Positions 1 through 64,000 of a DNA stretch of 64,000 nucleotides are shown here, piece after piece (the stretch's first letter is position 1; every line of letters starts with the position of its first letter). The DNA is taken from positions 32,118,001 through 32,182,000 of the forward strand of contig NC_086108.1 in the NCBI RefSeq assembly GCF_963921235.1, read 5' to 3'. The position numbers were made by a program, and so were the translations under genes. The notes beneath the pieces were generated by a model, which worked only from the letters and a program-made list of their open reading frames with translations, was not told the DNA's origin and did not search any database. Origin of the DNA: Mobula hypostoma. Lineage: Eukaryota.

Positions 1-449
1 GAAACATTATCCAAGCTTCATATTTAAGAGTTTTTCTTCAGCTTATGGAAATAAGCTGAGAAAGCACAGGAACGTTTTAACATCCACGAAGTACAGAAAT
101 TCAAACTCTGCACTCATTTTGCATTGCTCCGTAGAGACCTTGCTGGCAAAATCCTGGCAGTTGCCCTGTATATCTGTAAACAGCTTTATACAAATAACAT
201 GGCTCCTGTAGGTACTTGTCCACCAAATTGTCCACATTGATCTGCCCTTCAGGAAAATTCTCTGTCCCTTCTCTCATTGTTGTAGTGTCCTACATTGAAG
301 CGGCAACATGCCCAAGTAGCAGAGTGCTACTTTTAAGGTGACATTTGCCAAAATTGCAGCTGCCAGACTAAGTGAAAGCAGCTGTAAGATATAACAGATT
401 TATAGGATAGTGCAGTTATAATTGAATTGTGTACAATTATGTGGGGAAG

Positions 450-2640
450 CCATAAGATATAGGAGCAGAATTTGACAATTAGATCCATCAAGTCTAGTAC
501 GCTATTCTATCATGGCAGATTTATTATCCCCTCTCATCCCCATTCTCCTGCCTTCTCCTCAGAACTCTTGACACTCTTATTAATCAACAACTTATTAAGC
601 TCCACTTTAAATATACCAAATGAATTGTCCTCCACAGCCATCTCTGCCAATAAATTTCACAGGTTCATCACCTTTTGTCTAAAGAATTTCCTCCTCATCT
701 GATTTCCCTTTAGAAACCCTTCTATTCTGTGGCTGTGCCTTCTGGTCCTAGACTGGCACACTATAGGAAACATCCTCTCCATACCCACTCTACCTGGATC
801 TTTCAATATTGGATAGGTTTCAATGAGATCCTCCTTCATTCTTCTATGCTCCAGCGAGTACAGGCCCAGAGCCATCAAGTGCTCCTCATACGTTAACCCC
901 TGTCATTCCCAGAATTATTTTCATAAATCTACTCTGGACCCTTTCTAATGTCTGCACATCCATTCTTAGATAAGGGACCCAAAACTACTCACAATACTCC
1001 AAATGCAGTCTGACCAATACCTTATAAAAACTCAGCAATACATCCTTACTTTTATATTCTAGTCCTCTTGAAATGAATGCTAACAGTGCATTTGCCTTAC
1101 TTTCCAACAACTCAAACTGCAAGTTAACCTTCAGGAAATCCTGCATGAGGGCTCCCAAGTCCTTTCGCACCTCTGATTTCTGAATTTTCTCCCCATTTAC
1201 AAAATACTCTACACCTTTATTCCATCTACCAACCGCATGACCATACACTTCCCTATACTATTTTCCATCTGCCACTTCTTTGCCCATTCTCTCAATCTGT
1301 CCAAGTCCTTCTCCAGACTCCTTGCTTCCTCAAAACTACTGCCACTCCATTGATCTTCGTATTGTTTGCAAACTTGGCCACAAAGCCATCAATTATGTCA
1401 TCCAAATCATTGCTAAAAGAAGCAGACCCAACACTGACACCTGTGGAACACAACTAGTCACTGGCAACCAACTAGAAAAGGCCCTCTTTATTCCCACCCA
1501 GTCCATCAATGTTCTACCCATGCTGGTATGTACTTATCCTGTAATACTGTGGGCTCTTATCTTGCTTAGCAGCCTCATGTGCAGCACCATTTCAAAGGCT
1601 TTCTGAAAATCCAGGTAAACAACATCCATTAACTATCCTGCCTGTTATTTCCTTAAAGAATTCCAATAGATTTGTTAGGCAAGATTTCCACGCTGACTTC
1701 AGCCTATTTTATCATGTGCCTCCAAATACTCCAAAATATCATCCTTACATCTTCCCAACCATTGAAGTCAGGCTCACTGGCCTATAATTTCCTTTCTTCT
1801 CTCTCCGTCCTTTCTTGAAGAGAGGAATGACATTTGCAATTTTCCATTTTTCCAGGACCATTGTAAAATCTAGTGATTCTTGTTAGATCACTATTGAAAG
1901 ATCACTGCTTCCAGAATCTCTTCAGCTACCTCTTTCAGAATCCTGAGGTGTAGTCCATCTGGTCGAGGTGACTTATCTACCTTCAGACTTTTCAGCTTTC
2001 TGAGTACCTTCCTCTTAGTAATAGCAACTGCACTCACTTCTCCCCAAGACACTCTTGAATTTCTTGCATGCTGCTCTTGTCTTCCACAGTGGATATCGAC
2101 ACAAAATACATTAATTTCATCCACCATTTGTCTCCCATTACTGTCTCTCCAGCATCAGTTTCCAGCAGTTCACTATCCACTCTCACCTCTCTTTTACTCT
2201 TTATGTATCTGTAAAAACTTTTCGTATCCTCTTTTATGTTATTGGCTAGCTTACCTTCATATTTCAACTTATGGCTCCTTACTGTTTTTTTTAAAAGTTT
2301 CCTTCTGTTTAAAAGCTTCCCAATTGTCTAGCTTCCCACAGATTTTTGCTACATTGTAGGCCCTCTTTTTTGCTTTTATGCTGTCTTTGACTTCCTTCGT
2401 CAGCTACGGTTGCTTTAATTTCACCCCACCCCCTTCAGAATACTAATTCTTCTTTGGGATGACTCTGTCCTGTGCCTTCTGAATTGCCCCTAGAAACTCC
2501 AGCCATTGCTGTTCTACTCATTTCGAATGCTTTTCTAATTGCCTTTACTACACTGTAATACTGATACATCTGACTTTAGCTTCTCCCTCTCAAACTGCAG
2601 GGTGAATTTTATCATACGACGATCATTGACTCCTATCTTA
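450..2640 (-). mobile_element. Decayed CR1-type LINE (ORF2 remnants and 3' end)
   Basis: Fragments such as KSPRPDGLHLRILKE, LVRLHLEYC and ALGLYSLEHRRMKEDLIE; many frameshifts. Boundaries approximate. Confidence 0.85.
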
Positions 2641-3619
2641 TTATTTATTACTGTGTTAATAACTTCACAAGTGAAGATCTCAATCCTCATGCACTTTTAA
2701 AAACAGTGTCAGGGTGACACAGAGCACTATTTATATACTATTAGGATGCACTAAAACATTTATAGACGCCTGTCCATATAAAATTTAAACAGTCTGAATA
2801 TTAAACAGAAATATAATGAGTTAAAAGGCCAACATTGCTTTTCCTAGTTTTAACATACCCAAAGTATATTTGTATCCCATGTATTAAACTCTGCTGTTCT
2901 CCTACGATTATAGAAGTTCTGCTTCTACCTCTACTTTTCTGCGAGTCCCCACATAGTTGCCCATTAGCGAACTAGCTCAGGCTGCTAATACCCTGACAAC
3001 AAACCACAGTCGAAAATATGGTCATCCTGGTCAAGAGCTACTCAATCTTTGTAGACAAGAGCAATTCCAACCACTTAAACCAGGGGCAACTTGCACACTG
3101 GTTTGTCTGCAGCTACAGAAGGGCTACTGTGTAGAAGTAGCAGAGCTGCAAAGACACATAAAAAGCAGTCATTAAGGGAATATATAAGGGTCAAAACATT
3201 GTTTACTTTGGTTTTGATTTATTGCTAAATTGTTTTGATTCATGCTTGATTTTAAGATATCAGGGAGGAAAAGATTGCCACTTTGGAACTACATCATAAT
3301 TGGAGTGCACATTTCTCTATATTTAGTATCATAAGGATACTAAAAATTGCTTTGAGAGCACCATGTATTTCTCATTCTTATTGGCCTTCTTCACCCAGTC
3401 CATTGCTAGTGGTGAGGGTGCTCAGGTATTGTTGTTTGCGGAAAATTCCAGAACAATAAATAACTGAGCAAAAAGGAAAGTAATGATATAATCTAAATAA
3501 CAATGTTATGAGATTGGGAATCCACTCTGATTCTCAAGAGTGAAGCTTTTGCTTTCATAGGCCGCTTAGGCAAATGATCCATTCAGCTGGAAAGGATCAA
3601 ATACAAAACACTGGTTTAA

Positions 3620-4165
3620 ACATACTTGGTGCATAGTGTGCAACTTCGGTCACAAAAGTGAAGAAGGAGTGTGATGGCACTCAAAAGAGAGCAGAAATGA
3701 TTCACTAGATGTCTATATTGAAGTAGTTTAGTAAAGGTGAAGGATTGGATAGACTGGGCTTGTTTATCCTGTTGCAAAGGAGGCTGAGGGGTGACCTGAA
3801 AGAATATGTAGGATTAGAGTGGCATTGATAAGACTAATATAGTCCAGATCTTTCTCCCCATGGCTGGGCTATCAAAAGCAAAAGGGCATAGATTTAAAGT
3901 GACAGAAAGGAGTAAAAGGAATCTGAGGTGTCCTTTTTTATATATACATAGAGTAGTTGATATCTGGAACGCGCTGCCAACAGATGTGGTGGAGTCAGAT
4001 ACAACTACTATGTCTAAGGGGCATTTAGCCAGATGCTTAAATCGTCAAGGTATAAACTGTTGGGGTCCTTATGTGAACAAATACGATTAAGGTTGATGGG
4101 AAAAGTGATTTACATTGACACTGTGGGCCAAAGGACCTGTTTCTGTGCTGAACAACTCTATGACT
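3620..4165 (+). mobile_element. CR1 LINE 3' fragment
   Basis: ORF 3860..4090 (GHRFKV...RVVDIWNALP) is the CR1 ORF2 C-terminus, followed by the 3' UTR motif gggccaaaggacctgtttctgtgctg. Confidence 0.75.
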
Positions 4166-4599
4166 ATAAGCATTATAATAAGGTCAAATGACATTGAAAA
4201 CTCAGGTTGTTTGATAGTAAAGAAACAAGATTCTCGATGTTTTTGCACTGAAACTAATGGGGTAATCATTAGTGAGGCTGCACTCAGACAAGTGCAGAGT
4301 ATTCTTCAATATAGAGAATATTCCTCTTGACCCTGCCTTGTGCCTTGCAGATGACAAAAAGGCTTCATGAAAGGAGTTGTGCAGAGTAGCATATACAGAC
4401 TCCAATAGGTTCTTGCAACCATAGTAATTAACTACCTGGTCCACATGATTTTCCACTTAACGCTGATCCTTACAATGGTTACTATTGAGTTGAAAATAGT
4501 AATGTGATGAAATGTTAAGACAATATGGATTGATTTTCTCTTGATTCAGATGGTCCGAGTATGGTATATTTGTATCTTACCAATTAACATCCTATAACC

Positions 4600-7440
4600 A
4601 TAAAACCGTAAGATACAGAAGCAGAATTAGGCCATTTGCACTATCGAGTCTGCTCTGCCATTTCATTATGGCTGATCCATATTCCCTCCCAGCTCCATTC
4701 TCCTGCCTTCTCCCCATATCCCTTCATGCTCTGCCTTAAATATACCCGATGACTTGGCCTCCACAGCCGCCTGTAGCAGCGAATTCCATAGATCCACCAC
4801 TTTCTTGCTAAAGAAATTCCTCCTCATTTCCATCCTAAAAGGATGGCCCACTATTCAGAGGTTGTGTCCTCTGATCTTGAGACTCCTCCGCTACAGGAAA
4901 CATCCTCTCCACATCCACTATCGAGGCCTTTAAAGTTCGATAGATTTCAATGAGATCTGACTTCTTCTGAATTCCACTGAGTAGAGGCCCAGAGCCAACA
5001 AACACTCCTCATATGACAAGCCTTTCAATCCTGGAATCATTGTCATAAACCTCCTATGAACCCTCTCCAATGTCAGCACATCCTTTCTTAGATACAGGGC
5101 CCAAAACTGCTCACAATACTCCAATATTACGTCCTTGCTTTTATATTCTAGTCCTCTCAAAATGAATGCTAACATTGCATTTGCCTTCCTTTCTACCAAC
5201 TCAACCTGCAAACTAACCTTCAGGGAATCCTGCATAAGGACTCTCAAGCTCATTTTCACCTCCAATTTTTGAATTTTCTCTCCATTTATGAAACAGTCTA
5301 CCCTTTTATTTCTTCTACCAAAGTGCATGACTATACACTTATTGACACTGTATTCCATCTGCTACTTCTTTACCTATTCTTCTAATCTGTTTACTGTAGC
5401 CTCTCTACTTGTTCAAAGCTATCTGCCTCTCCACTTATCTTCATATCGTCTGCAAACCTGGCCACAAAATCATCAATTCCATCATCCAAATCATTGACAT
5501 GTAACATAAAAAGAAGCGATCCCAATACAGACCCCTGTGGAATACCACTCGTCCCCAGCAGCTAACCAGTAAAGGCTCCCTTTATTCCCACTCTTTGCCT
5601 CCTGCCAATCAGCCAATGCTCTATCCATGCTAGTACCTTTTTTGTAATACCATGGGTGTTTAACTTGTTAAGCAGCCTCATGTGTGGCACCTTGTCAAAG
5701 GCCTTCTCAAAATCGAAGTACACAAGATCCATCAACTCTCCCTTGTCTATCCAGTTTGTTATTCCTTCAAAGAATTCCAAAAGCTTTTCCCTTAAGGAAA
5801 CCGTACTGACTACAGCCTATTTTATCATGTGCCTCCAAGTACCCCAAAAACACATCATTAACGATTGTCTCCAACATCTTCCCAACCACTGAGTTCAGAC
5901 TAACCAGCCTATGATTTCCTTTTTTCTGCCTGTCTCCCTTCTTGAAGAATGGAATGATATTTGTAACTTTCCATTCCTCCAGAACCATGCCAGAATCAAT
6001 TGATTCTTGAAAGGTCACTACAAGTGCCTCCACAATCTCTTCAGCACCCTGGAGTGTAGACCATGTGGTCCAGTGACTTATCTACCCTCGGGCCTTTCAG
6101 TTTCCCAAGAACCCTCTCCCTAGTAATGGTAACTTCACACACTTCTGCTTCCTGACACTTTCGAACTTCCAGCACACTCCTACTGTCTTCCACTGTGATG
6201 ACTGATTCATTCATTTCATACACCATTTCCTTATCCCCTTTTACTACCTCTCCAACAGCTACACTCACCTCCCTTTTACACTTTATATATCTGAAGAAAC
6301 TATTGGTATCCTCTTTAATATTATTGGCTAGCTTACCTTCTTATTCCATCTTTTCCTTCTTTACGACTTTTTTTAGTTGCCTTCTGTTGGTATTTAAAAG
6401 CTTTCCAATCTTCTAACTTCCCACTAATATTTGCTCTATTACATGCCCACTCTTTTATGTTTTCTTTGACTTCTTTTGTCAGCCACAGCTGTATTCTCCT
6501 GCCTTCAGAATGCTTCTTCCTTTTTGAGATGTCTGTATCCTGCACCTTACAAACTGCTCCCAGAAATTCCATCCATTGCAGATCTGCCACCATCTCTGCC
6601 AGTGTTCCTTTCCAATCAATTTTGGCGAGCTCCTCTCTCATGCCTCTGTAATTCCCTTTACTCCACTATAATGCTAATACATTGACTTTAGCTTCCCATT
6701 CTCAAATTGTAAAGTGAATTCCAACATATTAGGCTCCTTTACCTTAAGCTCTCTCATCAATTCCAGGTCATTGCACAATACGCAATCGACAATAGCTGAT
6801 CCCCTAGTGACCTCAACCACGAGCGACTCTAAAATGCCTTCTTGCAAGCATTCGAGAAATTCCCCTCTGGGGATCCAGCATCAACCCAATCTACTTGTAA
6901 ATTGAAATCCCCGATGACTATTATAATGTTGCCCTTTTCACATATATTTTCTATCTCCCATTGTTCCGTTGTAATTTGTAGACCACATCTTTACTACTGT
7001 TTGGGAGTCTGTATGTAACTCACATCAGGGTCTTTACACACTTGCATTTCCTTAGCTCCACCCACAATGATTTAAAACCTTCTGATCCTGTCACTCCTTT
7101 CTACTGATCTGAATTAATTTTTACCAACAGAGCCATGCCACCCTCTCTGCCTACCTGCCTGTCCTTTCGATACAATATGTATGCTAGGACTTTAAGCTCC
7201 CAACTACAATCTTCTTTCAGCCATGATTCAGTGATGCACACAACAGCATACATGCCAATCTGTAACTGTGCTACAAGTTCATCTATCTTATTCCGTTTTC
7301 TTCGTGCCTTCAGTCCTGTATTCACCCTTTTTGCTATGTCTACCTTTAATATTGCATCTCATCCTATTGACTGCAATTTTACTTTATCATCTGCCCCTTC
7401 TTTCTAGCAGTCTCAGTGCCTCTGTTTGTAAACCAATTAC
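4600..7440 (-). mobile_element. Decayed CR1-type LINE, most of ORF2 (APE-RT)
   Basis: NKIDEL...ITESWL (APE), DFEKAFDKVPH (RT), LWNSL (C-terminus). Boundaries approximate. Confidence 0.87.
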
Positions 7441-7629
7441 AGCAAGACCTTGTGGCACTTGGCAGTGAGCAGCCTCTTAGTTTGCAGATTAAGGGTTTCA
7501 TTTGAACCAGAGGGCTATAAGGCATGCCCTAACAGCATTTCTAGAGAGGACACTGCTTTCTCCTCTTCATACAGGATTATGTGTTTGTGATAACCACATT
7601 GTAGAAGATGCAAAAGGTAATGCTAAATA

Positions 7630-8350
7630 ATGAGACCTTTTCTGGGGGGAAAAAAGATATTGTCCTTGATCAATCAAGGTACTGAAATCACATCAAGTAT
7701 TCTAATGGTACACTCCAAAAAACGCCTGGTGGCCTGTGGTTATAACTGTACTCACCAGCATGACAAGGAGCCCAGAAAAGAGTATGAGGCAAGGCTTTAT
7801 AGGACACTGATGAGGCTGCACTTCAAGTGTTGTGCTCAGTTACAATCACTCTGCTACAGGGAAATTATTAAATTAGAAAGAGCGTAGAAAAGATTTACAA
7901 AAATGTTGCAGGACTCGAGGAAAGAGATGGACAGGCTAGGTGGGATTTTATTCCTTAGAGCAAAAGAGGATGTGAAATGTTTAAAATCATGAGAGGAAGA
8001 GATAGGGTGAATGCACTCAGTCTTTTTTCCCCAGAGTTGGGCTATCAAAACCTAGAGGCATAGGTTTAAGATCAAAGGAGAAAGATTTAAGAGGAAGTCG
8101 AGGGCAACTTTTTTTCTTACAAATAGGGTGGTATCTTTGTGTTAAAATAAAGAATAAGCTGCCAGAGGAAGTGGTTGTGGCAAGTGCAATAACAACTTTT
8201 AAAAGGCAGTTGGACAGGTACATGGATTGGAAAGCTTTGGAAGATGATAGGCTAAAGACTGGCAAATGGGACTAGCTTGCATGGGTATCTTGGTGGCATG
8301 GACTAGTTAAGCCAAAGTGCCAGTTTCCGTGTTATATAACCTAATGACTC
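7630..8350 (+). mobile_element. CR1 LINE 3' fragment
   Basis: LYRTLMRLHFKCCAQ-like motif, agaggcataggtttaag, and a CR1-like 3' UTR. Confidence 0.7.
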
Positions 8351-8369
8351 GATGGCAAAATATATTAGT

Positions 8370-9410
8370 GAGTGGAGTTAGAAAGTGGAATTGGTTTATT
8401 ATTGTCAAGTATATCAAGGTATAATAAAAAACCTGTCTTGCATACCATAAGACATAGGAGCAGAATTAGGTCATTCAGCCCATCGAGTCTGATTTGCATT
8501 TTATCATGGCTAATTATTATTCTTCTCAACCTCATTCTCCTGCCTTCTCTCCATAATCTTGATCCCTTAACTAATCAAGAACCTATCAACCTCTGCCTTA
8601 AATATAACCAATGACTTGGCCTACACAGCTGTCTGTGGCAATGAATTCCACAGATTCACCACCCTCTAGCTCAAGAAATTCCTCATCTCTGTTCTAAATG
8701 GATATACAGATCAAATCATTATATGGTACACTGAGGTGGTAGAAGGTAAAACAATGGCAGAAAGCTGAATAAAATGCAACAACTAAAGTGAAAATGCAGT
8801 GCAGGTAGACAATAAGGTGCAAGATCACAATAAGGTATATTGTGTGGTCAAGAGCCCAACCTATCATATTAGGAAACCATTCAACAGTTGTATAACAGCA
8901 AGGTGTCCTTGAGCCTGGTGGTACGTGCTTTCAGACTTCTGCATCTTCTGTCGGATGGAAGGGGAGAAGATGTAATATCTGGGGTGAGTGGGGTCTTTGA
9001 TTATGCTGGTTGTTTTACTGAGGTAGCAAAAAGTATAGACAGAATCCATGAAAGGGTGCTGGTTTCTGTGATATGCTGAGCTGTGTCCACAACTCTTTGT
9101 AGTTTCTTGTGGCCGTGGGCAGAGCAGTTGCCAGGCCAAGCCTTTATGCATCCAGAAAGAATATTTTCTATGGTGCACCGATAAAAATTGGTAAGGATCA
9201 ACAGGGACTTGCCAAATTTCTTTAGTCTCCTGAGGAAGTACAGGCATTGGTGGGCTTTCTTGACCATGGTGTCTACGTGACAGACCAGGTCCGGTTATTT
9301 GTGATTTTCACTCTTAGGACTTGAAGCTCTCAACCTCAACACTATTGAGGAAGACAGAAGTATGTGCACCATCCTACTTCCGGAAGCCAATGACCAGCTC
9401 CTTTGTTGAT
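8370..9410 (-). mobile_element. Rex/Babar-L2-type LINE 3' fragment, interrupted by a CR1 3' end (~8446-8700)
   Basis: ORF 9001..9267 (VKKAHQCLYFLRRLKKFG...FYRCTIENILSGCI); a CR1 tail (cataagacataggagcagaattagg) is inserted within it. Confidence 0.75.
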
Positions 9411-9546
9411 CATCCTTAACCTTTCCATCACAGCAACTGAAACTGGGCAAAGCTGAGTGCATCATGCGAATTTCTGAGATTCATGTATACGCTGTGTTAG
9501 AGTAACTAAATGAACAGCATCTATATATTCACTAAACATGTTAAAA

Positions 9547-9627
9547 CAGGGGTTCCCAACCTGGGGTCCACAAACCCCTCATTTAAGGGCAGGGGTCCAT
9601 GGCATAAAAAATGGTTGGGAACCCCTG
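9547..9627. mobile_element. 81-bp hAT (Charlie-like) MITE
   Basis: Perfect 15-bp TIRs CAGGGGTTCCCAACC / GGTTGGGAACCCCTG; perfect 8-bp TSD TGTTAAAA (9539-9546, 9628-9635). Confidence 0.92.
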
Positions 9628-9749
9628 TGTTAAAAGGTCTTACATATATTCCATTAACACGTAAAGGGCATGAACTGTATGATGAAATTCTCAGGTGATG
9701 TTGGAGAACAGGAAGGAAAAATGATGGAGCTTACCTCCCCCGCCCCCCA

Positions 9750-10920
9750 AGATTCAAGATTGTTTAATATCATTTACAGTACACAAATGTAAAGGAGAAT
9801 GAAATAATTGTTTCAATTATTGGATCTGGATTGGATATTCCAGATCCAATGCAGCCCAAAAAAATCACCATAAGATAAAGAACACAATAATAAAAACACA
9901 ACTAATATAAATACATAGGATAGCTTATAGACATAGGTTGATTTATGGCCATAAAGTGACGCTAGGCACAGGAATGTCTGTAAAGGAAATGACTTTGACA
10001 AGAAATGATAAAGTAGTGGTGGTTGGGGGTGTGGAGGGGTAGGTTAGTGGTTGGAGGTGTTAATCAGCCTTACATCTTGGGAAAAGGAACTTTTTTTTGC
10101 ATCTGGTAGTCCTTATTTGATACTACGTAGCCTCCTCCCTGATGGGACTGGGTCAAAGTGTCCACAAGTAGGGTGGGTGGGACATTTCATGATGTTACTA
10201 GCCCTTTTATGGCATCTTTCTGTATACATGTCCTTGATGGTGGGTAGGCTGCTGTCAGTAGTGCATCGAGCAATTTAGACTACTCATTGTGGAGCTTTCC
10301 TATCTGTCACAGAACAGTTTCCATACCATGCAGTGACACAGCTTGTTAGGATACTCTCTACTGCACATCTGTAGAATGATGTGAGTATAGATGCGCATAA
10401 TCCAGCTCTCCTCAGAAAGTAAAGCCATTCGTGAGCTTTCCTGATTGCACGGAATGTGTTCTGAGACCATGAGAGATTGTGAGAGATGTGCACTCCCAGG
10501 AGCTTGAAACGACTTGCAGCTTCCACTGCTGTGCTGTTGATATACAAGGGTTTGCATGTTATGAGTTCTCTTGAAGTCAATAACTGTCCCCTTTGGTCTT
10601 GTTGGCATTGAGGAAGAGGTTATTTGCCCGGAACCAAGACTTGAGCTCTTCCTCCTCTTCCCTGTAGGCCAACTCATCATTGTTGGTGATGAGCCCCACC
10701 ACTGGTATGTCATCGGCAAACGTGACAATCTGATTATCATGTGTTTGACCACATCATGCGTCAGCAGAGTGTACAACAATGGGATCAGCACACAGACCAG
10801 GGGCACCCTGTTGACAGTGATGGGAAAGGAGGACCAATTGTGCAACCTGACTATCTTAGGTCTGTTGGTTATAGCCATTTGCACCGAGGTGTATGAGTTT
10901 GTTCACCACTGTTTGTGGGG
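9750..10920 (-). mobile_element. Rex/Babar-L2-type LINE 3' fragment
   Basis: PLLYTLLTHD, FKLLGVHISHNLSWS, FYRCAVESILTSCVTAWYGNC; tail begins caagattcaagattgtttaat. Confidence 0.75.
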
Positions 10921-11145
10921 CAATAGTGTTAATATTAATGGTTTCAAAAAGTGAAATAACTGATGTGTTACATTAAGAAACACAAACACACACAATTGTA
11001 AGATTTTTGTGCACTACCTGGATTTTTGCTACTTCTAAGTGCTGCAGATGTGCATAGTTAAAATGCCCATGAGATTGAAATCATAGACGTTTACTTAATT
11101 AACAAATTAGAGGTCATAATTAGAAGACTTCAAGCAGATACCTAC

Positions 11146-11216
11146 TTTGCAAACCCAATGAAGTCTTCATGCTTTGTATTGATATAAGACAACTGGATAT
11201 CAATCAATAACAATAC
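11146..11216 (-). CDS. DNM3: Dynamin exon 12 equivalent (VLLLIDIQLSYINTKHEDFIGFA)
   Basis: LLIDI..SYINT.HEDFIGFA; 71 bp; AG and GTAGG boundaries. VLLLIDIQ is most like mammalian DNM3 as recalled. Confidence 0.94.
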
Positions 11217-12275
11217 CTAAAGAAAACAAAATGTTAAAATTTTAACCATATTTTGTGCATTTAACCTTAGTTATTAAGCAAAGCAATCAGGCAAACTGAA
11301 AACACTCCTGTAGATTCTGATAAATATTTTCTCTGTTTCTGAAATGAAGCTCAAATGTAAAACAACATTTTGTTGAGTTGACCTATTTTGTGGCACTCAG
11401 GTACCAGTGAAACTTGCAGATGTACAAGTGGCATAATGAAGAGTCAAATATTTTAATGATAGCATCCAACTATGTATTAGGATCCGAGAAGTTTGCAAAT
11501 AAAAACAATAGAACACATTAATGTAAAAGCTGAACACTGTGGATTCAGCAATTCTGAAATAAAAACAAAAAACTGCTGGAGATATTCAGTAGGTCTCCAT
11601 GGAAATAGAACCAGAGTTAAAAGTTCAGATCAAAGACCCTTCATCAGAAGGGTTTCTTCGTGTTAACTCTAGGATGTTAATGTATGCTCGAACAGCACAT
11701 CCAGAAAGGTGGCACTTCCTCCTGCTGTTTAGGGCAAGGCACTCATGACAGCTGCACTCTTGAAGATATGAAATGGGACTACCTTGGAATGGACACCTTA
11801 GAGGAATGGGCCAGTTGGGCCAAAGGGCATATTTCCATATTGTATAACTTAATGATTCTATGGCAAAATATATTTGCAATTGGACAATCATTGTACCAGG
11901 CATCAAGGGACAGTGAAAAAGTTGCCTTGAAGACTGTTCATACTGAACAAATCATTATACAGTTCAAGGTAAATGCAGAATAAAGTGCAACAGCTACGAA
12001 GAAAGTGCAGTGTAAGTCAACAATAAGAAACAAGATCATAATCAGGTAGATTGTATGGTCAAAAGCCCATCTTATTGTATTAAGAAACCATTCAATAGTC
12101 TTGTAACAGCAGGGTAGAAACAGAACAACCCAGGTTTAGATGCACGATTGGAGGGCTGCCCTTCTAGAGGAGACTTTTATGGAATAGGTCATCCTGACCA
12201 GACTCGTTCTGTCCTTTAACCAACCTCATGAGTATCTCCAGTAGTTTCTGTTCTTTGTTAAGAAAGTACACTAAC

Positions 12276-12362
12276 TTGATTCTTTGTCCTATCTTCTCGT
12301 TCTCGTATGTAGCTGAAAATAACCCTTTCTGTCTCTTCCTGCAGTTTTGGGTACCTGCCCAG
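12276..12362 (-). CDS. DNM3: Dynamin exon 11 equivalent (LGRYPKLQEETERVIFSYIREREDRTKNQ)
   Basis: YP.L.EETER....IRERE.RTK.Q; 87 bp; acceptor TTTACAG, donor GTTAGT; phase 0 on both sides. Confidence 0.93.
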
Positions 12363-14293
12363 CTGTAAAGATAAATAACATTTACTTAAATTCTTTAAGG
12401 TGAAAATTCATTCATCTAACGAAACCACTTATCTTAATATTATCAAAAGTACAGTATGTTTACTACACTTAATACTAATTGGTTTCTATGATTGTTTATG
12501 TAATTCCCCACAGATGGCCGATTCAAAATTCAAAATGAAGACATCCTGATGTATGAACTATGTTCTAAATACAATGAAAATGTATTTTAGAATGTGCTAA
12601 ATAGAAGAATGATGTTCACAAATAAATTTTCAAAGAAATTTATTTGTTAAATATTTTATATGGATGGAAAGATTCAACTACAGCTAGAAAAGATTTGGTT
12701 TCATCTGAACAACTTCAAGTTGTCAAATAGTGGCTATCATATAGAGTAAATGTAAACTTCCATCATAAAACTGAAATGAAATTGCCTCCTTTTTAAAACG
12801 AGCTGTCGAATCCAAATGTTACCAAGAAGCTTATGGCACTATCTATAACACACATCAAACATGCTCAACGTGAAGGAAAATTCATCCGATGGTGGAAACC
12901 TAAAATAAACTCACAGAAAGTGCTGCTGATACCAAGCAGGTGAGGCAGAAACTGTTGAGAGAGAAACAGAGTTAATGTTTCAGCTTGACGTAGGTCAGAG
13001 AAAACATTCTCAATCAAAACAATAATGTTTTCTCTCTTCACAGATGCTGCCTGGCTTATGAACTTTTCCCTTAACTTTCTGTTTATGGATTATTATGTTA
13101 AGCAATGGAACACAAATAATATTTTCACTATTATTAAAAGTAGTGAAAGCTTACAGACACCAAGATTCATCAATGGTTAACAAATTGAATATAAAATAAA
13201 TCTGCAGAATATTAGACAAGGGATTATTTACTCAGGAACTGAATAGGCCAGAATGTACCATCAACAGCTATTCATTTTTGCTTACTGCTTGCATAAATAT
13301 GAGCTACAGACCAACTTTTTGCCAAACTATTGATGTCTGTCTACGTGTAATCCAAAGGGGCATGGACCTGAAGTGGCAATAGGACATAGTGTGACAGATG
13401 TCAGTTGGACAGTTCAGTCAAGTGTCATTATCAAAACAGTCAAACATTGTAAATTCTGAATGCCCAGAATTTTCAGAAACATTTAAAATCTAAACAAAAA
13501 AAAACTCTTCTTTATTGTTAGTTTAAAACATAATTTCACAAGAACTCTTGAAAACATTGTTAGCTGCAACAGTGGTTTTCCCAGATATTCTCCAACACTA
13601 GACTCAGCAGATTAAAGCTTGGAAAGAAGCAGCAAATTTGGTCACCTGAATGAGGATCAGCTGCAAGGGGGAAAAGTGAGAATTAAGTAGTTTACATTTT
13701 TTGAATTAGTGAGCTTGTTTTCACATTTTTAATTAGTTTTGGGATTTGGGTGTTCATATGGATGTCTCAAACTTCCTGATACATACAAGTTGTCAATTCA
13801 GTGTGAAACTAATGCTGCTTCCAAACAAACTGTGGCCTACCACAATGCCTTGTAATTTCCGATAGCCTTTTATGGTCGTTGCTTACTTTAGAACTAGAAA
13901 TTAAGATTATAAAAATATTTTTATTTATATATTCCAAAAATATATTTGCCCATAAAGGCAGTACTTATTCCACAAGGGAATATACTCTACAGTAACCTCT
14001 GCAACTAAGGAAGCCAAAGGCATGACAAACAGACTTGAACAGCGAATCATATGTGTTTTCTTTGTGGACCCTTACGTGTATCTCAGGTGAGGCATTTATG
14101 TTAATTTTTCCTAGCAGAGCAGTACTGAATAAAGATCATCCCAGATTATGGTAAGAGCTCCACTCCTGTGAAATTCTCATAACTCAAACATTTCACAAAT
14201 TGGAAGTGCAACAGCAAATGGTGTTCCCACATGGCAGAAGATGCCTAGAGCCCTACAACAGCCAGCAAATCGTATAATTGTATCTATGGACTA

Positions 14294-15723
14294 CAGTGCT
14301 GATAAAACGTATTCAACTCCTTGGAAGCTTTCATGTTTTATTGTTTTACAACATTTAATCACAGCGGATTTAATTTGGCTTTTTTGACACCGATCAATAG
14401 AAGAGAGTCTTTCATGTCAAAGTGAAAACAAACCCCTAAGTGATCTAAATTAATTACAAGATTGCATAAGTACTCACCCCTTTCAAGTCAGTATTTAGTA
14501 GATGCACCTTTGGCAGCAATTACAGTCTTGAATCTGTGTGGATAGGTCTCTATCAGCTTTGCATATCTGGTTACAATTTTTTCTCATTCTTCGTTACAAA
14601 ACTGTTCAGATTTTCAAGTCCAGCTACAAATTCTCAATTGGATTGAGGTCTGGACTCTGACTTGGCCACTCCAGGACATTAACTTTATTTGTTTAAGCTA
14701 TTCCTGTGTAGCTTTGACTTAATGCTTGGGGTCATTGTGTTGCTGGAAAGCAAACCTTCTCCCAAGTCGCTATTTTCTTGCAGACTGCATCAGGTTTTCC
14801 TCGGATTTCCCTGTATTTTGCTGCATTCATTTTACCCTCTACCTTTACAAGCCTACCAGGGCCTGCTGCAGTGAAACAACTCCACAGCATGATGCAGCCA
14901 CCACCATGCTCCAATGTATGGATGGTGTGTTTTGGATGGCATGTGGTGTTTGGGTTACACCAAATATAGCGTTTAGTCTGATGGCCAAAAATCTCAATTT
15001 TGTTTTCATCAAACCATAGAACCTTCTTCCAGCTGCCTTCAGAGTCTCCCACATGCCTTCTGGCAAACTCTAGCTGAGATTTCATTGGAATTTTTTTCAA
15101 CAGTGGATTTATCTTTGCCACTCTCCCACATAAAGCTGCATCTGGTCAAGCACCTGGGCAACAGTTGTTGTATGTACAGTCTCTCCCATCTCAGCCACTG
15201 AAGCTTGCAACTCCTCCAGAGTTGTCATAAGTCTCTTGGTGGCCTCCCTCTCTAGTCCTCTTCTTGCATGGTCATTCAGTTTTTGAGGATGGCCTGCTGT
15301 AAGCAGATTTACAGCTGTGCTATATTCTTTCCATTTCTTGATGATTGACTTAAAAGTACTCCGAGGAATACTCAGTGGCTTGGAAACTTTCTCGCATCCA
15401 CCTCCTGATTTGTGCATCACAAAAACCTTTTCGTGGAGATGCTCGGAGTGTTCTTGGTGTAGTTTTTGCCAGGATATTGACTCACCAGCAGTTGGACCTT
15501 CCAGATTCAGGTGTATTTTTACGACAATCAATTGAAAGACCTTGCCTGCGCACAGGTCTCCAAAAACAGATCTAATTATGTGACTTCTAAAACCAATTGA
15601 CTGCAACAGTGATGATTTGGTGTGTCATATTAAAGGGGGTGAATACTTATGCAATGATACAATGTTGTAAAGCAATAAAACATGAAAACTTCCAAGAAGG
15701 ATGAATACTTTTTAGAGGCACTG
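14294..15723 (-). mobile_element. Tc1/mariner (IR/DR, Sleeping Beauty-like) DNA transposon with decayed transposase
   Basis: TA|CAGTGC...GCACTG|TA ends; imperfect terminal inverted repeats of about 60 bp; transposase motifs WKKVLWFDENKIE, HGGGCIMLWSCF and WPSQSPDLNPIEN (~14630-14680). Confidence 0.92.
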
Positions 15724-16718
15724 TACGTAAACCAGACACTTGTAACTTGAGAGAACCTGTAATCCTTATCATGGCCTGAGGGATAGACTTCAGGAGTATT
15801 GTATGAGCTCAATCAATTGTGAATACTGTCACAAAATCATCTGGTTTTAAGTGTCATGCTGGTTGAGGTAGGACCCACAGATCTTGCTGTAAACTTGATG
15901 CAAAATAGTAAAACTTATAGAGGTACACTACATCATTAATTATAAGTCTCAAAGTATAGGGTAATCCCTTTCAAAAACAGAAGAACATAAGAAATAGAAA
16001 CAGGAGGTTGTCACTTATCTAAAATACTTTACTCGGCATTTGAAAGAGAATTCAACACAGAAGATGGTGATTCTATGAAGGTATGTCTTCTCACCTCACT
16101 TCTGCATGGCCAACCGCTTATTTTGAGAATTTGAAACCTGGCTCTAGACTCATCCGTCAAGGGAATCACCAACTCCCTCTGTATCTGCATTTCTCCTGTC
16201 AAGCCACATAAGAAATTTTTGATAATCACTAATTCATCTAGAGTCAAGAGGATATCACAGAATGGTTGGAGAACAGAAGAAATTTGGCCCATTATGTTCA
16301 CCCTGGCTTTCTACCAGACTGATCCCTGAACCTCCTTTAGAACTATTTATTCTTTATTGCTCCATCTCATTCTGCCCACTAAAATACATCAGCTCACATT
16401 TCTCCACATTTGCCAGATGTTTGCCCCTCCACCAGACCGTTTATATTCTGCTGCAATTGATCATTACTTTCTTCACACTGGCATATTTTGTATCATCAGT
16501 GAACTTAGAAATTGTGGCATTCACTACTAAATCTCAACTTTAACTTGAACTGAAAGATATCATGTGTTCTACAATGCCAATTCAAATTGAATAAATAACA
16601 TTTCAACTGCTTTTTATGCTTGTTAATTATAAGACGAATATTTTGAGACAATAGCAAATTTTTCTGTGCATTGTATATCAACACATAAAGATCAACATTT
16701 CCTTCATTGGTAAAGATC

Positions 16719-17035
16719 TTTTTTTTGGCATCCGTTAGTCTTGCGAGACCGACCATGGATCTGTGCCCGGAAAGTCTTCACTCTCCAGGGCGCAGGCCTG
16801 GGCAAGGTTGTATGGAAGACCAGCAGTTGCCCATGCTGCAAGTCTCCCCTCTCCACGACACCGATGTTGTCCAAGGGAAGGGCATTAGGACCTATACATC
16901 TTGGCACCAGCGTCGTCGCAGAACAATGTGTGATTAAGTGCCTTGCTCAAGGACACAACACGTTCCCTTGGCTGGGGCTCGAACTCATGACCTTCAGGTC
17001 ACTAGTCCAATGCCTTAACCACTTGGCCACGTGGC
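16719..17035 (-). mobile_element. tRNA-derived SINE with CORE-like middle and RTE-type 3' tail
   Basis: Minus strand: A-box TGGCCAAGTGG, B-box GTTCGAGCC, CORE-like TGTGTCCTTGAGCAAGGCACTTAA, oligo-A tail; TSD AAAGATC (16712-16718, 17036-17042). Confidence 0.85.
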
Positions 17036-18391
17036 AAAGATCAGTCTTTGTATTAACTATATATTAATATAGCCTTTATATTAACTATCTGGCACCTATT
17101 CATTACACTCCCTTTGACTAAAAATGGAATTCTGTCTTCCTCAAAGGAAAAAGCACTGTAACTTTAGTTCATTTAATCTCTTACTAATTATTCAGGTCAG
17201 CAATATTCAAACTGCTAATCACCATTTTTGGGAGAATTACTGAATCAGATGCAAATGCATTATGCTGTTTGATAAGATCACTATTACTACAAAGGGTAGA
17301 AACACTGTTTACTCCCCAGTAGGCTATTTGACGACATTAAATAACTCTTTGTCCAACAATAGACAAAGATAAAATGCACAATACTGGACTTTACAGTATT
17401 CAACACATCCAAGTTGGAAGGGGACAGAAGTTTTAAATTATAGATGACTGAAAACTCAGGATTACGACTGCAGGCTGAAAAATGTGCTCCGCAGTGCACT
17501 CACACAAACTACATATGAATAAACCAAAGTAATTACAAAGGCAGTGGGAATAGTTCCTTAGCTAAATGTCTGCAGCACTTGGATCAAAATAACAGGGAAA
17601 GCACATTACAGAAACAACTTGTAGTCAATAACATATTATTGGATCAATGAATACCTCAGACATGTTGGGATTCATATTGTTCCATGAGATTGCAAATTCC
17701 ATAAACTTCTCATTTCACAGCTCCAAATTACCTTTTGAAATTATTATAAAATTAGACTTTTAATTAATGGTGTGAAATTCTTGGGTTCGGAGATTACTAC
17801 CAAGCAACATTAAAAGTACATGACTCCATGTTGTGACATAAAATTTCTAATTATTACAGAATTATCTAAGCTTGTATCCAGTTCTACATCTGGTTCCAAA
17901 AGGGAAATTTTATTTCACTTTTGATCAGTTAAATTAAAAATTTTTGTTTGCAAAACTCTCTACTAATCAATTTGATTTTTTTACTTTAAATAACAGTAAA
18001 TTAACGTACAGATGAAATTCTTTGCATATCTTGCCTTCTTCACAGTTGCTTGCTAAATTCTAATCCATTGAATAATTTGCTTGATGATAGACTGGTGGTC
18101 ATTTTTCACTGACATTTTTATTTTCTCAGATATAAGAGTTAGCAATAAGCAACTCAAGTTTCACTCAATTTATATTGACTTGAGAGCTTCAAATGTCCTA
18201 CTGCTTTGTTGTCAACTTTATACTTTGAAACTCCTCCTAGTTATTCTTGCAGTATAAAAAAGCATGCACTGAGTATATGATAAAAACGTGTCTAAAGTCA
18301 GAAGTCTTAAATATTCATCAGCAGCATATATTTTACTATTCAGATTTGGTATAACTTGTCATAATCATTATTTCATGTCTTGAGATATAGT

Positions 18392-18502
18392 GCATGTAAA
18401 ATGGCTAGTAAGAATGTTTTGAGATATTGTATTAGAAAGGTTGAATCTTTCAACCTTACTAGCACAATATCTCAAGACATTATTACTAGCCACTGTACAT
18501 GC
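18392..18502. repeat. Long inverted repeat (54-bp arms, 3-nt loop)
   Basis: 18392-18445 versus the reverse complement of 18449-18502: 47/54 identical by manual comparison. Confidence 0.9.
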
Positions 18503-19270
18503 TTTATGGGCTAGTTTGATGTAAAAGTTGTTATGCTTTGTAATTCTTTTCTTCCTTTCACTTCAATCCTTTTAGCGTAAAGCAACTTTTCTGAACACCA
18601 TATGAAAATTCAAAGAAACAGAAAAGAGGACTTCTAAAAGGTTGCAGAAGCTGTTTCTGAACTTTTTCAAAATTCCATAAAATTGGGCATTGTCTTCAAG
18701 TACCTTTAAATACTGTGCATTTATCTTTACTGAACCCATATTTACCAAAGCAGTCTAACATTTATAAGGCACTCAGTGCATTGCAAATGGCTACACATCC
18801 TAAATCCTCTTATCATTAACAACTAGTTATCACTTTAGCAATGATAGGATGCCATTAGACTGCCATTTATCATACAACATATGGAAATGACATACCTTAA
18901 TTTGAAAGGTTTGACTTGGGGGGGGGGGGGGAGGGGCATTAAATCTGGTGACCAGATGCTCAACTTTACATCCAAGATATTCCCACCCCACAATCTTTAC
19001 TGTCCCAAAAGTTCATTGCTACACAAGCAATGTAAATTAGTTGGGCACTGGCTATTAACATGATGTGATATGGAGAGACAGAGAGAGTAGGATTACACTG
19101 TTGGTCATTTTTGCTGAAAATGCTGAAAAAAAACCCTTCAATCTTGACTTTATTATTCATCCATGGTAATCCATTATGGTTAATGACAAGGAGTTGCCTC
19201 ACTATCATTGTTTACATGTTATAAGCTCCAGAACTTTATTCTAATTCAATAATTATGAAAGCACTTAATT

Positions 19271-22200
19271 TTTTTTGTAATTTATTTTTTTTTTGAATTT
19301 CATCATCAAACATTTCCATAAGATGTATTTCAGATACTGTACATATATATCATATAATCATACTTGTCACAAATCTCCACATAGTTTTTAACTGAGGTAT
19401 ACATTTATAGAAAGGAGAGGAAAGAAAGAACAGTTGAAAGAAGAAAACTGTACAGAGTAGGGAGTGATTTTTTTTACAACATATTCATTGACTTGTGAGA
19501 ATAAAATCAGGCCTATGAGGTGTTATGTAGTGAAACCATTTTTTCCCAGTATGAATAAAATTGTTCCAACTTATGACTAACAGATGCTGTTATCTTCTCC
19601 ATTTTGTAAATGTCCATTGTAATTTCCATCCATACATTTAAAGTTGGGCTCTCCTGAGATAACCATTTCCTGGTAAGGGTCTTTTTACCAGCCACCAGCA
19701 GTACATTCATTAAATATTTATCTCTTTTCAACCATTCTTGAGGTATATACCCAAAATATATGGTCTTACTCTCTAAGGGTATTTCACACTTAAAGATGTC
19801 TTGCAGGGCATTATGTATCCCACTCCAAAGTCTTTGATAACGGGGCATTCCCAGAAAATATGATAATGGTTTGCATTTTGATTTCCACAATTTCTCCAGC
19901 AAGCAGGAGAGTTACTATTATAATGGGATTTCTGAGAGGGTGTAATAAAATACCTTATCAAGTTTTTCCACCCGAACTCCCTCCATTTCTGTGAACTGGT
20001 ACACTTCCATTGATACCTCCATATTATTGTCCAGTCTTCCTCAGATATTATTATCCCTCCTTCCTTCTCCATTTTGTTTTAATGTATGAAGTCCAATGTG
20101 TTTTAAGATTTGACAAACCCTTATAAATGCTTGAAATTATTCTACTACCGTTGTCTGAATTATACGCTTTTCTAAATAGCTTTATCAGATATGTACTTGC
20201 CTTGGTTACATTTTTAACTGTCCTATTAACATACTGTCTCATCTGTAAATACTGGTAAAAGTCTTGTTTTTCTAATAAGTGTTTCTCTTTGACCATTTCA
20301 AAACTGAATAGTGTTCCTTCTTTCATTATATTGCAAATAGCTGTTATTCTTTTAGCTGTCCAGTCCTTAAATCGAGCACCCAGTTTATTTGGCGTAAAAT
20401 CCGAGTCATATGCACACCATTTAAGAATTGCAATGTCTCTCTCTAGCTTATATTCTTTTATAATAGTTTTCCATATTTTAAGAGTCCACTTCACCCACGG
20501 ATTGTCAATATTATTTATGTAACTTTGTAGGTTGTTATCAACCAAAATTGCCTGTATGGGGATGGAAAGTATCCTCTCCTCAATGTTTTTTCATTGAGTG
20601 TCATATGATGGGTTGCACCAGCATATCACGGCTTTCAACTGTGCTGCAAAATAATAATCTCTAAGAGAAGGTAGGCCACATTCCCCCCTTTTCCTTGGCT
20701 AATTGCAAAGTTTTGAGACGAACCCTAGGCCTTTTACCTTGCCATATATATCTTGATAGCATCTTGTTCCATTCATTGAATTGATTTTGGTTAATCTCTA
20801 TTGGTAGGGTCTGTAAGAGATACAGTAGTCTGGGCAGTATATTCATTTTAATAGATTCAATCCTTGAACTGAGACCAAGAAAAGGAATTAGGATCCATCT
20901 TCTTACATATCTTCCTTAATTTTTTTATATATAGGCTGATAATTGTATTCTGATAATTTTGCCAAATCTTTTGGCATAATGATGCCCAAATACCTGACGG
21001 ATTCTGTTTGCCATGCCAAAGGATTATCTACTTTCAATTTCTCTTGGTGGGCTATAGTTATATGAAAGTAGTGGGTTTTTATCTATGTTGATCTTGTATC
21101 CTGATAATTGGACATATTGTTCAAAGGATTGCATCAATTTAGGTAAAAAGTATGTTGGCTGCCCTAGAGAGATCAAAATGTCATCCACGTAACAGGCCAA
21201 TTTATGCTCTGTCCCTTTAATAGTAATTCCCCTGATATCTTCATTTTGTCTGATGTGTTGAGCTAATGGTTCCAGATATAATGCGAAGAGTAGTGGTGAC
21301 CATGCACAACCCTGTCTCGTGCCCCTTTCTAGGGTAAAACTATTAAGACAAATATCCATTGATTCTAACCCTGGCAGTAGGATTGTCATATAGTGCTTGT
21401 AGTTTTAATAATTGTGTCATGTAGACCAAATCTATGTAAAACTCTGTAAAGAAAATTCCAATTAACTGAATCAAATGCCTTTTCAGTGTCCACGCTTATC
21501 ACTATTGCTTCAATTTCATTTTTTTATATGATCCATAATGTGAAGTGTCCTTCGTATATTGTCTTGTGTTTGGCGTTGTTGTATAAAACCTGTCTGATCA
21601 TTATGTATCAGTGTGAGTAGAAACTCTTCTAATCGTTTCGCCGCGATTGAGGTAAATATTCTATAATCCACATTAAGAACAGATATTGGTCTAAATGACC
21701 CACATTCCATTTTCTCCTTGCCTTCTTTCAGTATAGCTGAGATTATCGCCTCCTTCCAGCTGGGTGGCATTTGTGCCTTAATTAGGGTCCAGTTCAGTGT
21801 GGGGAGTAAAACAGAAATCAACTCACTTCTAAACTCTTTATACCACTCTGCTGTATATCCATCTGATCCTGGTGATTTGCTTAATTTAAGCCTACTAATT
21901 GCAGTTTTTAGTTCAGCTTCAGTTATGTCAGCAGTCATCATTCTATTTTGTTCTTTGCTTAAAGTGGGTAACTCTAAAGAATTCAGGAAGGTGGCAATTT
22001 GGGTCATGCTTCCCCCTGGAACTTTGGAATATAGAGTTTTGTAAAACATTTCAAGAGCTTCTTGAATTTCACTTAGCTTATTTTTTTATCACTTTTGTTC
22101 TCGGATCCTTTATTCTATGAATTGTATTTTCTGCTTCTTTTTTCAGTTTCCACGCCAGTATTTTCATAAATTTAGATCCACTTTCATAGTGTCTCTGTTT

Positions 22201-24734
22201 CAGAAACATTAATTTTTTTTCTAATTTCTTGTGTAGCCGAACTATTAATTTCATTCCTAATTTTTTTAATTTCCTCTAGTGTATCCTGTGCCAAACTCAA
22301 TGTGTTTTTTTTTCTAGTTCCTTCAGCTTATTTTGTAATTCCTCTAATGTTCTATTCCTTATTTTTCTCTTATATGAAGATATCATTATAATATTCCCTC
22401 TTAAGACAACAGCCTTCAGAGTATCCCATAGAAAGAGAGGTGAAACCTCTCCATTATCATTGAATTCTAAGTAAAGACCAATTTCTCTTTTAATTTGTTC
22501 CTTAAAATAGGGATCGTTGAGTAGATTTGAATTTAGTTTCCAAACAGTATTCTTTGGTTGTAGGTCAAAATCAACAGATAAATATATAGGTACATGGTCA
22601 CTTACATCTATCGTCCCAATCCCACAGGTGATTATTTTGTCTCTATCTTTTCCAAATGTTATGAAATAGTCTATTCTTGTACATATGGAATGGGGGGGCA
22701 GAATAATGAGTGTAATCCCTTCTGTCAGGGGAAAGGTCCGTCCATATATCAATTAGACCAACATCTTCAAAAAGAGTGTTAACTTTCTTATGTAAGGACT
22801 TTGTTTCATAAGTTTTTCTATTGGAAGAGTCTAACTTTAGTTGTAATGGTAAATTTAAGTCTCCCCCACATAACAAGAGACCTTCTGTTTCCATTACCAT
22901 AATATTAGTAATTTTTTGGAAGAAACTAATATCACTTTCTGGGGGTGCATATATATTCAATAAACTAACTGGATTTCCATCTATATTCCCCCTTACCAGA
23001 ATATATATCTGCCCTCCTTATCTCCCATTTCGAGTATTTTTTCAAAATTTAGCTTACTTGAAATGAGAATAGCAACTCCTCGTCTATGTCCTGATTTACA
23101 TGAGGAGAAAAACAAATTAGTGAAGCCCATTCTCTTTAATTTTCCATGCTCATTATCACTTAAGTGAGTTTCCTGTAAATATACTACATGGGCTTGTTCT
23201 TTTCTCATTTTTGATAGAACTTTACTGCGCTTGACTGGATTCAACAGCCCATTGACATTAAAAGAAATAAATTTTACTTTGTCCTTAGCCATGTGTATTT
23301 ATCTGTTAGTATATCATTGAAATTTGCAGAATTTAACTTATTCGATCTACTCCCTGAACAAGTAAGAGCAAATAATTTAAAAAAGGTAACGAAGGTGTGG
23401 TTCCAAGGCTGGGGTTTCTAGATGACCCTGGGTTGAGCTAGAAGAAAAGTCTAGCTGTGGGGGATAGCCCCTCCTACCTGTGTGTTGAGGGCTCCCGCTG
23501 CAGTACCTATAAAAGTAAGTAAAAAAAATCGATGTCCATTACACAGAAATGATTTCCCTGAGTATTCCTCCCATGTATATATTCTCATTTAGGTGGGGAA
23601 AAAGGAATGAATAAATGAATTTTTAAAAATTGAGTAAAATCCACATTATAATACGTATTTCTCGAGATAGGTATATCACCGTCTATTTTTGCTTCTGTTT
23701 AGCTTATCAGCACTTTAAAAGTTAGCCAAACCAAGGGACAACTGCTCAGCCAGACTTTCCCTTGGTTTGACCACGCTAATGGACAGTCCTCTGTTGTTCA
23801 TGTCTGTAGTCGCCTCCTCCACTGTCTGGTACAGTTGCATCCCTTCTTGGTAAAATACTCTCAGTTTAGCAGGGTACAAAGTTTGGAATGTAATCTTTTC
23901 TTGCCTTTTCGTTTCGCTTCAGAATATTCCTTCCGTTTCTGTCGGACCACCGGGGGGTAATCATGATCGAAGTATATTAACTTCCCGTTGCAAAAAACCC
24001 TCTTCTTACCCCAGGCCCTTCGTAGGATCTCCGCCTTGCTCTTGAATCAAAGAAATTTAAGTACTATTGAGCGCGGTTTACTTTCTCTGTCTCCGGAGGC
24101 CCGCTGGACGAGCGAATGATGTGCCCTCTGAATTTCAATCTCCATAGACTGGGGAATCTCCAGCACTTCCCGCAGCAGCTTGTCTAGAAAGTCCATCATC
24201 GACAATCCCTCCGCTCCTTCGGGAACATTATAAATTCTGATATTTTTCCATCGCGATCTTCCCTCCTGGTCAAGCAATTTATTTTCCTGTTGATTTAAAA
24301 TTTTTATCGCCTTACTTCGTATCTGTTCCACATTTTGCACGCGATCTTCCATCTTCTCAATTCGAGTCTCTGCCACCGCTATTTTCTGATTGACGTTTGC
24401 GAGCTCTGACTTTATATCATCGAATTGCTGCTTTATATCTTTTTGGACTTCCCTTATCTCTTCCAAAATCCTTATCATATTTGCCGCTTCGCCTGCACGA
24501 GGTCCCGTGTCAGCCTCGCCGCCACGCGCACGTGTAGGAGAGCCATGCGCTGTACCTCTCTCTTCCATAGGCTTCGCAGTGATGCTTTTTTTAAGATCTC
24601 CATTCTTTCTCCTCATTCTTGCCCTCTTATCAATTCAGATATTTTCCAAAGATCTTAACGGGGCAAAGTATGCATTTTTCCGGAGGAGCTGTTGATTTAA
24701 GCTGCCAATCTGAACAATGATGTCACCGGAACCA
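19271..24734 (-). mobile_element. Full-length L1/Tx1-clade LINE (ORF1 ~24616-23700, ORF2 ~23292-19513, both disrupted)
   Basis: ORF1 coiled coil plus EGRSRWKNIRIYNVPEGAE; ORF2 APE (ISFNVNGL, YLQETHL, GGDLN, SDH), RT ([15 protein letters not shown]), C-terminal CWRNC..H..WEC; AATAAA and A-rich tail; 13-bp TSD AAAGCACTTAATT (19258-19270, 24735-24747). Confidence 0.95.
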
Positions 24735-25879
24735 AAAGCACTTAATTCTATCTATGACTTTCTGTGTGTAGTAAGCATTTATGTGCATGATCTTCACTCA
24801 CTGATTGTGAAGTATCCTTGGTACTGCTATTACCGTGCACTTTTACGTTCCCTAAGGAACCAGTGTGATTCTCCTGACTTCATTCTGGTTGAGTGTTAAG
24901 AGATGTACTAGATTATGAGGCAGCAGGTTGTGGTAGCTTGCAGTTCTATTGTTAATGATGAATCACAGAGTACCAAGCTCTGTGTGGCTGTACTGATCAT
25001 TCATTGATACCTTTATTACAGCAGTACCACCATACCAAACATGAAAGATTTTATGCTTATTTTTCATTAATAACAAGATTTCACTTTTTTCCTACCATGC
25101 TAGAATTGAACTGATATCCTCTGACTTTCTACTATCATGTTACCATAATTATGAGTGCTTTGTAGTAAAGTGCAAAACTTGAAACTGGCTGATCTTCTGA
25201 AGTAGGAAGCCAGCTTGACAACTTTTAAATATTAAAGAATTTCACTGTTCTTTAAAATTACTTTTCCCGAAATGTTCAATTCCCCAGATATTCCTTCTTC
25301 CAATCTGATTTCCCTCTCAATCTCTGCACTGCAGTTTCTTCATTTAATTAAATAGCAAGCCCAAGATGTCAGGTCTTCTACTTCTTTGGGTTCCTAGTAG
25401 GTATGTCTATAAGTGTAATGGATATGAACAAAACATGCAGGTCAGAACATCAATCCACATGCAACATCAGTTTGGTGCAAATGATACCTCTTAAACTTGC
25501 ACAGCCAAGCACACATTAAATATTAGAAAGGATCCGATCATAATATCTAAAGGGATCATCAACTACTTTAGGTTAAGAGGCCAATGATTTTTTTTTTGTC
25601 ATTGCTGCTGCTACAAACCCGCAATTTTTTGCTGCATTTCATAATTGTTTCAAAAGTTAAAAGTAGGAGATGGCAGTTATTGAAGGAGGTTTTACTTGCT
25701 TCAAAGTGACAACAGAACCCAGATTCAAGTACATCAGTGGGTTTTCCAAGAATGAGTCCACGCAGAACAGAACAAGCTGTGAAAAACTGAGGTGCAGGAG
25801 ATAGAGAAGAACACTCAGCAGGAGGTTAGTTCAGCTTCGGAACAATTACCCTGTCTGTGCCTTGGTAAAGAGCAAAATG

Positions 25880-26520
25880 TATGAGAACACAGAACAGTAC
25901 AGCAAAGGAAATGCCCATTGGCCCATGATGTCTGTGGCAACCATGATATCAATCAAAACTAGTCGCATCTACCTGTACATGTCCAGTGTCCCTCCATTTG
26001 CTGCTGTTCATGTGCCTGTCTAAATTCCCATTAAATGTTGGCATTGTATCTGCTTCCACCACTTCCTCTGGCAACACATTCCAGATACCAACTGCTCTTG
26101 AGTAAAAAAAACTTGCCTTGCAAATCTCCTTTAAACCTCCTTCCTTTCTCACTTTAAATCTAATATTTGACATTTTCTTCCGGTGTAAAACAAAACTGAC
26201 CACCTATCCTGTCTATGCTTCTCATAACTTACATACTTCAATCAAGTCACCCCTCAGCTAGCAACATTCCTGAGAAAACAAAGTTCTTCTTTAATACTTC
26301 GTCCTGACAAAGGGTCTCGGCCTGAAACGTCGACTGCACCTCTTCCTACAGATGCTGCTTGGCCTGCTGCATTCACCAGCAACTTTGATGTGTGTTGCTT
26401 GAATTTCCAGCATCTGCAGAATTCCTGTTGTTTGCGTCTTCTTTAATACTGACAACTTCTCAAGTGAAGCTCTTTTACATCCTTTCCAAAGCCTCCACAT
26501 CCTTACTATAATGTAGTGAC
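25880..26520 (-). mobile_element. CR1 LINE 3' fragment (hosts the ribozyme-bearing insert at 26299-26436)
   Basis: ORF 25949..26203 (RAVGIWNVLPEEVVEA); CR1-type tail agaacacagaacagtacagc. Confidence 0.75.
26299..26436 (+). mobile_element. Short non-autonomous Penelope-derived element (hammerhead module plus 3' tail)
   Basis: Nearly identical to the 3' end of the PLE at 31972-32105; gtcCTGACAAagggtctcggcctGAAAcgtcgactg; perfect 14-bp TSD TCTTCTTTAATACT (26285-26298, 26437-26450). Confidence 0.88.
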
Positions 26521-26654
26521 CAGATATACATACAGTGCAGCATCAGGTTAGAATAAGGTTCCATTTCTGAAAGTTGCTTATACCTGTACTGTTCATAAAT
26601 CGGAAATGAATGCAAACCCCGTGGGAGAGAAGACGAGAGGACCACAAAAACAGC

Positions 26655-28200
26655 ACCAATCTACCTGCATATTGAAATCCCCCATGACTATTGTAACACT
26701 GCCCTTTTGGCATCCTGATGTAATTTGTAGAACACCTCCTTACTACTGATTGGGGGTCTGTATATAACTCTTATCAGGGTATTTTTACCCTTGTAGTTCC
26801 TTAGCTCTATCCACAACGATTCAACACCTTATGTCACCTTTATGTCACCATGATTTGATTTCATTTGACCCATCAGAGCCACACCACCCCACCTGCCTAC
26901 CTACCTGTCCTTTATATACCATGTGTATCCTTAGACATTAAGCTCCCAGTTATAATCTTCTTTCAGCCATGATTCAGAGATGCTTACAACATCATACATG
27001 CCAATCTGTAACTGTACTACAAGTTCATCTAACTTATTCCATATGCTGTGCCCATTCAAATCCACCCTTTTTGATTTTATCTGCCATTTACATTGCAATT
27101 CATCCTGTTGACTGCAATTTTGTCCTAATAACTGCTTCACCCTGCTAGGTGTTTCATTACACATTGCCTGTGTTTGTAAACAAATGACCTCATCCTCAGA
27201 ACAATCACTTCAATTCCCATCCCTTTGCCAAAGTAGTTTAAATCCTCCCAAACAACTCTAGCAAACATGCCTATGAGAACATTGGACCGCCTCAGGTTCA
27301 GGTGTAACCCATTCCTTTTGTACAGACCGTACCTTCCCCTGAAGAGATCCCAATGATCCATAAATCCGAACCCCTACCCTTGCACCAGTTTCCCACCCCC
27401 ACATTCACCTGCCAAATCATTTTTTTCTTACTCTCATTGGCGCAGCATAGGCAGCAATCCAGAGATTACTATCCTGGGGGTCCTGTTTCTTAGCTTTCTA
27501 CCTAACTTCGTAAAATCTCTCTTCAGGACCTCCTCACCTTGCCTACCTATGTCATTAGTGCCAATGTGCACCCAGACTTCTGGCTGCACACCCTCGCCTT
27601 TGAAAATGCCATGGACCTGATCCAAGACATCCCTGACCTTGGCACAAGTGCGGCAACATATCATTCAGGTGTCTCTATCACAAAATTTCATCTCTAGTCC
27701 TCTGACTAAGGAATCTCCTATCAACACTGCAGTCCTCTTCAACTCTCTGCTCTTCTCAGCCACAGCACCAGACTCAGTGCCAAAGACCCTGTTACTGTGG
27801 CTCCCAACCCCGCCTCCCCCAAGTAGGTTGTCCTTCTCAACAGTACCTTAAGTTGCATACTTATTATTAAGAGGAACAGCCACAGATGTACTCTGCACTA
27901 TCTGTGCACTTCCTTTCCTTCTCCTGACAATCACTCAGTTACCTGACTCCTGCACCCTAGGAGTGACCACCTGCCTGTAGCTCCTACCTATCAACTCCTC
28001 ATTCTCCTGCATGAGTGAAAAATCATCAAGCTGCAGCTCCAGTTCCCTTACATGTTCTCTGAGGAGCCACAGCTCAGTACACCTGGTGCAGATATGTTTA
28101 TCCAGAAGACTAGAGGTCTCCCAGACTTCCCACATCCTATTCACAGAACAAAACACTGCCCCGGAGCCATTCTCACAACACTACTATGCCTTAACAGACG
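26655..28200 (-). mobile_element. CR1 LINE 5' portion: ORF1 (Cys-rich/coiled coil and SGNH esterase) plus start of ORF2
   Basis: HICTRCTEL...VRELELQLDD; VHIGTNDIG...IVISGLLP; GLHLN; then NKLDEL...ISESWL. Confidence 0.82.
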
Positions 28201-28829
28201 AGGAATTAATAAATAAGAAAAAAATAAGAGAAAGTTACGAGATAATTTACCTTGCCCAAGCCTGATCTCGCCTCTGCCAGATGAGCCAAACCAACAGCTT
28301 CTTGCTCATATTCAGCAAGGAGCTGTTGGTAGCAGTGAGTTATTACTACTTATTAATGAAGTACAGAATTAAAATTTCTGCTTGCTTTGTTTCTGGATTC
28401 CATGATACTGACTTGCCGGTAAAGTGCAAATCCAAAATGGAGCCCATTGTCACAACAAGGTCAGCGTATTGAACAGTCAGAACAAACACTAATAAAATGA
28501 CTGAAGAAACCATTTTGACAGCCAGCAATGCCTGCCTCAAGCTTTCTTAAGTATATTGAATGCTTCCTAAGGCTCCTGGCAATCAGGAACATTCAAAAAC
28601 TATGAATATAATCAACTAGTTTGAATAACTTAAAATTTAAAAAGTTAAAGCATGAAGTCACAATCTTCTTAAAAAGTATTTTAAAAGTTTAAAGCAGGCT
28701 CAATTAATTGGCAAAACATACATTAACTCATACTTTTTCTTCAATGGGCTTTCTGTATCTGCAACATATTTAACTTAGCTAAACTTCAGCAAGTAGCTTC
28801 CCCAATACAACTGCTGGGACTTTCAGCAA

Positions 28830-29039
28830 CACACACAAAATGCTAGAGGAACTCAGCAGGCCAAGCAGCATCTGTGGAAAAGAGTATAGTTGATGTTTCG
28901 GGCCAGGCAGGACAGAAAGTCTTGTCCCGAAACGTTGATTGTACTCTTTTCCATAGATGCTGCCTGGCCTGCTGAGTTCCTCCAGCATTTTGTGTGTGTT
29001 GCTTGGATTTCTAGCATCTGCAGATTTTCTCCTGTTTGT
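28830..29039 (+). mobile_element. Short Penelope-derived element with an inverted partial copy at its 5' end
   Basis: Arm ~28826-28902 is the reverse complement of ~28927-29001; flanking direct repeat GACTTTCAGCAA (28818-28829, 29040-29051). Confidence 0.82.
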
Positions 29040-29254
29040 GACTTTCAGCAAGTTTGGTGCTAATCCTGGTTCCCATGAAGGATTAAACTTGAGAGTGACA
29101 GCACTGAGAACAAACCTGGAACATCTGCATTTGTGGGTAGTTACAAACTTGCCGACCCAAGCACAAATGCCAACAGTTCTCATCTTAGAGTCTACCATCG
29201 TTGTTGTACAAAGGAGATCATTATGCTCTACAACTCAGAGAGAAATCTATAAAT

Positions 29255-30520
29255 TTGCATAAGAACTCAAGGAGGAGCAGGCATAAGCCATCTGGCCCCT
29301 AATCCTGCACCATCTATCAGCAAGATCATGGATGATATTCAGCTTGAAACCCATTTTCCTGCACAATGTCCTTATATTTGAATTCCCTGATAACCAGACA
29401 TTTATCAAACTTTCTCTGAATAATGAACTTCCAGAAATTCTAGGGTCAAAAATTATAACAACCCACTGAACAAAGAAATTTCTCTTCATCTCAGTCCTAA
29501 GTGGCCTATTGCTAATTGTGAAACTAATCTACATCTCTAGACTTCTCAGCCAGGGGAACATTCTCATTGTGTTCATCCTGTTAAACCATACAGAAATTAT
29601 TTAAGTTTCATTGGGATTGCATCCATTTTTCTAAGTTCCAGAGAAGACAGACCAAGACAGAAATGTTATTTCATTTCATTCACCAAACACCGAACCAGTC
29701 TGGTGAATTATCACTACACTGCTTCAATGGTAAGAATATCCTTTTTTTTTGATAAGGAGACCAATATTAGAGGTGAGATCTCATGAAGGTTCTGTATAAT
29801 TACAGTTAATTGCATTCCTGCAAAAAAATCACCTTTCTGTAAAAAAATTACACACTATTTACCTTCCTAATTATTTGCTGCATCTGAATATTAGCTTCCA
29901 GAGTCCAGTGAGCAAGTCACCCAGCACCCTTTGAATATCAACTTTTCATGCACCATACTGAACAATCTTACATTTTTTCCCAGAAGATATTCTTTCTGCC
30001 ATGCTCTTACTACTCATTTCCCTTGTCTAAAGTCCCTTAAAGCTTGCTTACAATATTCGTTACTCACAATCTCACCTAATTTATTGTCAATGAACCTGGA
30101 TATTTGACATTTGGTCTCCTTAGCCAAATCATTTATGTACACTGTGACTAGCTGGGGCACAAACACTGATCCCTGTGGCACTCCATTATTTATAGCCTGT
30201 TAACCTGAGCCAGACCCCTTTACTCCAAATCTGCTTTCTGCATGTGCTATTTCTTAAAGTATTTCAATATACTGCCTTCAATTTCCTGTGAAAATCTAAA
30301 TTCATCACATCCATTGAATCCCCCTCATCTACTTCACTAGTGACAAGAAACTGATAGAATAGTCAAAAATGATTATCCTTTCATAAGCTGATGCTGACTT
30401 TGTTCATCTTATTATTCTTTCTGGGTGCTCTATTATTACTTCTTCATTATAAATTCCATCTTTTTTTCCACCTACTGATGCAAGCTAAGAAGTCAGGATT
30501 TCTCTGTTTTCTCTTTTCCT
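29255..30520 (-). mobile_element. Old, highly decayed CR1 LINE
   Basis: MKRNFFVQWVV-like C-terminus, gatccctgtggcactcc (VPQGS on the minus strand), and a CR1 tail near 29260. Boundaries approximate. Confidence 0.65.
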
Positions 30521-30601
30521 TAATACAAGACAATGCAGTATAAAACAATGGATTATTTAATTTGGCTTGTTTCAAACTAGATAAGTTGGCTTAGTTACAG
30601 C

Positions 30602-31440
30602 CACAAAATGCTGGAGGAACTCAGCAGGCCAGCAGCATTCATGGAAAACATTTCGAGTCAAGGCCCTTCATCAAGACTGGAACAAAAGATGAGAAGTTAA
30701 GTCAAGAAGGTGGGGGAAAGGGAGGAAGAAGTACAAGGTGGTAGGTGATAGGTGAACTGGTAAAGGGGAAAGGTGAAGTAAAGGGCTGGAGAAGGAGGAA
30801 TCTGAGAGGAGAGAGTAGAAGGCATGGAAGAAATGGGAGGAGGAGCACATGGTTAAACAGTCAGAAGGCAGCAGAGATCACAGAGGGGAGACAGTGAGAG
30901 AGGGTTTCACTGAACTCCTGAAGGGAAGATATGAACTTCTTCAGGATAGGCATCCCTGGAAGAGACTTCACAATGTAGTAGTAGCACAAAGACGAGAAAA
31001 TCTGCAGATGTTAGAAATTCAAGCAACACACACAAAATGCTGGAGGAATTCAGCAGGCCAGGCAGTATCTATGGAAACGACTAAACAGTCGACTTTTCAG
31101 GCCAGGACCCTTCATCAGGACTGGAACAAAAGATGAGAAGTTAGATCAAGATGATTGGGTAAAGGGAGGGGCATTAGATCAACAAGGTGACAGGTGATAG
31201 CTGAAACTGATAAAGGGGAGGGGTGAGGTAAAGACTGGGAAGTTGATAGGTAAAAGAGATAAATGTCTGGAGAAGGGGGAATCCAATAGGAGAGGGTAGA
31301 AGATCAAGGAAGAAAGGGAAGGGGGAACATAAGGTTGAAGAGTCGGGGGGGCAGCAGAGAACACAGAGGGGAACATTGAGAGAAGGTTTCACTGAACTGC
31401 CATTAAAGGGAAGATTTAAACTTCTTTAGGGTAGCATCCA
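30602..31440 (-). mobile_element. Head-to-tail dimer of a ~444-bp Penelope-derived unit, each with a hammerhead motif
   Basis: Units ~30602-30985 and ~30990-31440 share the same blocks in order: tail, cccttcatca(a/g)gactggaacaaaagatgagaagtta, purine-rich tract, ggtttcactgaact...ggcatcc. Confidence 0.8.
31086..31123 (-). ncRNA. Minimal type-I hammerhead ribozyme motif (one stem-III change)
   Basis: Minus strand cagtc-CTGATGA-agggtcctggcct-GAAA-aGTC-gactg: both core boxes and a perfect 5-bp stem I. Confidence 0.7.
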
Positions 31441-31971
31441 AGTTGTTTAGCACAAGGAAGCTTGCAGACCAGATGGATATTATCAGTTAGCATATCAAAA
31501 GCGGATCAATGAATAGTTGGAAGATTTGTGTACTCATAGAGTTAGCTCCACAACATTAACTGAGAGTACCTGGGAAATGTGTCTCCTAGAAACTTTCAGA
31601 TCACTTGTGTTCAAAGTTATCTGGAAAATTATTGCATGTGTGTGAAGCCACCCAAGTGGCAAAGAAATGGTATAAATGAAGAGGGAATTTCAGGCTTTTT
31701 AGGAATGATTGAGGAACATCAAGAAGCATGACAGAAACACGGGGTGAACTAGAATCTATTCCTCCACTTTCAATAGCTGTAACAGATGTCGAGTCTGTCA
31801 GCAGCTCATGGGTATGTCTTTTTAGCTTACAAGAATTGTATGAGTGTGTTGGAAATCCTTTGTTTTAGAAATGGTTCTAATTTGTAAGTATTTAATAAGA
31901 TAAAAATCCTTTGAGAGCGGGTGTTGTTTGAATTCAACCATTTATCACTAAAAATAAACAAAATAAATGAA

Positions 31972-34480
31972 AACAACAGGAATTCTGCAGATGCTGGAAA
32001 ATCAAGCAACACACATCAAAGTTGCTGGTGAACGCAGCAGGCCAAGCAGCATCTGTAGGAAGAGGTGCAGTCGACGTTTCAGGCTGAGACCCTTCGTCAG
32101 GACTAACTGAAGGAAGAGTGAGTAAGGGATTTGAAAGTTGGAGGGGGAGGGGGAGATCCAAACTGATAGGAGAAGACAGAAGGGGGAGAGATAGAGCCAA
32201 GAGCTGGACAGGTGATAGGCAAAAGGGGATACGAGAGGATCATGGGACAGGAGGTCCGGGAAGAAAGACGGGGGGGGGGGAACCCAGAGGATGGGCAAGA
32301 GGTATATTCAAAGGGACAGAGGGAGAAAAAGGAGAGTGAGAGAAAGAATGTGTGCATAAAAATGAGTAACAGATGGGGTACGAGGGGGAGGTGGGGCCTT
32401 AGCGGAAGTTAGAGAAGTCGATGTTCATGCCATCAGGTTGGAGGCTACCCAGACGGAATATAAGGTGTTGTTCCTCCAACCTGAGTGTGGCTTCATCTTT
32501 ACAGTAGAGGAGGCCGTGGATGGACATGTCAGAATGGGAATGGGATGTGGAATTAAAATGTGTGGCCACTGGGAGATCCTGCTTTCTCTGGCGGACAGAG
32601 CGTAGATGTTCAGCAAAGCGGTCTCCCAGTCTGCGTCGGGTCTCGCCAATATATAAAAGGCCACATCGGGAGCACCGGACGCAGTATATCACCCCAGTCG
32701 ACTCACAGGTGAAGTGTTGCCTCACCTGGAAGGACTGTTTGGGGCCCTGAATGGTGGTAAGGGAGGAAGTGTAAGGGCATGTGTAGCACTTGTTCCGCTT
32801 ACACGGGTAAGTGCCAGGAGGGAGATCAGTGGGGAGGGATGGGGGGGACGAATGGACAAGGGAGTTGTATAGGGAGCGATCCCTGCGGAATGCAGGGGGG
32901 GGGGAGGGAAAGATGTGCTTAGTGGTGGGATCCCGTTGGAGGTGGCGGAAGTTACGGAGAATAATATGTTGGACCCGGAGGCTGGTGGGGTGGTAGGTGA
33001 GGACCAGGGGAACCCTATTCCTAGTGGGGTGGCGGGAGGATGGAGTGAGAGCAGATGTATGTGAAATGGGGGAGATGCGTTTAAGAGCAGAGTTGATAGT
33101 GGAGGAAGGGAAGCCCCTTTCTTTAAAAAAGGAAGACATCTCCCTCGTCCTAGAATGAAAAGCCTCATCCTGAGAGCAGATGCGGCGGAGACGGAGGAAT
33201 TGCGAGAAGGGGATGGCGTTTTTGCAAGAGACAGGGTGAGAAGAGGAATAGTCCAGATAGCTGTGAGAGTCAGTAGGCTTATAGTAGACATCAGTGGATA
33301 AGTTGTCTCCAGAGACAGAGACAGAAAGATCTAGAAAGGGGAGGGAGGTGTCGGAAATGGACCAGGTAAACTTGAGGGCAGGGTGAAAGTTGGAGGCAAA
33401 GTTAATAAAGTCAACGAGCTCTGCATGCGTGCAGGAAGCAGCGCCAATGCAGTCATCGATGTAGCGAAGGAAAAGTGGGGGACAGATACCAGAATAGGCA
33501 CAGAACATAGATTGTTCCACAAACCCAACAAAAAGGCAGGCATAGCTGGGACCCATACGGGTGCCCATAGCTACACCTTTAGTTTGGAGGAAATGGGAGG
33601 AGCCAAAGGAGAAATTATTAAGAGTAGGGACTAATTCCGCTAGACAGAGCAGAGTGGTGGTAGAGGGGAACTGATGAGGTCTGGAATCCAAAAAGAAGCG
33701 TAGAGCTTTAAGACCTTCCTGATGGGGGATGGAAGTATATAAGGACTGGACGTCCATGGTGAAAATAAAGCGGTGGGGGCCAGGGAACTTAAAATCATCG
33801 AAAAGTTTAAGAGCGTGAGAAGTGTCACGAACATAGGTCGGAAGGGATTGAACAAGGGGTGATAAAACAGTGTCGAGGTATGCAGAAATGAGTTCGGTGG
33901 GGCAGGAGCAAGCTGAGACAATAGGTCAGCCAGGACAGGCAGGTTTGTGGATCTTGGGTAGGAGGTAGAAACGGGAAGTGCGGGGTGTGGGAACTATAAG
34001 GTTGGTAGCAGTGGATGGGAGATCCCCTGAGCGGATAAAGTCGGTGATGGTGTGGGAGACAATGGCCTGGTGCTCCTTAGTGGGGTCACAATCGAGGGGT
34101 AAATAAGAGGAGGTATCCGCGAGTTGTCGCTGTGCCTCGGCAAGGTAGAGGTCAGTACGCCAGACTACAACAGCATCCCCCTTATCGGCGGGTTTAATAA
34201 TAAGGTTAGGATTAGTGCGGAGGGAGTGGAGAGCAGAGCGTTCCGAAGGAGTGAGGTTGGAATGGGGACAAGGTGCGGTGAAGTCGAGACGGTTGATGTC
34301 CCGTCGGCAATTAGCGATAAAGAGATCCAGAGCAGGCAGAAGACCAGAGCGGGGTGTCCATGAAGAAGAGGAGGGTTGAAGACGGGAGAAGGGGTCATCG
34401 GTGGGGGTGGAAGAGTCCTTGCCGAAGAAGTAGGCTCGGAGACGGAGACGGCGGAAGAAAAGTTCCGTATCATGGCGAAT
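31972..34480 (-). mobile_element. Young, 5'-truncated Penelope-like element (RT + GIY-YIG endonuclease)
   Basis: IKPADKG, YLLPKIHK, MDVQSLYTSI, GVAMG, RYIDD, FLDL, VIYCVRCSRCGLLYIGET. ORFs 33926..34654 and 32399..33757 are in the same frame, separated by one TGA. 11-bp TSD AAATAAATGAA (31961-31971, 34481-34491). Confidence 0.95.
32068..32105 (-). ncRNA. Minimal type-I hammerhead ribozyme in the PLE 3' region
   Basis: Minus strand tagtc-CTGACGA-agggtctcagcct-GAAA-cGTC-gactg: CUGANGA and GAAA boxes, stem II, palindromic ACGU stem III, GUC cleavage triplet, 5-bp stem I. Confidence 0.82.
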
Positions 34481-35341
34481 AAATAAATGAACTACTTTGT
34501 TAGCTGGAAGTACCTTCTCCTTGGCAGGTAGGAGTGACCCACCACTCCAATAGCGGGTAATGGCAGCTGAGCACGCTGTGGAGCATAAACAGGGGAATGA
34601 ACTAGACTTTGAAGATTGGGTAGTTACAGTATAACCTCCCTTTAGTAACGACACCTGTGGCTATTTATATTGGATAGGACTTATGGTCTTCATTGGTGTT
34701 TAGAATTTTGCAGTCAGCAAACCATCACAACAGGGATGATTTGACATAAGAATATTGATGAATTAATTTAGTGCTGCTATGGAGCAAAAAAAGATTCATT
34801 ATATTCCAGTAGTGCAAAAAAGCATCACTTTCACAGGTTTGGGGACAGAACCACTCTGCTTCCCTTCACTAAGCTGTTGCCTCCCATTGTTGTGTCCTAA
34901 TGAAGAGTATTGACCTGAAATATTAACATTATTGCCCTCCAGAGATACTGCCTGACTTGCTGAGTTACTCCAGCATTTGTGCGTTGCTCAAAAATTTCAA
35001 CTATCTACAGTTTCGCACGTGTGTGTCTGTGAGTGTGTTGCCTCCTTTATTGCTGATTCTAAATATAGCGGTTTAAAGTAATGTTGGAGCATTACTGTGG
35101 CAGTATATTGAATGTCTTGAATGTAAAGCATGAGTTCTTATCAAAGTACAGAGTAAATTTTTTTATCAAAAGATATATATAACTAATTATCTTGAGATTA
35201 TTTTTGCAGGCATTCACAGTAAAATGAGATACAACAGAATCAATGAAAAACACACAAACACTGACAAAGGAACCAATGTATAAAAGACCAAATGTGCAAA
35301 TTAAAAAAGCAATATATAATACTGAGATTACGACCCGTATA

Positions 35342-35884
35342 TAGTACTGTGTAAAAGTCTTAGGCACACATATATAGCTAGGGTGCCCAAGACTTCTGCA
35401 CAGTACTGTATTTGTCAACGTGGAGTGGACAGCAAGTTTGTGAATCTTGCAAGAGCAAAGGATGTTGGGAATGGTGAGGGCAGAGCACCACGGGAGAGGT
35501 GTGAAACAGATGGTAGAGAAGGAATGCCAGGGATAGGGAGGGGTGGATTGGGTGCAGACACACCCAGCCCTGAGACACCAGGCAAGGTCATTTGATTCCT
35601 AACAATTGATCATTACAGAGTGTCTCTCTGATGTTTCCTGCTCCCTCTCCTCTCCCTTCCTCTTTTCCCAACCATGATTCCCCTCTCCCTGCCCCTTTCC
35701 CACTCTCAGTCCACGATAGAGAACCATTTCAGAATCAGGTTTATCATCACTCACATATGTTATGAAATTTGTTTTTTTTTGTGGCAGCAGTACAGCGCAA
35801 TACATAAAATTACTACAATACTGTGCAAATGTTTTAGTTACCCTCACTATATATATGTGCCTAAAACTTTTGCATAATACTGTA
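35342..35884. mobile_element. Two ~65-bp palindromic Tc1/mariner-like mini-MITEs (35342-35410, 35814-35884) bracketing ~400 bp
   Basis: Each unit is self-complementary (tactgtg.aaaagtcttaggcac...gtgcc.aagactt.tgcacagta) with TA ends; the two units are in opposite orientation. Confidence 0.65.
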
Positions 35885-35962
35885 GTCCTGAAAAGTGAGG
35901 CCATAGGCTGGTTCACGAATGACTTTGGGTGGAATAGGAAATTGTGAACTGCACTATGGCTA

Positions 35963-38900
35963 GAGGGCGACCTTCACTAATCCGACTACCTGCAATCCGG
36001 TGCGCTTGCGCCGGTCATGCATGCAGCCTGTTACAGCCGTTCCGATCAGTATTCTTACTTTTTTCTTCTTACTTTTTAACTTACGCTATTTTTTGTATTT
36101 TTTTTTCATGGTAACACGTCGAAGCTGCACACTCTCTAACATGCTGGTAGAGAGAGTTTTATTTGGGTTTTTAACGCTAGAAATAGTTACATTCCGACAC
36201 GTCTCATTAGCGGGACAGAAGCATGGTTGCATTGTTTATTTCAGGGACCAGCTGATTGAGCTTATGCCGGCCGGTTTAGCAAGCAGAGCAGCGGACACCC
36301 CTGCTGAAATCTGGAGGAAAACACACAGAGGATGCAGAGGGGGATCACAAAGGCAAGGAAAGAGGATCGGGTCGAGACAACAGAGACTTATGGAGAAGAG
36401 GAGTTCGGTGGGTAATAAAATGGACGAGTTCACAGTGCTAGCCAGGCGTCAGAGAACATTTCGGGAGTGCAGTGTTATGTGTTTCACTGGAACGGGGCTA
36501 CACAAAGACATACCCAATCAAAGCTTTTCCATGGACGGCTTCCAGACCGTTCGGACTGACCGGACGTGCACTGAGAGCGGTAAGCGTAAAGGAGTTGGGT
36601 GCTTACTGTCCTGGTTAACAACGGATGGTGCAATCCGGGTCATATTACGATCGAGGAACGTGTTTGTAGACCGGATATTGAACTTTTTGCTGTTGGACTT
36701 CGGCCATATTCCACCGAGATACAACACTAGGCGGCACGGAAGGTTGTTCCTGCCTGTGGCCATCGAACTTTGCAGCTCCTCCCGTGGAGGGTCAGACACC
36801 CTGTGCCAATAGGCTGGTCCTGGACTTATTTTCCGTCTGGCATAGTTTGCATTTTGTTGTTTGATTGTTTGTGGTTTTTGTATTGCTATATTTATGCTCT
36901 ATTCTTGGTTGGTGCGGCTGTAACGAAACCCAATTTCCCTCAGGATCAATAAAGTATATCTATCTACCTATCGATAATCCGGCACAGATTTCAAATTTTC
37001 CACGCACTGTGATTTCAAATTTCCTGGGCCACCATACCAATCATTGCTTTGGTTGCGCTAGATCTGTTCACGTGTTGGCGCGCTCTTGTAAGCACAGACA
37101 GGCGATTCCTGCTTGTTTTCCTGCATTTATTAATATCATTGGCTCTTTTTTAGCCCCAATTATGACCCCACTGAGTAAAGGAAATGCACCTCGTGCTGTG
37201 AAGCGAAAACACCGCACATTATCCATTAAAGATAAGGTTGAACACTTGAAAAAACTGGACAGTGGTGTATCGGTGAAAACATTGGCTCTTCCACAGTGTA
37301 CGATATAAAGAAACAAAGAAAAACTGCTACATTTTTTTGCTGATAGTGGCTCACAGAAACAGATGTGCGTAAGAAAAACAATGAAAGACGGAAGTTGTTC
37401 AGAACTAGATAAAGTGCTGATTTTAATCTTCGTGTAAGTGAAGGTGTTGAACTATCTGGAGATATGGTGAAGGAACAAGCAGAAGTGTTTCATGAAGAAC
37501 TAGGACTAAATTATGACTGTGACTGGCTTCATCAGTTTAAGCAGTGTCATGGTTTACAGTTTTGTGCAGTGTGTGGTGAGAAGCGTTCAGCAGACAAGGA
37601 AGCAGCAGCAGAGTTTGTTGACGAGTTCGCCAAGTTAGTCTCCGATGAAAAGTTAAGCCCCGAGCAGGTGTACAATGCTGATGAGACTGCTTTGCATTGG
37701 AGATGTACACCAAGAAGAACACTAACAACAGCAGATGCAGAATCACCAACAGGGTATAAGGCATCCAGAGATCATGTGACTTTGCTAGGCTGCTCTAATG
37801 CTGCAGGAACCCACAGATGTAAGTTACTGGTCATTGGCAAAAGATTACGTCCCAAGGCCTTCAAAGGTATGACGAAATTTCCTGTAATTTACCGTGCTAA
37901 CAAAAACATATGGATTCTAGCATCACACTAGAATGGTTTGAAAATTATTTCGTTCCCGAAGCACAAGCTCACTGTGACTCTGTTGGTCTGCACCACAACT
38001 GTAAGATAATGCTTATTTTAGACAACTGTTCAGCACACCCAAAAGCAGAACTCCTGGTAAAAAAACAATATTTTTGTTATCTTCCTGCCACCTAACTATA
38101 CATCATTAATTCAACCTCTGGACAATGGCATACTACGTTCTCTCAAGTCGAAGTATCATTCCCTGTTTATGAGGCGCCTTTTGAGTGCAGTTAATGCTGG
38201 AAGACTGGTAAAGGAACTTATAAAGGATTTTAATATGAAAGAGATGATTTACTGTGCTGCTAATGCTTGGTGGTCTGTACAGCCATCCACACTGAAGAAT
38301 GGTTGGTATAAATTATGGCCAGGTTCAATGTTTGAGTCTGCACCTGGTGAAGACACTGGAAATGACTTTACAGGCTTTAGAGTTTCTAAGGAAAAACAGA
38401 TGATACGTGAACAGCTTTCTTTTGCTCAAGAGCTAACTAATCCTGCTGCCAAGAATCTTGCATCAAGGTTCAATGATGGCAATGTTGAAGAATGGATGAA
38501 TATAGATGAGGATGAGCCTACTGTTCATCATTATACTGACTCAGAAAATGTACGGATGGTTGTACATCCAGAGAAGGAAGATATTGGAGGAGAAAGCAGT
38601 GATGAATATGAGGAAGTTGTAGCAGAGAGACTTTCTATAGACAGGCTAATTAAGTTGACAGGTGAATTGCTGCAAGGATTAGAGCAACGATGTTTTATAA
38701 CTGAGCAAGAAATAATGAGTGTTTATAAGCTGCAGGATAAGCTAATCAGAGAGCGATTAAAATATATGGAACAGCTTACCTTGGAAGATATGTTCAAAAA
38801 AATTGCTAGAAAAAGTGCAACAGGGGAGCTGACACTTCAAAATCCAGTGCCATCAACTTCTGCTCACTCAGATGTGCTGCCACCAACATCAACAGTTTTT

Positions 38901-39323
38901 GAAGAAACTGTTGTGCCAGTTTCAGCACCAGATCCTGATGCTTCACTCACTTTTCAAGATGAAGTTGTTGATGATCCTGACAACCTCAAACTTGCAGACA
39001 TGTAACTTTGCCTGAAAGTATGTTAAATGTCTCACTTTAGAAGCGGAAGTGCTCAACTGTTCTGTATAAGTTAAACTCCTGTACATTTACCTGTACCTTT
39101 TATTTTATCTGTGCCTGTACAGTATATTACTTTAAAATTTCACTTGCTACTCATTTAATATTTCTGTTTCATTATTATCTAACCTGTACTGATTTACATG
39201 ATATTTTAAAGGTACAATGAGGTGGTTAGCTATTGCTTAATTTGATCCTTCTGTAATTCGGCATTTTCATTAATCTGAAACTCCTCAGGTCCCAGTGGTG
39301 CCGGATTAGTGAAGGTCGACCTG
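35963..39323 (+). mobile_element. Tigger/pogo (jerky-like) DNA transposon with decayed transposase (~37162-39005)
   Basis: TIRs TA|GAGGGCGACCTTCACTAATCCG and CGGATTAGTGAAGGTCGACCTG|TA; CENP-B-like N-terminus KRKHRTLSIKDKVE; DDD motifs VYNADET, LILDNCSAHP, IQPLDNGI. Confidence 0.93.
36001..36975 (+). mobile_element. Internally deleted Rex/Babar-L2-type LINE derivative nested in the Tigger 5' end
   Basis: APE N-terminus (NKMDEF...RECSVMCFT) joined directly to the ORF C-terminus (RYNTRRHGRLFLPVAIEL); AATAAA and (TATC)n tail; 7-bp TSD AATCCGG (35994-36000, 36976-36982). Confidence 0.8.
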
Positions 39324-40061
39324 TACCTGAGAATGTATCTTTTAAGTCCTGAATATTCTTAAGGTTCACTTAATCCTCTTGCAATATTGTATCCAGGTAC
39401 TCAGAACTAGATCACTGGAATTCACCTTGACAGCTGTTATTTACAGTCTCTTTTCCCCTAATGAAGGGTGAAGACATTTTTGCTAATCTCTGTTCTAAAT
39501 GTCAAATGCTTATATATCTGAGATTGTGAACATGGTTTTGACTTCCATATCCTATACCGGAGGCAGTGAAAATTGGTGTTATATATAGATATAATAGCAC
39601 CAAATTGATTGGAATAAGTTCCTTAAGATTTAGCAAGATAGCATAAAAACTTCAAACCTGACCAGATTAATCTGATTTCCTCAGATTTGTTCTTAAACTG
39701 CAGAAACAAACTTCCAATCCTTGAATTCTTGCTTGATATTGAATTTGTATTACAAAATTAGTCCTTGATAAGTAACATAAGCAATAGCAATAACTTGGAA
39801 ATTATCAATGACATCAGTACTAAACTCAGAAAGCTGAGGGTTAAAGAAAAAATAAATCAGATTTTGCATTCTTAAATGTTGTCCATTGACCAAACACCCT
39901 ACTTTAAAATACAGAAACTCTAGCAAATGGACTTGAATGACACCAAGTGATCTCAGCATTACTTTCTGCAATTCATTTTGTAAATCTCACTATCCCTCCA
40001 TCTTCACATTTTCCTTTCAGATCCTCTTTAAAATTCATGTGTTTGACCAAGTTTTTAATTA

Positions 40062-40835
40062 GAAACACAAAAAAGTCTGCAGATGCTAGAAGTACAAAGC
40101 AACACACACAAAATGCTGGAGGAACTCAACAGGTCAGACAGCATTTATGGAGATGAATAGATAGTCAATGTTTTTCCTTCAGGACTGAGAAGGGAGAAAA
40201 TGCCAGAATAAGAAAAGGTAGGGAAGGGGAAAGAGGCTAGCTGGAAGGTGATAGGTGAAGTCAAGAGGATGGGAAAGATCCTGAAGAATCACTGGGGACC
40301 CAAGTCACCCCAACCATAATCTATTCCAGCTGCTACCATCCAAAAAACAGTACCGCAGCATAAAAGCCAGGACAGCTTCTTCCACCAGGCCAACAGACTG
40401 ATTAACTCACGCTGATTTGAGTGTACTATGTTACATTGACTATTCTATTTATTACAAATTATTAATTACTATGATTGCACACTGCATATTTAGACAGAGA
40501 CATAATGCAGAGATTTTTACTCCTCATATATGTAAAGGACATAAGAAATAAAGTCAATTCAATTCAAGGGCTGGAGAAGGAGGAATTTGATAGGTGGGGA
40601 AAGCAGACCATAGGAGACAGGGAAGGGGGAGACTTGGGGAAGTAATAGGCAGGTGAGAAGAAGTAAAAGGTCAGAATGGGGAATAAATGAAGGGGAGGGG
40701 GATTTGTTTCACCAAAAGGAGAAATTGATGTTCATACCATCAGGTTGGATGGTATCTAGACGTAATACAAGGTGTTGTTCCTCCACCCTGAAGGTAGCCT
40801 CATCTGGCACAAATGGCGGCCATGGACCGACAAAT
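40062..40835 (-). mobile_element. Old Penelope 3' fragment interrupted by a plus-strand LINE 3' end (~40281-40566)
   Basis: Tail and GIY-YIG C-terminal sequence (ttgatgttcataccatcaggttgg...gttgttcctcc) homologous to 31972-32520; the insert ends in aataaagtcaattcaattcaa. Confidence 0.75.
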
Positions 40836-41889
40836 CAAAATTGACTCCCCCTTTTCCTCGTACAGCAATACAACATGAAAATAGGTTCTTCATCTAAATC
40901 CATGCTGACCATCAGGAATCTATTTACAATAATAACTTTAATCTCTCCGTATTTGTTTCAATATCTCCTGTCACCTGCAACCCACCCCTCAGACTCACTC
41001 ATCTACACACAAAAGGGCATTTACACCACGGCTAATTAATCTACCAACCCTACATGGTGCACGGATGCAGGGGAAGTCTGGAGTAAGAAACAGAGAGAAA
41101 GTGCAAACTTTACACCGATTGAATCACTGGATCTCTGTAGAACTACTAGCTGCCATGCTGCTGTTGTCCTGATGTATAGTTATGTTTTTGTGAAACACTG
41201 CAACATTATTTTAATGTTGAAGATGCAGTATAAATGCAAACTACAATGTTGTGCATAATTTAATCATAGTATACTGTGGTGGTACAGCAGCGAGTTAAAC
41301 AATGGGATCTAAATTGAATAAAGCTATCTGAATTAGAAAGAAAACTAGCTTCAGTAGCAACAAACTAACAGAAAGTTCATGAAGGAAATTTGCACTTCTT
41401 ACTTAGTCAAGCTTGTACATAACTTTAGACCTATCACAATGCAGTTGACTCCTAAATCCCCACTGATAAAGCTATGCAAGCCATTCAAAGTACAAAGTTT
41501 AAAGTAAGTTTCTTATGAAAGTACACATCATCACATGCAACCCTGCGATTCACTGCCTTGTGAACATACTCAATAAATCCAAAGGATAATAACCTTAGCA
41601 GAACCAATGAAAAACTGCATCAACTTAGGCATTGAACTGGTGTGCAAAGGACAACAAGTTTTCCAAATACAAAAAGAAACAAGTCATAATAATAGCAATA
41701 AGAAGAAGAGGAAATAAGTAATAAATATCAAGAACATGAGATGAAGAGTCCTTGAAAGTTAATACAATAGGTTGTGGGAACATTTCAGTGATGGGCAAGT
41801 GAAGTTATCACCTTTGGTTCAAGAGCCTGATGGTTGAGCGGTAATAACTGTGGTGGTGTGATTTCCGAGGCTCCTGTATAAAACCATTA

Positions 41890-44800
41890 TCAGAGCAGAA
41901 TTAGGCCATTTGGCCCACTGAGTCAGCTCCGCCATTTAATAATAACTGATCCAATTTTCCTCTCAGCCCTAATCTCCTGTCTTCTCCCTGTATCCCTTCA
42001 TGGCCTGACCAATCAAGAATCTATTAACCTCTGCTTTAAATATACACAAAGACTTGGCCTCCACAGCTGCCTGTGGCAAAGAATTCCACAGATTTATCTC
42101 TCTCTGGCTAAAGAAATTCCTCTTCATCACCATTCTAAAAGGACACCCATTTATTCTGAACCTGTATCCTGTGGTCTTAGAATACAGGATACAGGTCCAG
42201 AGTTATCAAACACTCTCCATATAACAAGCCATTCAAACCTGGAATCATTTTTGTGAATCTCCTTTGAACCCTCTCCAGTTTCAGAATGTCCTTTCCAAGA
42301 TAAGGGTCCCAAAACTGCTCACAATACCGTAATACCTGACCAGTGCTTTATAAAGTCTCAACATTACATCCTTGCTTTTATATTCCAGACCTCTTGAAAT
42401 GAATGCTAGCATTGCATTTCCCTTACTTGCCAACAACTCAAACTACAAGTTAACCTTTAGGGAATCCTGTACAAGGACTCCCAAGTCCCTTTACTTCTTG
42501 GATTTCTAAGTTTTCTCCCCATTTAGAAAATAGTCTATACCTTTATTCCTTCCACCAAAGTGCATGACCATACACTTCCCTACACTGTATGCCATCCGCC
42601 ACGACTTTGCCCATTCTCTTAATCTGTCAAAATCCTTCTGCAGGCACCTTGATACCTCAACACTACCTGCTGCTCAATCTATCTTTGTATCATCAGCAAA
42701 CTTGGTCACAAAGCCATCAATTACATCATCTAAATCAGGAGTGGCCAGCCTTTTACATTCCATGCGTCAATTTTTTCACTCACGAGTTCAGATGCGCCAT
42801 ACGCTTTTACCCCCATTCAATTCTTGTGAAAATGTTAATATTAAACCGTGCGTGAAAAAATTGCATCTGAACTCGTGTGTGAAAAAATTGACGCATGGAA
42901 TGTAAAAGGATGGCCACCCCTGATCTAAATCATTGATATGCAATGTTAAAAGAAGCAGACGCAACACTGGCCCCCAACAGAACACCACTAGTCACTGGCA
43001 TTCAGCCAGAAAAGGCTCCTTTATTCCCACTCATTGTCTTCTGCCAATCACCCACTGCTGTATCTGTGCTAGAATCTTTCCTGTAATACCATGGGCTTGT
43101 AGCTTGTTAAGCAGCCTTGGGTGTGGCGCCTTGTCAAAGTCCTTCTGAAAATCCAAGTGCACAATATCAACCAATTCTCCTTTGTCTATCCTGCTTACTA
43201 TTTCCTTAAGGAATTCCAACGGATTTGTCAGGCAAGATTTTCCCTTAAGGAAACCATGCTGACAACAGCCTATTTTATCAAGTGCCTCCAAATACTGAGA
43301 CCTCATCCTTAATAATTGACTCCAACATCTTCGCAGCCACTGAGCTCAGACTAACTGGCCTATAGTTTCCTTGCTTGAAAAGTGGAACGACATTTGCAAT
43401 TTTCCAGACTCCCAGAACCATTCCGGAATTAGTGACTCTTGAAAATTCATTACTAATGCCTCCACAACGTCTTCAGTTGCTTTTTTCAGAACCCTGGGGT
43501 GTACACCATTTGGTGCAGGTGACTCCAACTACCTTCAGACCTTTCAGTTTCCCAAGAACCTTCTCTCAAGTTTATGGTAACTTCGCAAAATTCATGACCC
43601 CTAACACCTAGAACTTCCATCATATTGCTAGTGTCTTCCACAGTGAAGACAAATGCAAAATACTTATTCAATTTGTTCACCATTTCCTTTTTCCCTCATA
43701 ACAACCTATCCAGCATCAATTCCCAGAAGTCCAATACCCACTCTCACCCTCCTCTCACACTTTATGTATCTGAAGAAACCTTTGGTATCCTCTTTAATAT
43801 TATTGGCTCGCTAACTTTCACATCCCATCTTAACAACTTTTTTAGTTGTCTTCTGTTGTTTTTTAAAAGCTTCCCAATCCTAACTTCCTACTAATTATTG
43901 CTCTATTATATGACCTCTCTTTGGCAAATATGTTGGCTTTGATTTCTCTTGTTAGCCATGGTTGTGTCATCTTGTCTTTCGAATACTACTTCTTCTTTTG
44001 AATGTATATACCCTGTGCCTTCCAAAATGCTTTCAGAAATTCTAGACAATGCTACTCTGCCATCATCCCTGCTAGTGTTCCTTTCCAATCAATTCTGACC
44101 AACTCGTCTCTCAGCCTTTGTAATTCCCTTTACTCCACTGTAATACTGATATATCTAACTTTAGGTTCTCCTAAAATTTCAGGGCAAATTCAAATCATAT
44201 TATGATCACTTTCCCCTAAGGGTTCTTTTACCTTACGCTCTCTGATCAATTCTGGTTCATTGCACAACACCCAATCCACAATAGCTGATCCCCTAGTGGC
44301 TTCAACCACAAGCTGCTCTAAAAAGCCATCTCTTAGGCATTCCACAAATTCCCCCTCTTGGGATCCAGCACTAACCTGATTTTCCCAATCTACCTGCATA
44401 CTGAAATCCCCCATGACTATTGTAACATTGCACTTTTGGCATCCTGTTGTAATTTGTAGACCACATCCTTACTACTGAATGGGGCTCTGTATATAACTCT
44501 CATCAGGGTCTTTTTACTCTTGCAGTTCCTTAGTTCAACCCACAATGATTCAACACCTTCTGACCCTATGTCACCTTTTCTAAAGATTTGATTTCATTTT
44601 TATCAACAGAGCCACACCACCCCTTCTGCCAATCTGCCTGTCCTTTATATACAATGTGTATCCTTGGATGTTAAACTCCCAGATATAATCTTCTTTCAGC
44701 CATGATTCAGTGATGCATACAAAAAAAAACATACACCACTCTGTAACTGTGCTACAAATTCATCTACCTTATTCCATATACTGCATGCATTCAAAAATAA

Positions 44801-45240
44801 CATCTTCAGTCCAGTATTCACCCTTTTCGATTTTGTCTGCCTTTTACATTGCAACTCATCCTGTTGACTGCAATTTTGCCCTATCACCAGCCTCTCCTCA
44901 GTACACATTGCCTGTTTGTAAACCAGCTACCTCATCTTCAGCACTATCGTCTGCGCTTCTGACAATATTTCTCGCATAGAAATATACGCAGCTCAGGACA
45001 CTAATCACACCATGCCTTTTGATTCATAACTCTGAGTCTTACCAACATTTGCCTCCACAACTTCTCCATTAACTGTTCTGCTGCTCTGGTTCCCATCACC
45101 GTGCAACTCTAGTTTAAACACCACCGTGCAGCACAAGCAAACCTTCACGCTAGGATATTAGTCCCCCTGAAGTTCAAGTGCAAACCATCCCTTCTGCACA
45201 GGTCCCACCTTCCCTGGAACAGAGACCAATGATACAAAAA
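41890..45240 (-). mobile_element. Decayed CR1 LINE (end of ORF1 and most of ORF2)
   Basis: FLNACSIWNKVDE, MGDFS...SDHNMI, QHGFLKGKSCLTN, LDFQKDFDKAPH. Confidence 0.87.
42736..42922. mobile_element. 187-bp hAT MITE with ~60-bp TIRs, nested in CR1
   Basis: TIRs 57/60 identical (CAGG.GTGGCCA.CCTTTTACATTCCATGCG...); perfect 8-bp TSD ATCTAAAT (42728-42735, 42923-42930). Confidence 0.93.
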
Positions 45241-45779
45241 TCTTGGCCTGGGTGGTGGGGGTGCCTGATGACAGATGCTGCTTTCACGTGACAATGTTTC
45301 ATGTAGGTGTACTCAATGGTGAGAACAGCAATGAATGGACTGGGCTGATTCCGTTACTTTTTGTAGTGCAAAACTCGGTTTCACTTAACTGCATCACTGC
45401 AGTGGTTCAAAATGAAAGCTCACCACTGTCTTCTTAAGAGCATTTAGAAATTAGGAATAAATGCTGGCCCTGTCAGCTATATATCGTTATATTCTGTAAC
45501 TTCAAAATATTAAATTAATTCAAAAGAAAACAGAGTCCGAAGAATGCGGGTGTAATTTCATCTTTAAGTGAGGAGCGCATGCATCATGTGGTAATGTGAT
45601 GACACATGCAATTAATGTAGTTTTACATATAACCTGTAATTAATTATTTAAAAGAATATTTAATCAAACTATACATACAAGAGTACTCAAATATTATTGA
45701 AATATCAAATACACACTTGCTTATCAACCTACCATCAAACTCCAACTCAACATGAAATGCATCTCAACTATATACACAG

Positions 45780-45931
45780 TGTACTATACACTAATCCGGC
45801 ACCATTGGGACCTGAGGAGTGCCGGATTAGTGAAAATGCCGAATTACAGAAGGGTCACATTAAGCATAATCAGTGCTGGATTATCAAAGGAACCAGATTA
45901 CAGTTAGTGGGATTAGAGAAGGCTGACTGTA
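45780..45931 (-). mobile_element. ~150-bp MITE made of the two ends of the Tigger family at 35963-39323
   Basis: ctaatccggcaccattgggacctgaggagt...gaaaatgccgaattacagaagg is the reverse complement of 39245-39310; its other end matches the Tigger left end. Confidence 0.8.
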
Positions 45932-46821
45932 ATACAACCACAGTATATAGATATCCACAGCATAGTAAATTTTAAAATTGTCTAATTCACACTTAAAGAA
46001 TTAATAACTGTGAAGGATTTCTTACTCTTGTGGGATAACATTGTCCTGACAAGGAACATCACTCTGCTTGACAGGTGAGACTTGTGGCTATGAAGCAATC
46101 TTAGGTTCTGAGGCCTCCTCCGCAGTGGCTGTTGGAGTTGACTCTGAGACTGCAGGAAGTGGTTCTCACAGCTTTCGTTCAAATTATCTTTTTCATTTCA
46201 TTCTTTCTGCCTCTTCCCTCCTTTTTTTTCCTTCTCATTTGTGCAGCTTGATTTTGGGAAGGTCTATTTGGTTCACTGAAGTATTTTCTTCTCTATCCTC
46301 CTATTGCTCCCTTTACAATCGGATCTCTTCTCTTGGCTTCCTCATCCACAACATCCTCTGACAAACCCTCTGTTTTCATCAGGCTGAGCTTCAGTCTTTG
46401 GATCTACTTTTACAAGCAGCTTGTCTCCCACTTGAAGTTCATGCAATAACCTTAATGCACACAAAATAGATTCTGGTTCTTTATACTCACAAAAGCCGAA
46501 TGCTTACAACTTTCCTGAACCTCAAACTCTCTTCCAGCTTAAAGCCAAGTCACATTTCAGAAGTAATTGTCTGAGCAACATATCAGAACCTTTCTCAGAT
46601 ACACTGCCTACAAAAATGTCGCAATCAGACCACTGCTTTTGTCACTTCCATGCTTCCTCTGAGCAGCATAGCATAACCAGAGGCTTAGAGGTTGTATCAA
46701 CATCTGTTTGTCCTCTGTTGGGCAATGGTTCATGGTGCTCAGCATGGAGACAGTTGTGGCATCATCCAGTACCTTTCTTAATTTGCTTTCAGTTGGCTTT
46801 ATTGCAGGGGATGTAGTATGT

Positions 46822-48346
46822 AAATAGACAATAGATGCAGGAGTAGGCCATTTGGCCCTTCGAGCCAGCACCGCCATTCACTGTGATCATGGCTGATCAT
46901 CCACAATCAGTATCCAGTTCCTGCCTTATCCCCATAACCTTTGATTCCACTATCTTTAAGAGCTCTATCCATCTCTTTCTCGAAAGCATCCAGAGACTTG
47001 GCCTCCACTGCCTTCTGGGGCAGAGCATTCCATACATCCACCACTCTGGGTGAAAAAGTTTTTCCTCACCTCCATTCTAAATGGCCTACCCCATATTCTT
47101 AAACTACGGCCTCTGGTTCTGGACTCACCCATCAGCGGGAACATGCTTCCTGCCTCCAGCGTGTCCAATCCCTTAATAATCTTATATGTTTCAATAAGAT
47201 CTTCTACATTCCAGTGTATACAAGCCCAGTCGCTCTAATCTTTCAACATATGACAGTCCTGCCATCCCGGGAATTAACCTTATGAACCTACGCTGCACTC
47301 CCTCAATAGCAAGAATGTCCTTCCTCAAATAAGGAGACCAAAACTGCACACAATACTCCAGGTGTGGTCTCACCAGGGCCCTGTACAGCTGCAGAAGGAC
47401 CTCTTTGCTCCTATACTCAATTCCCCTTGTTATGAAGGCCAGCATGCCATTAGCTTTCTTCACTGCCTGTTGTACTTGCATGCTTGCTTTCAGTGACTGA
47501 TGTACAAGAACACCTAGATCCCGTTGTACTTCCCCTTTTCCTAACTTGACTCCATTTAGGTAATAATCTGCCTTCTTGTTCTTACCAAAGTGGATAACCT
47601 CACATTTATCCACATTAAACTGCATCTGCCATGCATCCGCCCACTCACCCAGCCTGTCCAAGTCATCCTGCATTCTCATAACATCCTCCTCACATTTCAC
47701 ACTGCCACCCAGCTTTGTGTCATCTGCAAATTTGCTAATGTTACTTTTAATCCCTTGATCTAAATCATTAATGTATATTGTAAACAGCTGTGGTCCCAGC
47801 ACTGAACCCTGCGGTACCCCATTGGTCACTGCCTGCCATTCCGAAAGGGACCCGTTAATTGCTACTCTTCGTTTCCTATCAGCCAGCCAATTTTCAATCC
47901 ATGTCAGTACTCTGCCCCCAATACCATGTGCCCTAATTTTGCCCACTAATCTCCTATGTGGGACTTTATTAAAGGCTTTCTGAAAGTCGACGTACATTAC
48001 ATCCACTGGCTCTCCCTTGTCCATTTTCATAGTTACATCCTCCAAAAATTCCAGAAGATTAGTCAAGCACGATTTCCCCTTCGTAAATCCATGCTGACTC
48101 GGACCTATCCTGTTACTGCTATCCAAATGTTTCGTAATTTCATCTTTTATAATTGACTCCAGCATCTTTCACTGACGTCAGGCTAACCAGTCTATATTTC
48201 CCTGTTTTCTCTCTCCCTCCTTTCTTGAAAAGTGGGACAACATTAGCCACCCTCCAATCCACAGGAACTGAACCTGAATCTATAGAACATTGGAAAATGA
48301 TTACCAATGCGTCCACGATTTTTAAAGCCACCTCCTTAAGTACCCT
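46822..48346 (-). mobile_element. Young 5'-truncated CR1 LINE (324-aa open RT segment) inserted in the Gypsy element
   Basis: QHGFTKGKSCLTNL, GVPQGSVLGP, KFADDTKL, LVRPHLEYC; tail atagacaatag. Confidence 0.93.
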
Positions 48347-49539
48347 CCGTTTAAGTTGTAGTTGCCTCAGTTACTCATGACCTCACAGTGCCAACCCTCC
48401 TGTTTTACACATACAAGACCAATGTGGCTTGTTGGTTGTTGTATTTCACTGTTAACAGATATCATTCCCACAGGAGTTATCTTTTCTCCAGTACAAGTTC
48501 TTAGTTGGATATCTGCAGGCTTCAGTTTAGTAGCTTTGGAATGCTGTTCAAACTCATTATGTGGACTGAGTATAACAGCCAAGCCAGTGTCCAATTCCAT
48601 TTTAATTAATTTGCTGTTCACTTCTGATGCAAGCCATGTTGCTTGTCTCTTGTTAAGTTTTCACATTGTAAATCTTAGGGCTACGTAGTCCTCTGTCACG
48701 CTCATCATTATTTGATTTTTCATCAACAGCATACAGATTAGTGCCCTTTTATGAAATTGCATCTGAACTTTTTATCCTTCCTCTTCTCTGTGCAGACCAG
48801 TTATTTTCGTCTGCCCAACATGTTTTCTGTATGTGTCCTACTTTGTTGTATTGTCTGCAAGTTTTGCCTTTAAATCTGCATTTACTTGGTGTAGTTCAGC
48901 TCCTACCACAGCAGTAACACAATTTATATGGCCAGGCCGGTTTCCGTTTAGGACATGTAATTCTGTTCATGCTCACTTTCATTCCTGATTGCATCTTTGT
49001 CTGTAATTTCCATTGAAACGGTGATTTCCATTATCCGTTTGGATGTAATCTGTGCTTCAATTAGGAGGCATTTTTGAATGTTTTCTTTGAAGATTCCACA
49101 AACTAAACAATCTCTCAGTGCATCATTAAGACCAACACTGAACTGACGATGCTTAGAAAATCTCTTCAATTCAGTCACATATGCTGAAATGAACACCCCC
49201 TTCCTTTTGATTCTGCTTATGAAACCTAAAACATACTGCAATCAATAAATGGCTTCAGTTCAAAGTGTTCCTGCACCACTTTTACAAGAGTAGCAAAGCT
49301 AATTTCTGATGGTTTGGTTAGAGCAGTCAAACTTTGAAGCAAACTGTATGCTTTAAAAGCTAATGAACTCAGCAAAATTGGCATTCACTTCTCATTGGTT
49401 ATTTCATCTGCTTCAAAATACTGTTCCAATAACTCAGTATATGTGAGCCAATTACCCATATGGTAATCAAATTTATCAATATTTCTGATGTATCCAGCCT
49501 TTTCTGATTTTTTTTAATGATTATCACCAGGTACTCGCT

Positions 49540-49946
49540 CCGGAAGTGCATTGAGAGCGGTAAGCGTAAAGGAGTTAGGTGCTTACTGTTCTGGCTAACG
49601 GATGGTGCAATCGGGGTATATTACGATCGAGGAACGTGTTTGCAGACTGGATATTGAACTTTTTACTGTTGGACTTCGGCCACATTCCACCATGATACAA
49701 CACTTGGCAGCACGGGAGGGCGTTCCTGCCTATCGGCATCGAACGTGCAGCTCCTCCCGTGGAGGGTCAGACACACTGAGCCAATAGACGGGTTCTGGAC
49801 TTATTTTCCATCTGGCATAGTTTGCATTTTGGTGTTTGATTGTTGGGGTTTTTTGTATTGCTATATTTACGCTCTATTCTTGGTGGGTGCGGCTGTAACG
49901 AAACCAAATTTCCCTCGGGATTAAAGAAGTATATCTATCTATCTAT
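49540..49946 (+). mobile_element. Second, 5'-truncated copy of the internally deleted LINE derivative at 36001-36975
   Basis: Aligns by eye with ~36560-36970, including the same internal junction (ggacttcggcca.attccacc) and the (TATC)n tail. Confidence 0.85.
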
Positions 49947-50574
49947 TTTTGAACCCATAAATTCTTCCATTTTCTGTCTTTAAAAAAGAACTTGATTGTG
50001 CGTTCTCTTCTGAAGACCACCTGTGCACATGCTAGCTGTTCTTTTTACTCATCAATGCTCTCGTTGCATTCTTTTGAAGTCTGAATGACTCTCTTCATTT
50101 CAAAAGGTCGGTAGCCACCTTGGGTGCATTTTAAAACTACCTCGTTGCCAATGTTATGTTTTGTAACTTCTAAACATTAAATTAATTCAAAGAAAGATAT
50201 GGAGTCTGAAATGCAGGTGTAACTACATCTTTACTTTGAGCAAGGCATGCATGTATCACATGGTATCGTGATGACGTTATGTATTTTTATATATAACCCA
50301 TAATTAAACAAACAATACAGTCAAAAAATATATACGATACTCAAATATTATTGAAATATCAAATACACAACATATACCCACTCTAAAAACACAATCTCTT
50401 CTCATTCAGAATGAGAAAAACAAACAGTATTTGAATTTATTTCATTTTTTTCCACACAAATCATAAAACTATTTACACAAAGCAAGCTTGATGTAGGCAA
50501 TTGTGACAAATTCATCCTCAGAATTTCGACACAAAACAATAAATTCTGCTACTGGCTCAACATGTTACTAACTG

Positions 50575-51285
50575 CAGAATCAGAATCAGGTTTATTATCA
50601 CTGGCATGTGTTATGAAATTTGTTAACTTAGCAGCAGCAGTTCAATGCAATACATAATATAAAAGAAAAAACAAAAATAAATAAGTAAATCAATCACAGT
50701 ATATGTATATTGAATAAATTAAAAATCACACAAAAGCAGAAATTATATATATTTAAGAAGTAAGGTAGTATTTATGAGTTCAATCTTCATTTAGGAATCA
50801 GATGGCAGAGGAGAAGAAGCTGTTCCTGAATTGCTGAGTGTGTGCCTTCAGGGTTCTGTACCTCCTACCAGATGGTAACAGTGAGAAAAGGGCATGCCCT
50901 GGATGCTGGGGTCCTTAATAATGGATGCTGCCTTTCTGAGACACCGCTCCTTGAAGATGTCCTGGGTACTTTGTAGGCTAGTACCCAAGCTGGAGCCAAC
51001 TAAATTTACGACCCTCTGCAGCTGCTTTTTTTTTTCCCTCAGTCCTGTGCAGTAGCGCCCCCCCCCCAATACCAGACAGTGATGCAGCCTATCAGAATGC
51101 TGTCCATAGTACATCTATAGAAGCTTTTGAATGTTTTTGTTGGCATACCAAGTCTCTTCAAACGCCTAACGAAGTAAAGTCGCTGTCTTGCCTTCTTTAT
51201 AGCTACATCAATATGTTGGGACCAGGTTAGATTCTCAGAAATCTTGACACCCAGGAACTTGAAACTGCTCACTCTCTCCTCTTAT
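50575..51285 (-). mobile_element. Rex/Babar-L2-type LINE 3' fragment
   Basis: SSFKFLGVKISENLTWSQHI...KKARQRLYFVRRLKR; (GAATCA)n tail on the plus strand. Confidence 0.8.
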
Positions 51286-51626
51286 ACTCACCATATATAA
51301 GTAAATGCAAAGATGTAAAATTTAACTGAATGCTTCAATGCAAATAACGCACATGACATTATGATGACACAAGGCATAGGGGGAAAATCTAAAAACTGTG
51401 AAGCAAAGTAAGTTGAATGCAAAGCTATGTCACTTGGAAATATACTATTAATTATACATTATTTTGCACTTTAAGAAAAAGCATTTATTTTCAGAGGAAG
51501 TGCAAATAAAGGGCATCTGCCAAGTTCCTTGCACACTCTTAATTTAAATTACTGCACTAATGAGAATAATTATTTCAATGAATGTTATTATTTTTATCAC
51601 TGCCAACAAGTAAAAGTATTATTTAC

Positions 51627-51765
51627 CTTATGGCTGCACTGTCTAATTGTATGTATTAATTCTTGGATAACCAAATCAACGCACTTCAGGCAAGGTTCCT
51701 TGAATTTCACAATCTGTTTCTTCACAACAGCTTCAAAGGCCATATCAGGGGTAAACAAACCTGGT
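51627..51765 (-). CDS. DNM3: Dynamin exon 10 equivalent ([46 protein letters not shown])
   Basis: Lies within ORF 51597..51815; [10 protein letters not shown]...EPCLKCVD stalk motif; 139 bp; AG and GTAAAT boundaries. Confidence 0.95.
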
Positions 51766-52169
51766 CTGAGGACATTAAAGGCAAGACAAAACATCATTCT
51801 TGATACTGACTGCACTCAGAAAGTCTTTGTACATGTATCACTTAACACATGCACAGCAACTTCCAGCATTTTTCACACAAATATATTTTGCATGCAAAAG
51901 TGGAATTTCTTTTTACATTGTTTTATAAAGAAGAAAACCGAACATTCAAACAGGCAAACTCAGATAAAATTAGATTAAAACATAAAATGTAATGGCATCA
52001 AACTGAATAATTTATTTTTACTGAAAGTATTCATATACTTTCCTAACTGTAAGCAAACAATCCACCCATCACACAGAGAATACCTCTGTTTTTACTGCAA
52101 ATATTGTCGCATTTGGGAAAAAATGGAGCAAGATTAATTACCACTGAGAATAAGTCTGCAGATTTCCCT

Positions 52170-54220
52170 CCTGGCATTTATCTTTGTGTCACCCCATCCT
52201 CCCACCACCCCACCAGAGATAGGGTTCCTCATGTCCTCACCCACCACCCTGCCAGTCTCCACGGCCAGCACATAATTCTCTGTAACTCAAACCATCTCCA
52301 GCGGAATCCCACCACCAAGCACATCTCTCCCTCCTCCCACTTTCTGCTTTCTACAGGGATCGCTCCCTATGGAACTCCCTTGTCCATTCATCCCTCCCCA
52401 CTGATCTTCCTCCTGGCACTTATTCTTGCAAGCAGAACAAGTGCTACATCTGCCCCTACACCTCCTCCCTCACTAACATTCAGGACCCCAACGGTCCTTC
52501 CAAGTGAGGCGACGCTTCACCTACGAGTCCGTTGGGGCCATCTACTGTGTCTGGTGCTCCCAGTGTGGCCTCCTGTATATTGGCAAGTCCTGATGCAGAT
52601 TCGGAGACCACTTCGCCCAGCACCTACTTTCTGTCCACCAGAAAAAGCAGGATCTTCCAGTGGCCACCCATTTTAATTCCACTTCGCATTCCGATATGCC
52701 AGTCTATGGCCTCCTCTTCTGTCGCAATGAGCCCACACTCAGGTTGGAGGAGCAACATTTTATATTTTGTCTGGGTAACCTCCAACCTGATGGCATGAAT
52801 ATCGATTTCTTGAACTTCCAGTAATGACCCCCACCTCTTCTTCACCATTATCATTTTCCTCCTTCACCTTACCTGCCTATTACCTCCCTCTGGTGCTCCT
52901 AACTTTTTTCTTTCTTCCATGGCCTCCTGTCCTCTCCTATCAGATTTCCCCTCCTCCAGCCCTGTATCTCTTTCGCCAACTTCCCAGCTTTTTACTTCAC
53001 TTCATTGAGGGAGAGACTGTTGCTAATGGTCAACCCCAAGTATGTGAACTCATGGACCACTTCTAGATTGTAATTGTCGATGGTAATGACTGGTGTCTCC
53101 ACTACGTTCTGGGCAAGGACATTTGTTTTCTTTAGGCTGATGGTATGCCTGGAGTTCTTGCATGCCTTAGAGAAGCTGTCCATGAGAGCTTGTAGTTGCT
53201 GTTTGGTGTGTGAGATTATAGCAGCGTCATCGGCAAAGAGCAAAGAGCATGTCACGTATTAGTGACACTCTCTCCCTCGACGCTGAAATCAATAGGCATA
53301 TCGGCAAAGCAGCATCGATCCTTGCTCAACTCTCCTCGCGGGTCTGGGAGAATCCGAACCTCGCTACAAAGACCAAGACTGCCATGTACAAAGCATGCGT
53401 TATCAGCACCCTTCTGTATGGTAGCGAGACTTGGACCATCCACTCCAAACAGGAGAGGAAACTCAATAGTTTTCACCTACACAGCCTTCGCCACATCCTC
53501 GGCATCACCAGGAGAGACAAAGACCCAAACTCTGAGGGTCCTCTCCCGCACTGGACTTCCCACAATGTTCACGTTTTTAAGACAACACAGACACGCTGGC
53601 TGGGCTACATCCGTCGTATGAAGGATGGTAGACTGCCAAAGGACATCCTCTATGGAGAACTAGCAACAGGCAAGAAGAACGTTGGTAGACCCCAGCTTCG
53701 CTTCAAGGAGCTCTGCAAGCGTGACATGAAAGCCTTAAAAATCAACACAGAGTGCTGGGAGGATACAGCAGATGACTGTAACAAAATGGTGAGGTACTCT
53801 TCAGCAACACCTAGAGCAAGGTGAAAGAGTGATCCTGAGTCAGTTTGAGGAGAGGAGAGCTAAACAGAGAGCACAGCCGACAGCGGACAATAATTCCACG
53901 ACGCCCTACACATGCAGAGCCTGCCGTTCCAGGATCGGCCTCAATAGCCATAGTCGATGCTACTCGACAAACCAGTGACTACCAGAGGCGCAGTTCCCAT
54001 GGTCAACCACGACCGACGGAGGCCACACACACACTTCACTTCTCCCAGTTTCATCTATGACCTTGTGGTTCTTCCTCCCCTCCCCCACTTTCTTACACTG
54101 ACTCCTCATCTTTTTTTTTCCAGTCCCGATGAAGGGTCTCGACCTGAAACATCAACTGTTCTCTTTTCCATAGATGCTGCCTGGCCTGCTGAGTTCCTCC
54201 AGCATTTTGTGTGTGTTGCT
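52170..54220 (+). mobile_element. Decayed Penelope-like element 3' part (GIY-YIG, 3' UTR, decayed hammerhead at ~54121-54158), split by an RTE insertion
   Basis: PSSHHPTRDRVPHVLTHHP homologous to the young PLE ORF; cagtc-CCGATGA-agggtctcgacct-GAAA-catc-aactg; shared tail. Confidence 0.85.
53004..54032 (+). mobile_element. RTE-clade (BovB-like) LINE 3' part with an inverted 5' segment (~53004-53250)
   Basis: Minus strand: LLFADDAA...ISLKKTNVL...FTYLG. Plus strand: IGKAAS...YKACVISTLLYGSETW...RWLGYIRRM..GRLPKDILYGEL. (CA)n tail; 10-bp TSD ACTTCACTTC (52994-53003, 54033-54042). Confidence 0.9.
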
Positions 54221-55949
54221 GCAGATTACAAATCTGTCTTTAAAGATTTCAGTATTGGCTGGCAGTGTAACAAAACTAAAGACTGTGTTTTTCTTGAGAC
54301 TCAAGAGACTGTAGATTCTGGAAAATGGAGCGACACACAAAATACTAGCGGAACTTCATGCATTTTCCATTCAGGGAAATGGATAGTTGTCTTTTTGGGT
54401 CAAGACCCTTCAGTCCAGATGCAAAGTCTTGATCTGAAACATTGACTGCCCAATTCCCTCCAAAGATTCTGCCTGTGCCACTGATTTCCTCCATTTTGTG
54501 TTTGCCTAGATACATAATATAAATTTACACAATTTAATTCAAATATACACATGAAACCTACTGCAGTAGATAAAAGTGTACTTTCCAGTCTAAAGTTCCA
54601 GGATTAAAATTATGCATTGTAAACTATTATGCAAACCTGGAAAGTAATTCATGTAGTAATCTTAAAAGCAAAAATGATTATACGTTAAAATATCCTGTAT
54701 GCAGTTAAGCCAGTAAATTAACCTGGATGTCTTTCTGCAAACACAGATTTCTCCCACAACATAAATACAGCCAACTAATCAGTGGTTACTGTAGGAACAC
54801 TTGGTTTGAGGACTTAGCTTTTTACCAAATTACTTTGATCACAAGCAAACAAAGCATTGCATGAATGGACCAAGGCCTGATTTACTGCCCTTTCAGCTGA
54901 AATTACAGCAGAACTACCAAAAAATGTCATAATTATAAATGAAACTGCCAGAAACACATGTATGCATATTTAAACACAAACATTTATGTTGTTGTTTGGA
55001 ATTCCTTTCTTCTCCAAAGACTACATAATTTTGCAAGACACTCCAGAGTTTTCAAGGAAAATTAGGGCCAGAAATAATACATGCATGAATTATTCTTGCT
55101 GTAAAATATCTTGAAAACACTGCACTTAATTTGATAGTGAGTTATTATAGTGTTTTGAAAGATAATTATTGATAAGCAAACTCTGTTGTAGAACAAATAG
55201 TTTAATGGATATGGATGCAATTCTCAGAATAATATTTCATACTGTATTTAAATATACAGTATGTACTGTTCATTTATGTTAATGTTAATTTGTTTATTAA
55301 CATTTTATATTATGGCTTCTACCCTGATCTTATACACAACTACCAATCTGCAATTCATGCTCTATCGAATGTTTAGCTTATATTCAAAAATTTGCCAATT
55401 CACTTCTGTTATTTTCAATCTGTTTGGCAGCTCAGTTTGCTTGATCTCAGATACTGGGCACCAGGAATTCCTAGAAATGCCTCTAACAGCAATGGGTATC
55501 AACAAAGGAGATTCCTATCATCAGGATCACTTAATCTTTCTGGCAGCCCACTTCAAAGTCAACATCAAGTGTCCCCCCCCCCCCACCCAATGTTGATTAC
55601 AAAGTTCAGGCTGACCAATTATTCTTTTTGTTTACTACAAGTTTCTACTGCTGGCTATTTCATAACAGTTTTAGGCAGTCAGTAAACCGAAGTTCAAAAA
55701 CAAAGATCACATTCCCTTTGTAAAACTCAACTGAATCCTTAATTAGAATAAGTGTATTAACTGTTTAATTAAACTGACATGCAGACATAGGAACAGAAAT
55801 ATTTCGTGTTATTCAGAAAATTTGAAATAGATCTCAATTTCAAATTTGTGCTATAATACCTTACATATAACTGACAAAAGAACGTATACAAAGATAAGAG
55901 AAATGGTTCATTTTGGTAAGATAACTGTAAAAACCATGGAAAATAAGTA

Positions 55950-56700
55950 GAGTCAGAATCAGGTTTAAGATCACCAGTATATGCCGTAAAATTTGTTGTT
56001 TTCATGGTAACAGTACAATGCAATACATAATAATAAAACTGAAATAAATTAAAAATAAAAATATATATAATCATTAAATTAAACAAGTAGTGTGAAAAAA
56101 GTAATGAGGTAGTGTTCATGGGTTCAACGTCCATTCAAAAGTCTAATGGCAGAGGGGAAGAAGCTGCTCCTGAATCGCTGAGAGTGTGCCTTCAGGCTCC
56201 CGTACCTTCTTCACGATGACACAATGAGTAGGGGGCATGTCCTGGGTGATGGGGGTCCTTAACGATGGGTGCTACCCTTTTGAGACATTGCTGCTTAAAG
56301 ACATCCTGCATGCATGCCCATGATGGAGCTGAGTTCACATTTTTCTGCAGCTTTTTTCAATCCTGTTCATCAGTCAGCCCCCAAAGACCCCCCCCCCCAC
56401 ATAGTGATGCAGCCAGTTAGAATGCTCTCCACAGTACATCTGTAGAAAACTGCAAGTGTCTTTGGTGACCTACCAAATCTCCTCAAACTTCTAATGAAAA
56501 ATATCCGCTGTTGTGCCCTCTTTGTAACTATATTGATATGTTTGGTCTAGAATAGATCCTCAAAGATATTGATACCCAGCAACTTGAAACTGCTCACCCC
56601 TTCCACCTCTGATCCTCCTATAAGTACTGGTGTGTGTTCCCTCATCTTACCCTTTCTGAAGTCCACAATCAGTCTTACTGACACTGAGTGCAACACCACT
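55950..56700 (-). mobile_element. Rex/Babar-L2-type LINE 3' fragment
   Basis: Homologous to 50575-51285 (gagtcagaatcaggttta..., cccagcaacttgaaactgctc). Confidence 0.75.
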
Positions 56701-56856
56701 CAACCGGCTAATAAGTATCAAAAAGAAGGCGAGCTGAATCTTGAGGGACAAATATACAAAAAGTAGCAATGTGCTTGAATAGGACCAACAAGCAATCAAG
56801 ACCAAGGGTTTCTTTCATCTAGACATAGGACTGAAAAGAAAAGCAAGCATGCCTAA

Positions 56857-57026
56857 TCACATACAAGAGAAAATCTACAGATGCTGGAAATCCAAGCAAC
56901 ACAGACAAAACACTGCAGAAACTCAGCAGGCCAGGCAGCATCTACGGAAAAAGAGTATATTCAACATTTTGGGCTGAAACCCCTCATCAGTCTTGGCCTG
57001 AGTTTCTCCAGTATTTTGTATGTGTT
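56857..57026 (-). mobile_element. Short Penelope-derived element with decayed hammerhead and a short inverted arm
   Basis: Shared tail; CTGATGA at ~56984-56990 (minus); 14-bp TSD GCAAGCATGCCTAA (56843-56856, 57027-57040). Confidence 0.8.
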
Positions 57027-57577
57027 GCAAGCATGCCTAACACGCTGAACAATGCTTAGATCCCACTTGGAGGACCATGAACAAATCTGATCACGCCATC
57101 AGAAAAAAAAGAATGAGGAATAGAGAATAAGCTAAAAAGAATTACTGGAGGGATATAAAAACTCCAAGCTTACACCTATCAAGAAAAATTAAGAGGATCT
57201 CACTTATGAGGGAAAAAAAACTTAGAATTAACCTGATAGAGATTTTAAGATTATGTAAGGGTTCAATAGGGACAGCGTAATTATGTACATTAACAATGTA
57301 AAATAATAGCACACAATATAACAAAGTATTTGATAAATATTATCTGGCTCTTATATCCCAATGATATTTTTTTTTAATTTTGAAGGGAAACAAATAGAGA
57401 TAGTTAATTTATTGCACTAATACTGCATAATTGTTTTTTCTATTTTACAGACTCAAAGTATTATTTAGAAAACAACAGTAACCATCCAAAAGACATCTCT
57501 GTTGTAAGTATCAACTTTCACTTGCTTCTGTATTACAAGTTAAATTGAAAGATCAAGATCACTCTTTAAAAACTTGC

Positions 57578-57645
57578 CTGATACCATGGATATTCTTAAT
57601 AGCAAAACTAATTTCTCGTCGTAGATCCTTATCGTCAAAATCCAT
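57578..57645 (-). CDS. DNM3: Dynamin exon 9 equivalent (MDFDDKDLRREISFAIKNIHGIR)
   Basis: LRREIS.AIKNIHGIR signature; 68 bp; AG acceptor; the donor reads AG|GCAAGT (GC-type). Confidence 0.94.
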
Positions 57646-59253
57646 CTACGAAAATTAAAAAAAAGAACATTTTTGTCCTCATACCAGAAGACACTGTGAC
57701 ATTAATGCATGATGGAACTACACATTTAAGAAAGCCTGATGTTGTAGCTTTTGTTTAATGATATTGCATCTGAAATATTAATCCTATACACTTGTTCCAT
57801 CTTTATTTAATTTTCTATTTTTTTTTAAAAAAAGGCTAGTTAAAGATTGTACTTTCCCAAATTAGTTTGCTGTATTCTTTCATGTGTGCATATCCTTGAA
57901 TATGATTAGGCTGCTCAACCTATTTGATGGCATCACCGATTGCTGGATGGCCAACACATATTGCCCACTTTAACCATTTGAAACAAACACTCTTTCAAGC
58001 TTTTGAAAGCAGAACTTCTGCTGATCTTGTTCTTTAACTGATCATGCAAAATTATAATTATAAAAAGGTTAATTTCCTCAGCAATTGTCAGGTCTTAGAA
58101 CAGTCCTGATATAAAGCAGAAAATGTTGGAAATGCTCAGCAGGTCAGAGTATCTGTAGTGACAATTCATCAGAACTTGGATATAATATAAACATATTTTA
58201 AGATGCAGAATAGATGGTAACAGTGGCATGCTGGCAAAGTGAAAACAAATTTGTGAAAGGGTAGAAAGTATGAGAGATTAAATAACAAAAAAGGGTGATA
58301 AAAGGTGAAATATGCCCTTCATTAACCTTGTACTTTACCCTCTGTCACTTAACATTTCCATTTCTCCATCCTTTCTACTTTTTAATCCACATTGTGAGAA
58401 GAGCTAAACATAAAGAGATTCTGCAGATGCTGGCAATTTGCAACAGTAAACTTTGTTTCAGATCAGATATTATACAACCTGCTGTGCATTTTCAGTTTTT
58501 GTTTATTACAGCAGGAAATTTGTTTAAAGCATCCAATTTAATTAATTCACACAACAATCTTAATTTATTGATCTATAGAACCTATGTTTTAGAATTATGC
58601 CGATAGAGAAGCACAACATAACTGATTTGAGCTTCTTGAGCCTTTGAGCTGCGAATGACTATTGCGGTTATAAGCAAATATTGTTTATTGTGCTCTTTTT
58701 AACAGTAAAATCATTTAAAATATTGATAAGGCACACTTTCATTAAGAACTCTATTATCCCATACTTGGGTTTCTTGTGGTCTATTCCTACTAGTACAAGA
58801 TGAATAATTTCTGCAATACAAATATTTGCTAACGATTTCAAGTTTGTAATCAAATATATTTTAAATGCATTTGTTCCAGTTAACATTCCACTCTTCACAA
58901 CATGTTTACAATTTATCAAATTTTTGAGAACATTTCTTTGTATGGAGGGATTTCTGGGGTCTGGAATAGCCGAAGTAGAGAATATTAGTTCTGTCAAAGA
59001 ATAATTAGTAAGTACTGATGCTTTCACACAGTGTACTGTTGTGAGATAGTTTTTTTTTTACTTCTAGCTAACAGCCAGCAGAGACTTTAATATCTGTATT
59101 CAATGCTGTATATCTGTACAGTTCTAAGAGGTTTGGAAGATTTCAATATTATGGGGCTGAAGGACCAAAACCCCACTGATTACTTAAATGATTTACATTT
59201 CAGATAATTTTGGTGAATAAAATAAATAGAATGAGATTTTTCAAAACTTATAC

Positions 59254-59389
59254 CTTCACCAGTTCAAACGGAAATCGCTCATGGAATATTTTGTTGATTC
59301 TTGCACCGCCTGATAATTCTGCAGTATCCACATGATTGCCTGATCCTTCAATTTTCTTGTCAAAATCCACAGAGAACTGCTTTAACATC
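59254..59389 (-). CDS. DNM3: Dynamin exon 8 equivalent ([45 protein letters not shown])
   Basis: [21 protein letters not shown] signature; AG/GT boundaries; 136 bp; phase compatible with neighbouring exons. Confidence 0.95.
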
Positions 59390-59998
59390 CTGGTTGCAAA
59401 ACAGGGAGAAAACGATTACCAATGAGTTTATGACATGCCCCATCATTTTCTTTTATCACTCCTCCACATTACCCCAGCTAATAAAAAGAAAACATCTTGC
59501 CTATCTATGTACCAACTTAATTATACACACTTCTGTAGCCTTAAGACAATAATAAAACTTCTGAGAAAGCATTCAAAACAGGTTAGCAGTGAAAATAATT
59601 TTTACTTCGTAACAATAGACACACATTCTGGCACATTGTTCAAAAGCTGGACAACATGAATGGTTGTTAAATATTAGATTTGAAAAATTGATCCTTTACA
59701 AATTGCTTTTATTCTGTTACTGTATTTTAAAAAATCTGAATATAGAGAACTTGATTTTACTACCAAGCAATCAGTTCAACCATACAACTTTCATTAGTTT
59801 TCTTTTTGTTTCACAGGCTATAATGCAGAAGGCATCAATTAAGTTTTTGACTTATTTTCTCAATTACTTTGGTATGACAACAAAATATCAAGCTCCATTT
59901 CTAAGTCTGAGGAGCTGTACTCTAAAACACACTTCCATTTCACTTTCAAATCAAATTCAACACAATGACTTTTCTGAATCTCCAACAATTTGATTCAT

Positions 59999-60132
59999 CG
60001 CTCGTTTGTTATATGCCATGTCGTATGACATGGGCAATCATGGTTCTTCCCAGCCATTATCAATACTTTTCAGAGATTGTTTTCCTGGAGTCAGTGGGCA
60101 TAACCAGGACTTGTGATGTACACCAGCTGCTC
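59999..60132. mobile_element. Short retroposon-like insert (unclassified, probably a truncated SINE)
   Basis: Flanked by the 11-bp direct repeat ATTTGATTCAT (59988-59998, 60133-60143). Confidence 0.5.
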
Positions 60133-61139
60133 ATTTGATTCATTGGTTTCATTTAAAAAAATCCCATTATATGATTATTTGTTGAACACAATTTTTTTTT
60201 AAATCAATAAAATCTAAGTATTTGTTACTTGGAATCTGACATAACACCACTGATTCAAAGCTATGCTGTCAATTAACTCCCATGAGTCACGCTTGGTGTA
60301 AAGCTCACCGGGCAAGTATTATATGGTCATTGAGGTTGCTGCATGTTGAAGCAGCAGCAGCAATAATATTGATGCCAACAGAAGTATGGAGAAGAAAAAC
60401 AAAGGCTTATCCACAGGAGACTTAAGCCTGGGGCATCAAGAAGAATGTGAAGGTTGACAATTGAGAAGCATCTAAGCATGTGTGTGTGAGTTATGCGCAT
60501 GCTCGTATAAAGAAACAATTTCCACTGTCAAAAGGATTGGTGACCAAAGGACACAGATTAAAGGGGGGAGAAAAAATCATGAAAAGAATTCTATGCAAGA
60601 CGCAAAGATTGGTCCACCAAGAACAACGGTGCATTTTTAACGGCTGTATTATTTCAGGATTAAATCCAGAAATAAATTTCCATTGAATGGCTGAAGAAAC
60701 ATGGAGTTTTTCCACCAAACTGTCTTTGAGCAGTGAACAAATGGAAATACTTAAAAATGACATTGACAAATCTCTTATGTAAGGATATCAAGGGATAATG
60801 AGCAACAGCAAGAAAATGAATTTGCTCTGATCTAAGCAGGTGGACAAATAGATTCACAGAAGTGAAGGTTTTCCTCTGCTACCCCTTCTTTGACTACATC
60901 ATGCAGTTCTTGAAGCCAACCATAAAAAAAGCCCAACCAAACCTACCACAGATTTAGACAAACCTCCCAAGAGCTTCTACACAAATATAAGCAATATTGG
61001 GACGTTATTTAATTTACATTGAAATTTGTCTACAATTGTAAATTTGTTCTTTATTATTTTCAAGAACAAATCAATCTCTCTTTTAAAATACACTGTTTTG
61101 AAAGAGTACAGATTCAACTAAGATGAAACAAATACTTTA

Positions 61140-62335
61140 GCGACGCTAGGGATTTTCCAAATGCTGGAAAACCAGAGTAATACACAAAATACTGGAGGAA
61201 ATCAGCAGGTCACGCTCAGTGCAACCATCTCTACCGCATCTATTCTCAGAATGACACTTTCTTTTCTAGAATATCTGAGATGGTTTTCCTTTCTCTACCA
61301 TTGATGCTGCCCTCAACCACATTTCCTCCATTTCCTGATCATCTGCCCTCACCCCATCTTCCCAGTGCCACAACAGGGATAAAGTTCCTCTTGTCCTTAC
61401 CTTCCACCCCTCAAGCTTCTGTACCCAGCACATCATTCTACCAACAAACACATCTTTATGTCCTCCCACTTTTGGCAGGGACCGCTCTCTCCAAAACTCC
61501 CTTGTCCATTCGTCCCTCCCCACTGATCTCCTTCCTGCCACTTACCTTTGCAAGTGGCACAAATGCAGCAACTGCCCAGTCACCTCCTCCATCACAATCA
61601 TTAAGAGATCCAAACAGTCCTTCCAAGTGAGACCACATTTCACTCGCAAGTCTGTCAGGGTCATCTAATGTATCTGATTTTCCCGGTTCAGACTCCACAA
61701 CATTGGTGAGACCCAATGTAGTAGACTGGGGGACTACTTTGTCGAGCACCTTCACTCCGTCCACAACAGACAGGATTTCCCAGTTTCATTTCCGCTCCCC
61801 AATTCCAATCCAACATCTCAGTCCATGACCTCCTCTACTGCCACGATGAGGCCACTCTCAAGTTAGAGGAGCAACACTTCATATTGCACCCAGGTAGCCT
61901 TCAAAGTGATGGTATGAATATAGATTTCTCTAACTTCTGGTAATTTCTCCCCTTGTCACCAATCTCTCTTTTTTCATTTTTCATTCTGGCTCCCCTCCTA
62001 CCCCTTTCTCTTTCCTTCAACTGCCTATCAGTCCCCCTCGGATGCCCCTCTCCTTCCCTTCCTCCCATGGTCCATTCTCATCTTATTCAGCCCTATCACC
62101 TCCATGCTTTTCACTTCTTCCTCCTCCCCCACCTTCCCCCTCACCTGACTTCACATATCACCTTCCAGCTTGTACTCCTTCCCCACCCCACCCCACCTTC
62201 TTATTCTGGCTTCCTCCCTCTTCCTTTCCAGTACTGATGAAGGGTCTCAGCCTGAAATATCAACTACTTATTTCCCTCTATGGATGCTGTTTGACCTGCT
62301 GATTTCCTACAGCATTTCATGTGTGTTACGCAAAA
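61140..62335 (+). mobile_element. Decayed Penelope-like element 3' part with inverted tail copy at its 5' end (~61140-61215) and hammerhead remnant (~62229-62266)
   Basis: GIY-YIG-region homology to the young PLE; cagta-CTGATGA-agggtctcagcct-GAAA-tatc-aacta. Confidence 0.8.
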
Positions 62336-62421
62336 TATTTGACAAAATGTATCCAGAGAAACCACTTCATTCTTCAAACAAAGCAGTTTCACAAAAAATT
62401 AAGGGTATGCAAGTAACGTAC

Positions 62422-62564
62422 AGCAACAGAGCTTTGGTTCTCAAGGCAGGGTCATCACACTGGGAGTTTTTAAACTCTTCTACCTCCTTTTCTAAATTTG
62501 TTAACTGTCTCTGAAGCTTTTCTCGCAGCACTGGAAGAGTCTTCCGAATGTGGTTTGTCAGTTG
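62422..62564 (-). CDS. DNM3: Classical dynamin, coding exon equivalent to exon 7 ([47 protein letters not shown])
   Basis: Manual translation matches dynamin QLTNHIR..LP..R.KLQ..L...EKEVEE...DDP..TKALL. AG acceptor at 62566-62565, GT donor at 62421-62420, length 143 bp as in vertebrate dynamins. Family is certain; the DNM3 paralogue call is tentative. Confidence 0.93.
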
Positions 62565-64000
62565 CTGTTAAAAAAAAATGTGAATGGTATAACATTAAAA
62601 AGAAAATCAACCCTATTAAACATGAACAAATTATAACAGACATAAATGAAGTGGAAAGGCAATAAATTTATTGCTCTTCCATTGGAATTTTAGAACAACC
62701 ATGAAATTCACGATAATGAAATTGAAGATGAAAAGGTTAAGCAAATATATAATTGTTTAACGTGGTCACAAAATTAAACACTGATAATGATAATGAAACT
62801 GATAATGAAATCACATAATGATTTAAAATACACTTTTCATCTTTCTGGAACATTCAGGCCAAATTAATCAGATAATAGCCGACAATATTTTTAACAAGTC
62901 TGAGTGAAATGAGAATTCAATGCAAAATGTAGAAAATTCCAGAAATCTAAAATAAAACGACAAAAACAAATGCTGCATATACTTTTGGAAATTACAGGTA
63001 GGTTAATGCTAAATATTAAAAGGAAAATCAGATATATCATAAACATTCATATCAGAAACATCAAAGGTTTCTAAATTACCATTAAAGGAAATTTAACATC
63101 AAGTCCCCGCTCCAAGACCCAATGGTTCACAATTTGCTACAAAGTCAGGTTGATAAAAACAGATGAAAATAATGCTGAATTGCAACATCTACTCAACTAG
63201 CAAAGAGCTCACTGAACATGGTAAGATACATCACATCAACAAAAGAAATTGGCAACCTGGATTTGAAGCAGATCTCAAATGTCACACACAGGTAATGGAA
63301 AGATAGGGCATAAGACAGTTTTAATACTAGCAAATAGAAAACATACAAGTTCTTGAAGTTTCCTTGAAGAAAGATTAAGTATCCTCAAACAGAAATCTCT
63401 CGTCTGTGAATTTTCAAAATGCTCATTCGGTAACGCACTAAGCACCTCAGATCTTTGAGACATAAGCATATAGAGGATACACACAAACGACAAAAGGAGC
63501 ACACAATATTCCAAACAACCTCCTACCTGCCCTGTACATCACCACTTCCAATGGCTCTTCAGCCTCCTTCAATCTCAGAGATCTAGAGTGGAAGCAAGCT
63601 ATCCTCGAGCTCAGGGGACTGCCTAAGAAGAAAACTACTTTTAAGTAAAATAAACCATTGTGCGGAAATTATAAAGGTATTGCCTCCCCAGAGAACCAAG
63701 GAAACAAAATTCACTGGTACTCTTCTGACCCAATCACCTTCATGCTGCTGAACAAATAAAGCTGGAATATCAGTGTTGATTCAGAAAGCACACAGGAGAA
63801 GTCACGTTCAATGTCTAGTAGATCCAAGAACAATGTTGGAAATAACATCAGAAACTCTACATGAGTTTCAGGGACTTGATAAAAGTCCAGAGTCCATAAA
63901 TGACAAAGCTTTGTGAAAGGCGCTGGCCGTATTGGACAACCCTACAAAATGCATACATGAACTGAAGCTTCTGCATGACCAGATCACTTCCAGCATTTCT

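Follow-up and report, generated by a model that had tools for sequence, protein, structure and literature searches.

Pseudo-LTR repeats with a minimal hammerhead motif in a dynamin gene of the ray Mobula hypostoma as probable 3' ends of a Penelope-like retrotransposon

The short modules that recur in a 64,000-nucleotide stretch of Mobula hypostoma DNA, referred to here as the window, are very probably dead-on-arrival 3' ends, comprising a pseudo-LTR (pLTR) with or without a tail, that were left in this ray by several waves of an EN+ Penelope-like element (PLE) of putative Neptune/Nematis type, an assignment that draws on a linker motif and not on a tree. An nhmmer search with a profile built from eight seed copies, which match by construction, yielded 20 module matches in the window (E 1.4e-43 to 0.0016), the best E-value in the reversed window being 0.16. 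The matches cover all 14 strand-sites named in an earlier note on this DNA and include six further positions, 12879-12986(-), 13025-13057(+), 56993-57042(+), 58117-58164(-), 58414-58445(-) and 61144-61215(-). They represent about 14 to 15 insertion sites, and the density is one site per approximately 4.5 kb (one match per 3.2 kb), the previous estimate having been about one per 5 kb. All copies lie within the introns of a dynamin gene on the minus strand, 12 matches in sense and eight in antisense orientation (p 0.5), and are of graded age, with young and older subfamilies. The proposed dominance of the module holds for the number of loci, since it constitutes the commonest repeat family of the window (14 intervals, about 7.2 kb, 11% of the window in the repeat map), but not for the bases covered, of which a CR1-type LINE family occupies 10.2 kb. 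The suggestion that the repeat is a ribozyme-bearing PLE terminus and not a Pol III SINE is supported by four copies in which RT-GIY-YIG coding sequence runs directly on into the module.

The longest copy (31969..34546, minus strand) is a 5'-truncated element of about 2.6 kb from the young subfamily that contains an ORF continuing into the module, a 3' UTR, the hammerhead and a tail, and that has lost the 5' pLTR together with roughly 100 residues at the start of the ORF; a full-length element including a 5' pLTR is absent from the window. An in-frame stop at 33926-33928 divides its ORF into an upstream part with a DKG motif (33929..34546, minus strand), sharing 50% identity over 208 aa with P0012 from residue 104, and a 508-aa open frame (32399..33925, minus strand) with 916 homologues at E<=1e-20. 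The 508-aa frame specifies an RT at residues 48-162 with YIDD at 155-158, a linker motif C-x4-C-x2-C formed by C375, C380 and C383, and a GIY-YIG endonuclease with CCHH residues at 411-485; the Pfam matches, to RVT_1 at E 5e-5 and to GIY-YIG at E 4e-4, lie under the gathering score in each case. In an alignment of 48 proteins, the three linker cysteines are invariant and C418, C421, H440 and H456 of the CCHH set are conserved in at least 90%. One ORF with a single in-frame stop carries the motifs of an RT and, C-terminally, of a GIY-YIG endonuclease with a CX2-5CxxC finger between them, and the RT, this linker, the CCHH-bearing endonuclease and the DKG motif are shared with Neptune/Nematis EN+ PLEs as characterized by Craig et al. 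2021 (PMC8557442).

The module of this copy contains the only fully intact hammerhead of the window, a minimal type-I motif at 32068..32105(-) with a stem I of 5 bp, CUGACGA, an extra A, a stem II of 4 bp with a tetraloop, GAAA, a palindromic CG and UC, for which cleavage is predicted between 32073 and 32072. The optional 3' tail, extending about 35-40 bp past the short end of the pLTR, is located at 31969..32005(-). A strict minimal-hammerhead descriptor, demanding the CUGANGA, GAAA and UH core together with stems I and II, was passed by two of the 20 matches (C3 at 32100(-) and 31118(-)), both of them in sense orientation within a dynamin intron, and by 26304(+) when one core mismatch was allowed; 30 shuffles gave a mean of 0.03 and a maximum of 1. 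The very large hammerhead load that had been anticipated holds for motif relics, but core and stems are kept in only about one-tenth of the window matches. Likewise, a family match is present at every site listed previously, but a whole hammerhead at only part of them: at 28890-28940 both arms begin within stem II and are devoid of CTGANGA, the 54400(-) copy has lost the first four core bases, the 40165(-) copy stem II, and the 30645(-) copy both the 3' strand of stem I and the triplet at which cleavage would occur.

The decay of the motif was analyzed in 15 aligned copies, five of the 20 matches being excluded as short or without the ribozyme. Twelve point lesions affect the 11 invariant core letters, of which four are G>A changes of the CpG type (one in CTGACGA and three at G12, one of these adjoining a deletion) and eight are of other kinds. 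Accordingly, the earlier view that inactivating changes are often CpG transitions applies to most breaks in ACGTCG, where positions 15.2-16.2 remain CG in three of 15 copies and 17-1.1 is likewise kept in three, but to only four of the 12 core lesions; the CpG o/e of the window is 0.29. N7 is T in nine of 12 copies, a harmless majority state, and position 11.1 is U, giving a G-U wobble, in nine of 15, and the preponderance of TG over CA at 11.1-G12 (9 against 2) falls short of significance (p 0.065). Among the core letters outside CpG, 8 of 115 cells show a deviation, compared with 115 of 769 cells downstream (p 0.02).

The motif is also retained in related elements. In other organisms, the first 1 kb past the end of homologous ORFs contains the core boxes at 31 of 48 loci in sense vs 2 of 48 in antisense orientation (Fisher p 2e-10, the loci being not independent of one another), and the strict descriptor was passed at 13 of 48 sense vs 0 of 48 antisense loci and in none of 100 shuffles. 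Two features outside the demands of the descriptor, a two-base spacer past GAAA and the extra A before stem II, are each present in 13 of 13 cases; moreover, 16 aligned rows contain the palindromic CG at 15.2-16.2 in 14 cases and the extra A in all 16. The copy at 32068-32105 has the palindrome, the extra base after A9 and the G10.1-Y11.1 pair as well. Compensatory changes had been put forward as a check of stems I and II: across families, double-sided changes were observed in 9 of 11 pairs of the alignment and in 8 of 9 stem I/II pairs, in a test that is selection-biased and partly circular, its rows having been picked by a descriptor requiring 3-bp stems, whereas no convincing compensatory change is found inside the window. 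The catalytic letters, the UH triplet and the stem pairing are kept among elements with just 40-55% protein identity, and loci at 33-40% identity possess the core boxes in a different layout past GAAA. The end peptide of the zebra-shark gene model P0034 resembles, by eye, a read-through of the hammerhead motif; P0034 was not reported against two window tails by tblastn at E<=0.05.

With a small but appreciable probability, the motif, although hammerhead-like in its letters, is no working ribozyme in this lineage and serves only to bind protein or as a promoter, a possibility that concerns function alone and is compatible with the PLE identity. Published minimal hammerheads alone cut weakly or not at all (PMC4209133), and catalytic mutants left in vitro insertion unimpaired with no RNA ends at the cut (PMC11167929). 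Moreover, the monomer misfolds in silico, being predicted to bury the core in base pairs (pair probability 0.98-1.0) at -11.0 kcal/mol, compared with -7.0 kcal/mol when the core is open. Against this stand the conservation of catalytic letters, UH triplet and pairing at 40-55% protein identity and the ribozyme of the anole element, for which cleavage in the presence of protein and C3/G8 rescue are reported (PMC11167929). An Rfam search of the window gave no match at E<=1, and single copies fold no better than shuffles (z-scores -0.66 to 0.56). The active dimer was not the minimum-energy form in a two-copy cofold, an uninformative result. A covariance-model match at 59226-59270 (17.9 bits) was rejected because of its overlap with the end of a dynamin exon and its lack of the family flank.

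The remaining copies document a variety of truncated forms. The copy at 52165..54218(+) is a frameshifted 3' fragment with linker, endonuclease and pLTR, a tentative 9-bp TSD (target-site duplication) and a hammerhead (54121-54158) altered by U4>C; it is interrupted by a LINE fragment of about 1 kb with a 10-bp TSD (52994, 54033). A further fragment, the stem II-deleted copy at 40063..40841(-), reaches from the end of the endonuclease to the tail and is interrupted by an insertion of about 300 bp (40264-40566). The old 1-kb fragment at 61282..62332(+) encodes thumb, linker and endonuclease with stops, its hammerhead (62229-62266, +) having intact core letters and a broken closing pair of stem I, and its 5' end is adjoined by an inverted, 5'-truncated pLTR with tail (61144..61215, -). 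A partial tandem consists of an older-subfamily 3' fragment with a long tail (30984..31439, -), in which the hammerhead with C3 at 31118 has an intact core and a broken helix III pair (AG), and of a second unit with a short end (30593..30955, -), in which the hammerhead is deleted past GAAA.

Short copies include a young-subfamily insertion of 138 bp, made up of pLTR and tail, at 26299..26436(+), which starts 3-5 nt ahead of C3, has G8>A as its sole lesion and is flanked by a 14-bp TSD (26285, 26437), and a decayed copy at 34894..35028(+) that starts 3-12 nt ahead of C3 and has an exact 10-bp TSD (34875, 35036). Older ones were found at 11565..11647(-), starting from C3 with A15.1>C and loss of stem I, at 58117..58180(-), where the first core box is followed by an internal deletion in a weak alignment, and at 58414..58470(-), a remnant consisting chiefly of tail. 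Head-to-head pairs are located at 28830..29039, a fold-back with a tail only on the plus arm and a 12-bp TSD (28818, 29040), at 56857..57026, where a 14-bp TSD (56843, 57027) encloses a minus arm from C3 with a long tail and G12>A and a plus arm from past the ribozyme, at 54305..54504, an old pair with a plus arm from 3-5 nt ahead of C3, a minus arm from N7 and the tail on the minus arm, and at 12879..13057, a very old pair absent from the earlier list. Head-to-head copies with a tail on one side only are described for PLEs (PMC8557442 and PMC3846280).

The 3' ends of the insertions fall into two classes, about +88..+99 and +127..+139 from C3. TSDs of 14, 12, 14 and 10 bp contrast with a null distribution with a 95th percentile of 8 and a maximum of 10, whereas TSDs were not significant in 10 of the 14 element units tested, one borderline case (p~0.05) included. 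Such pLTRs in partial tandem or inverted arrangement, with an optional tail of 30-40 bp at one end and a TSD, are the pattern of EN+ PLEs, and partial tandems, inverted truncated copies and the one-ended tail are shared with Neptune/Nematis elements (PMC8557442); unlike those described there, the window family has no evident microsatellite targeting at TSD-defined sites. With respect to the 5' ends, six of the 12 copies reaching C3 start at the upstream edge of the ribozyme, at about -12..0, and six extend 281-2430 nt further. This clustering has a p-value of 9e-9 under a constant stop rate and of 1e-3 when the two weakest copies are left out and the most generous null is applied. Since inverted copies in four homologous loci start at +1, -46, -62 and -489 from C3, the clustering is documented for the window family only.

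Read data bear on the abundance of the repeat. Two raw-read DNA runs aligned 2 and 0 reads to the window; in contig run X1, 302,091 of 29,726,878 aligned, and in X10, whose RNA nature is only a guess, 20,326 of 1,736,423. The summed depth of X1 amounts to 8.6-9.1 million across 31982-32104 vs 114 in a flank bin, which marks a very abundant repeat but conveys no copy number, and such contigs reveal neither RNA ends nor expression. The depth falls at 32105, where older subfamilies diverge, and for this reason the fall was kept out of the 5'-end claim.

The short modules might alternatively form a self-propagating non-autonomous family, SINE-like or of retrozyme monomers, derived from the pLTR, the templates being short RNAs or circles that hammerhead cleavage generates. 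Upstream element sequence is absent in 14 of the 20 matches, several short copies are TSD-flanked units of about 135-210 bp, and retrozymes derived from PLE pLTRs, one chondrichthyan case included, have been reported (10.64898/2026.07.22.740005). The non-LTR retrozymes of that study share with the window family short non-coding units, a type-I hammerhead and kinship to PLE pLTRs, but consist of tandem units with a complete ribozyme in each. No head-to-tail array of short units appears in the repeat maps of the window, where the only tandem (30593-31439) has one ribozyme broken, and no 5' end among the window copies lies clearly at the predicted cut site. Additionally, a young short copy matches the tail of the long, ORF-linked copy at 129 of 133 nt (97%), and for older short copies the similarity is to older tails linked to an ORF or UTR, which makes an independent family improbable. 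A conventional Pol III SINE with a borrowed PLE 3' end, in spite of the SINE-like size, density and TSDs, is largely refuted and highly improbable, as no tRNA gene and no tRNA-, 5S- or 7SL-derived head was found, the TSDs abut the ribozyme and leave no common 5' head, and the search with the Pol III A and B box patterns gave only scattered one-mismatch matches with no A and B box pair in register inside the module, consistent with the absence of such boxes noted previously.

For truncated 3' ends of a PLE, a sequence of events can be proposed from the steps published for a related element, namely a target nick by the element protein, internal priming and an early stop or fold-back (PMC11167929). 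By analogy, the element protein would nick the target, and reverse transcription would begin at one of two internal sites of the pLTR/tail RNA, resulting in the two 3' end classes, and would usually end early or fold back. The 5' end of inserted copies would not be made by the cut, many short copies passing the ribozyme and halting at its upstream edge. The hammerhead monomer would be inactive, in line with its predicted buried core and the sense orientation of both descriptor-passing copies in a host intron, and cutting would require a dimer or the protein of the element; selection may maintain it in active source elements only, and inserted copies would decay neutrally, fastest at CpG. Tentatively, and with rather less than even probability, the 5' strand of stem I is where the element RNA starts, so that RT primed internally at the first pLTR/tail of the transcript runs off the 5' end of the RNA and gives rise to the numerous SINE-like insertions of about 135 bp, while the hammerhead clips a leader of about 30 nt and switches the RNA off instead of defining the template. 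At this strand, YAG-UC follows a pyrimidine tract, an arrangement compatible with the consensus patterns of an initiator and of a splice acceptor; the YAG ahead of stem I is not conserved in homologous loci. RT stalling after unwinding of the ribozyme could likewise account for the upstream-edge starts.

Minimal type-I hammerheads (min-HHR) in the PLTRs of metazoan PLEs were described by Cervera and De la Pena 2014 (PMC4209133), with thousands per genome in coelacanth and Xenopus, so that the present motif is ordinary in kind. Common to both are the type-I layout without loop 3, the palindromic 15.2-16.2, the 5-bp stem I, the extra base between A9 and G10.1 and the occurrence mostly as single copies tied to truncated PLEs, whereas the ray host, the 4-bp stem II, the U at 11.1 in nine of 15 copies and the density of the sites distinguish the window family; shark, Callorhinchus, Leucoraja and Squalus are absent from the supplementary PDF of that study. 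With PAc/Poseidon of Anolis (Frangieh et al. 2024, PMC11167929) the family shares a pLTR hammerhead followed by two alternative 3' ends and a ribozyme cut that does not bound the inserted copies. PAc/Poseidon belongs to another clade without the linker finger found here. It has an AC-rich initiation loop, in contrast to the UG-rich short end of the sense RNA in the window family, and an ORF that starts at stem II, whereas the first core box of the intact young window copy contains no AUG. Literature searches, mostly outside subscription papers, retrieved nothing on Neptune PLEs in sharks, nothing relevant on hammerhead ribozymes in cartilaginous fish and, among papers on elasmobranch Penelope repeats, none with a hammerhead motif by title; the family may well be annotated in Repbase/Dfam.

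New aspects are the family in a cartilaginous fish, its very high density inside a host gene and the graded ages of its copies. That a dynamin intron tolerates an intact copy in sense orientation is in line with a ribozyme that does not act by itself. Because their 5' and 3' ends record where RT started and stopped relative to the ribozyme, these copies make the family suitable for addressing the role of hammerheads in PLEs.

The proposal of an earlier note that the recurrent module, a 3' pseudo-LTR (pLTR) with a minimal hammerhead and an optional tail of about 35-40 bp, represents the terminus of a Penelope-like element (PLE) was borne out by its coding context. A 2.6-kb RT/GIY-YIG element ends 3' in the module at 31969-32115(-), and sequence comparison revealed three more coding remnants that run continuously into modules, at 61282-62332(+), at 52165-54218(+), split by a LINE fragment, and at 40841-40063(-), split by a 300-bp insertion. 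The LINE fragment of about 1 kb (53004-54042), presumably RTE-like, has its own 10-bp TSD and sits in the PLE 3' UTR. A 508-aa frame of the 2.6-kb element (32399-33925) yielded weak RVT_1 and GIY-YIG matches, both below the Pfam curated cut-off, and motif inspection detected YIDD, a C-x4-C-x2-C linker and the residues expected for GIY-YIG/CCHH. All three cysteines of the linker are conserved without exception in an alignment of 48 proteins that took in 47 of the 120 homologues listed, and the protein of the element is most similar (96% identity) to a sequence labelled Mobula hypostoma. Beyond one in-frame stop, 208 further residues upstream align with 50% identity to a full-length homologue, the alignment starting at residue 104 of the latter; the stop fits CpG decay, since its column contains Arg in 44 of 47 homologues. 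The 5' end is absent from this copy. As the linker finger marks Neptune or Nematis in the definition of Craig et al. (PMC8557442), the motif would place the element with one of these groups.

A DNA profile built from eight seed copies detected 20 module matches across the window, with E values between 1.4e-43 and 0.0016 (best E only 0.16 in the reversed-window control), comprising all 14 strand-sites named previously and six additional ones, and corresponding to about 14-15 insertion sites. In an all-against-all comparison the module family occupied the most loci of any repeat family in the window (14 intervals), and hand-set coordinates put its extent at about 7.2 kb (11% of the window). More bases, 10.2 kb spread over 8 intervals, belong to a LINE family that we take to be CR1-type from its ORF type, Pfam giving RVT_1 only. 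This 1.2-kb stretch was matched by about 1% of the contigs from one public DNA run, a proportion that is not a copy number, and the data indicate a very abundant repeat. The window additionally contains a long decayed LINE at 19513-24634(-), presumably L1-like, with frames resembling ORF1, endonuclease and RT and an RVT_1 match; DDE_1 transposase frames at 37413-39005(+), noted together with inverted 78-bp repeats at 39234-39311 and 45789-45866; a Tc1/mariner-like remnant at 14292-15725 with a weak HTH_Tnp_Tc3_2 match and 70-bp matching ends; and two fold-back palindromes unrelated to the module, at 18387-18507 (59-nt arms, 3 nt apart) and 42725-42933 (71-nt arms, 67 nt apart).

The motif at 32068-32105(-) combines stem I (5 bp), CUGACGA and an extra A with stem II (4 bp), GAAA, the palindromic CG and UC; this is the layout that Cervera and De la Pena described as the minimal hammerhead (PMC4209133). 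A strict descriptor of core and stems was passed by two window matches, at 32100 and 31118 (mean of 30 shuffles, 0.03). An alignment of 15 copies, with five short matches omitted, contained 12 point lesions in core letters, in addition to deletions and four 5' truncations within the ribozyme. Decay through CpG transitions, as suggested previously, is evident in ACGTCG, the CpGs of which are each intact in just three of the 15 copies, but accounts for only four of the 12 core lesions. Non-CpG core letters deviated from the majority in 8 of 115 cases versus 115 of 769 for downstream letters (p 0.02, on copies that are interdependent), a difference that selection on the source elements would be expected to leave. 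In folding of the intact copy alone, the cleavage triplet was predicted to be paired with the core at probabilities of 0.98-1.0, which agrees with published work in which monomers were inactive and cutting was assisted by protein.

A protein-based scan of metagenome contigs provided 80 loci of related elements, 55 of which reach near the C-terminus; after removal of seven with <300 nt downstream, 48 were searched. The strict descriptor was matched in sense by 13 of the 48 loci, in antisense by none and in 100 shuffles by none, and 11 of the 13 matches sit 93-138 nt beyond the protein match. The core boxes alone, with pairing not required, were present in 31 loci in sense versus two in antisense. 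Sixteen of the box matches, several of them near relatives, carry the extra A and come from loci of at least 40% identity; stem II pairs at three or more of four positions in all 16 and stem I in 14. For 16 rows chosen with the descriptor, the proportion of paired cells was 90.3%, versus 62.2% in shuffles and 26-42% in slid controls. Compensatory stem changes, on which the earlier note had made its reading depend, are present across families, with both-sided changes in nine of 11 pairs of these rows, the choice of which makes the test partly circular; among the window copies no convincing compensatory change was found. A covariance model of the 16 rows gave 33 matches in the 80 loci and ranked six known window copies first. 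In distant elements (33-40% identity; loci L042, L047, L050, L051, L055, L058, L060, L061, L066, L072, L073, L076, L078 and L080), core boxes with CC after GAAA occur at a distance of 236-434 nt from the ORF match, on its downstream side, and apparently represent a variant hammerhead in which helix III is longer.

With respect to a SINE origin, no tRNA gene and no Rfam match were found in the window and no A+B box pair inside the module, in agreement with the previously noted lack of Pol III boxes. TSDs flank the units at 26299 (14 bp), 28830-29039 (12 bp), 56857-57026 (14 bp) and 34894 (10 bp), compared with a 95th percentile of 8 and a maximum of 10 for 150 random boundary pairs; among 14 element units tested, nine lacked a TSD above this null and one more was borderline. 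Head-to-head pairs of truncated arms occur at five sites and, where clear, one arm ends at about +88 to +99 and the other at about +127 to +139, counted from C3, the first core letter. These pairs resemble the published PLE pattern of an inverted truncated pLTR with an optional 30-40 bp tail (PMC8557442; PMC3846280), and Frangieh et al. demonstrated in vitro, for a related element, that the two ends correspond to two internal RT start sites (PMC11167929). At the tail-less ends at 28830, 57027 and 54219 the next bases of the element coincide with the 2-5 bases that open the TSD, and these short-end joins look as if made by microhomology. RNA of 31985-32060(-), downstream of the ribozyme, can form a long hairpin that closes only with the tail present and a further inner hairpin at the short end, a candidate RT-binding structure with predicted folding not above shuffles.

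The insertion ends are not marked by the predicted ribozyme cut at about +28. None of eight copies beginning further in starts clearly at +28; the alignment of an ambiguous old arm at 13025 begins somewhere in +29..+36, but this arm seems to retain motif remnants upstream. Of 12 copies reaching C3, six begin within about -12 to 0 (26299, 34894, 54411, 56990 and the old, weak copies 11647 and 58176), and the other six extend 281-2430 nt further. A pyrimidine tract and YAG directly precede stem I in six copies with true upstream sequence. In Drosophila virilis the 5' end of helix I coincides with the end of an intron (PMC4209133), and the promoter of Penelope is internal and of initiator type (PMC2377424). 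The 5'-edge cluster in this window could therefore reflect an RNA start, a splice junction or RT stalling, any of which would account for it.

Similarity to dynamin was found in a 48-aa exon at 62421-62564(-), the best match being a Mobula birostris dynamin-2-like protein (98%). The host is probably a ray related to Mobula. Mapping of the Mobula birostris protein located six exons of this dynamin-2-like/dynamin-3a gene on the minus strand (62567-62421, 59388-59251, 57630-57577, 51770-51624, 12374-12264 and 11216-11148), and the intron separating 51624 from 12374 measures 39 kb; therefore, all 20 module matches are intronic, 12 in sense and eight in antisense to the pre-mRNA (p 0.5). Both descriptor-passing copies lie in sense within this long intron, at a spacing of 982 nt, and their presence there suggests that the host transcript suffers little harm. 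A cis dimer of these two best-preserved hammerheads within 30984-32115(-) is conceivable; one of them has a broken helix III pair.

Penelope-like elements are present in all vertebrate lineages studied (PMC4350176), a Penelope-like expansion in introns was described for the whale shark (10.1101/443036), and retrozymes were reported in one chondrichthyan in a preprint (10.64898/2026.07.22.740005) whose tables may name this module family. The module is a new member of the already known PLE-borne minimal hammerheads, in which the ribozyme would be maintained in source elements that give rise to mostly short insertions, which would then decay.

Follow-up and report, generated by a model that had tools for sequence, protein, structure and literature searches.

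We identified, on the minus strand of the window (the whole 64,000-nt stretch of ray DNA that was analysed), an old, decayed double copy of a PLE that has been stripped of nearly all of its coding part (Table 1). Two head-to-tail units meet via the native tail–linker–ATG junction of the parent PLE, and each of them consists of an ORF start, a deletion junction, a 3′ UTR, a hammerhead and a tail. The dimer represents a further case of an already published class, and it does not pass as a retrozyme because a complete type I hammerhead is not present in two consecutive units. Most likely it is a rare non-autonomous derivative that was copied in trans.

Table 1. Features of the dimer locus and of a neighbouring PLE, in window coordinates
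Feature	Position	Strand	Description
Target-site duplication, 5′ copy (probable)	31440..31450	-	CTAAACAACTT (minus strand); abuts insertion start
Unit 1	31439-30956	-	First of two head-to-tail units
Unit 1 head	31330..31439	-	First ~110 nt of PLE ORF, from 2 nt before ATG
Unit 1 distal PLE 3′ UTR	31125..31329	-	Pyrimidine-rich; homology to UTRs behind GIY-YIG ends
Unit 1 hammerhead	31086..31124	-	Minimal type I; CTGATGA 31118-31112, GAAA 31098-31095, GTC 31093-31091
Unit 1 sequence 3′ of hammerhead	30985..31085	-	Includes optional ~35-nt tail
Linker	30956..30984	-	Pseudo-LTR tail to ORF start; native to parent PLE
Unit 2	30955-30602	-	Second of two head-to-tail units
Unit 2 head	30843..30955	-	ATG at 30953; N-terminal 37 codons of PLE ORF
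Unit 2 deletion junction	within 30860-30842	-	UTR homology from about 30849-30842
Unit 2 3′ UTR	30681..30842	-	With 31- and 5-nt losses
Unit 2 hammerhead relic	30648..30680	-	TTGATGA; GAAA 30654-30651
Unit 2 3′ end	30602..30647	-	At proximal of two common PLE end points
Target-site duplication, 3′ copy (probable)	30583..30594	-	CTAAGCCAACTT; 7 nt beyond tail end
Young 5′-truncated PLE	31972-34480	-	Another subfamily; 11-bp target duplication

Anatomy and decay of the two units

The original prediction described a head-to-tail dimer of ~444-nt units delimited by hammerheads. The dimer itself was recovered by BLAST (72% over 411 gapped columns, E 4e-63) and by a separate alignment in which the units are colinear. 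Although the GAAA boxes are indeed 444 nt apart, the unit measured head to head is 484 nt long (GC content of 44.8%), with GGATGC at 31439 and again at 30955, and the shorter spacing results from later losses in unit 2. Relative to unit 1, unit 2 carries deletions of 31, 14, 5 and 3 nt; because an ordinary PLE UTR (52826–53002) contains the 31-nt block, unit 1 represents the older state. Expressed in unit-1 lengths, the insertion amounts to ~484 + 409 nt, or 1.8 units. Hammerheads do not delimit it at the DNA level, since its start lies 2 nt upstream of the ATG and its end within the tail.

The two units differ at 56 of 352 paired sites (16%, K2P 0.18) and by five or more indels, and the divergence is even along the unit (K2P of 0.17 for the head, 0.20 for the UTR, and 0.16 from hammerhead to tail). 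This distance, together with mutations in both hammerheads, agrees with the earlier view of an aged copy. Tandem Repeats Finder did not report the pair, which it missed because of this decay, and Rfam models yielded no match at E ≤ 1 anywhere in the window. Protein coding in the dimer is confined to the broken 37-codon ORF start; a tblastn search of 30570–31445 with 199 proteins, mostly PLE ORFs, gave no match better than E 0.015, consistent with the predicted absence of RT and endonuclease between the hammerheads.

The unit 1 hammerhead retains every catalytic-core base, the GTC site and an intact 5-bp stem I. Its 31098–31091 segment reads GAAAAGTC, compared with GAAACGTC in the young neighbouring PLE, the palindrome (stem III) being broken, and position 11.1 is T rather than C. 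In unit 2, a 14-nt deletion has removed the 3′ strand of stem I together with the cleavage site. The downstream hammerhead had been called dead on account of its TTGATGA and missing GUC, which holds, but the upstream one is damaged as well. In a double hammerhead, cutting at the unit 1 site would need the core of unit 2. Since the palindrome, which forms helix III in the hammerhead dimer (PMC4209133), is broken in unit 1, and since unit 2 has a mutated core and has lost its site, neither site is expected to be cleaved at present. Folding of the site-to-site stretch shows no advantage over shuffled sequences (z +1.07).

The UTR of unit 1 contains 78% C+T, as the predicted pyrimidine-rich tract implied, and its homologues lie behind GIY-YIG ends at 52826–53002, 61945–62340 and 40562–40710. 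The dimer thus carries a 3′ UTR and a minimal type I hammerhead like those found behind the RT/GIY-YIG ORF of EN+ PLEs. Thirteen copies in the window reach the tail, six of which end at the equivalents of 31031–31022, six at those of 30995–30985 and one between, so that two clusters ~35 nt apart hold 12 of the 13 ends. A two-end-point tail of this kind has been tied to two RT start sites in an anole PLE (PMC11167929). Similar to other PLEs, the dimer terminates at one of two RT start points spaced by ~30–40 nt, and it has an ORF start directly behind the pseudo-LTR.

The window as a whole has a GC content of 39.6% and is dense in retroelements. The young PLE next to the dimer has an RT and GIY-YIG frame that is open over 508 codons with one in-frame stop (33926–33928), and its hammerhead has an intact palindrome at 32100–32077. 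Its ORF matches RVT_1 (E 5e-05) and GIY-YIG (E 4e-04), both short of the Pfam curated cut-offs, shows 54% identity to full-length PLE proteins and has its best named protein matches, each over part of the query, in rays and sharks, including Mobula (89%), Hemitrygon (83%) and Hypanus (80%). The ORF carries the CX2-5CxxC motif that in Neptune/Nematis-type PLEs lies ahead of the GIY-YIG domain, and belongs to a subfamily other than that of the dimer (UTR p 0.44–0.46), which itself has no coding part to be placed in a clade; no confirmed loci were obtained for it in metagenome contigs. Further PLE sequences include a 147-nt end on the plus strand (26298–26444), which is 93–96% like the end of the young PLE, runs from the 5′ edge of the hammerhead and has a 14-bp exact flanking repeat. 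A fold-back pair of PLE ends occupies 28812–29040, with 94-nt arms that are 84% complementary and 17 nt apart, a 10-bp flanking repeat, and both arms beginning inside the hammerhead. An older plus-strand PLE (52160–54230) has its 3′ UTR interrupted at ~53000/54040 by ~1 kb of inserted sequence, in which coding remnants of an RTE/L2-like RT end survive. Judging by eye from the translations, we tentatively take four other regions to be a decayed L1/Tx1-like LINE (19500–24650, minus strand), a decayed Tc1-like transposase (14732–15624, minus), a decayed Tigger/pogo-like transposase (37300–39005, plus) and a decayed CR1/L2-like RT frame (47191–48168, minus).

The ORF start and the deletion junction

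Profiles were derived from full-length proteins related to the neighbouring PLE ORF, using the 52 among the best 60 that have the first conserved N-terminal motif, and served to score every ATG-started 38-codon stretch of the window (2513 ATG starts). The peptide at 30953, the same that had been pointed out as an ORF-like start, ranked first among the 2513 with the top 5, the top 12 and all 52 N-termini (z of 5.1, 4.9 and 4.0, respectively), and the unit 1 head ranked 5–7 despite its frameshifts and a stop at its twelfth codon. The unit 2 head has lost one codon and has a TGA at codon 31. When anchored at Met, its peptide shares 9 of 38 residues with the PLE protein P0001 and 12 of 38 with P0011, and it ends just ahead of the conserved N-terminal motif of PLE proteins. 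HMMs built from the 52 N-termini did not single out the heads (E of 7.4 and 19 in one model; absent among the top rows in the other). A phmmer search of the 30-aa peptide against 1.84 billion proteins returned two matches, both repeat proteins without PLE features, and the peptide had no match in Pfam and none in the protein atlas (best 0.77). Relatives of the P0001 N-terminus comprised three short proteins, ray proteins bearing the true first 40 residues of the PLE ORF were not obtained, and a 22-nt head pattern had no match in metagenome, genome and viral contigs. The anchored profile, together with the contig pieces that bridge tail and ATG (below), identifies the heads as the ORF start of the PLE, although the HMM and phmmer searches were negative.

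Contigs of four sequencing runs were aligned to 30300–31900 with a likeness cut-off of 80%; 32 contig pieces were listed, and 199,521 further pieces lie beyond these. Read as repeat content, the result for the head is clear: run X1 covers the heads to a depth of ~9,500–12,500, against 9–24 on the single-copy flank, although this depth is not a copy number. All 12 listed non-self pieces over the unit 2 head extend upstream across the ATG, and nine of the 12 bridge from the tail to the ATG with 31 or more letters on each side, which indicates that the tail–linker–ATG sequence is the ordinary pseudo-LTR/ORF junction of the parent PLE. On the ORF side, none of the 12 listed pieces passes 30850; they stop at 30850–30893, eight continuing with 38–341 letters unlike the window and four ending with the contig. 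Because the listed non-self pieces stop there and eight diverge, the head-to-UTR junction is a deletion. Together with the N-terminus profile and the UTR homology, these pieces bear out the proposal of an internally deleted PLE whose 5′ start is fused to its 3′ UTR.

Different junctions in the two units would have spoken against that proposal, but the deletion junction is the same in both, colinear and with no indel across it. Pieces of run X1, which may be the window's own sample, span 31116–31667 without any difference, across the unit 1 junction and the 5′ boundary, so that neither feature is an assembly error. The deletion junction was found in none of the eight informative listed non-self pieces (80% cut-off; exact 95% upper bound ~31%), a weak comparison in which old siblings, diverged by about 18%, might be lost below the cut-off, and BLAST detected no other copy of it in the 64,000-nt window. 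The listed non-self pieces differ from the dimer copy by 10–15% (again with the 80% cut-off), which fits ~9% decay per unit. Parent-family pieces also occur in runs X10 and X11, which were guessed to be RNA and give no evidence of expression; among the listed runs holding matches, none is on record as RNA. We dismissed splicing as the source of the deletion, since visual inspection of the ordinary UTR at 52826–53002 showed no AG ahead of the UTR side.

Target site and origin of the insertion

The target-site duplication is 11–12 bp long and degenerate, with one indel and one mismatch. Matches anchored at the 5′ end have a frequency of 0.011 for the 6-mer and of 0.0005 for 6+4, a criterion chosen after the match had been seen, and the unanchored null gives 0.02–0.12. 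The duplications of three other PLE insertions in the window measure 10, 11 and 14 bp. An empty-site joint linking 30576 to 31440 was found in 10 contigs of run X1 and seven of run X5, and other host-repeat copies are without the whole 863 nt. Owing to the target duplication and these empty-site paralogues, we regard the 1.8 units as one insertion. The host sequence (30540–30582 and 31440–31900) is itself repeated, with a depth of hundreds to thousands versus ~10; the plus-strand frames flanking the insertion site are stop-free and in phase when the duplication is counted once, and the two stop-free stretches have no Pfam match.

One piece from organism B holds the flank and 30 letters of the head, one letter under the bridging rule, with 5 differences in 340, which suggests from the sequence that the insertion is common to organism B and the window. 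The flanks of the two organisms differ by ~1.5%, roughly 1/12 of the unit-to-unit distance. Within the window, the units are each other's nearest copy (p 0.20 versus 0.24–0.46). They have 12 of 243 private columns in common, a count that adds little because an unrelated pair matches it (14 of 248).

That a single insertion holds the identical deletion junction twice implies that an already deleted template was reverse transcribed beyond unit length, unless the same jump recurred. On balance, and with restrained confidence, we favour the explanation that 1.8 copies of a deleted 484-nt PLE were inserted in one step by the RT of an intact relative, from an already deleted, probably rare source RNA (a linear tandem transcript or strand transfer). 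The ~2.6 kb from codon ~37 to the UTR would have been lost from a full PLE, possibly at GTGCTC, a ~6-nt overlap that can be assigned to one side or the other. The remnant would keep the pseudo-LTR/ORF junction that the PLE protein needs and might thereby be copied in trans, by analogy with the anole PLE (PMC11167929). The protein studied there in vitro needs this junction including the first 172 nt of the ORF, and the element belongs to the Poseidon clade and has an ORF that starts inside the hammerhead (PMC11167929), whereas the ATG of the dimer lies ~138 nt behind the cleavage site; because clade and ATG position differ, the 172-nt requirement is carried over to the dimer as an analogy. Reverse transcription would have begun at the proximal end point, traversed the deletion junction twice and halted 2 nt short of the ATG. 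Its template may have been a linear tandem transcript, or the copy may have been completed by strand transfer as in ordinary PLE partial tandems, neither of which would need hammerhead cleavage. Neutral decay would have followed the insertion, and the locus would have no present activity. Against this explanation, the steps at the source copy are drawn from one locus, and the eight informative listed pieces are without the junction.

A linear or strand-transfer template is preferred because partial tandems are the usual product of ordinary PLEs (PMC8557442), because hammerhead mutants of the anole PLE were without effect on insertion in vitro and no reads were reported to end at its hammerhead site (PMC11167929), and because only one of nine Xenopus dimers was cleaved in vitro according to the preprint (10.64898/2026.07.22.740005) and no family was seen here. 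The same observations make it unlikely that the locus stems from a true non-LTR retrozyme, in which a source with two intact hammerheads would have been cut to a 484-nt monomer, circularised and reverse transcribed for 1.8 turns, and for which a family should exist. A circle would explain the repeated identical junctions and the arbitrary 5′ end that were observed, and has been proposed by Cervera and de la Pena as a route to PLE tandems (PMC4209133); the unit is also near reported retrozymes in length and GC content (PMC7229834; 51–972 bp, 10.64898/2026.07.22.740005), and unit 1 still has a full catalytic core. However, neither end of the insertion lies at a cleavage site, the site-to-site stretch folds like its shuffles, minimal PLE hammerheads are reported to cleave poorly even as dimers (PMC4209133), and the junction is missing from the informative listed pieces, even if old siblings may miss the 80% cut-off. 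It is accordingly doubtful that the locus is a fossil of the birth of a retrozyme by internal deletion, that is, of a 484-nt circle of PLE cis-acting parts (UTR, hammerhead, tail, linker and first ~37 codons) that was cleaved as a dimer and went through 1.8 turns of rolling reverse transcription.

Without any deleted source, the RT might instead have jumped twice at the same UTR/ORF-start overlap on a full-length tandem PLE RNA. That no sibling was found in the window or in the eight informative listed pieces would fit such jumps, as would the ~6-nt overlap, the ORF side of which is placed by the profile register. We nevertheless judge them decidedly unlikely, since the RT would have had to hit one point within ~2.6 kb on both occasions and the units agree, at 30717, 30719 and 31127, in UTR variants that differ from most other copies, although such variants could mark a subfamily. 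Alternatively, a deleted family might have inserted twice, the second copy landing in or next to the first, or the DNA might have been duplicated afterwards; either course would accord with the 16% difference and the indels between the units and with the tendency of PLEs to insert at existing copies (PMC6765202). Such separate events seem very unlikely, because a single duplication flanks both units with none seen inside the pair, the inner junction is the native linker of the parent, and the divergence is even along the unit. Reasoning from the anatomy, a copy from ATG to tail may comprise 0.8, 1.8 or 2.8 units, and one of 0.8 units has no linker; a later DNA duplication therefore cannot yield the layout, because the sub-unit copy to be duplicated would be without it.

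Comparison with known elements

Animal retrozymes have been derived from PLE pseudo-LTRs (Li, Clavereau and Pollet 2026, 10.64898/2026.07.22.740005). Similar to non-LTR retrozymes (PMC7229834; 10.64898/2026.07.22.740005), the dimer is a non-coding tandem of few-hundred-nt units with one type I hammerhead per unit and a PLE pseudo-LTR origin, and these retrozymes likewise form mostly short arrays. Its 484-nt unit, present 1.8 times, falls within the ~50–1000 nt expected of head-to-tail retrozyme units. The dimer fails the rule for 'active' retrozymes in the preprint, which asks for two consecutive complete hammerheads found by TRF, and it retains both an ORF start and the junction of an internal deletion, whereas in the preprint a terminal sequence is proposed to have been amplified locally (10.64898/2026.07.22.740005). 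The original prediction raised the possibility that such units had yet to be described in cartilaginous fish. The class as such is already on record, since non-LTR retrozymes were found in the one chondrichthyan sampled, with a mean consensus of 363 bp (10.64898/2026.07.22.740005). Titles and beginnings of abstracts in the literature gave no ORF-start-bearing dimer of a deleted PLE in rays, and the preprint's supplementary tables may hold a similar family.

The dimer is probably a non-autonomous PLE with head-to-tail copies, as is known from MRC1 of Chlamydomonas, a Chlamys PLE (Craig et al. 2021, PMC8557442). MRC1-type Chlamys PLEs are described as active families in a clade without canonical hammerheads (PMC8557442), whereas the dimer is one aged ray locus derived from a PLE with a C-terminal endonuclease. 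With the partial tandems of canonical EN+ PLEs it shares the pseudo-LTR/ORF junction, the hammerhead type and the target duplication, and those elements also have two end points ~35 nt apart and a 30–40 bp tail (PMC4209133, PMC11167929, PMC8557442). Unlike them, the dimer is without RT and GIY-YIG, and its upstream partial copy begins with the ORF start rather than the ORF end. R2 SIDEs, according to PMC6765202, are similarly derived from a ribozyme-bearing retroelement by internal deletion and copied in trans; R2 differs in being a non-LTR element specific to rDNA, its HDV-like ribozyme lying at the 5′ end, and SIDEs are shown families (PMC6765202). By analogy, the dimer may work like a non-autonomous PLE of the MRC1 kind or like an R2 SIDE, and is laid out like a non-LTR retrozyme.

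These observations bear on how PLEs make more-than-unit-length tandems and on whether their hammerheads act in vivo, matters on which PMC4209133 proposes circles and PMC11167929 finds cleavage to be dispensable in vitro. A single decayed locus cannot separate a circle from a linear tandem; two identical deletion junctions within one target duplication are nonetheless a clean marker of more-than-unit-length copying from a coding-free template, and the deletion junction is a ready search key. If ray genomes do hold a family with this junction, it would represent a minimal PLE mobilisation unit in a vertebrate and would allow a direct test of rolling-circle versus linear templates.

What the first reader, a model, noticed from the sequence alone, without database searches (positions are those of the whole stretch)
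32068..32105. Intact minimal type-I hammerhead ribozyme at the 3' end of a young Penelope element
Seen (minus strand): UAGUC-CUGACGA-AGGGUCUCAGCCU-GAAA-CGUC/GACUG. Stem I is UAGUC:GACUG, both catalytic boxes are exact, stem II is short, stem III is reduced to palindromic ACGU, and the canonical GUC site predicts cleavage between 32073 and 32072. Established: PLE terminal repeats carry such minimal hammerheads. Inference: this is the active-state sequence of the module found all over the window, linking a protein-coding driver (RT/GIY-YIG) with ribozyme-processed non-coding passengers.
Basis: partly seen in the sequence, partly recalled or inferred. Interest (0 to 1): 0.75.

Follow-up and report, generated by a model that had tools for sequence, protein, structure and literature searches.

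The report
Penelope-element minimal hammerhead in ray intron
The small self-cutting RNA motif is really there, but it is an ordinary copy of a motif that Penelope-like jumping genes are known to carry; it sits in a dead, shortened copy inside an intron of a ray's dynamin gene and is unlikely to cut there.

Summary
The motif at 32105-32068 (minus strand) is real. A covariance model built only from invertebrate relatives scores it 34.9 bits (E about 2.5e-7), and a strict descriptor hits 1 of 100 shuffled windows. It is the known minimal hammerhead (min-HHR) of Penelope-like elements, here in a Neptune-type element of a ray (closest protein: Mobula, 96%). The host copy is 2,509 bp, 5'-truncated, flanked by an 11-bp duplication and has an in-frame stop, so it drives nothing. 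'Active-state sequence' is not supported. In the conserved register stem II opens with G10.1·U11.1, whereas 15 of 15 cores in related elements have G-C. The loop base at 32085 is a minority letter in the family. The insertion ends 101 nt downstream of the predicted cut, so its template was not cut at this site, as in the Anolis Poseidon element. The other 14 module copies in the window are decayed 3' ends of the same kind of element; none starts at the cut site. The copy lies sense in a 39-kb intron of a dynamin-3-like gene, without an intact partner for dimer cleavage. Cleavage was not tested. New member of a known kind; low interest.

The parts
32068..32105 (-). Minimal type-I hammerhead motif (min-HHR)
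32101..32105 (-). Stem I, 5' arm (pairs with 32068-32072)
   Evidence: stem I covaries in relatives
32094..32100 (-). Core box C3-A9 (CUGACGA)
32093..32093 (-). Extra unpaired A between positions 9 and 10.1
   Evidence: A in 15 of 15 related cores; feature named in PMC4209133
32081..32092 (-). Stem-loop II; opening pair G10.1·U11.1 (32092/32081) instead of G-C; loop base 32085 is a minority letter
32073..32080 (-). GAAA box, ACGU palindrome (helix III only by pairing with a second copy) and C17; predicted cut between 32073 and 32072
   Evidence: dimer model from PMC4209133
31972..32072 (-). 101-nt segment 3' of the predicted cut, copied into the genome; carries a predicted hairpin; probable internal RT start region. 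The last 33-35 nt look like the optional PLE tail
   Evidence: (table 7); analogy to PMC11167929
32106..32398 (-). Pyrimidine-rich 3' untranslated part of the element
32399..34480 (-). 5'-truncated PLE reading frame: RT (YIDD at aa 340), CX4CX2C linker (aa 560-568), GIY-YIG endonuclease (aa 596-670)
33926..33928 (-). In-frame TGA in the RT region; not shared by most family depth (79% in X1, 54% in X5 read another letter)
34481..34491 (-). Target-site duplication, 5' copy (TTCATTTATTT)
31961..31971 (-). Target-site duplication, 3' copy
31086..31123 (-). Nearest same-strand hammerhead copy, 982 nt downstream, older subfamily, palindrome broken (AAGU)
26299..26436 (+). Second young copy: 138-bp insertion with a 14-bp TSD, starting at stem I; G8 mutated; also U at 11.1
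12363..51626 (-). 39,264-nt GT-AG intron of a dynamin-3-like gene that holds the element in sense orientation (flanking exons 51770-51627 and 12362-12273)

Best explanation
This is the inherited min-HHR of the 3' pseudo-LTR of a Neptune-type Penelope-like retrotransposon that is extremely abundant in a mobulid ray. SHOWN: motif, position 3' of the RT-EN frame, TSD, 5' truncation, stop codon, sense position in a dynamin-3-like intron, conserved architecture in relatives. INFERRED: the source element was transcribed from a tandem array; its protein nicked a T-rich target and began reverse transcription inside the RNA about 100 nt downstream of the hammerhead, read through the uncut ribozyme and stopped after 2.5 kb, leaving one pLTR. 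In the family the motif is a slow, conditional ribozyme that needs a second copy (ACGU:ACGU helix III) and probably the element's own protein, and acts on tandem transcripts. At this locus it is carried passively in the host pre-mRNA, lacks an intact partner, tends to fold its core onto the palindrome, has a weakened first stem II pair, and is most likely inert.
For: Motif and chance. Element anatomy. Clade architecture: 11 of 31 evaluable related loci carry the same core 104-138 nt after the frame's end on the sense strand, 0 of 31 on the antisense strand of the same 600 nt; homology between their copies runs on 17-119 nt past the cut, mostly 50-75 or about 118; stems I and II covary (34 cells changed on both sides against 11.0 shuffled, 0 of 500). 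Template not cut here: 101 nt after the cut site are inside the TSD, and the second young copy shows the same. Precedent: in Anolis Poseidon RT starts 85-92 nt 3' of the cut, core mutants still insert, and cleavage needs the protein (PMC11167929); a single min-HHR showed no cleavage and dimers little (PMC4209133); 8 of 9 Xenopus dimers did not cleave. Abundance and 3' bias: 314,811 contigs of one DNA run lie on the stretch at >=90%, summed depth 7.4 million at the motif, 0.73 million near the 5' end, 20-1,800 in the flanks (not a copy number). Inertness here: monomer folds G5-G8 onto C15.2-C17; stem I probability falls to 0.02-0.06 with 150-300 nt of upstream context; partner at 31118 has a broken palindrome; 9 sense against 6 antisense copies in the gene, p=0.61.
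Against: No cleavage was measured, and no raw RNA reads were available to look for ends at the cut site. The core is complete, and G·U still pairs. The folding argument does not single out this copy: the computed gap between active dimer and best alternative is 13.7 kcal/mol here against a median of 14.6 in 14 relatives, so such gaps say little about activity. 20 of 31 related loci had no intact core by my pattern (decay or variant cores, not examined one by one). Whether U11.1 is private decay or a subfamily allele is open: position 32081 is not among the 40 of 165 rows shown, and the other young copy shares U. Neptune assignment rests on the linker motif, not on a tree.
Confidence: 0.85

Rival explanations
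1. One reading: this is the active form of the ribozyme, and cleavage releases short non-coding units (retrozyme-like passengers) that the PLE protein then mobilises.
For: Only complete core among 15 copies. Vertebrate non-LTR retrozymes derive from PLE pLTRs, and one chondrichthyan genome holds them (10.64898/2026.07.22.740005). An old head-to-tail pair lies at 30597-31434, and one contig of run X5 joins 32104 back to 31994 (table 5c). The 138-bp copy at 26299 starts at stem I.
Against: No window copy starts or ends at the cut site (0 of 14 others); copies run past it; depth rises steadily towards the 3' end, as for 5'-truncated insertions; three copies sit behind PLE coding remnants; this copy departs from the family at 32085 and from the clade at 11.1.
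Confidence: 0.07
2. The motif is mainly a structural or vestigial part of the RNA signal that the PLE protein binds to start reverse transcription; cleavage no longer matters in this ray subfamily, which spread with a weakened G10.1·U11.1 pair.
For: Both young copies and 7 of the 12 older or younger copies readable as C or T have U11.1. Every row shown reaches about 68% in some run, so the absence of 32081 hints that C is not dominant there (inferred from the ranking). Anolis core mutants still insert; Naiad PLEs thrive without canonical HHRs (PMC8557442).
Against: Position 11.1 is the C of a CpG, so independent decay to T is expected; 5 copies keep C, two of them with the opposite-strand decay at G12. 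Core and stems are conserved across distant animals, which points to selection on catalysis at least in the clade.
Confidence: 0.2
3. The sense intronic copy cuts dynamin-3 pre-mRNA during transcription (alone, in trans with other copies, or helped by PLE protein) and so affects host expression.
For: Sense orientation inside a GT-AG intron between exons 96-100% identical to a Mobula dynamin; complete core; an intronic ribozyme affecting its host gene is reported for CPEB3 (PMC10274809, search listing only).
Against: No intact partner in cis; upstream context disfavours the fold; no strand bias among 15 copies; the insertion is recent and has collected at least 31 differences from the family majority, one of them inside the motif, so no sign of conservation.
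Confidence: 0.04
4. Chance look-alike with no relation to hammerheads.
For: Rfam gives no hammerhead hit; isolated fold energy is unremarkable (z -1.27).
Against: Independent model E about 2.5e-7; 1 of 100 shuffles; same core at the same place in related elements with covarying stems.
Confidence: 0.01

Closest known systems
Minimal hammerheads (min-HHR) in the pLTRs of metazoan PLEs, including Xena, Poseidon and Neptune of fishes (Cervera and De la Pena 2014, PMC4209133)
   Same: Type I topology, complete core, 4-5 bp helix I, extra base between 9 and 10.1, palindromic 15.2-16.2, position in the pLTR, many solitary copies from truncated elements.
   Different: G10.1·U11.1 instead of the highly conserved G-C; helix II is 4 bp (7-8 bp in Schistosoma); host is a ray. 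No shark or skate row in the one supplement file I could search.
Poseidon of Anolis carolinensis (Frangieh et al. 2024, PMC11167929)
   Same: Insertion ends lie roughly 70-100 nt 3' of the hammerhead cut site; two end positions about 33-35 nt apart (tail); AT-rich target; template uncut at the ribozyme.
   Different: Different clade (Poseidon has no Zn-finger linker); in Anolis the ORF starts inside the ribozyme, which could not be tested here because the 5' end is missing.
Neptune-clade PLEs (Arkhipova 2006, recalled; Craig et al. 2021, PMC8557442)
   Same: RT, CX2-5CXXC linker, C-terminal GIY-YIG with CCHH residues; 5' truncation; inverted 5'-truncated neighbours among older copies.
   Different: This copy has a clear 11-bp TSD in T-rich DNA, no microsatellite target, and is coding-dead.
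Non-LTR retrozymes (Cervera and De la Pena 2020, PMC7229834; Li et al. 2026, 10.64898/2026.07.22.740005)
   Same: Type I hammerhead, PLE pLTR origin proposed.
   Different: Retrozymes are tandem non-coding repeats, in the tested cases with canonical hammerheads giving circular RNAs; this is a single minimal motif on a coding remnant.

Membership tests
Metazoan PLE min-HHR | Core boxes CUGANGA and GAAA with NUH site | tested here: met
Metazoan PLE min-HHR | Type I topology with short helix I (4-5 bp) | tested here: met
   5 bp; covariation in relatives
Metazoan PLE min-HHR | Extra nucleotide between 9 and 10.1 | tested here: met
   A32093; same in 15 of 15 related cores; register probability 0.98 against 0.02 for the A-U register in the isolated motif
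Metazoan PLE min-HHR | Highly conserved G10.1-C11.1 pair | tested here: not met
   G·U in this copy; G-C in 14 of 14 aligned relatives and C in 5 other window copies. The family ancestrally meets it; this copy is a deviant. The paper lists it as a recurring feature outside its search descriptor.
Metazoan PLE min-HHR | Palindromic 15.2-16.2, no helix III in the monomer | tested here: met
   ACGU
Metazoan PLE min-HHR | Located in the pLTR of a PLE | tested here: met
   299 nt after the stop codon; in relatives also upstream of the frame (L012, L013, L019)
Metazoan PLE min-HHR | Site-specific self-cleavage as dimer or with protein | not testable with these tools
   no bench test; no raw RNA reads listed
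Penelope-like element, EN+ | One frame with RT followed by GIY-YIG endonuclease | tested here: met
   Pfam RVT_1 E 9.6e-5 and GIY-YIG E 6.2e-4, both under the curated cut-offs; 916 homologs at E<=1e-20; motifs
Neptune clade | CX2-5CXXC linker between RT and EN, CCHH in EN | tested here: met
   CKRNKCYTC at aa 560-568; CxxC, H, H at 600-642. Nematis shares the linker.
Neptune clade | RT groups with reference Neptune elements in a tree | not tested
   no labelled reference PLE sequences were available
Active (autonomous) PLE copy | Full-length open frame with an upstream pLTR | tested here: not met
   5'-truncated at 34480, in-frame TGA, no second pLTR inside the TSD
Non-LTR retrozyme | At least two consecutive tandem units with complete hammerheads, no coding sequence | tested here: not met
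   single motif on a coding remnant; the neighbouring old pair has damaged motifs
Rfam hammerhead families | Score at or above gathering threshold | tested here: not met

The most novel reading that the evidence does not exclude
A ray Neptune subfamily amplified to very high copy number while carrying a fixed, weakened hammerhead (G10.1·U11.1, against invariant G-C in distant relatives). The weakening would be what lets the host tolerate sense copies in introns, leaving a ribozyme that cuts only when the element's own protein binds. Ray pre-mRNAs such as dynamin-3 would then be cut conditionally when the element is expressed, and the genome would be a large natural experiment on what PLE hammerheads are for.
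Probability: 0.06. Interest if true: 0.6.

Novelty: new member of a known kind. Interest (0 to 1): 0.15.

Why it matters
The function of PLE hammerheads is still unsettled (PMC8557442 calls it unclear; PMC11167929 finds it dispensable for insertion in vitro). This copy does not settle it, but it adds one clean genomic record, TSD to TSD, that a Neptune-type insertion was copied from RNA uncut at the ribozyme and ends about 100 nt beyond it, as shown biochemically for a Poseidon element. The ray family as a whole is a good dataset for counting insertion ends against the cut site and for asking whether the youngest copies keep G10.1-C11.1. The single locus is ordinary.

Tried and rejected
Rfam scans found no hammerhead. 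No whole genome is held, so copy number and the family's base at 11.1 could not be counted. No RNA holder was listed on record as RNA and all runs were contigs: nothing on expression or RNA ends. No joint for an empty insertion site was among the rows shown (15 shown, 1,438 hidden), so the age against the second species is open. No loose-end row at the cut site was among the 24 shown (5,779 hidden): inconclusive. DNA pattern scans for ray copies found 0 in viral, metagenome and genome contigs; a 19-base pattern gave 6 viral-contig hits that match the window only over 19-32 nt around the pattern and were dropped as chance. A protein search with the frame that reads through the motif, meant to show the base at 11.1, found none among 11 candidates. 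The dimer energy came from an invalid structure and was replaced. The count of homologs with the linker (103 of 103) is not used because the pattern also fits the endonuclease cysteines. The A10.1-U11.1 register was considered and is disfavoured. Dimer energetics do not separate this copy from relatives. Lunse et al. 2017 is not held. A sequence look-up and a 'near' look-up in earlier findings were blank.

Full report
1. Observation. Rfam does not find it (0 hits at gathering score in 64 kb; two unrelated weak hits locally) and the isolated fold is unremarkable (z -1.27). Two other tests show it is not chance. A strict descriptor, written after seeing the motif, hits only this site in the window and 1 of 100 dinucleotide shuffles. 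A covariance model built from 14 motifs of related invertebrate elements, with no window sequence, ranks it first (34.9 bits, E about 2.5e-7 on a rough calibration), followed by copies at 26297-26338 and 31125-31084.

2. The host element. An 11-bp duplication (TTCATTTATTT, 34491-34481 and 31971-31961) bounds a 2,509-bp insertion. It carries a frame of 693 codons with one in-frame TGA at codon 185 and no frameshift: RT (YIDD), a CX4CX2C linker and a GIY-YIG domain (both Pfam hits are below the curated cut-offs). The frame is cut off at its 5' end, where full-length homologs have roughly 100-200 more residues. The closest of 916 homologs is from Mobula hypostoma (96%), then Hypanus and sharks, then invertebrates near 50%. 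The linker marks the Neptune/Nematis type (PMC8557442, passages); I did not build a tree. The motif lies 299 nt after the stop codon and the insertion ends 101 nt after the predicted cut.

3. Abundance and age. nhmmer finds 15 copies of the 3' module in the window, one per 4.3 kb. Laying four public runs (all contigs, no raw reads) at >=90% identity placed 314,811 and 279,678 contigs from two DNA runs of two organisms. Summed depth in X1 is 7.4 million at the motif, 0.73 million near the 5' end and 20-1,800 in the flank bins (not a copy number). This is the profile of a very large family of 5'-truncated insertions. Of 37 rows shown inside the element (40 of 165 rows were shown in all), this copy differs from the X1 majority at 31, so it is at least 1.2% diverged. 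The stop codon is among them (79% of X1 depth and 54% of X5 depth read another letter). The copy is young in relative terms, and dead.

4. Is it the active-state sequence? Cervera and De la Pena (PMC4209133; I read parts 1-2 of 4 and searched one of two supplement files) list as recurring min-HHR features an extra base between positions 9 and 10.1, a highly conserved G10.1-C11.1 pair and a palindrome at 15.2-16.2. In 80 related loci from host DNA in metagenomes, all 15 sense-strand cores had A at 9b, G at 10.1 and C at 11.1, none of which my pattern required (several loci belong to the same family, so perhaps ten independent cases). Stems I and II covary in this register (34 cells changed on both sides against 11.0 in shuffles, 0 of 500; slid controls 2-7; G-C in 14 of 14). 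In that register the window copy opens stem II with G·U. At loop position 32085, 73%, 69%, 92% and 86% of depth in the four runs reads another letter. So this is the best-preserved copy in the window (the only one of 15 with both boxes and the palindrome complete) but not the family's reference state. Whether U11.1 is decay of a CpG or a subfamily allele stays open. Of the 14 other copies 7 have T, 5 have C (two with the opposite-strand change at G12), one is misaligned and one lacks the site. The second young copy shares T, and 32081 is absent from the rows shown, all of which reach about 68% in some run, which hints that C is not dominant among close copies. That a non-G-C pair here slows hammerheads is my recall; I saw only passages calling the pair conserved.

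5. What the geometry says about mechanism. [quoted passage not shown] They do not. This copy has 101 nt beyond it inside the TSD, and the 138-bp copy at 26299-26436 (14-bp TSD) has the same. In relatives, 11 of 31 evaluable loci carry the core 104-138 nt after the frame's end (0 of 31 antisense), and homology between copies continues 17-119 nt past the cut, mostly 50-75 or about 118. In the two runs guessed to be RNA, 23 and 14 contigs leave the element at 32005 and 32007 into mixed, T-rich (element strand) sequence, 33-35 nt before the full end (table 7), which fits the optional 30-40-bp PLE tail; this is modest evidence. Frangieh et al. (PMC11167929, parts 1-2 of 4 read) show for Anolis Poseidon that RT starts at two internal sites 111-118 nt into the ORF while the hammerhead cuts at +26, that core mutants insert normally, that cleavage needs the PLE protein, and that no RNA-seq ends were seen at the cut. 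The simplest reading is the same here (inferred): internal priming about 100 nt downstream, on RNA uncut at this ribozyme or on a circular or multimeric RNA. None of the 14 other copies starts at the cut site, and three lie behind PLE coding remnants, so the 'ribozyme-processed passengers' look like truncated insertions.

6. Context. Six exons of a dynamin-3-like gene lie on the minus strand (96-100% identical to a Mobula birostris protein). The element is sense in the 39,264-nt GT-AG intron 51626-12363, so the motif is part of the pre-mRNA whenever the gene is transcribed. Cleavage there is unlikely. A single min-HHR gave no detectable cleavage and dimers little, and 8 of 9 Xenopus dimers did not cleave (10.64898/2026.07.22.740005, parts 1-3 of 5 read, supplements closed). 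The nearest same-strand copy, 982 nt downstream, has AAGU for ACGU. The monomer pairs its core onto the palindrome, and with 150-300 nt of upstream sequence stem I probability drops to 0.02-0.06. Module copies show no strand bias (9 sense, 6 antisense, p=0.61; small n). Against over-reading the folding: the computed gap to the active dimer, 13.7 kcal/mol, matches the median of 14.6 in 14 relatives.

7. Comparison and novelty. It works like, and is a member of, the metazoan PLE min-HHR class, with one recurring feature (G10.1-C11.1) not met in this copy. It is not a retrozyme and not an active element. min-HHRs in fish Neptune elements were reported in 2014, and retrozymes in one chondrichthyan in 2026. 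A search for hammerhead + Penelope + elasmobranch found 0 papers, and a mobulid genome preprint has no occurrence of 'Penelope' or 'ribozyme' in its main text (10.64898/2026.10.27.761883, passages), so the ray family may be undescribed in this library. Supplements I could not see (file 1 of PMC4209133, those of both preprints) and Lunse et al. 2017 (not held; known to me from the review PMC6765202, passages) may list shark or ray examples. PMC7229834, PMC2837043 and PMC544870 were seen as passages, PMC10274809 as a search listing only. Earlier notes of this scan reach the same verdict for other copies in this genome; they are leads, not support.

8. Verdict. Observation confirmed; interpretation partly supported. 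New member of a known kind, interest 0.15. Most novel reading not excluded: a subfamily-fixed weakened, protein-dependent ribozyme that conditionally cuts host pre-mRNAs (probability 0.06).

Noticed in passing
window 62567-11148 (-): Six exons of a dynamin-3-like (dnm3a) gene: 62567-62421, 59388-59254, 57645-57577, 51770-51627, 12362-12273, 11216-11148; the central intron is 39,264 nt.
   Followed up: yes
window 26299-26436 (+): 138-bp young insertion with a 14-bp TSD that begins at the 5' arm of hammerhead stem I; may reflect RT stalling at the structure, one case only.
   Followed up: partly
window 28806-29035, 54308-54487, 56863-57050: Three head-to-head inverted pairs of the module whose junctions fall in or beside the hammerhead; fits the inverted 5'-truncated arrangement known for PLEs.
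   Followed up: no
window 30597-31434 (-): Old head-to-tail pair of PLE 3' ends, units about 430-485 bp apart, both hammerheads damaged; retrozyme-like in layout.
   Followed up: partly
window 52189-54230 (+): Old PLE remnant whose 3' UTR is interrupted by about 1 kb of LINE-like sequence (about 53012-54035; RTE-like by my reading).
   Followed up: no
run X5, joint 32104 to 31994 (table 5c): One contig joins the start of stem I back to near the 3' end, as a head-to-tail repeat of a 110-nt unit would.
   Followed up: no
window 32068-32105 and L001-L069 motifs: In monomer folds the core (G5-G8) often pairs with C15.2-H17 of the palindrome, in this copy and in many relatives; could be a built-in off state that a partner or protein relieves.
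   Followed up: partly
L071:2885-2917 (+): A related element carries a different hammerhead, without the extra A and with a longer palindromic helix III, about 410 nt after the frame's end.
   Followed up: no
window 15112-15624, 19776-23298, 37413-39002, 43034-44468, 47194-48168: Other transposon remnants: Tc1/Sleeping Beauty-like transposase, LINE with endonuclease and RT, DDE_1 transposase, further RT pieces.
   Followed up: no
proteins P0003, P0005: NCBI ray proteins named 'divergent protein kinase domain 1C isoform X2' and 'chitinase domain-containing protein 1 isoform X1' are almost wholly PLE sequence, probably annotation artefacts.
   Followed up: no
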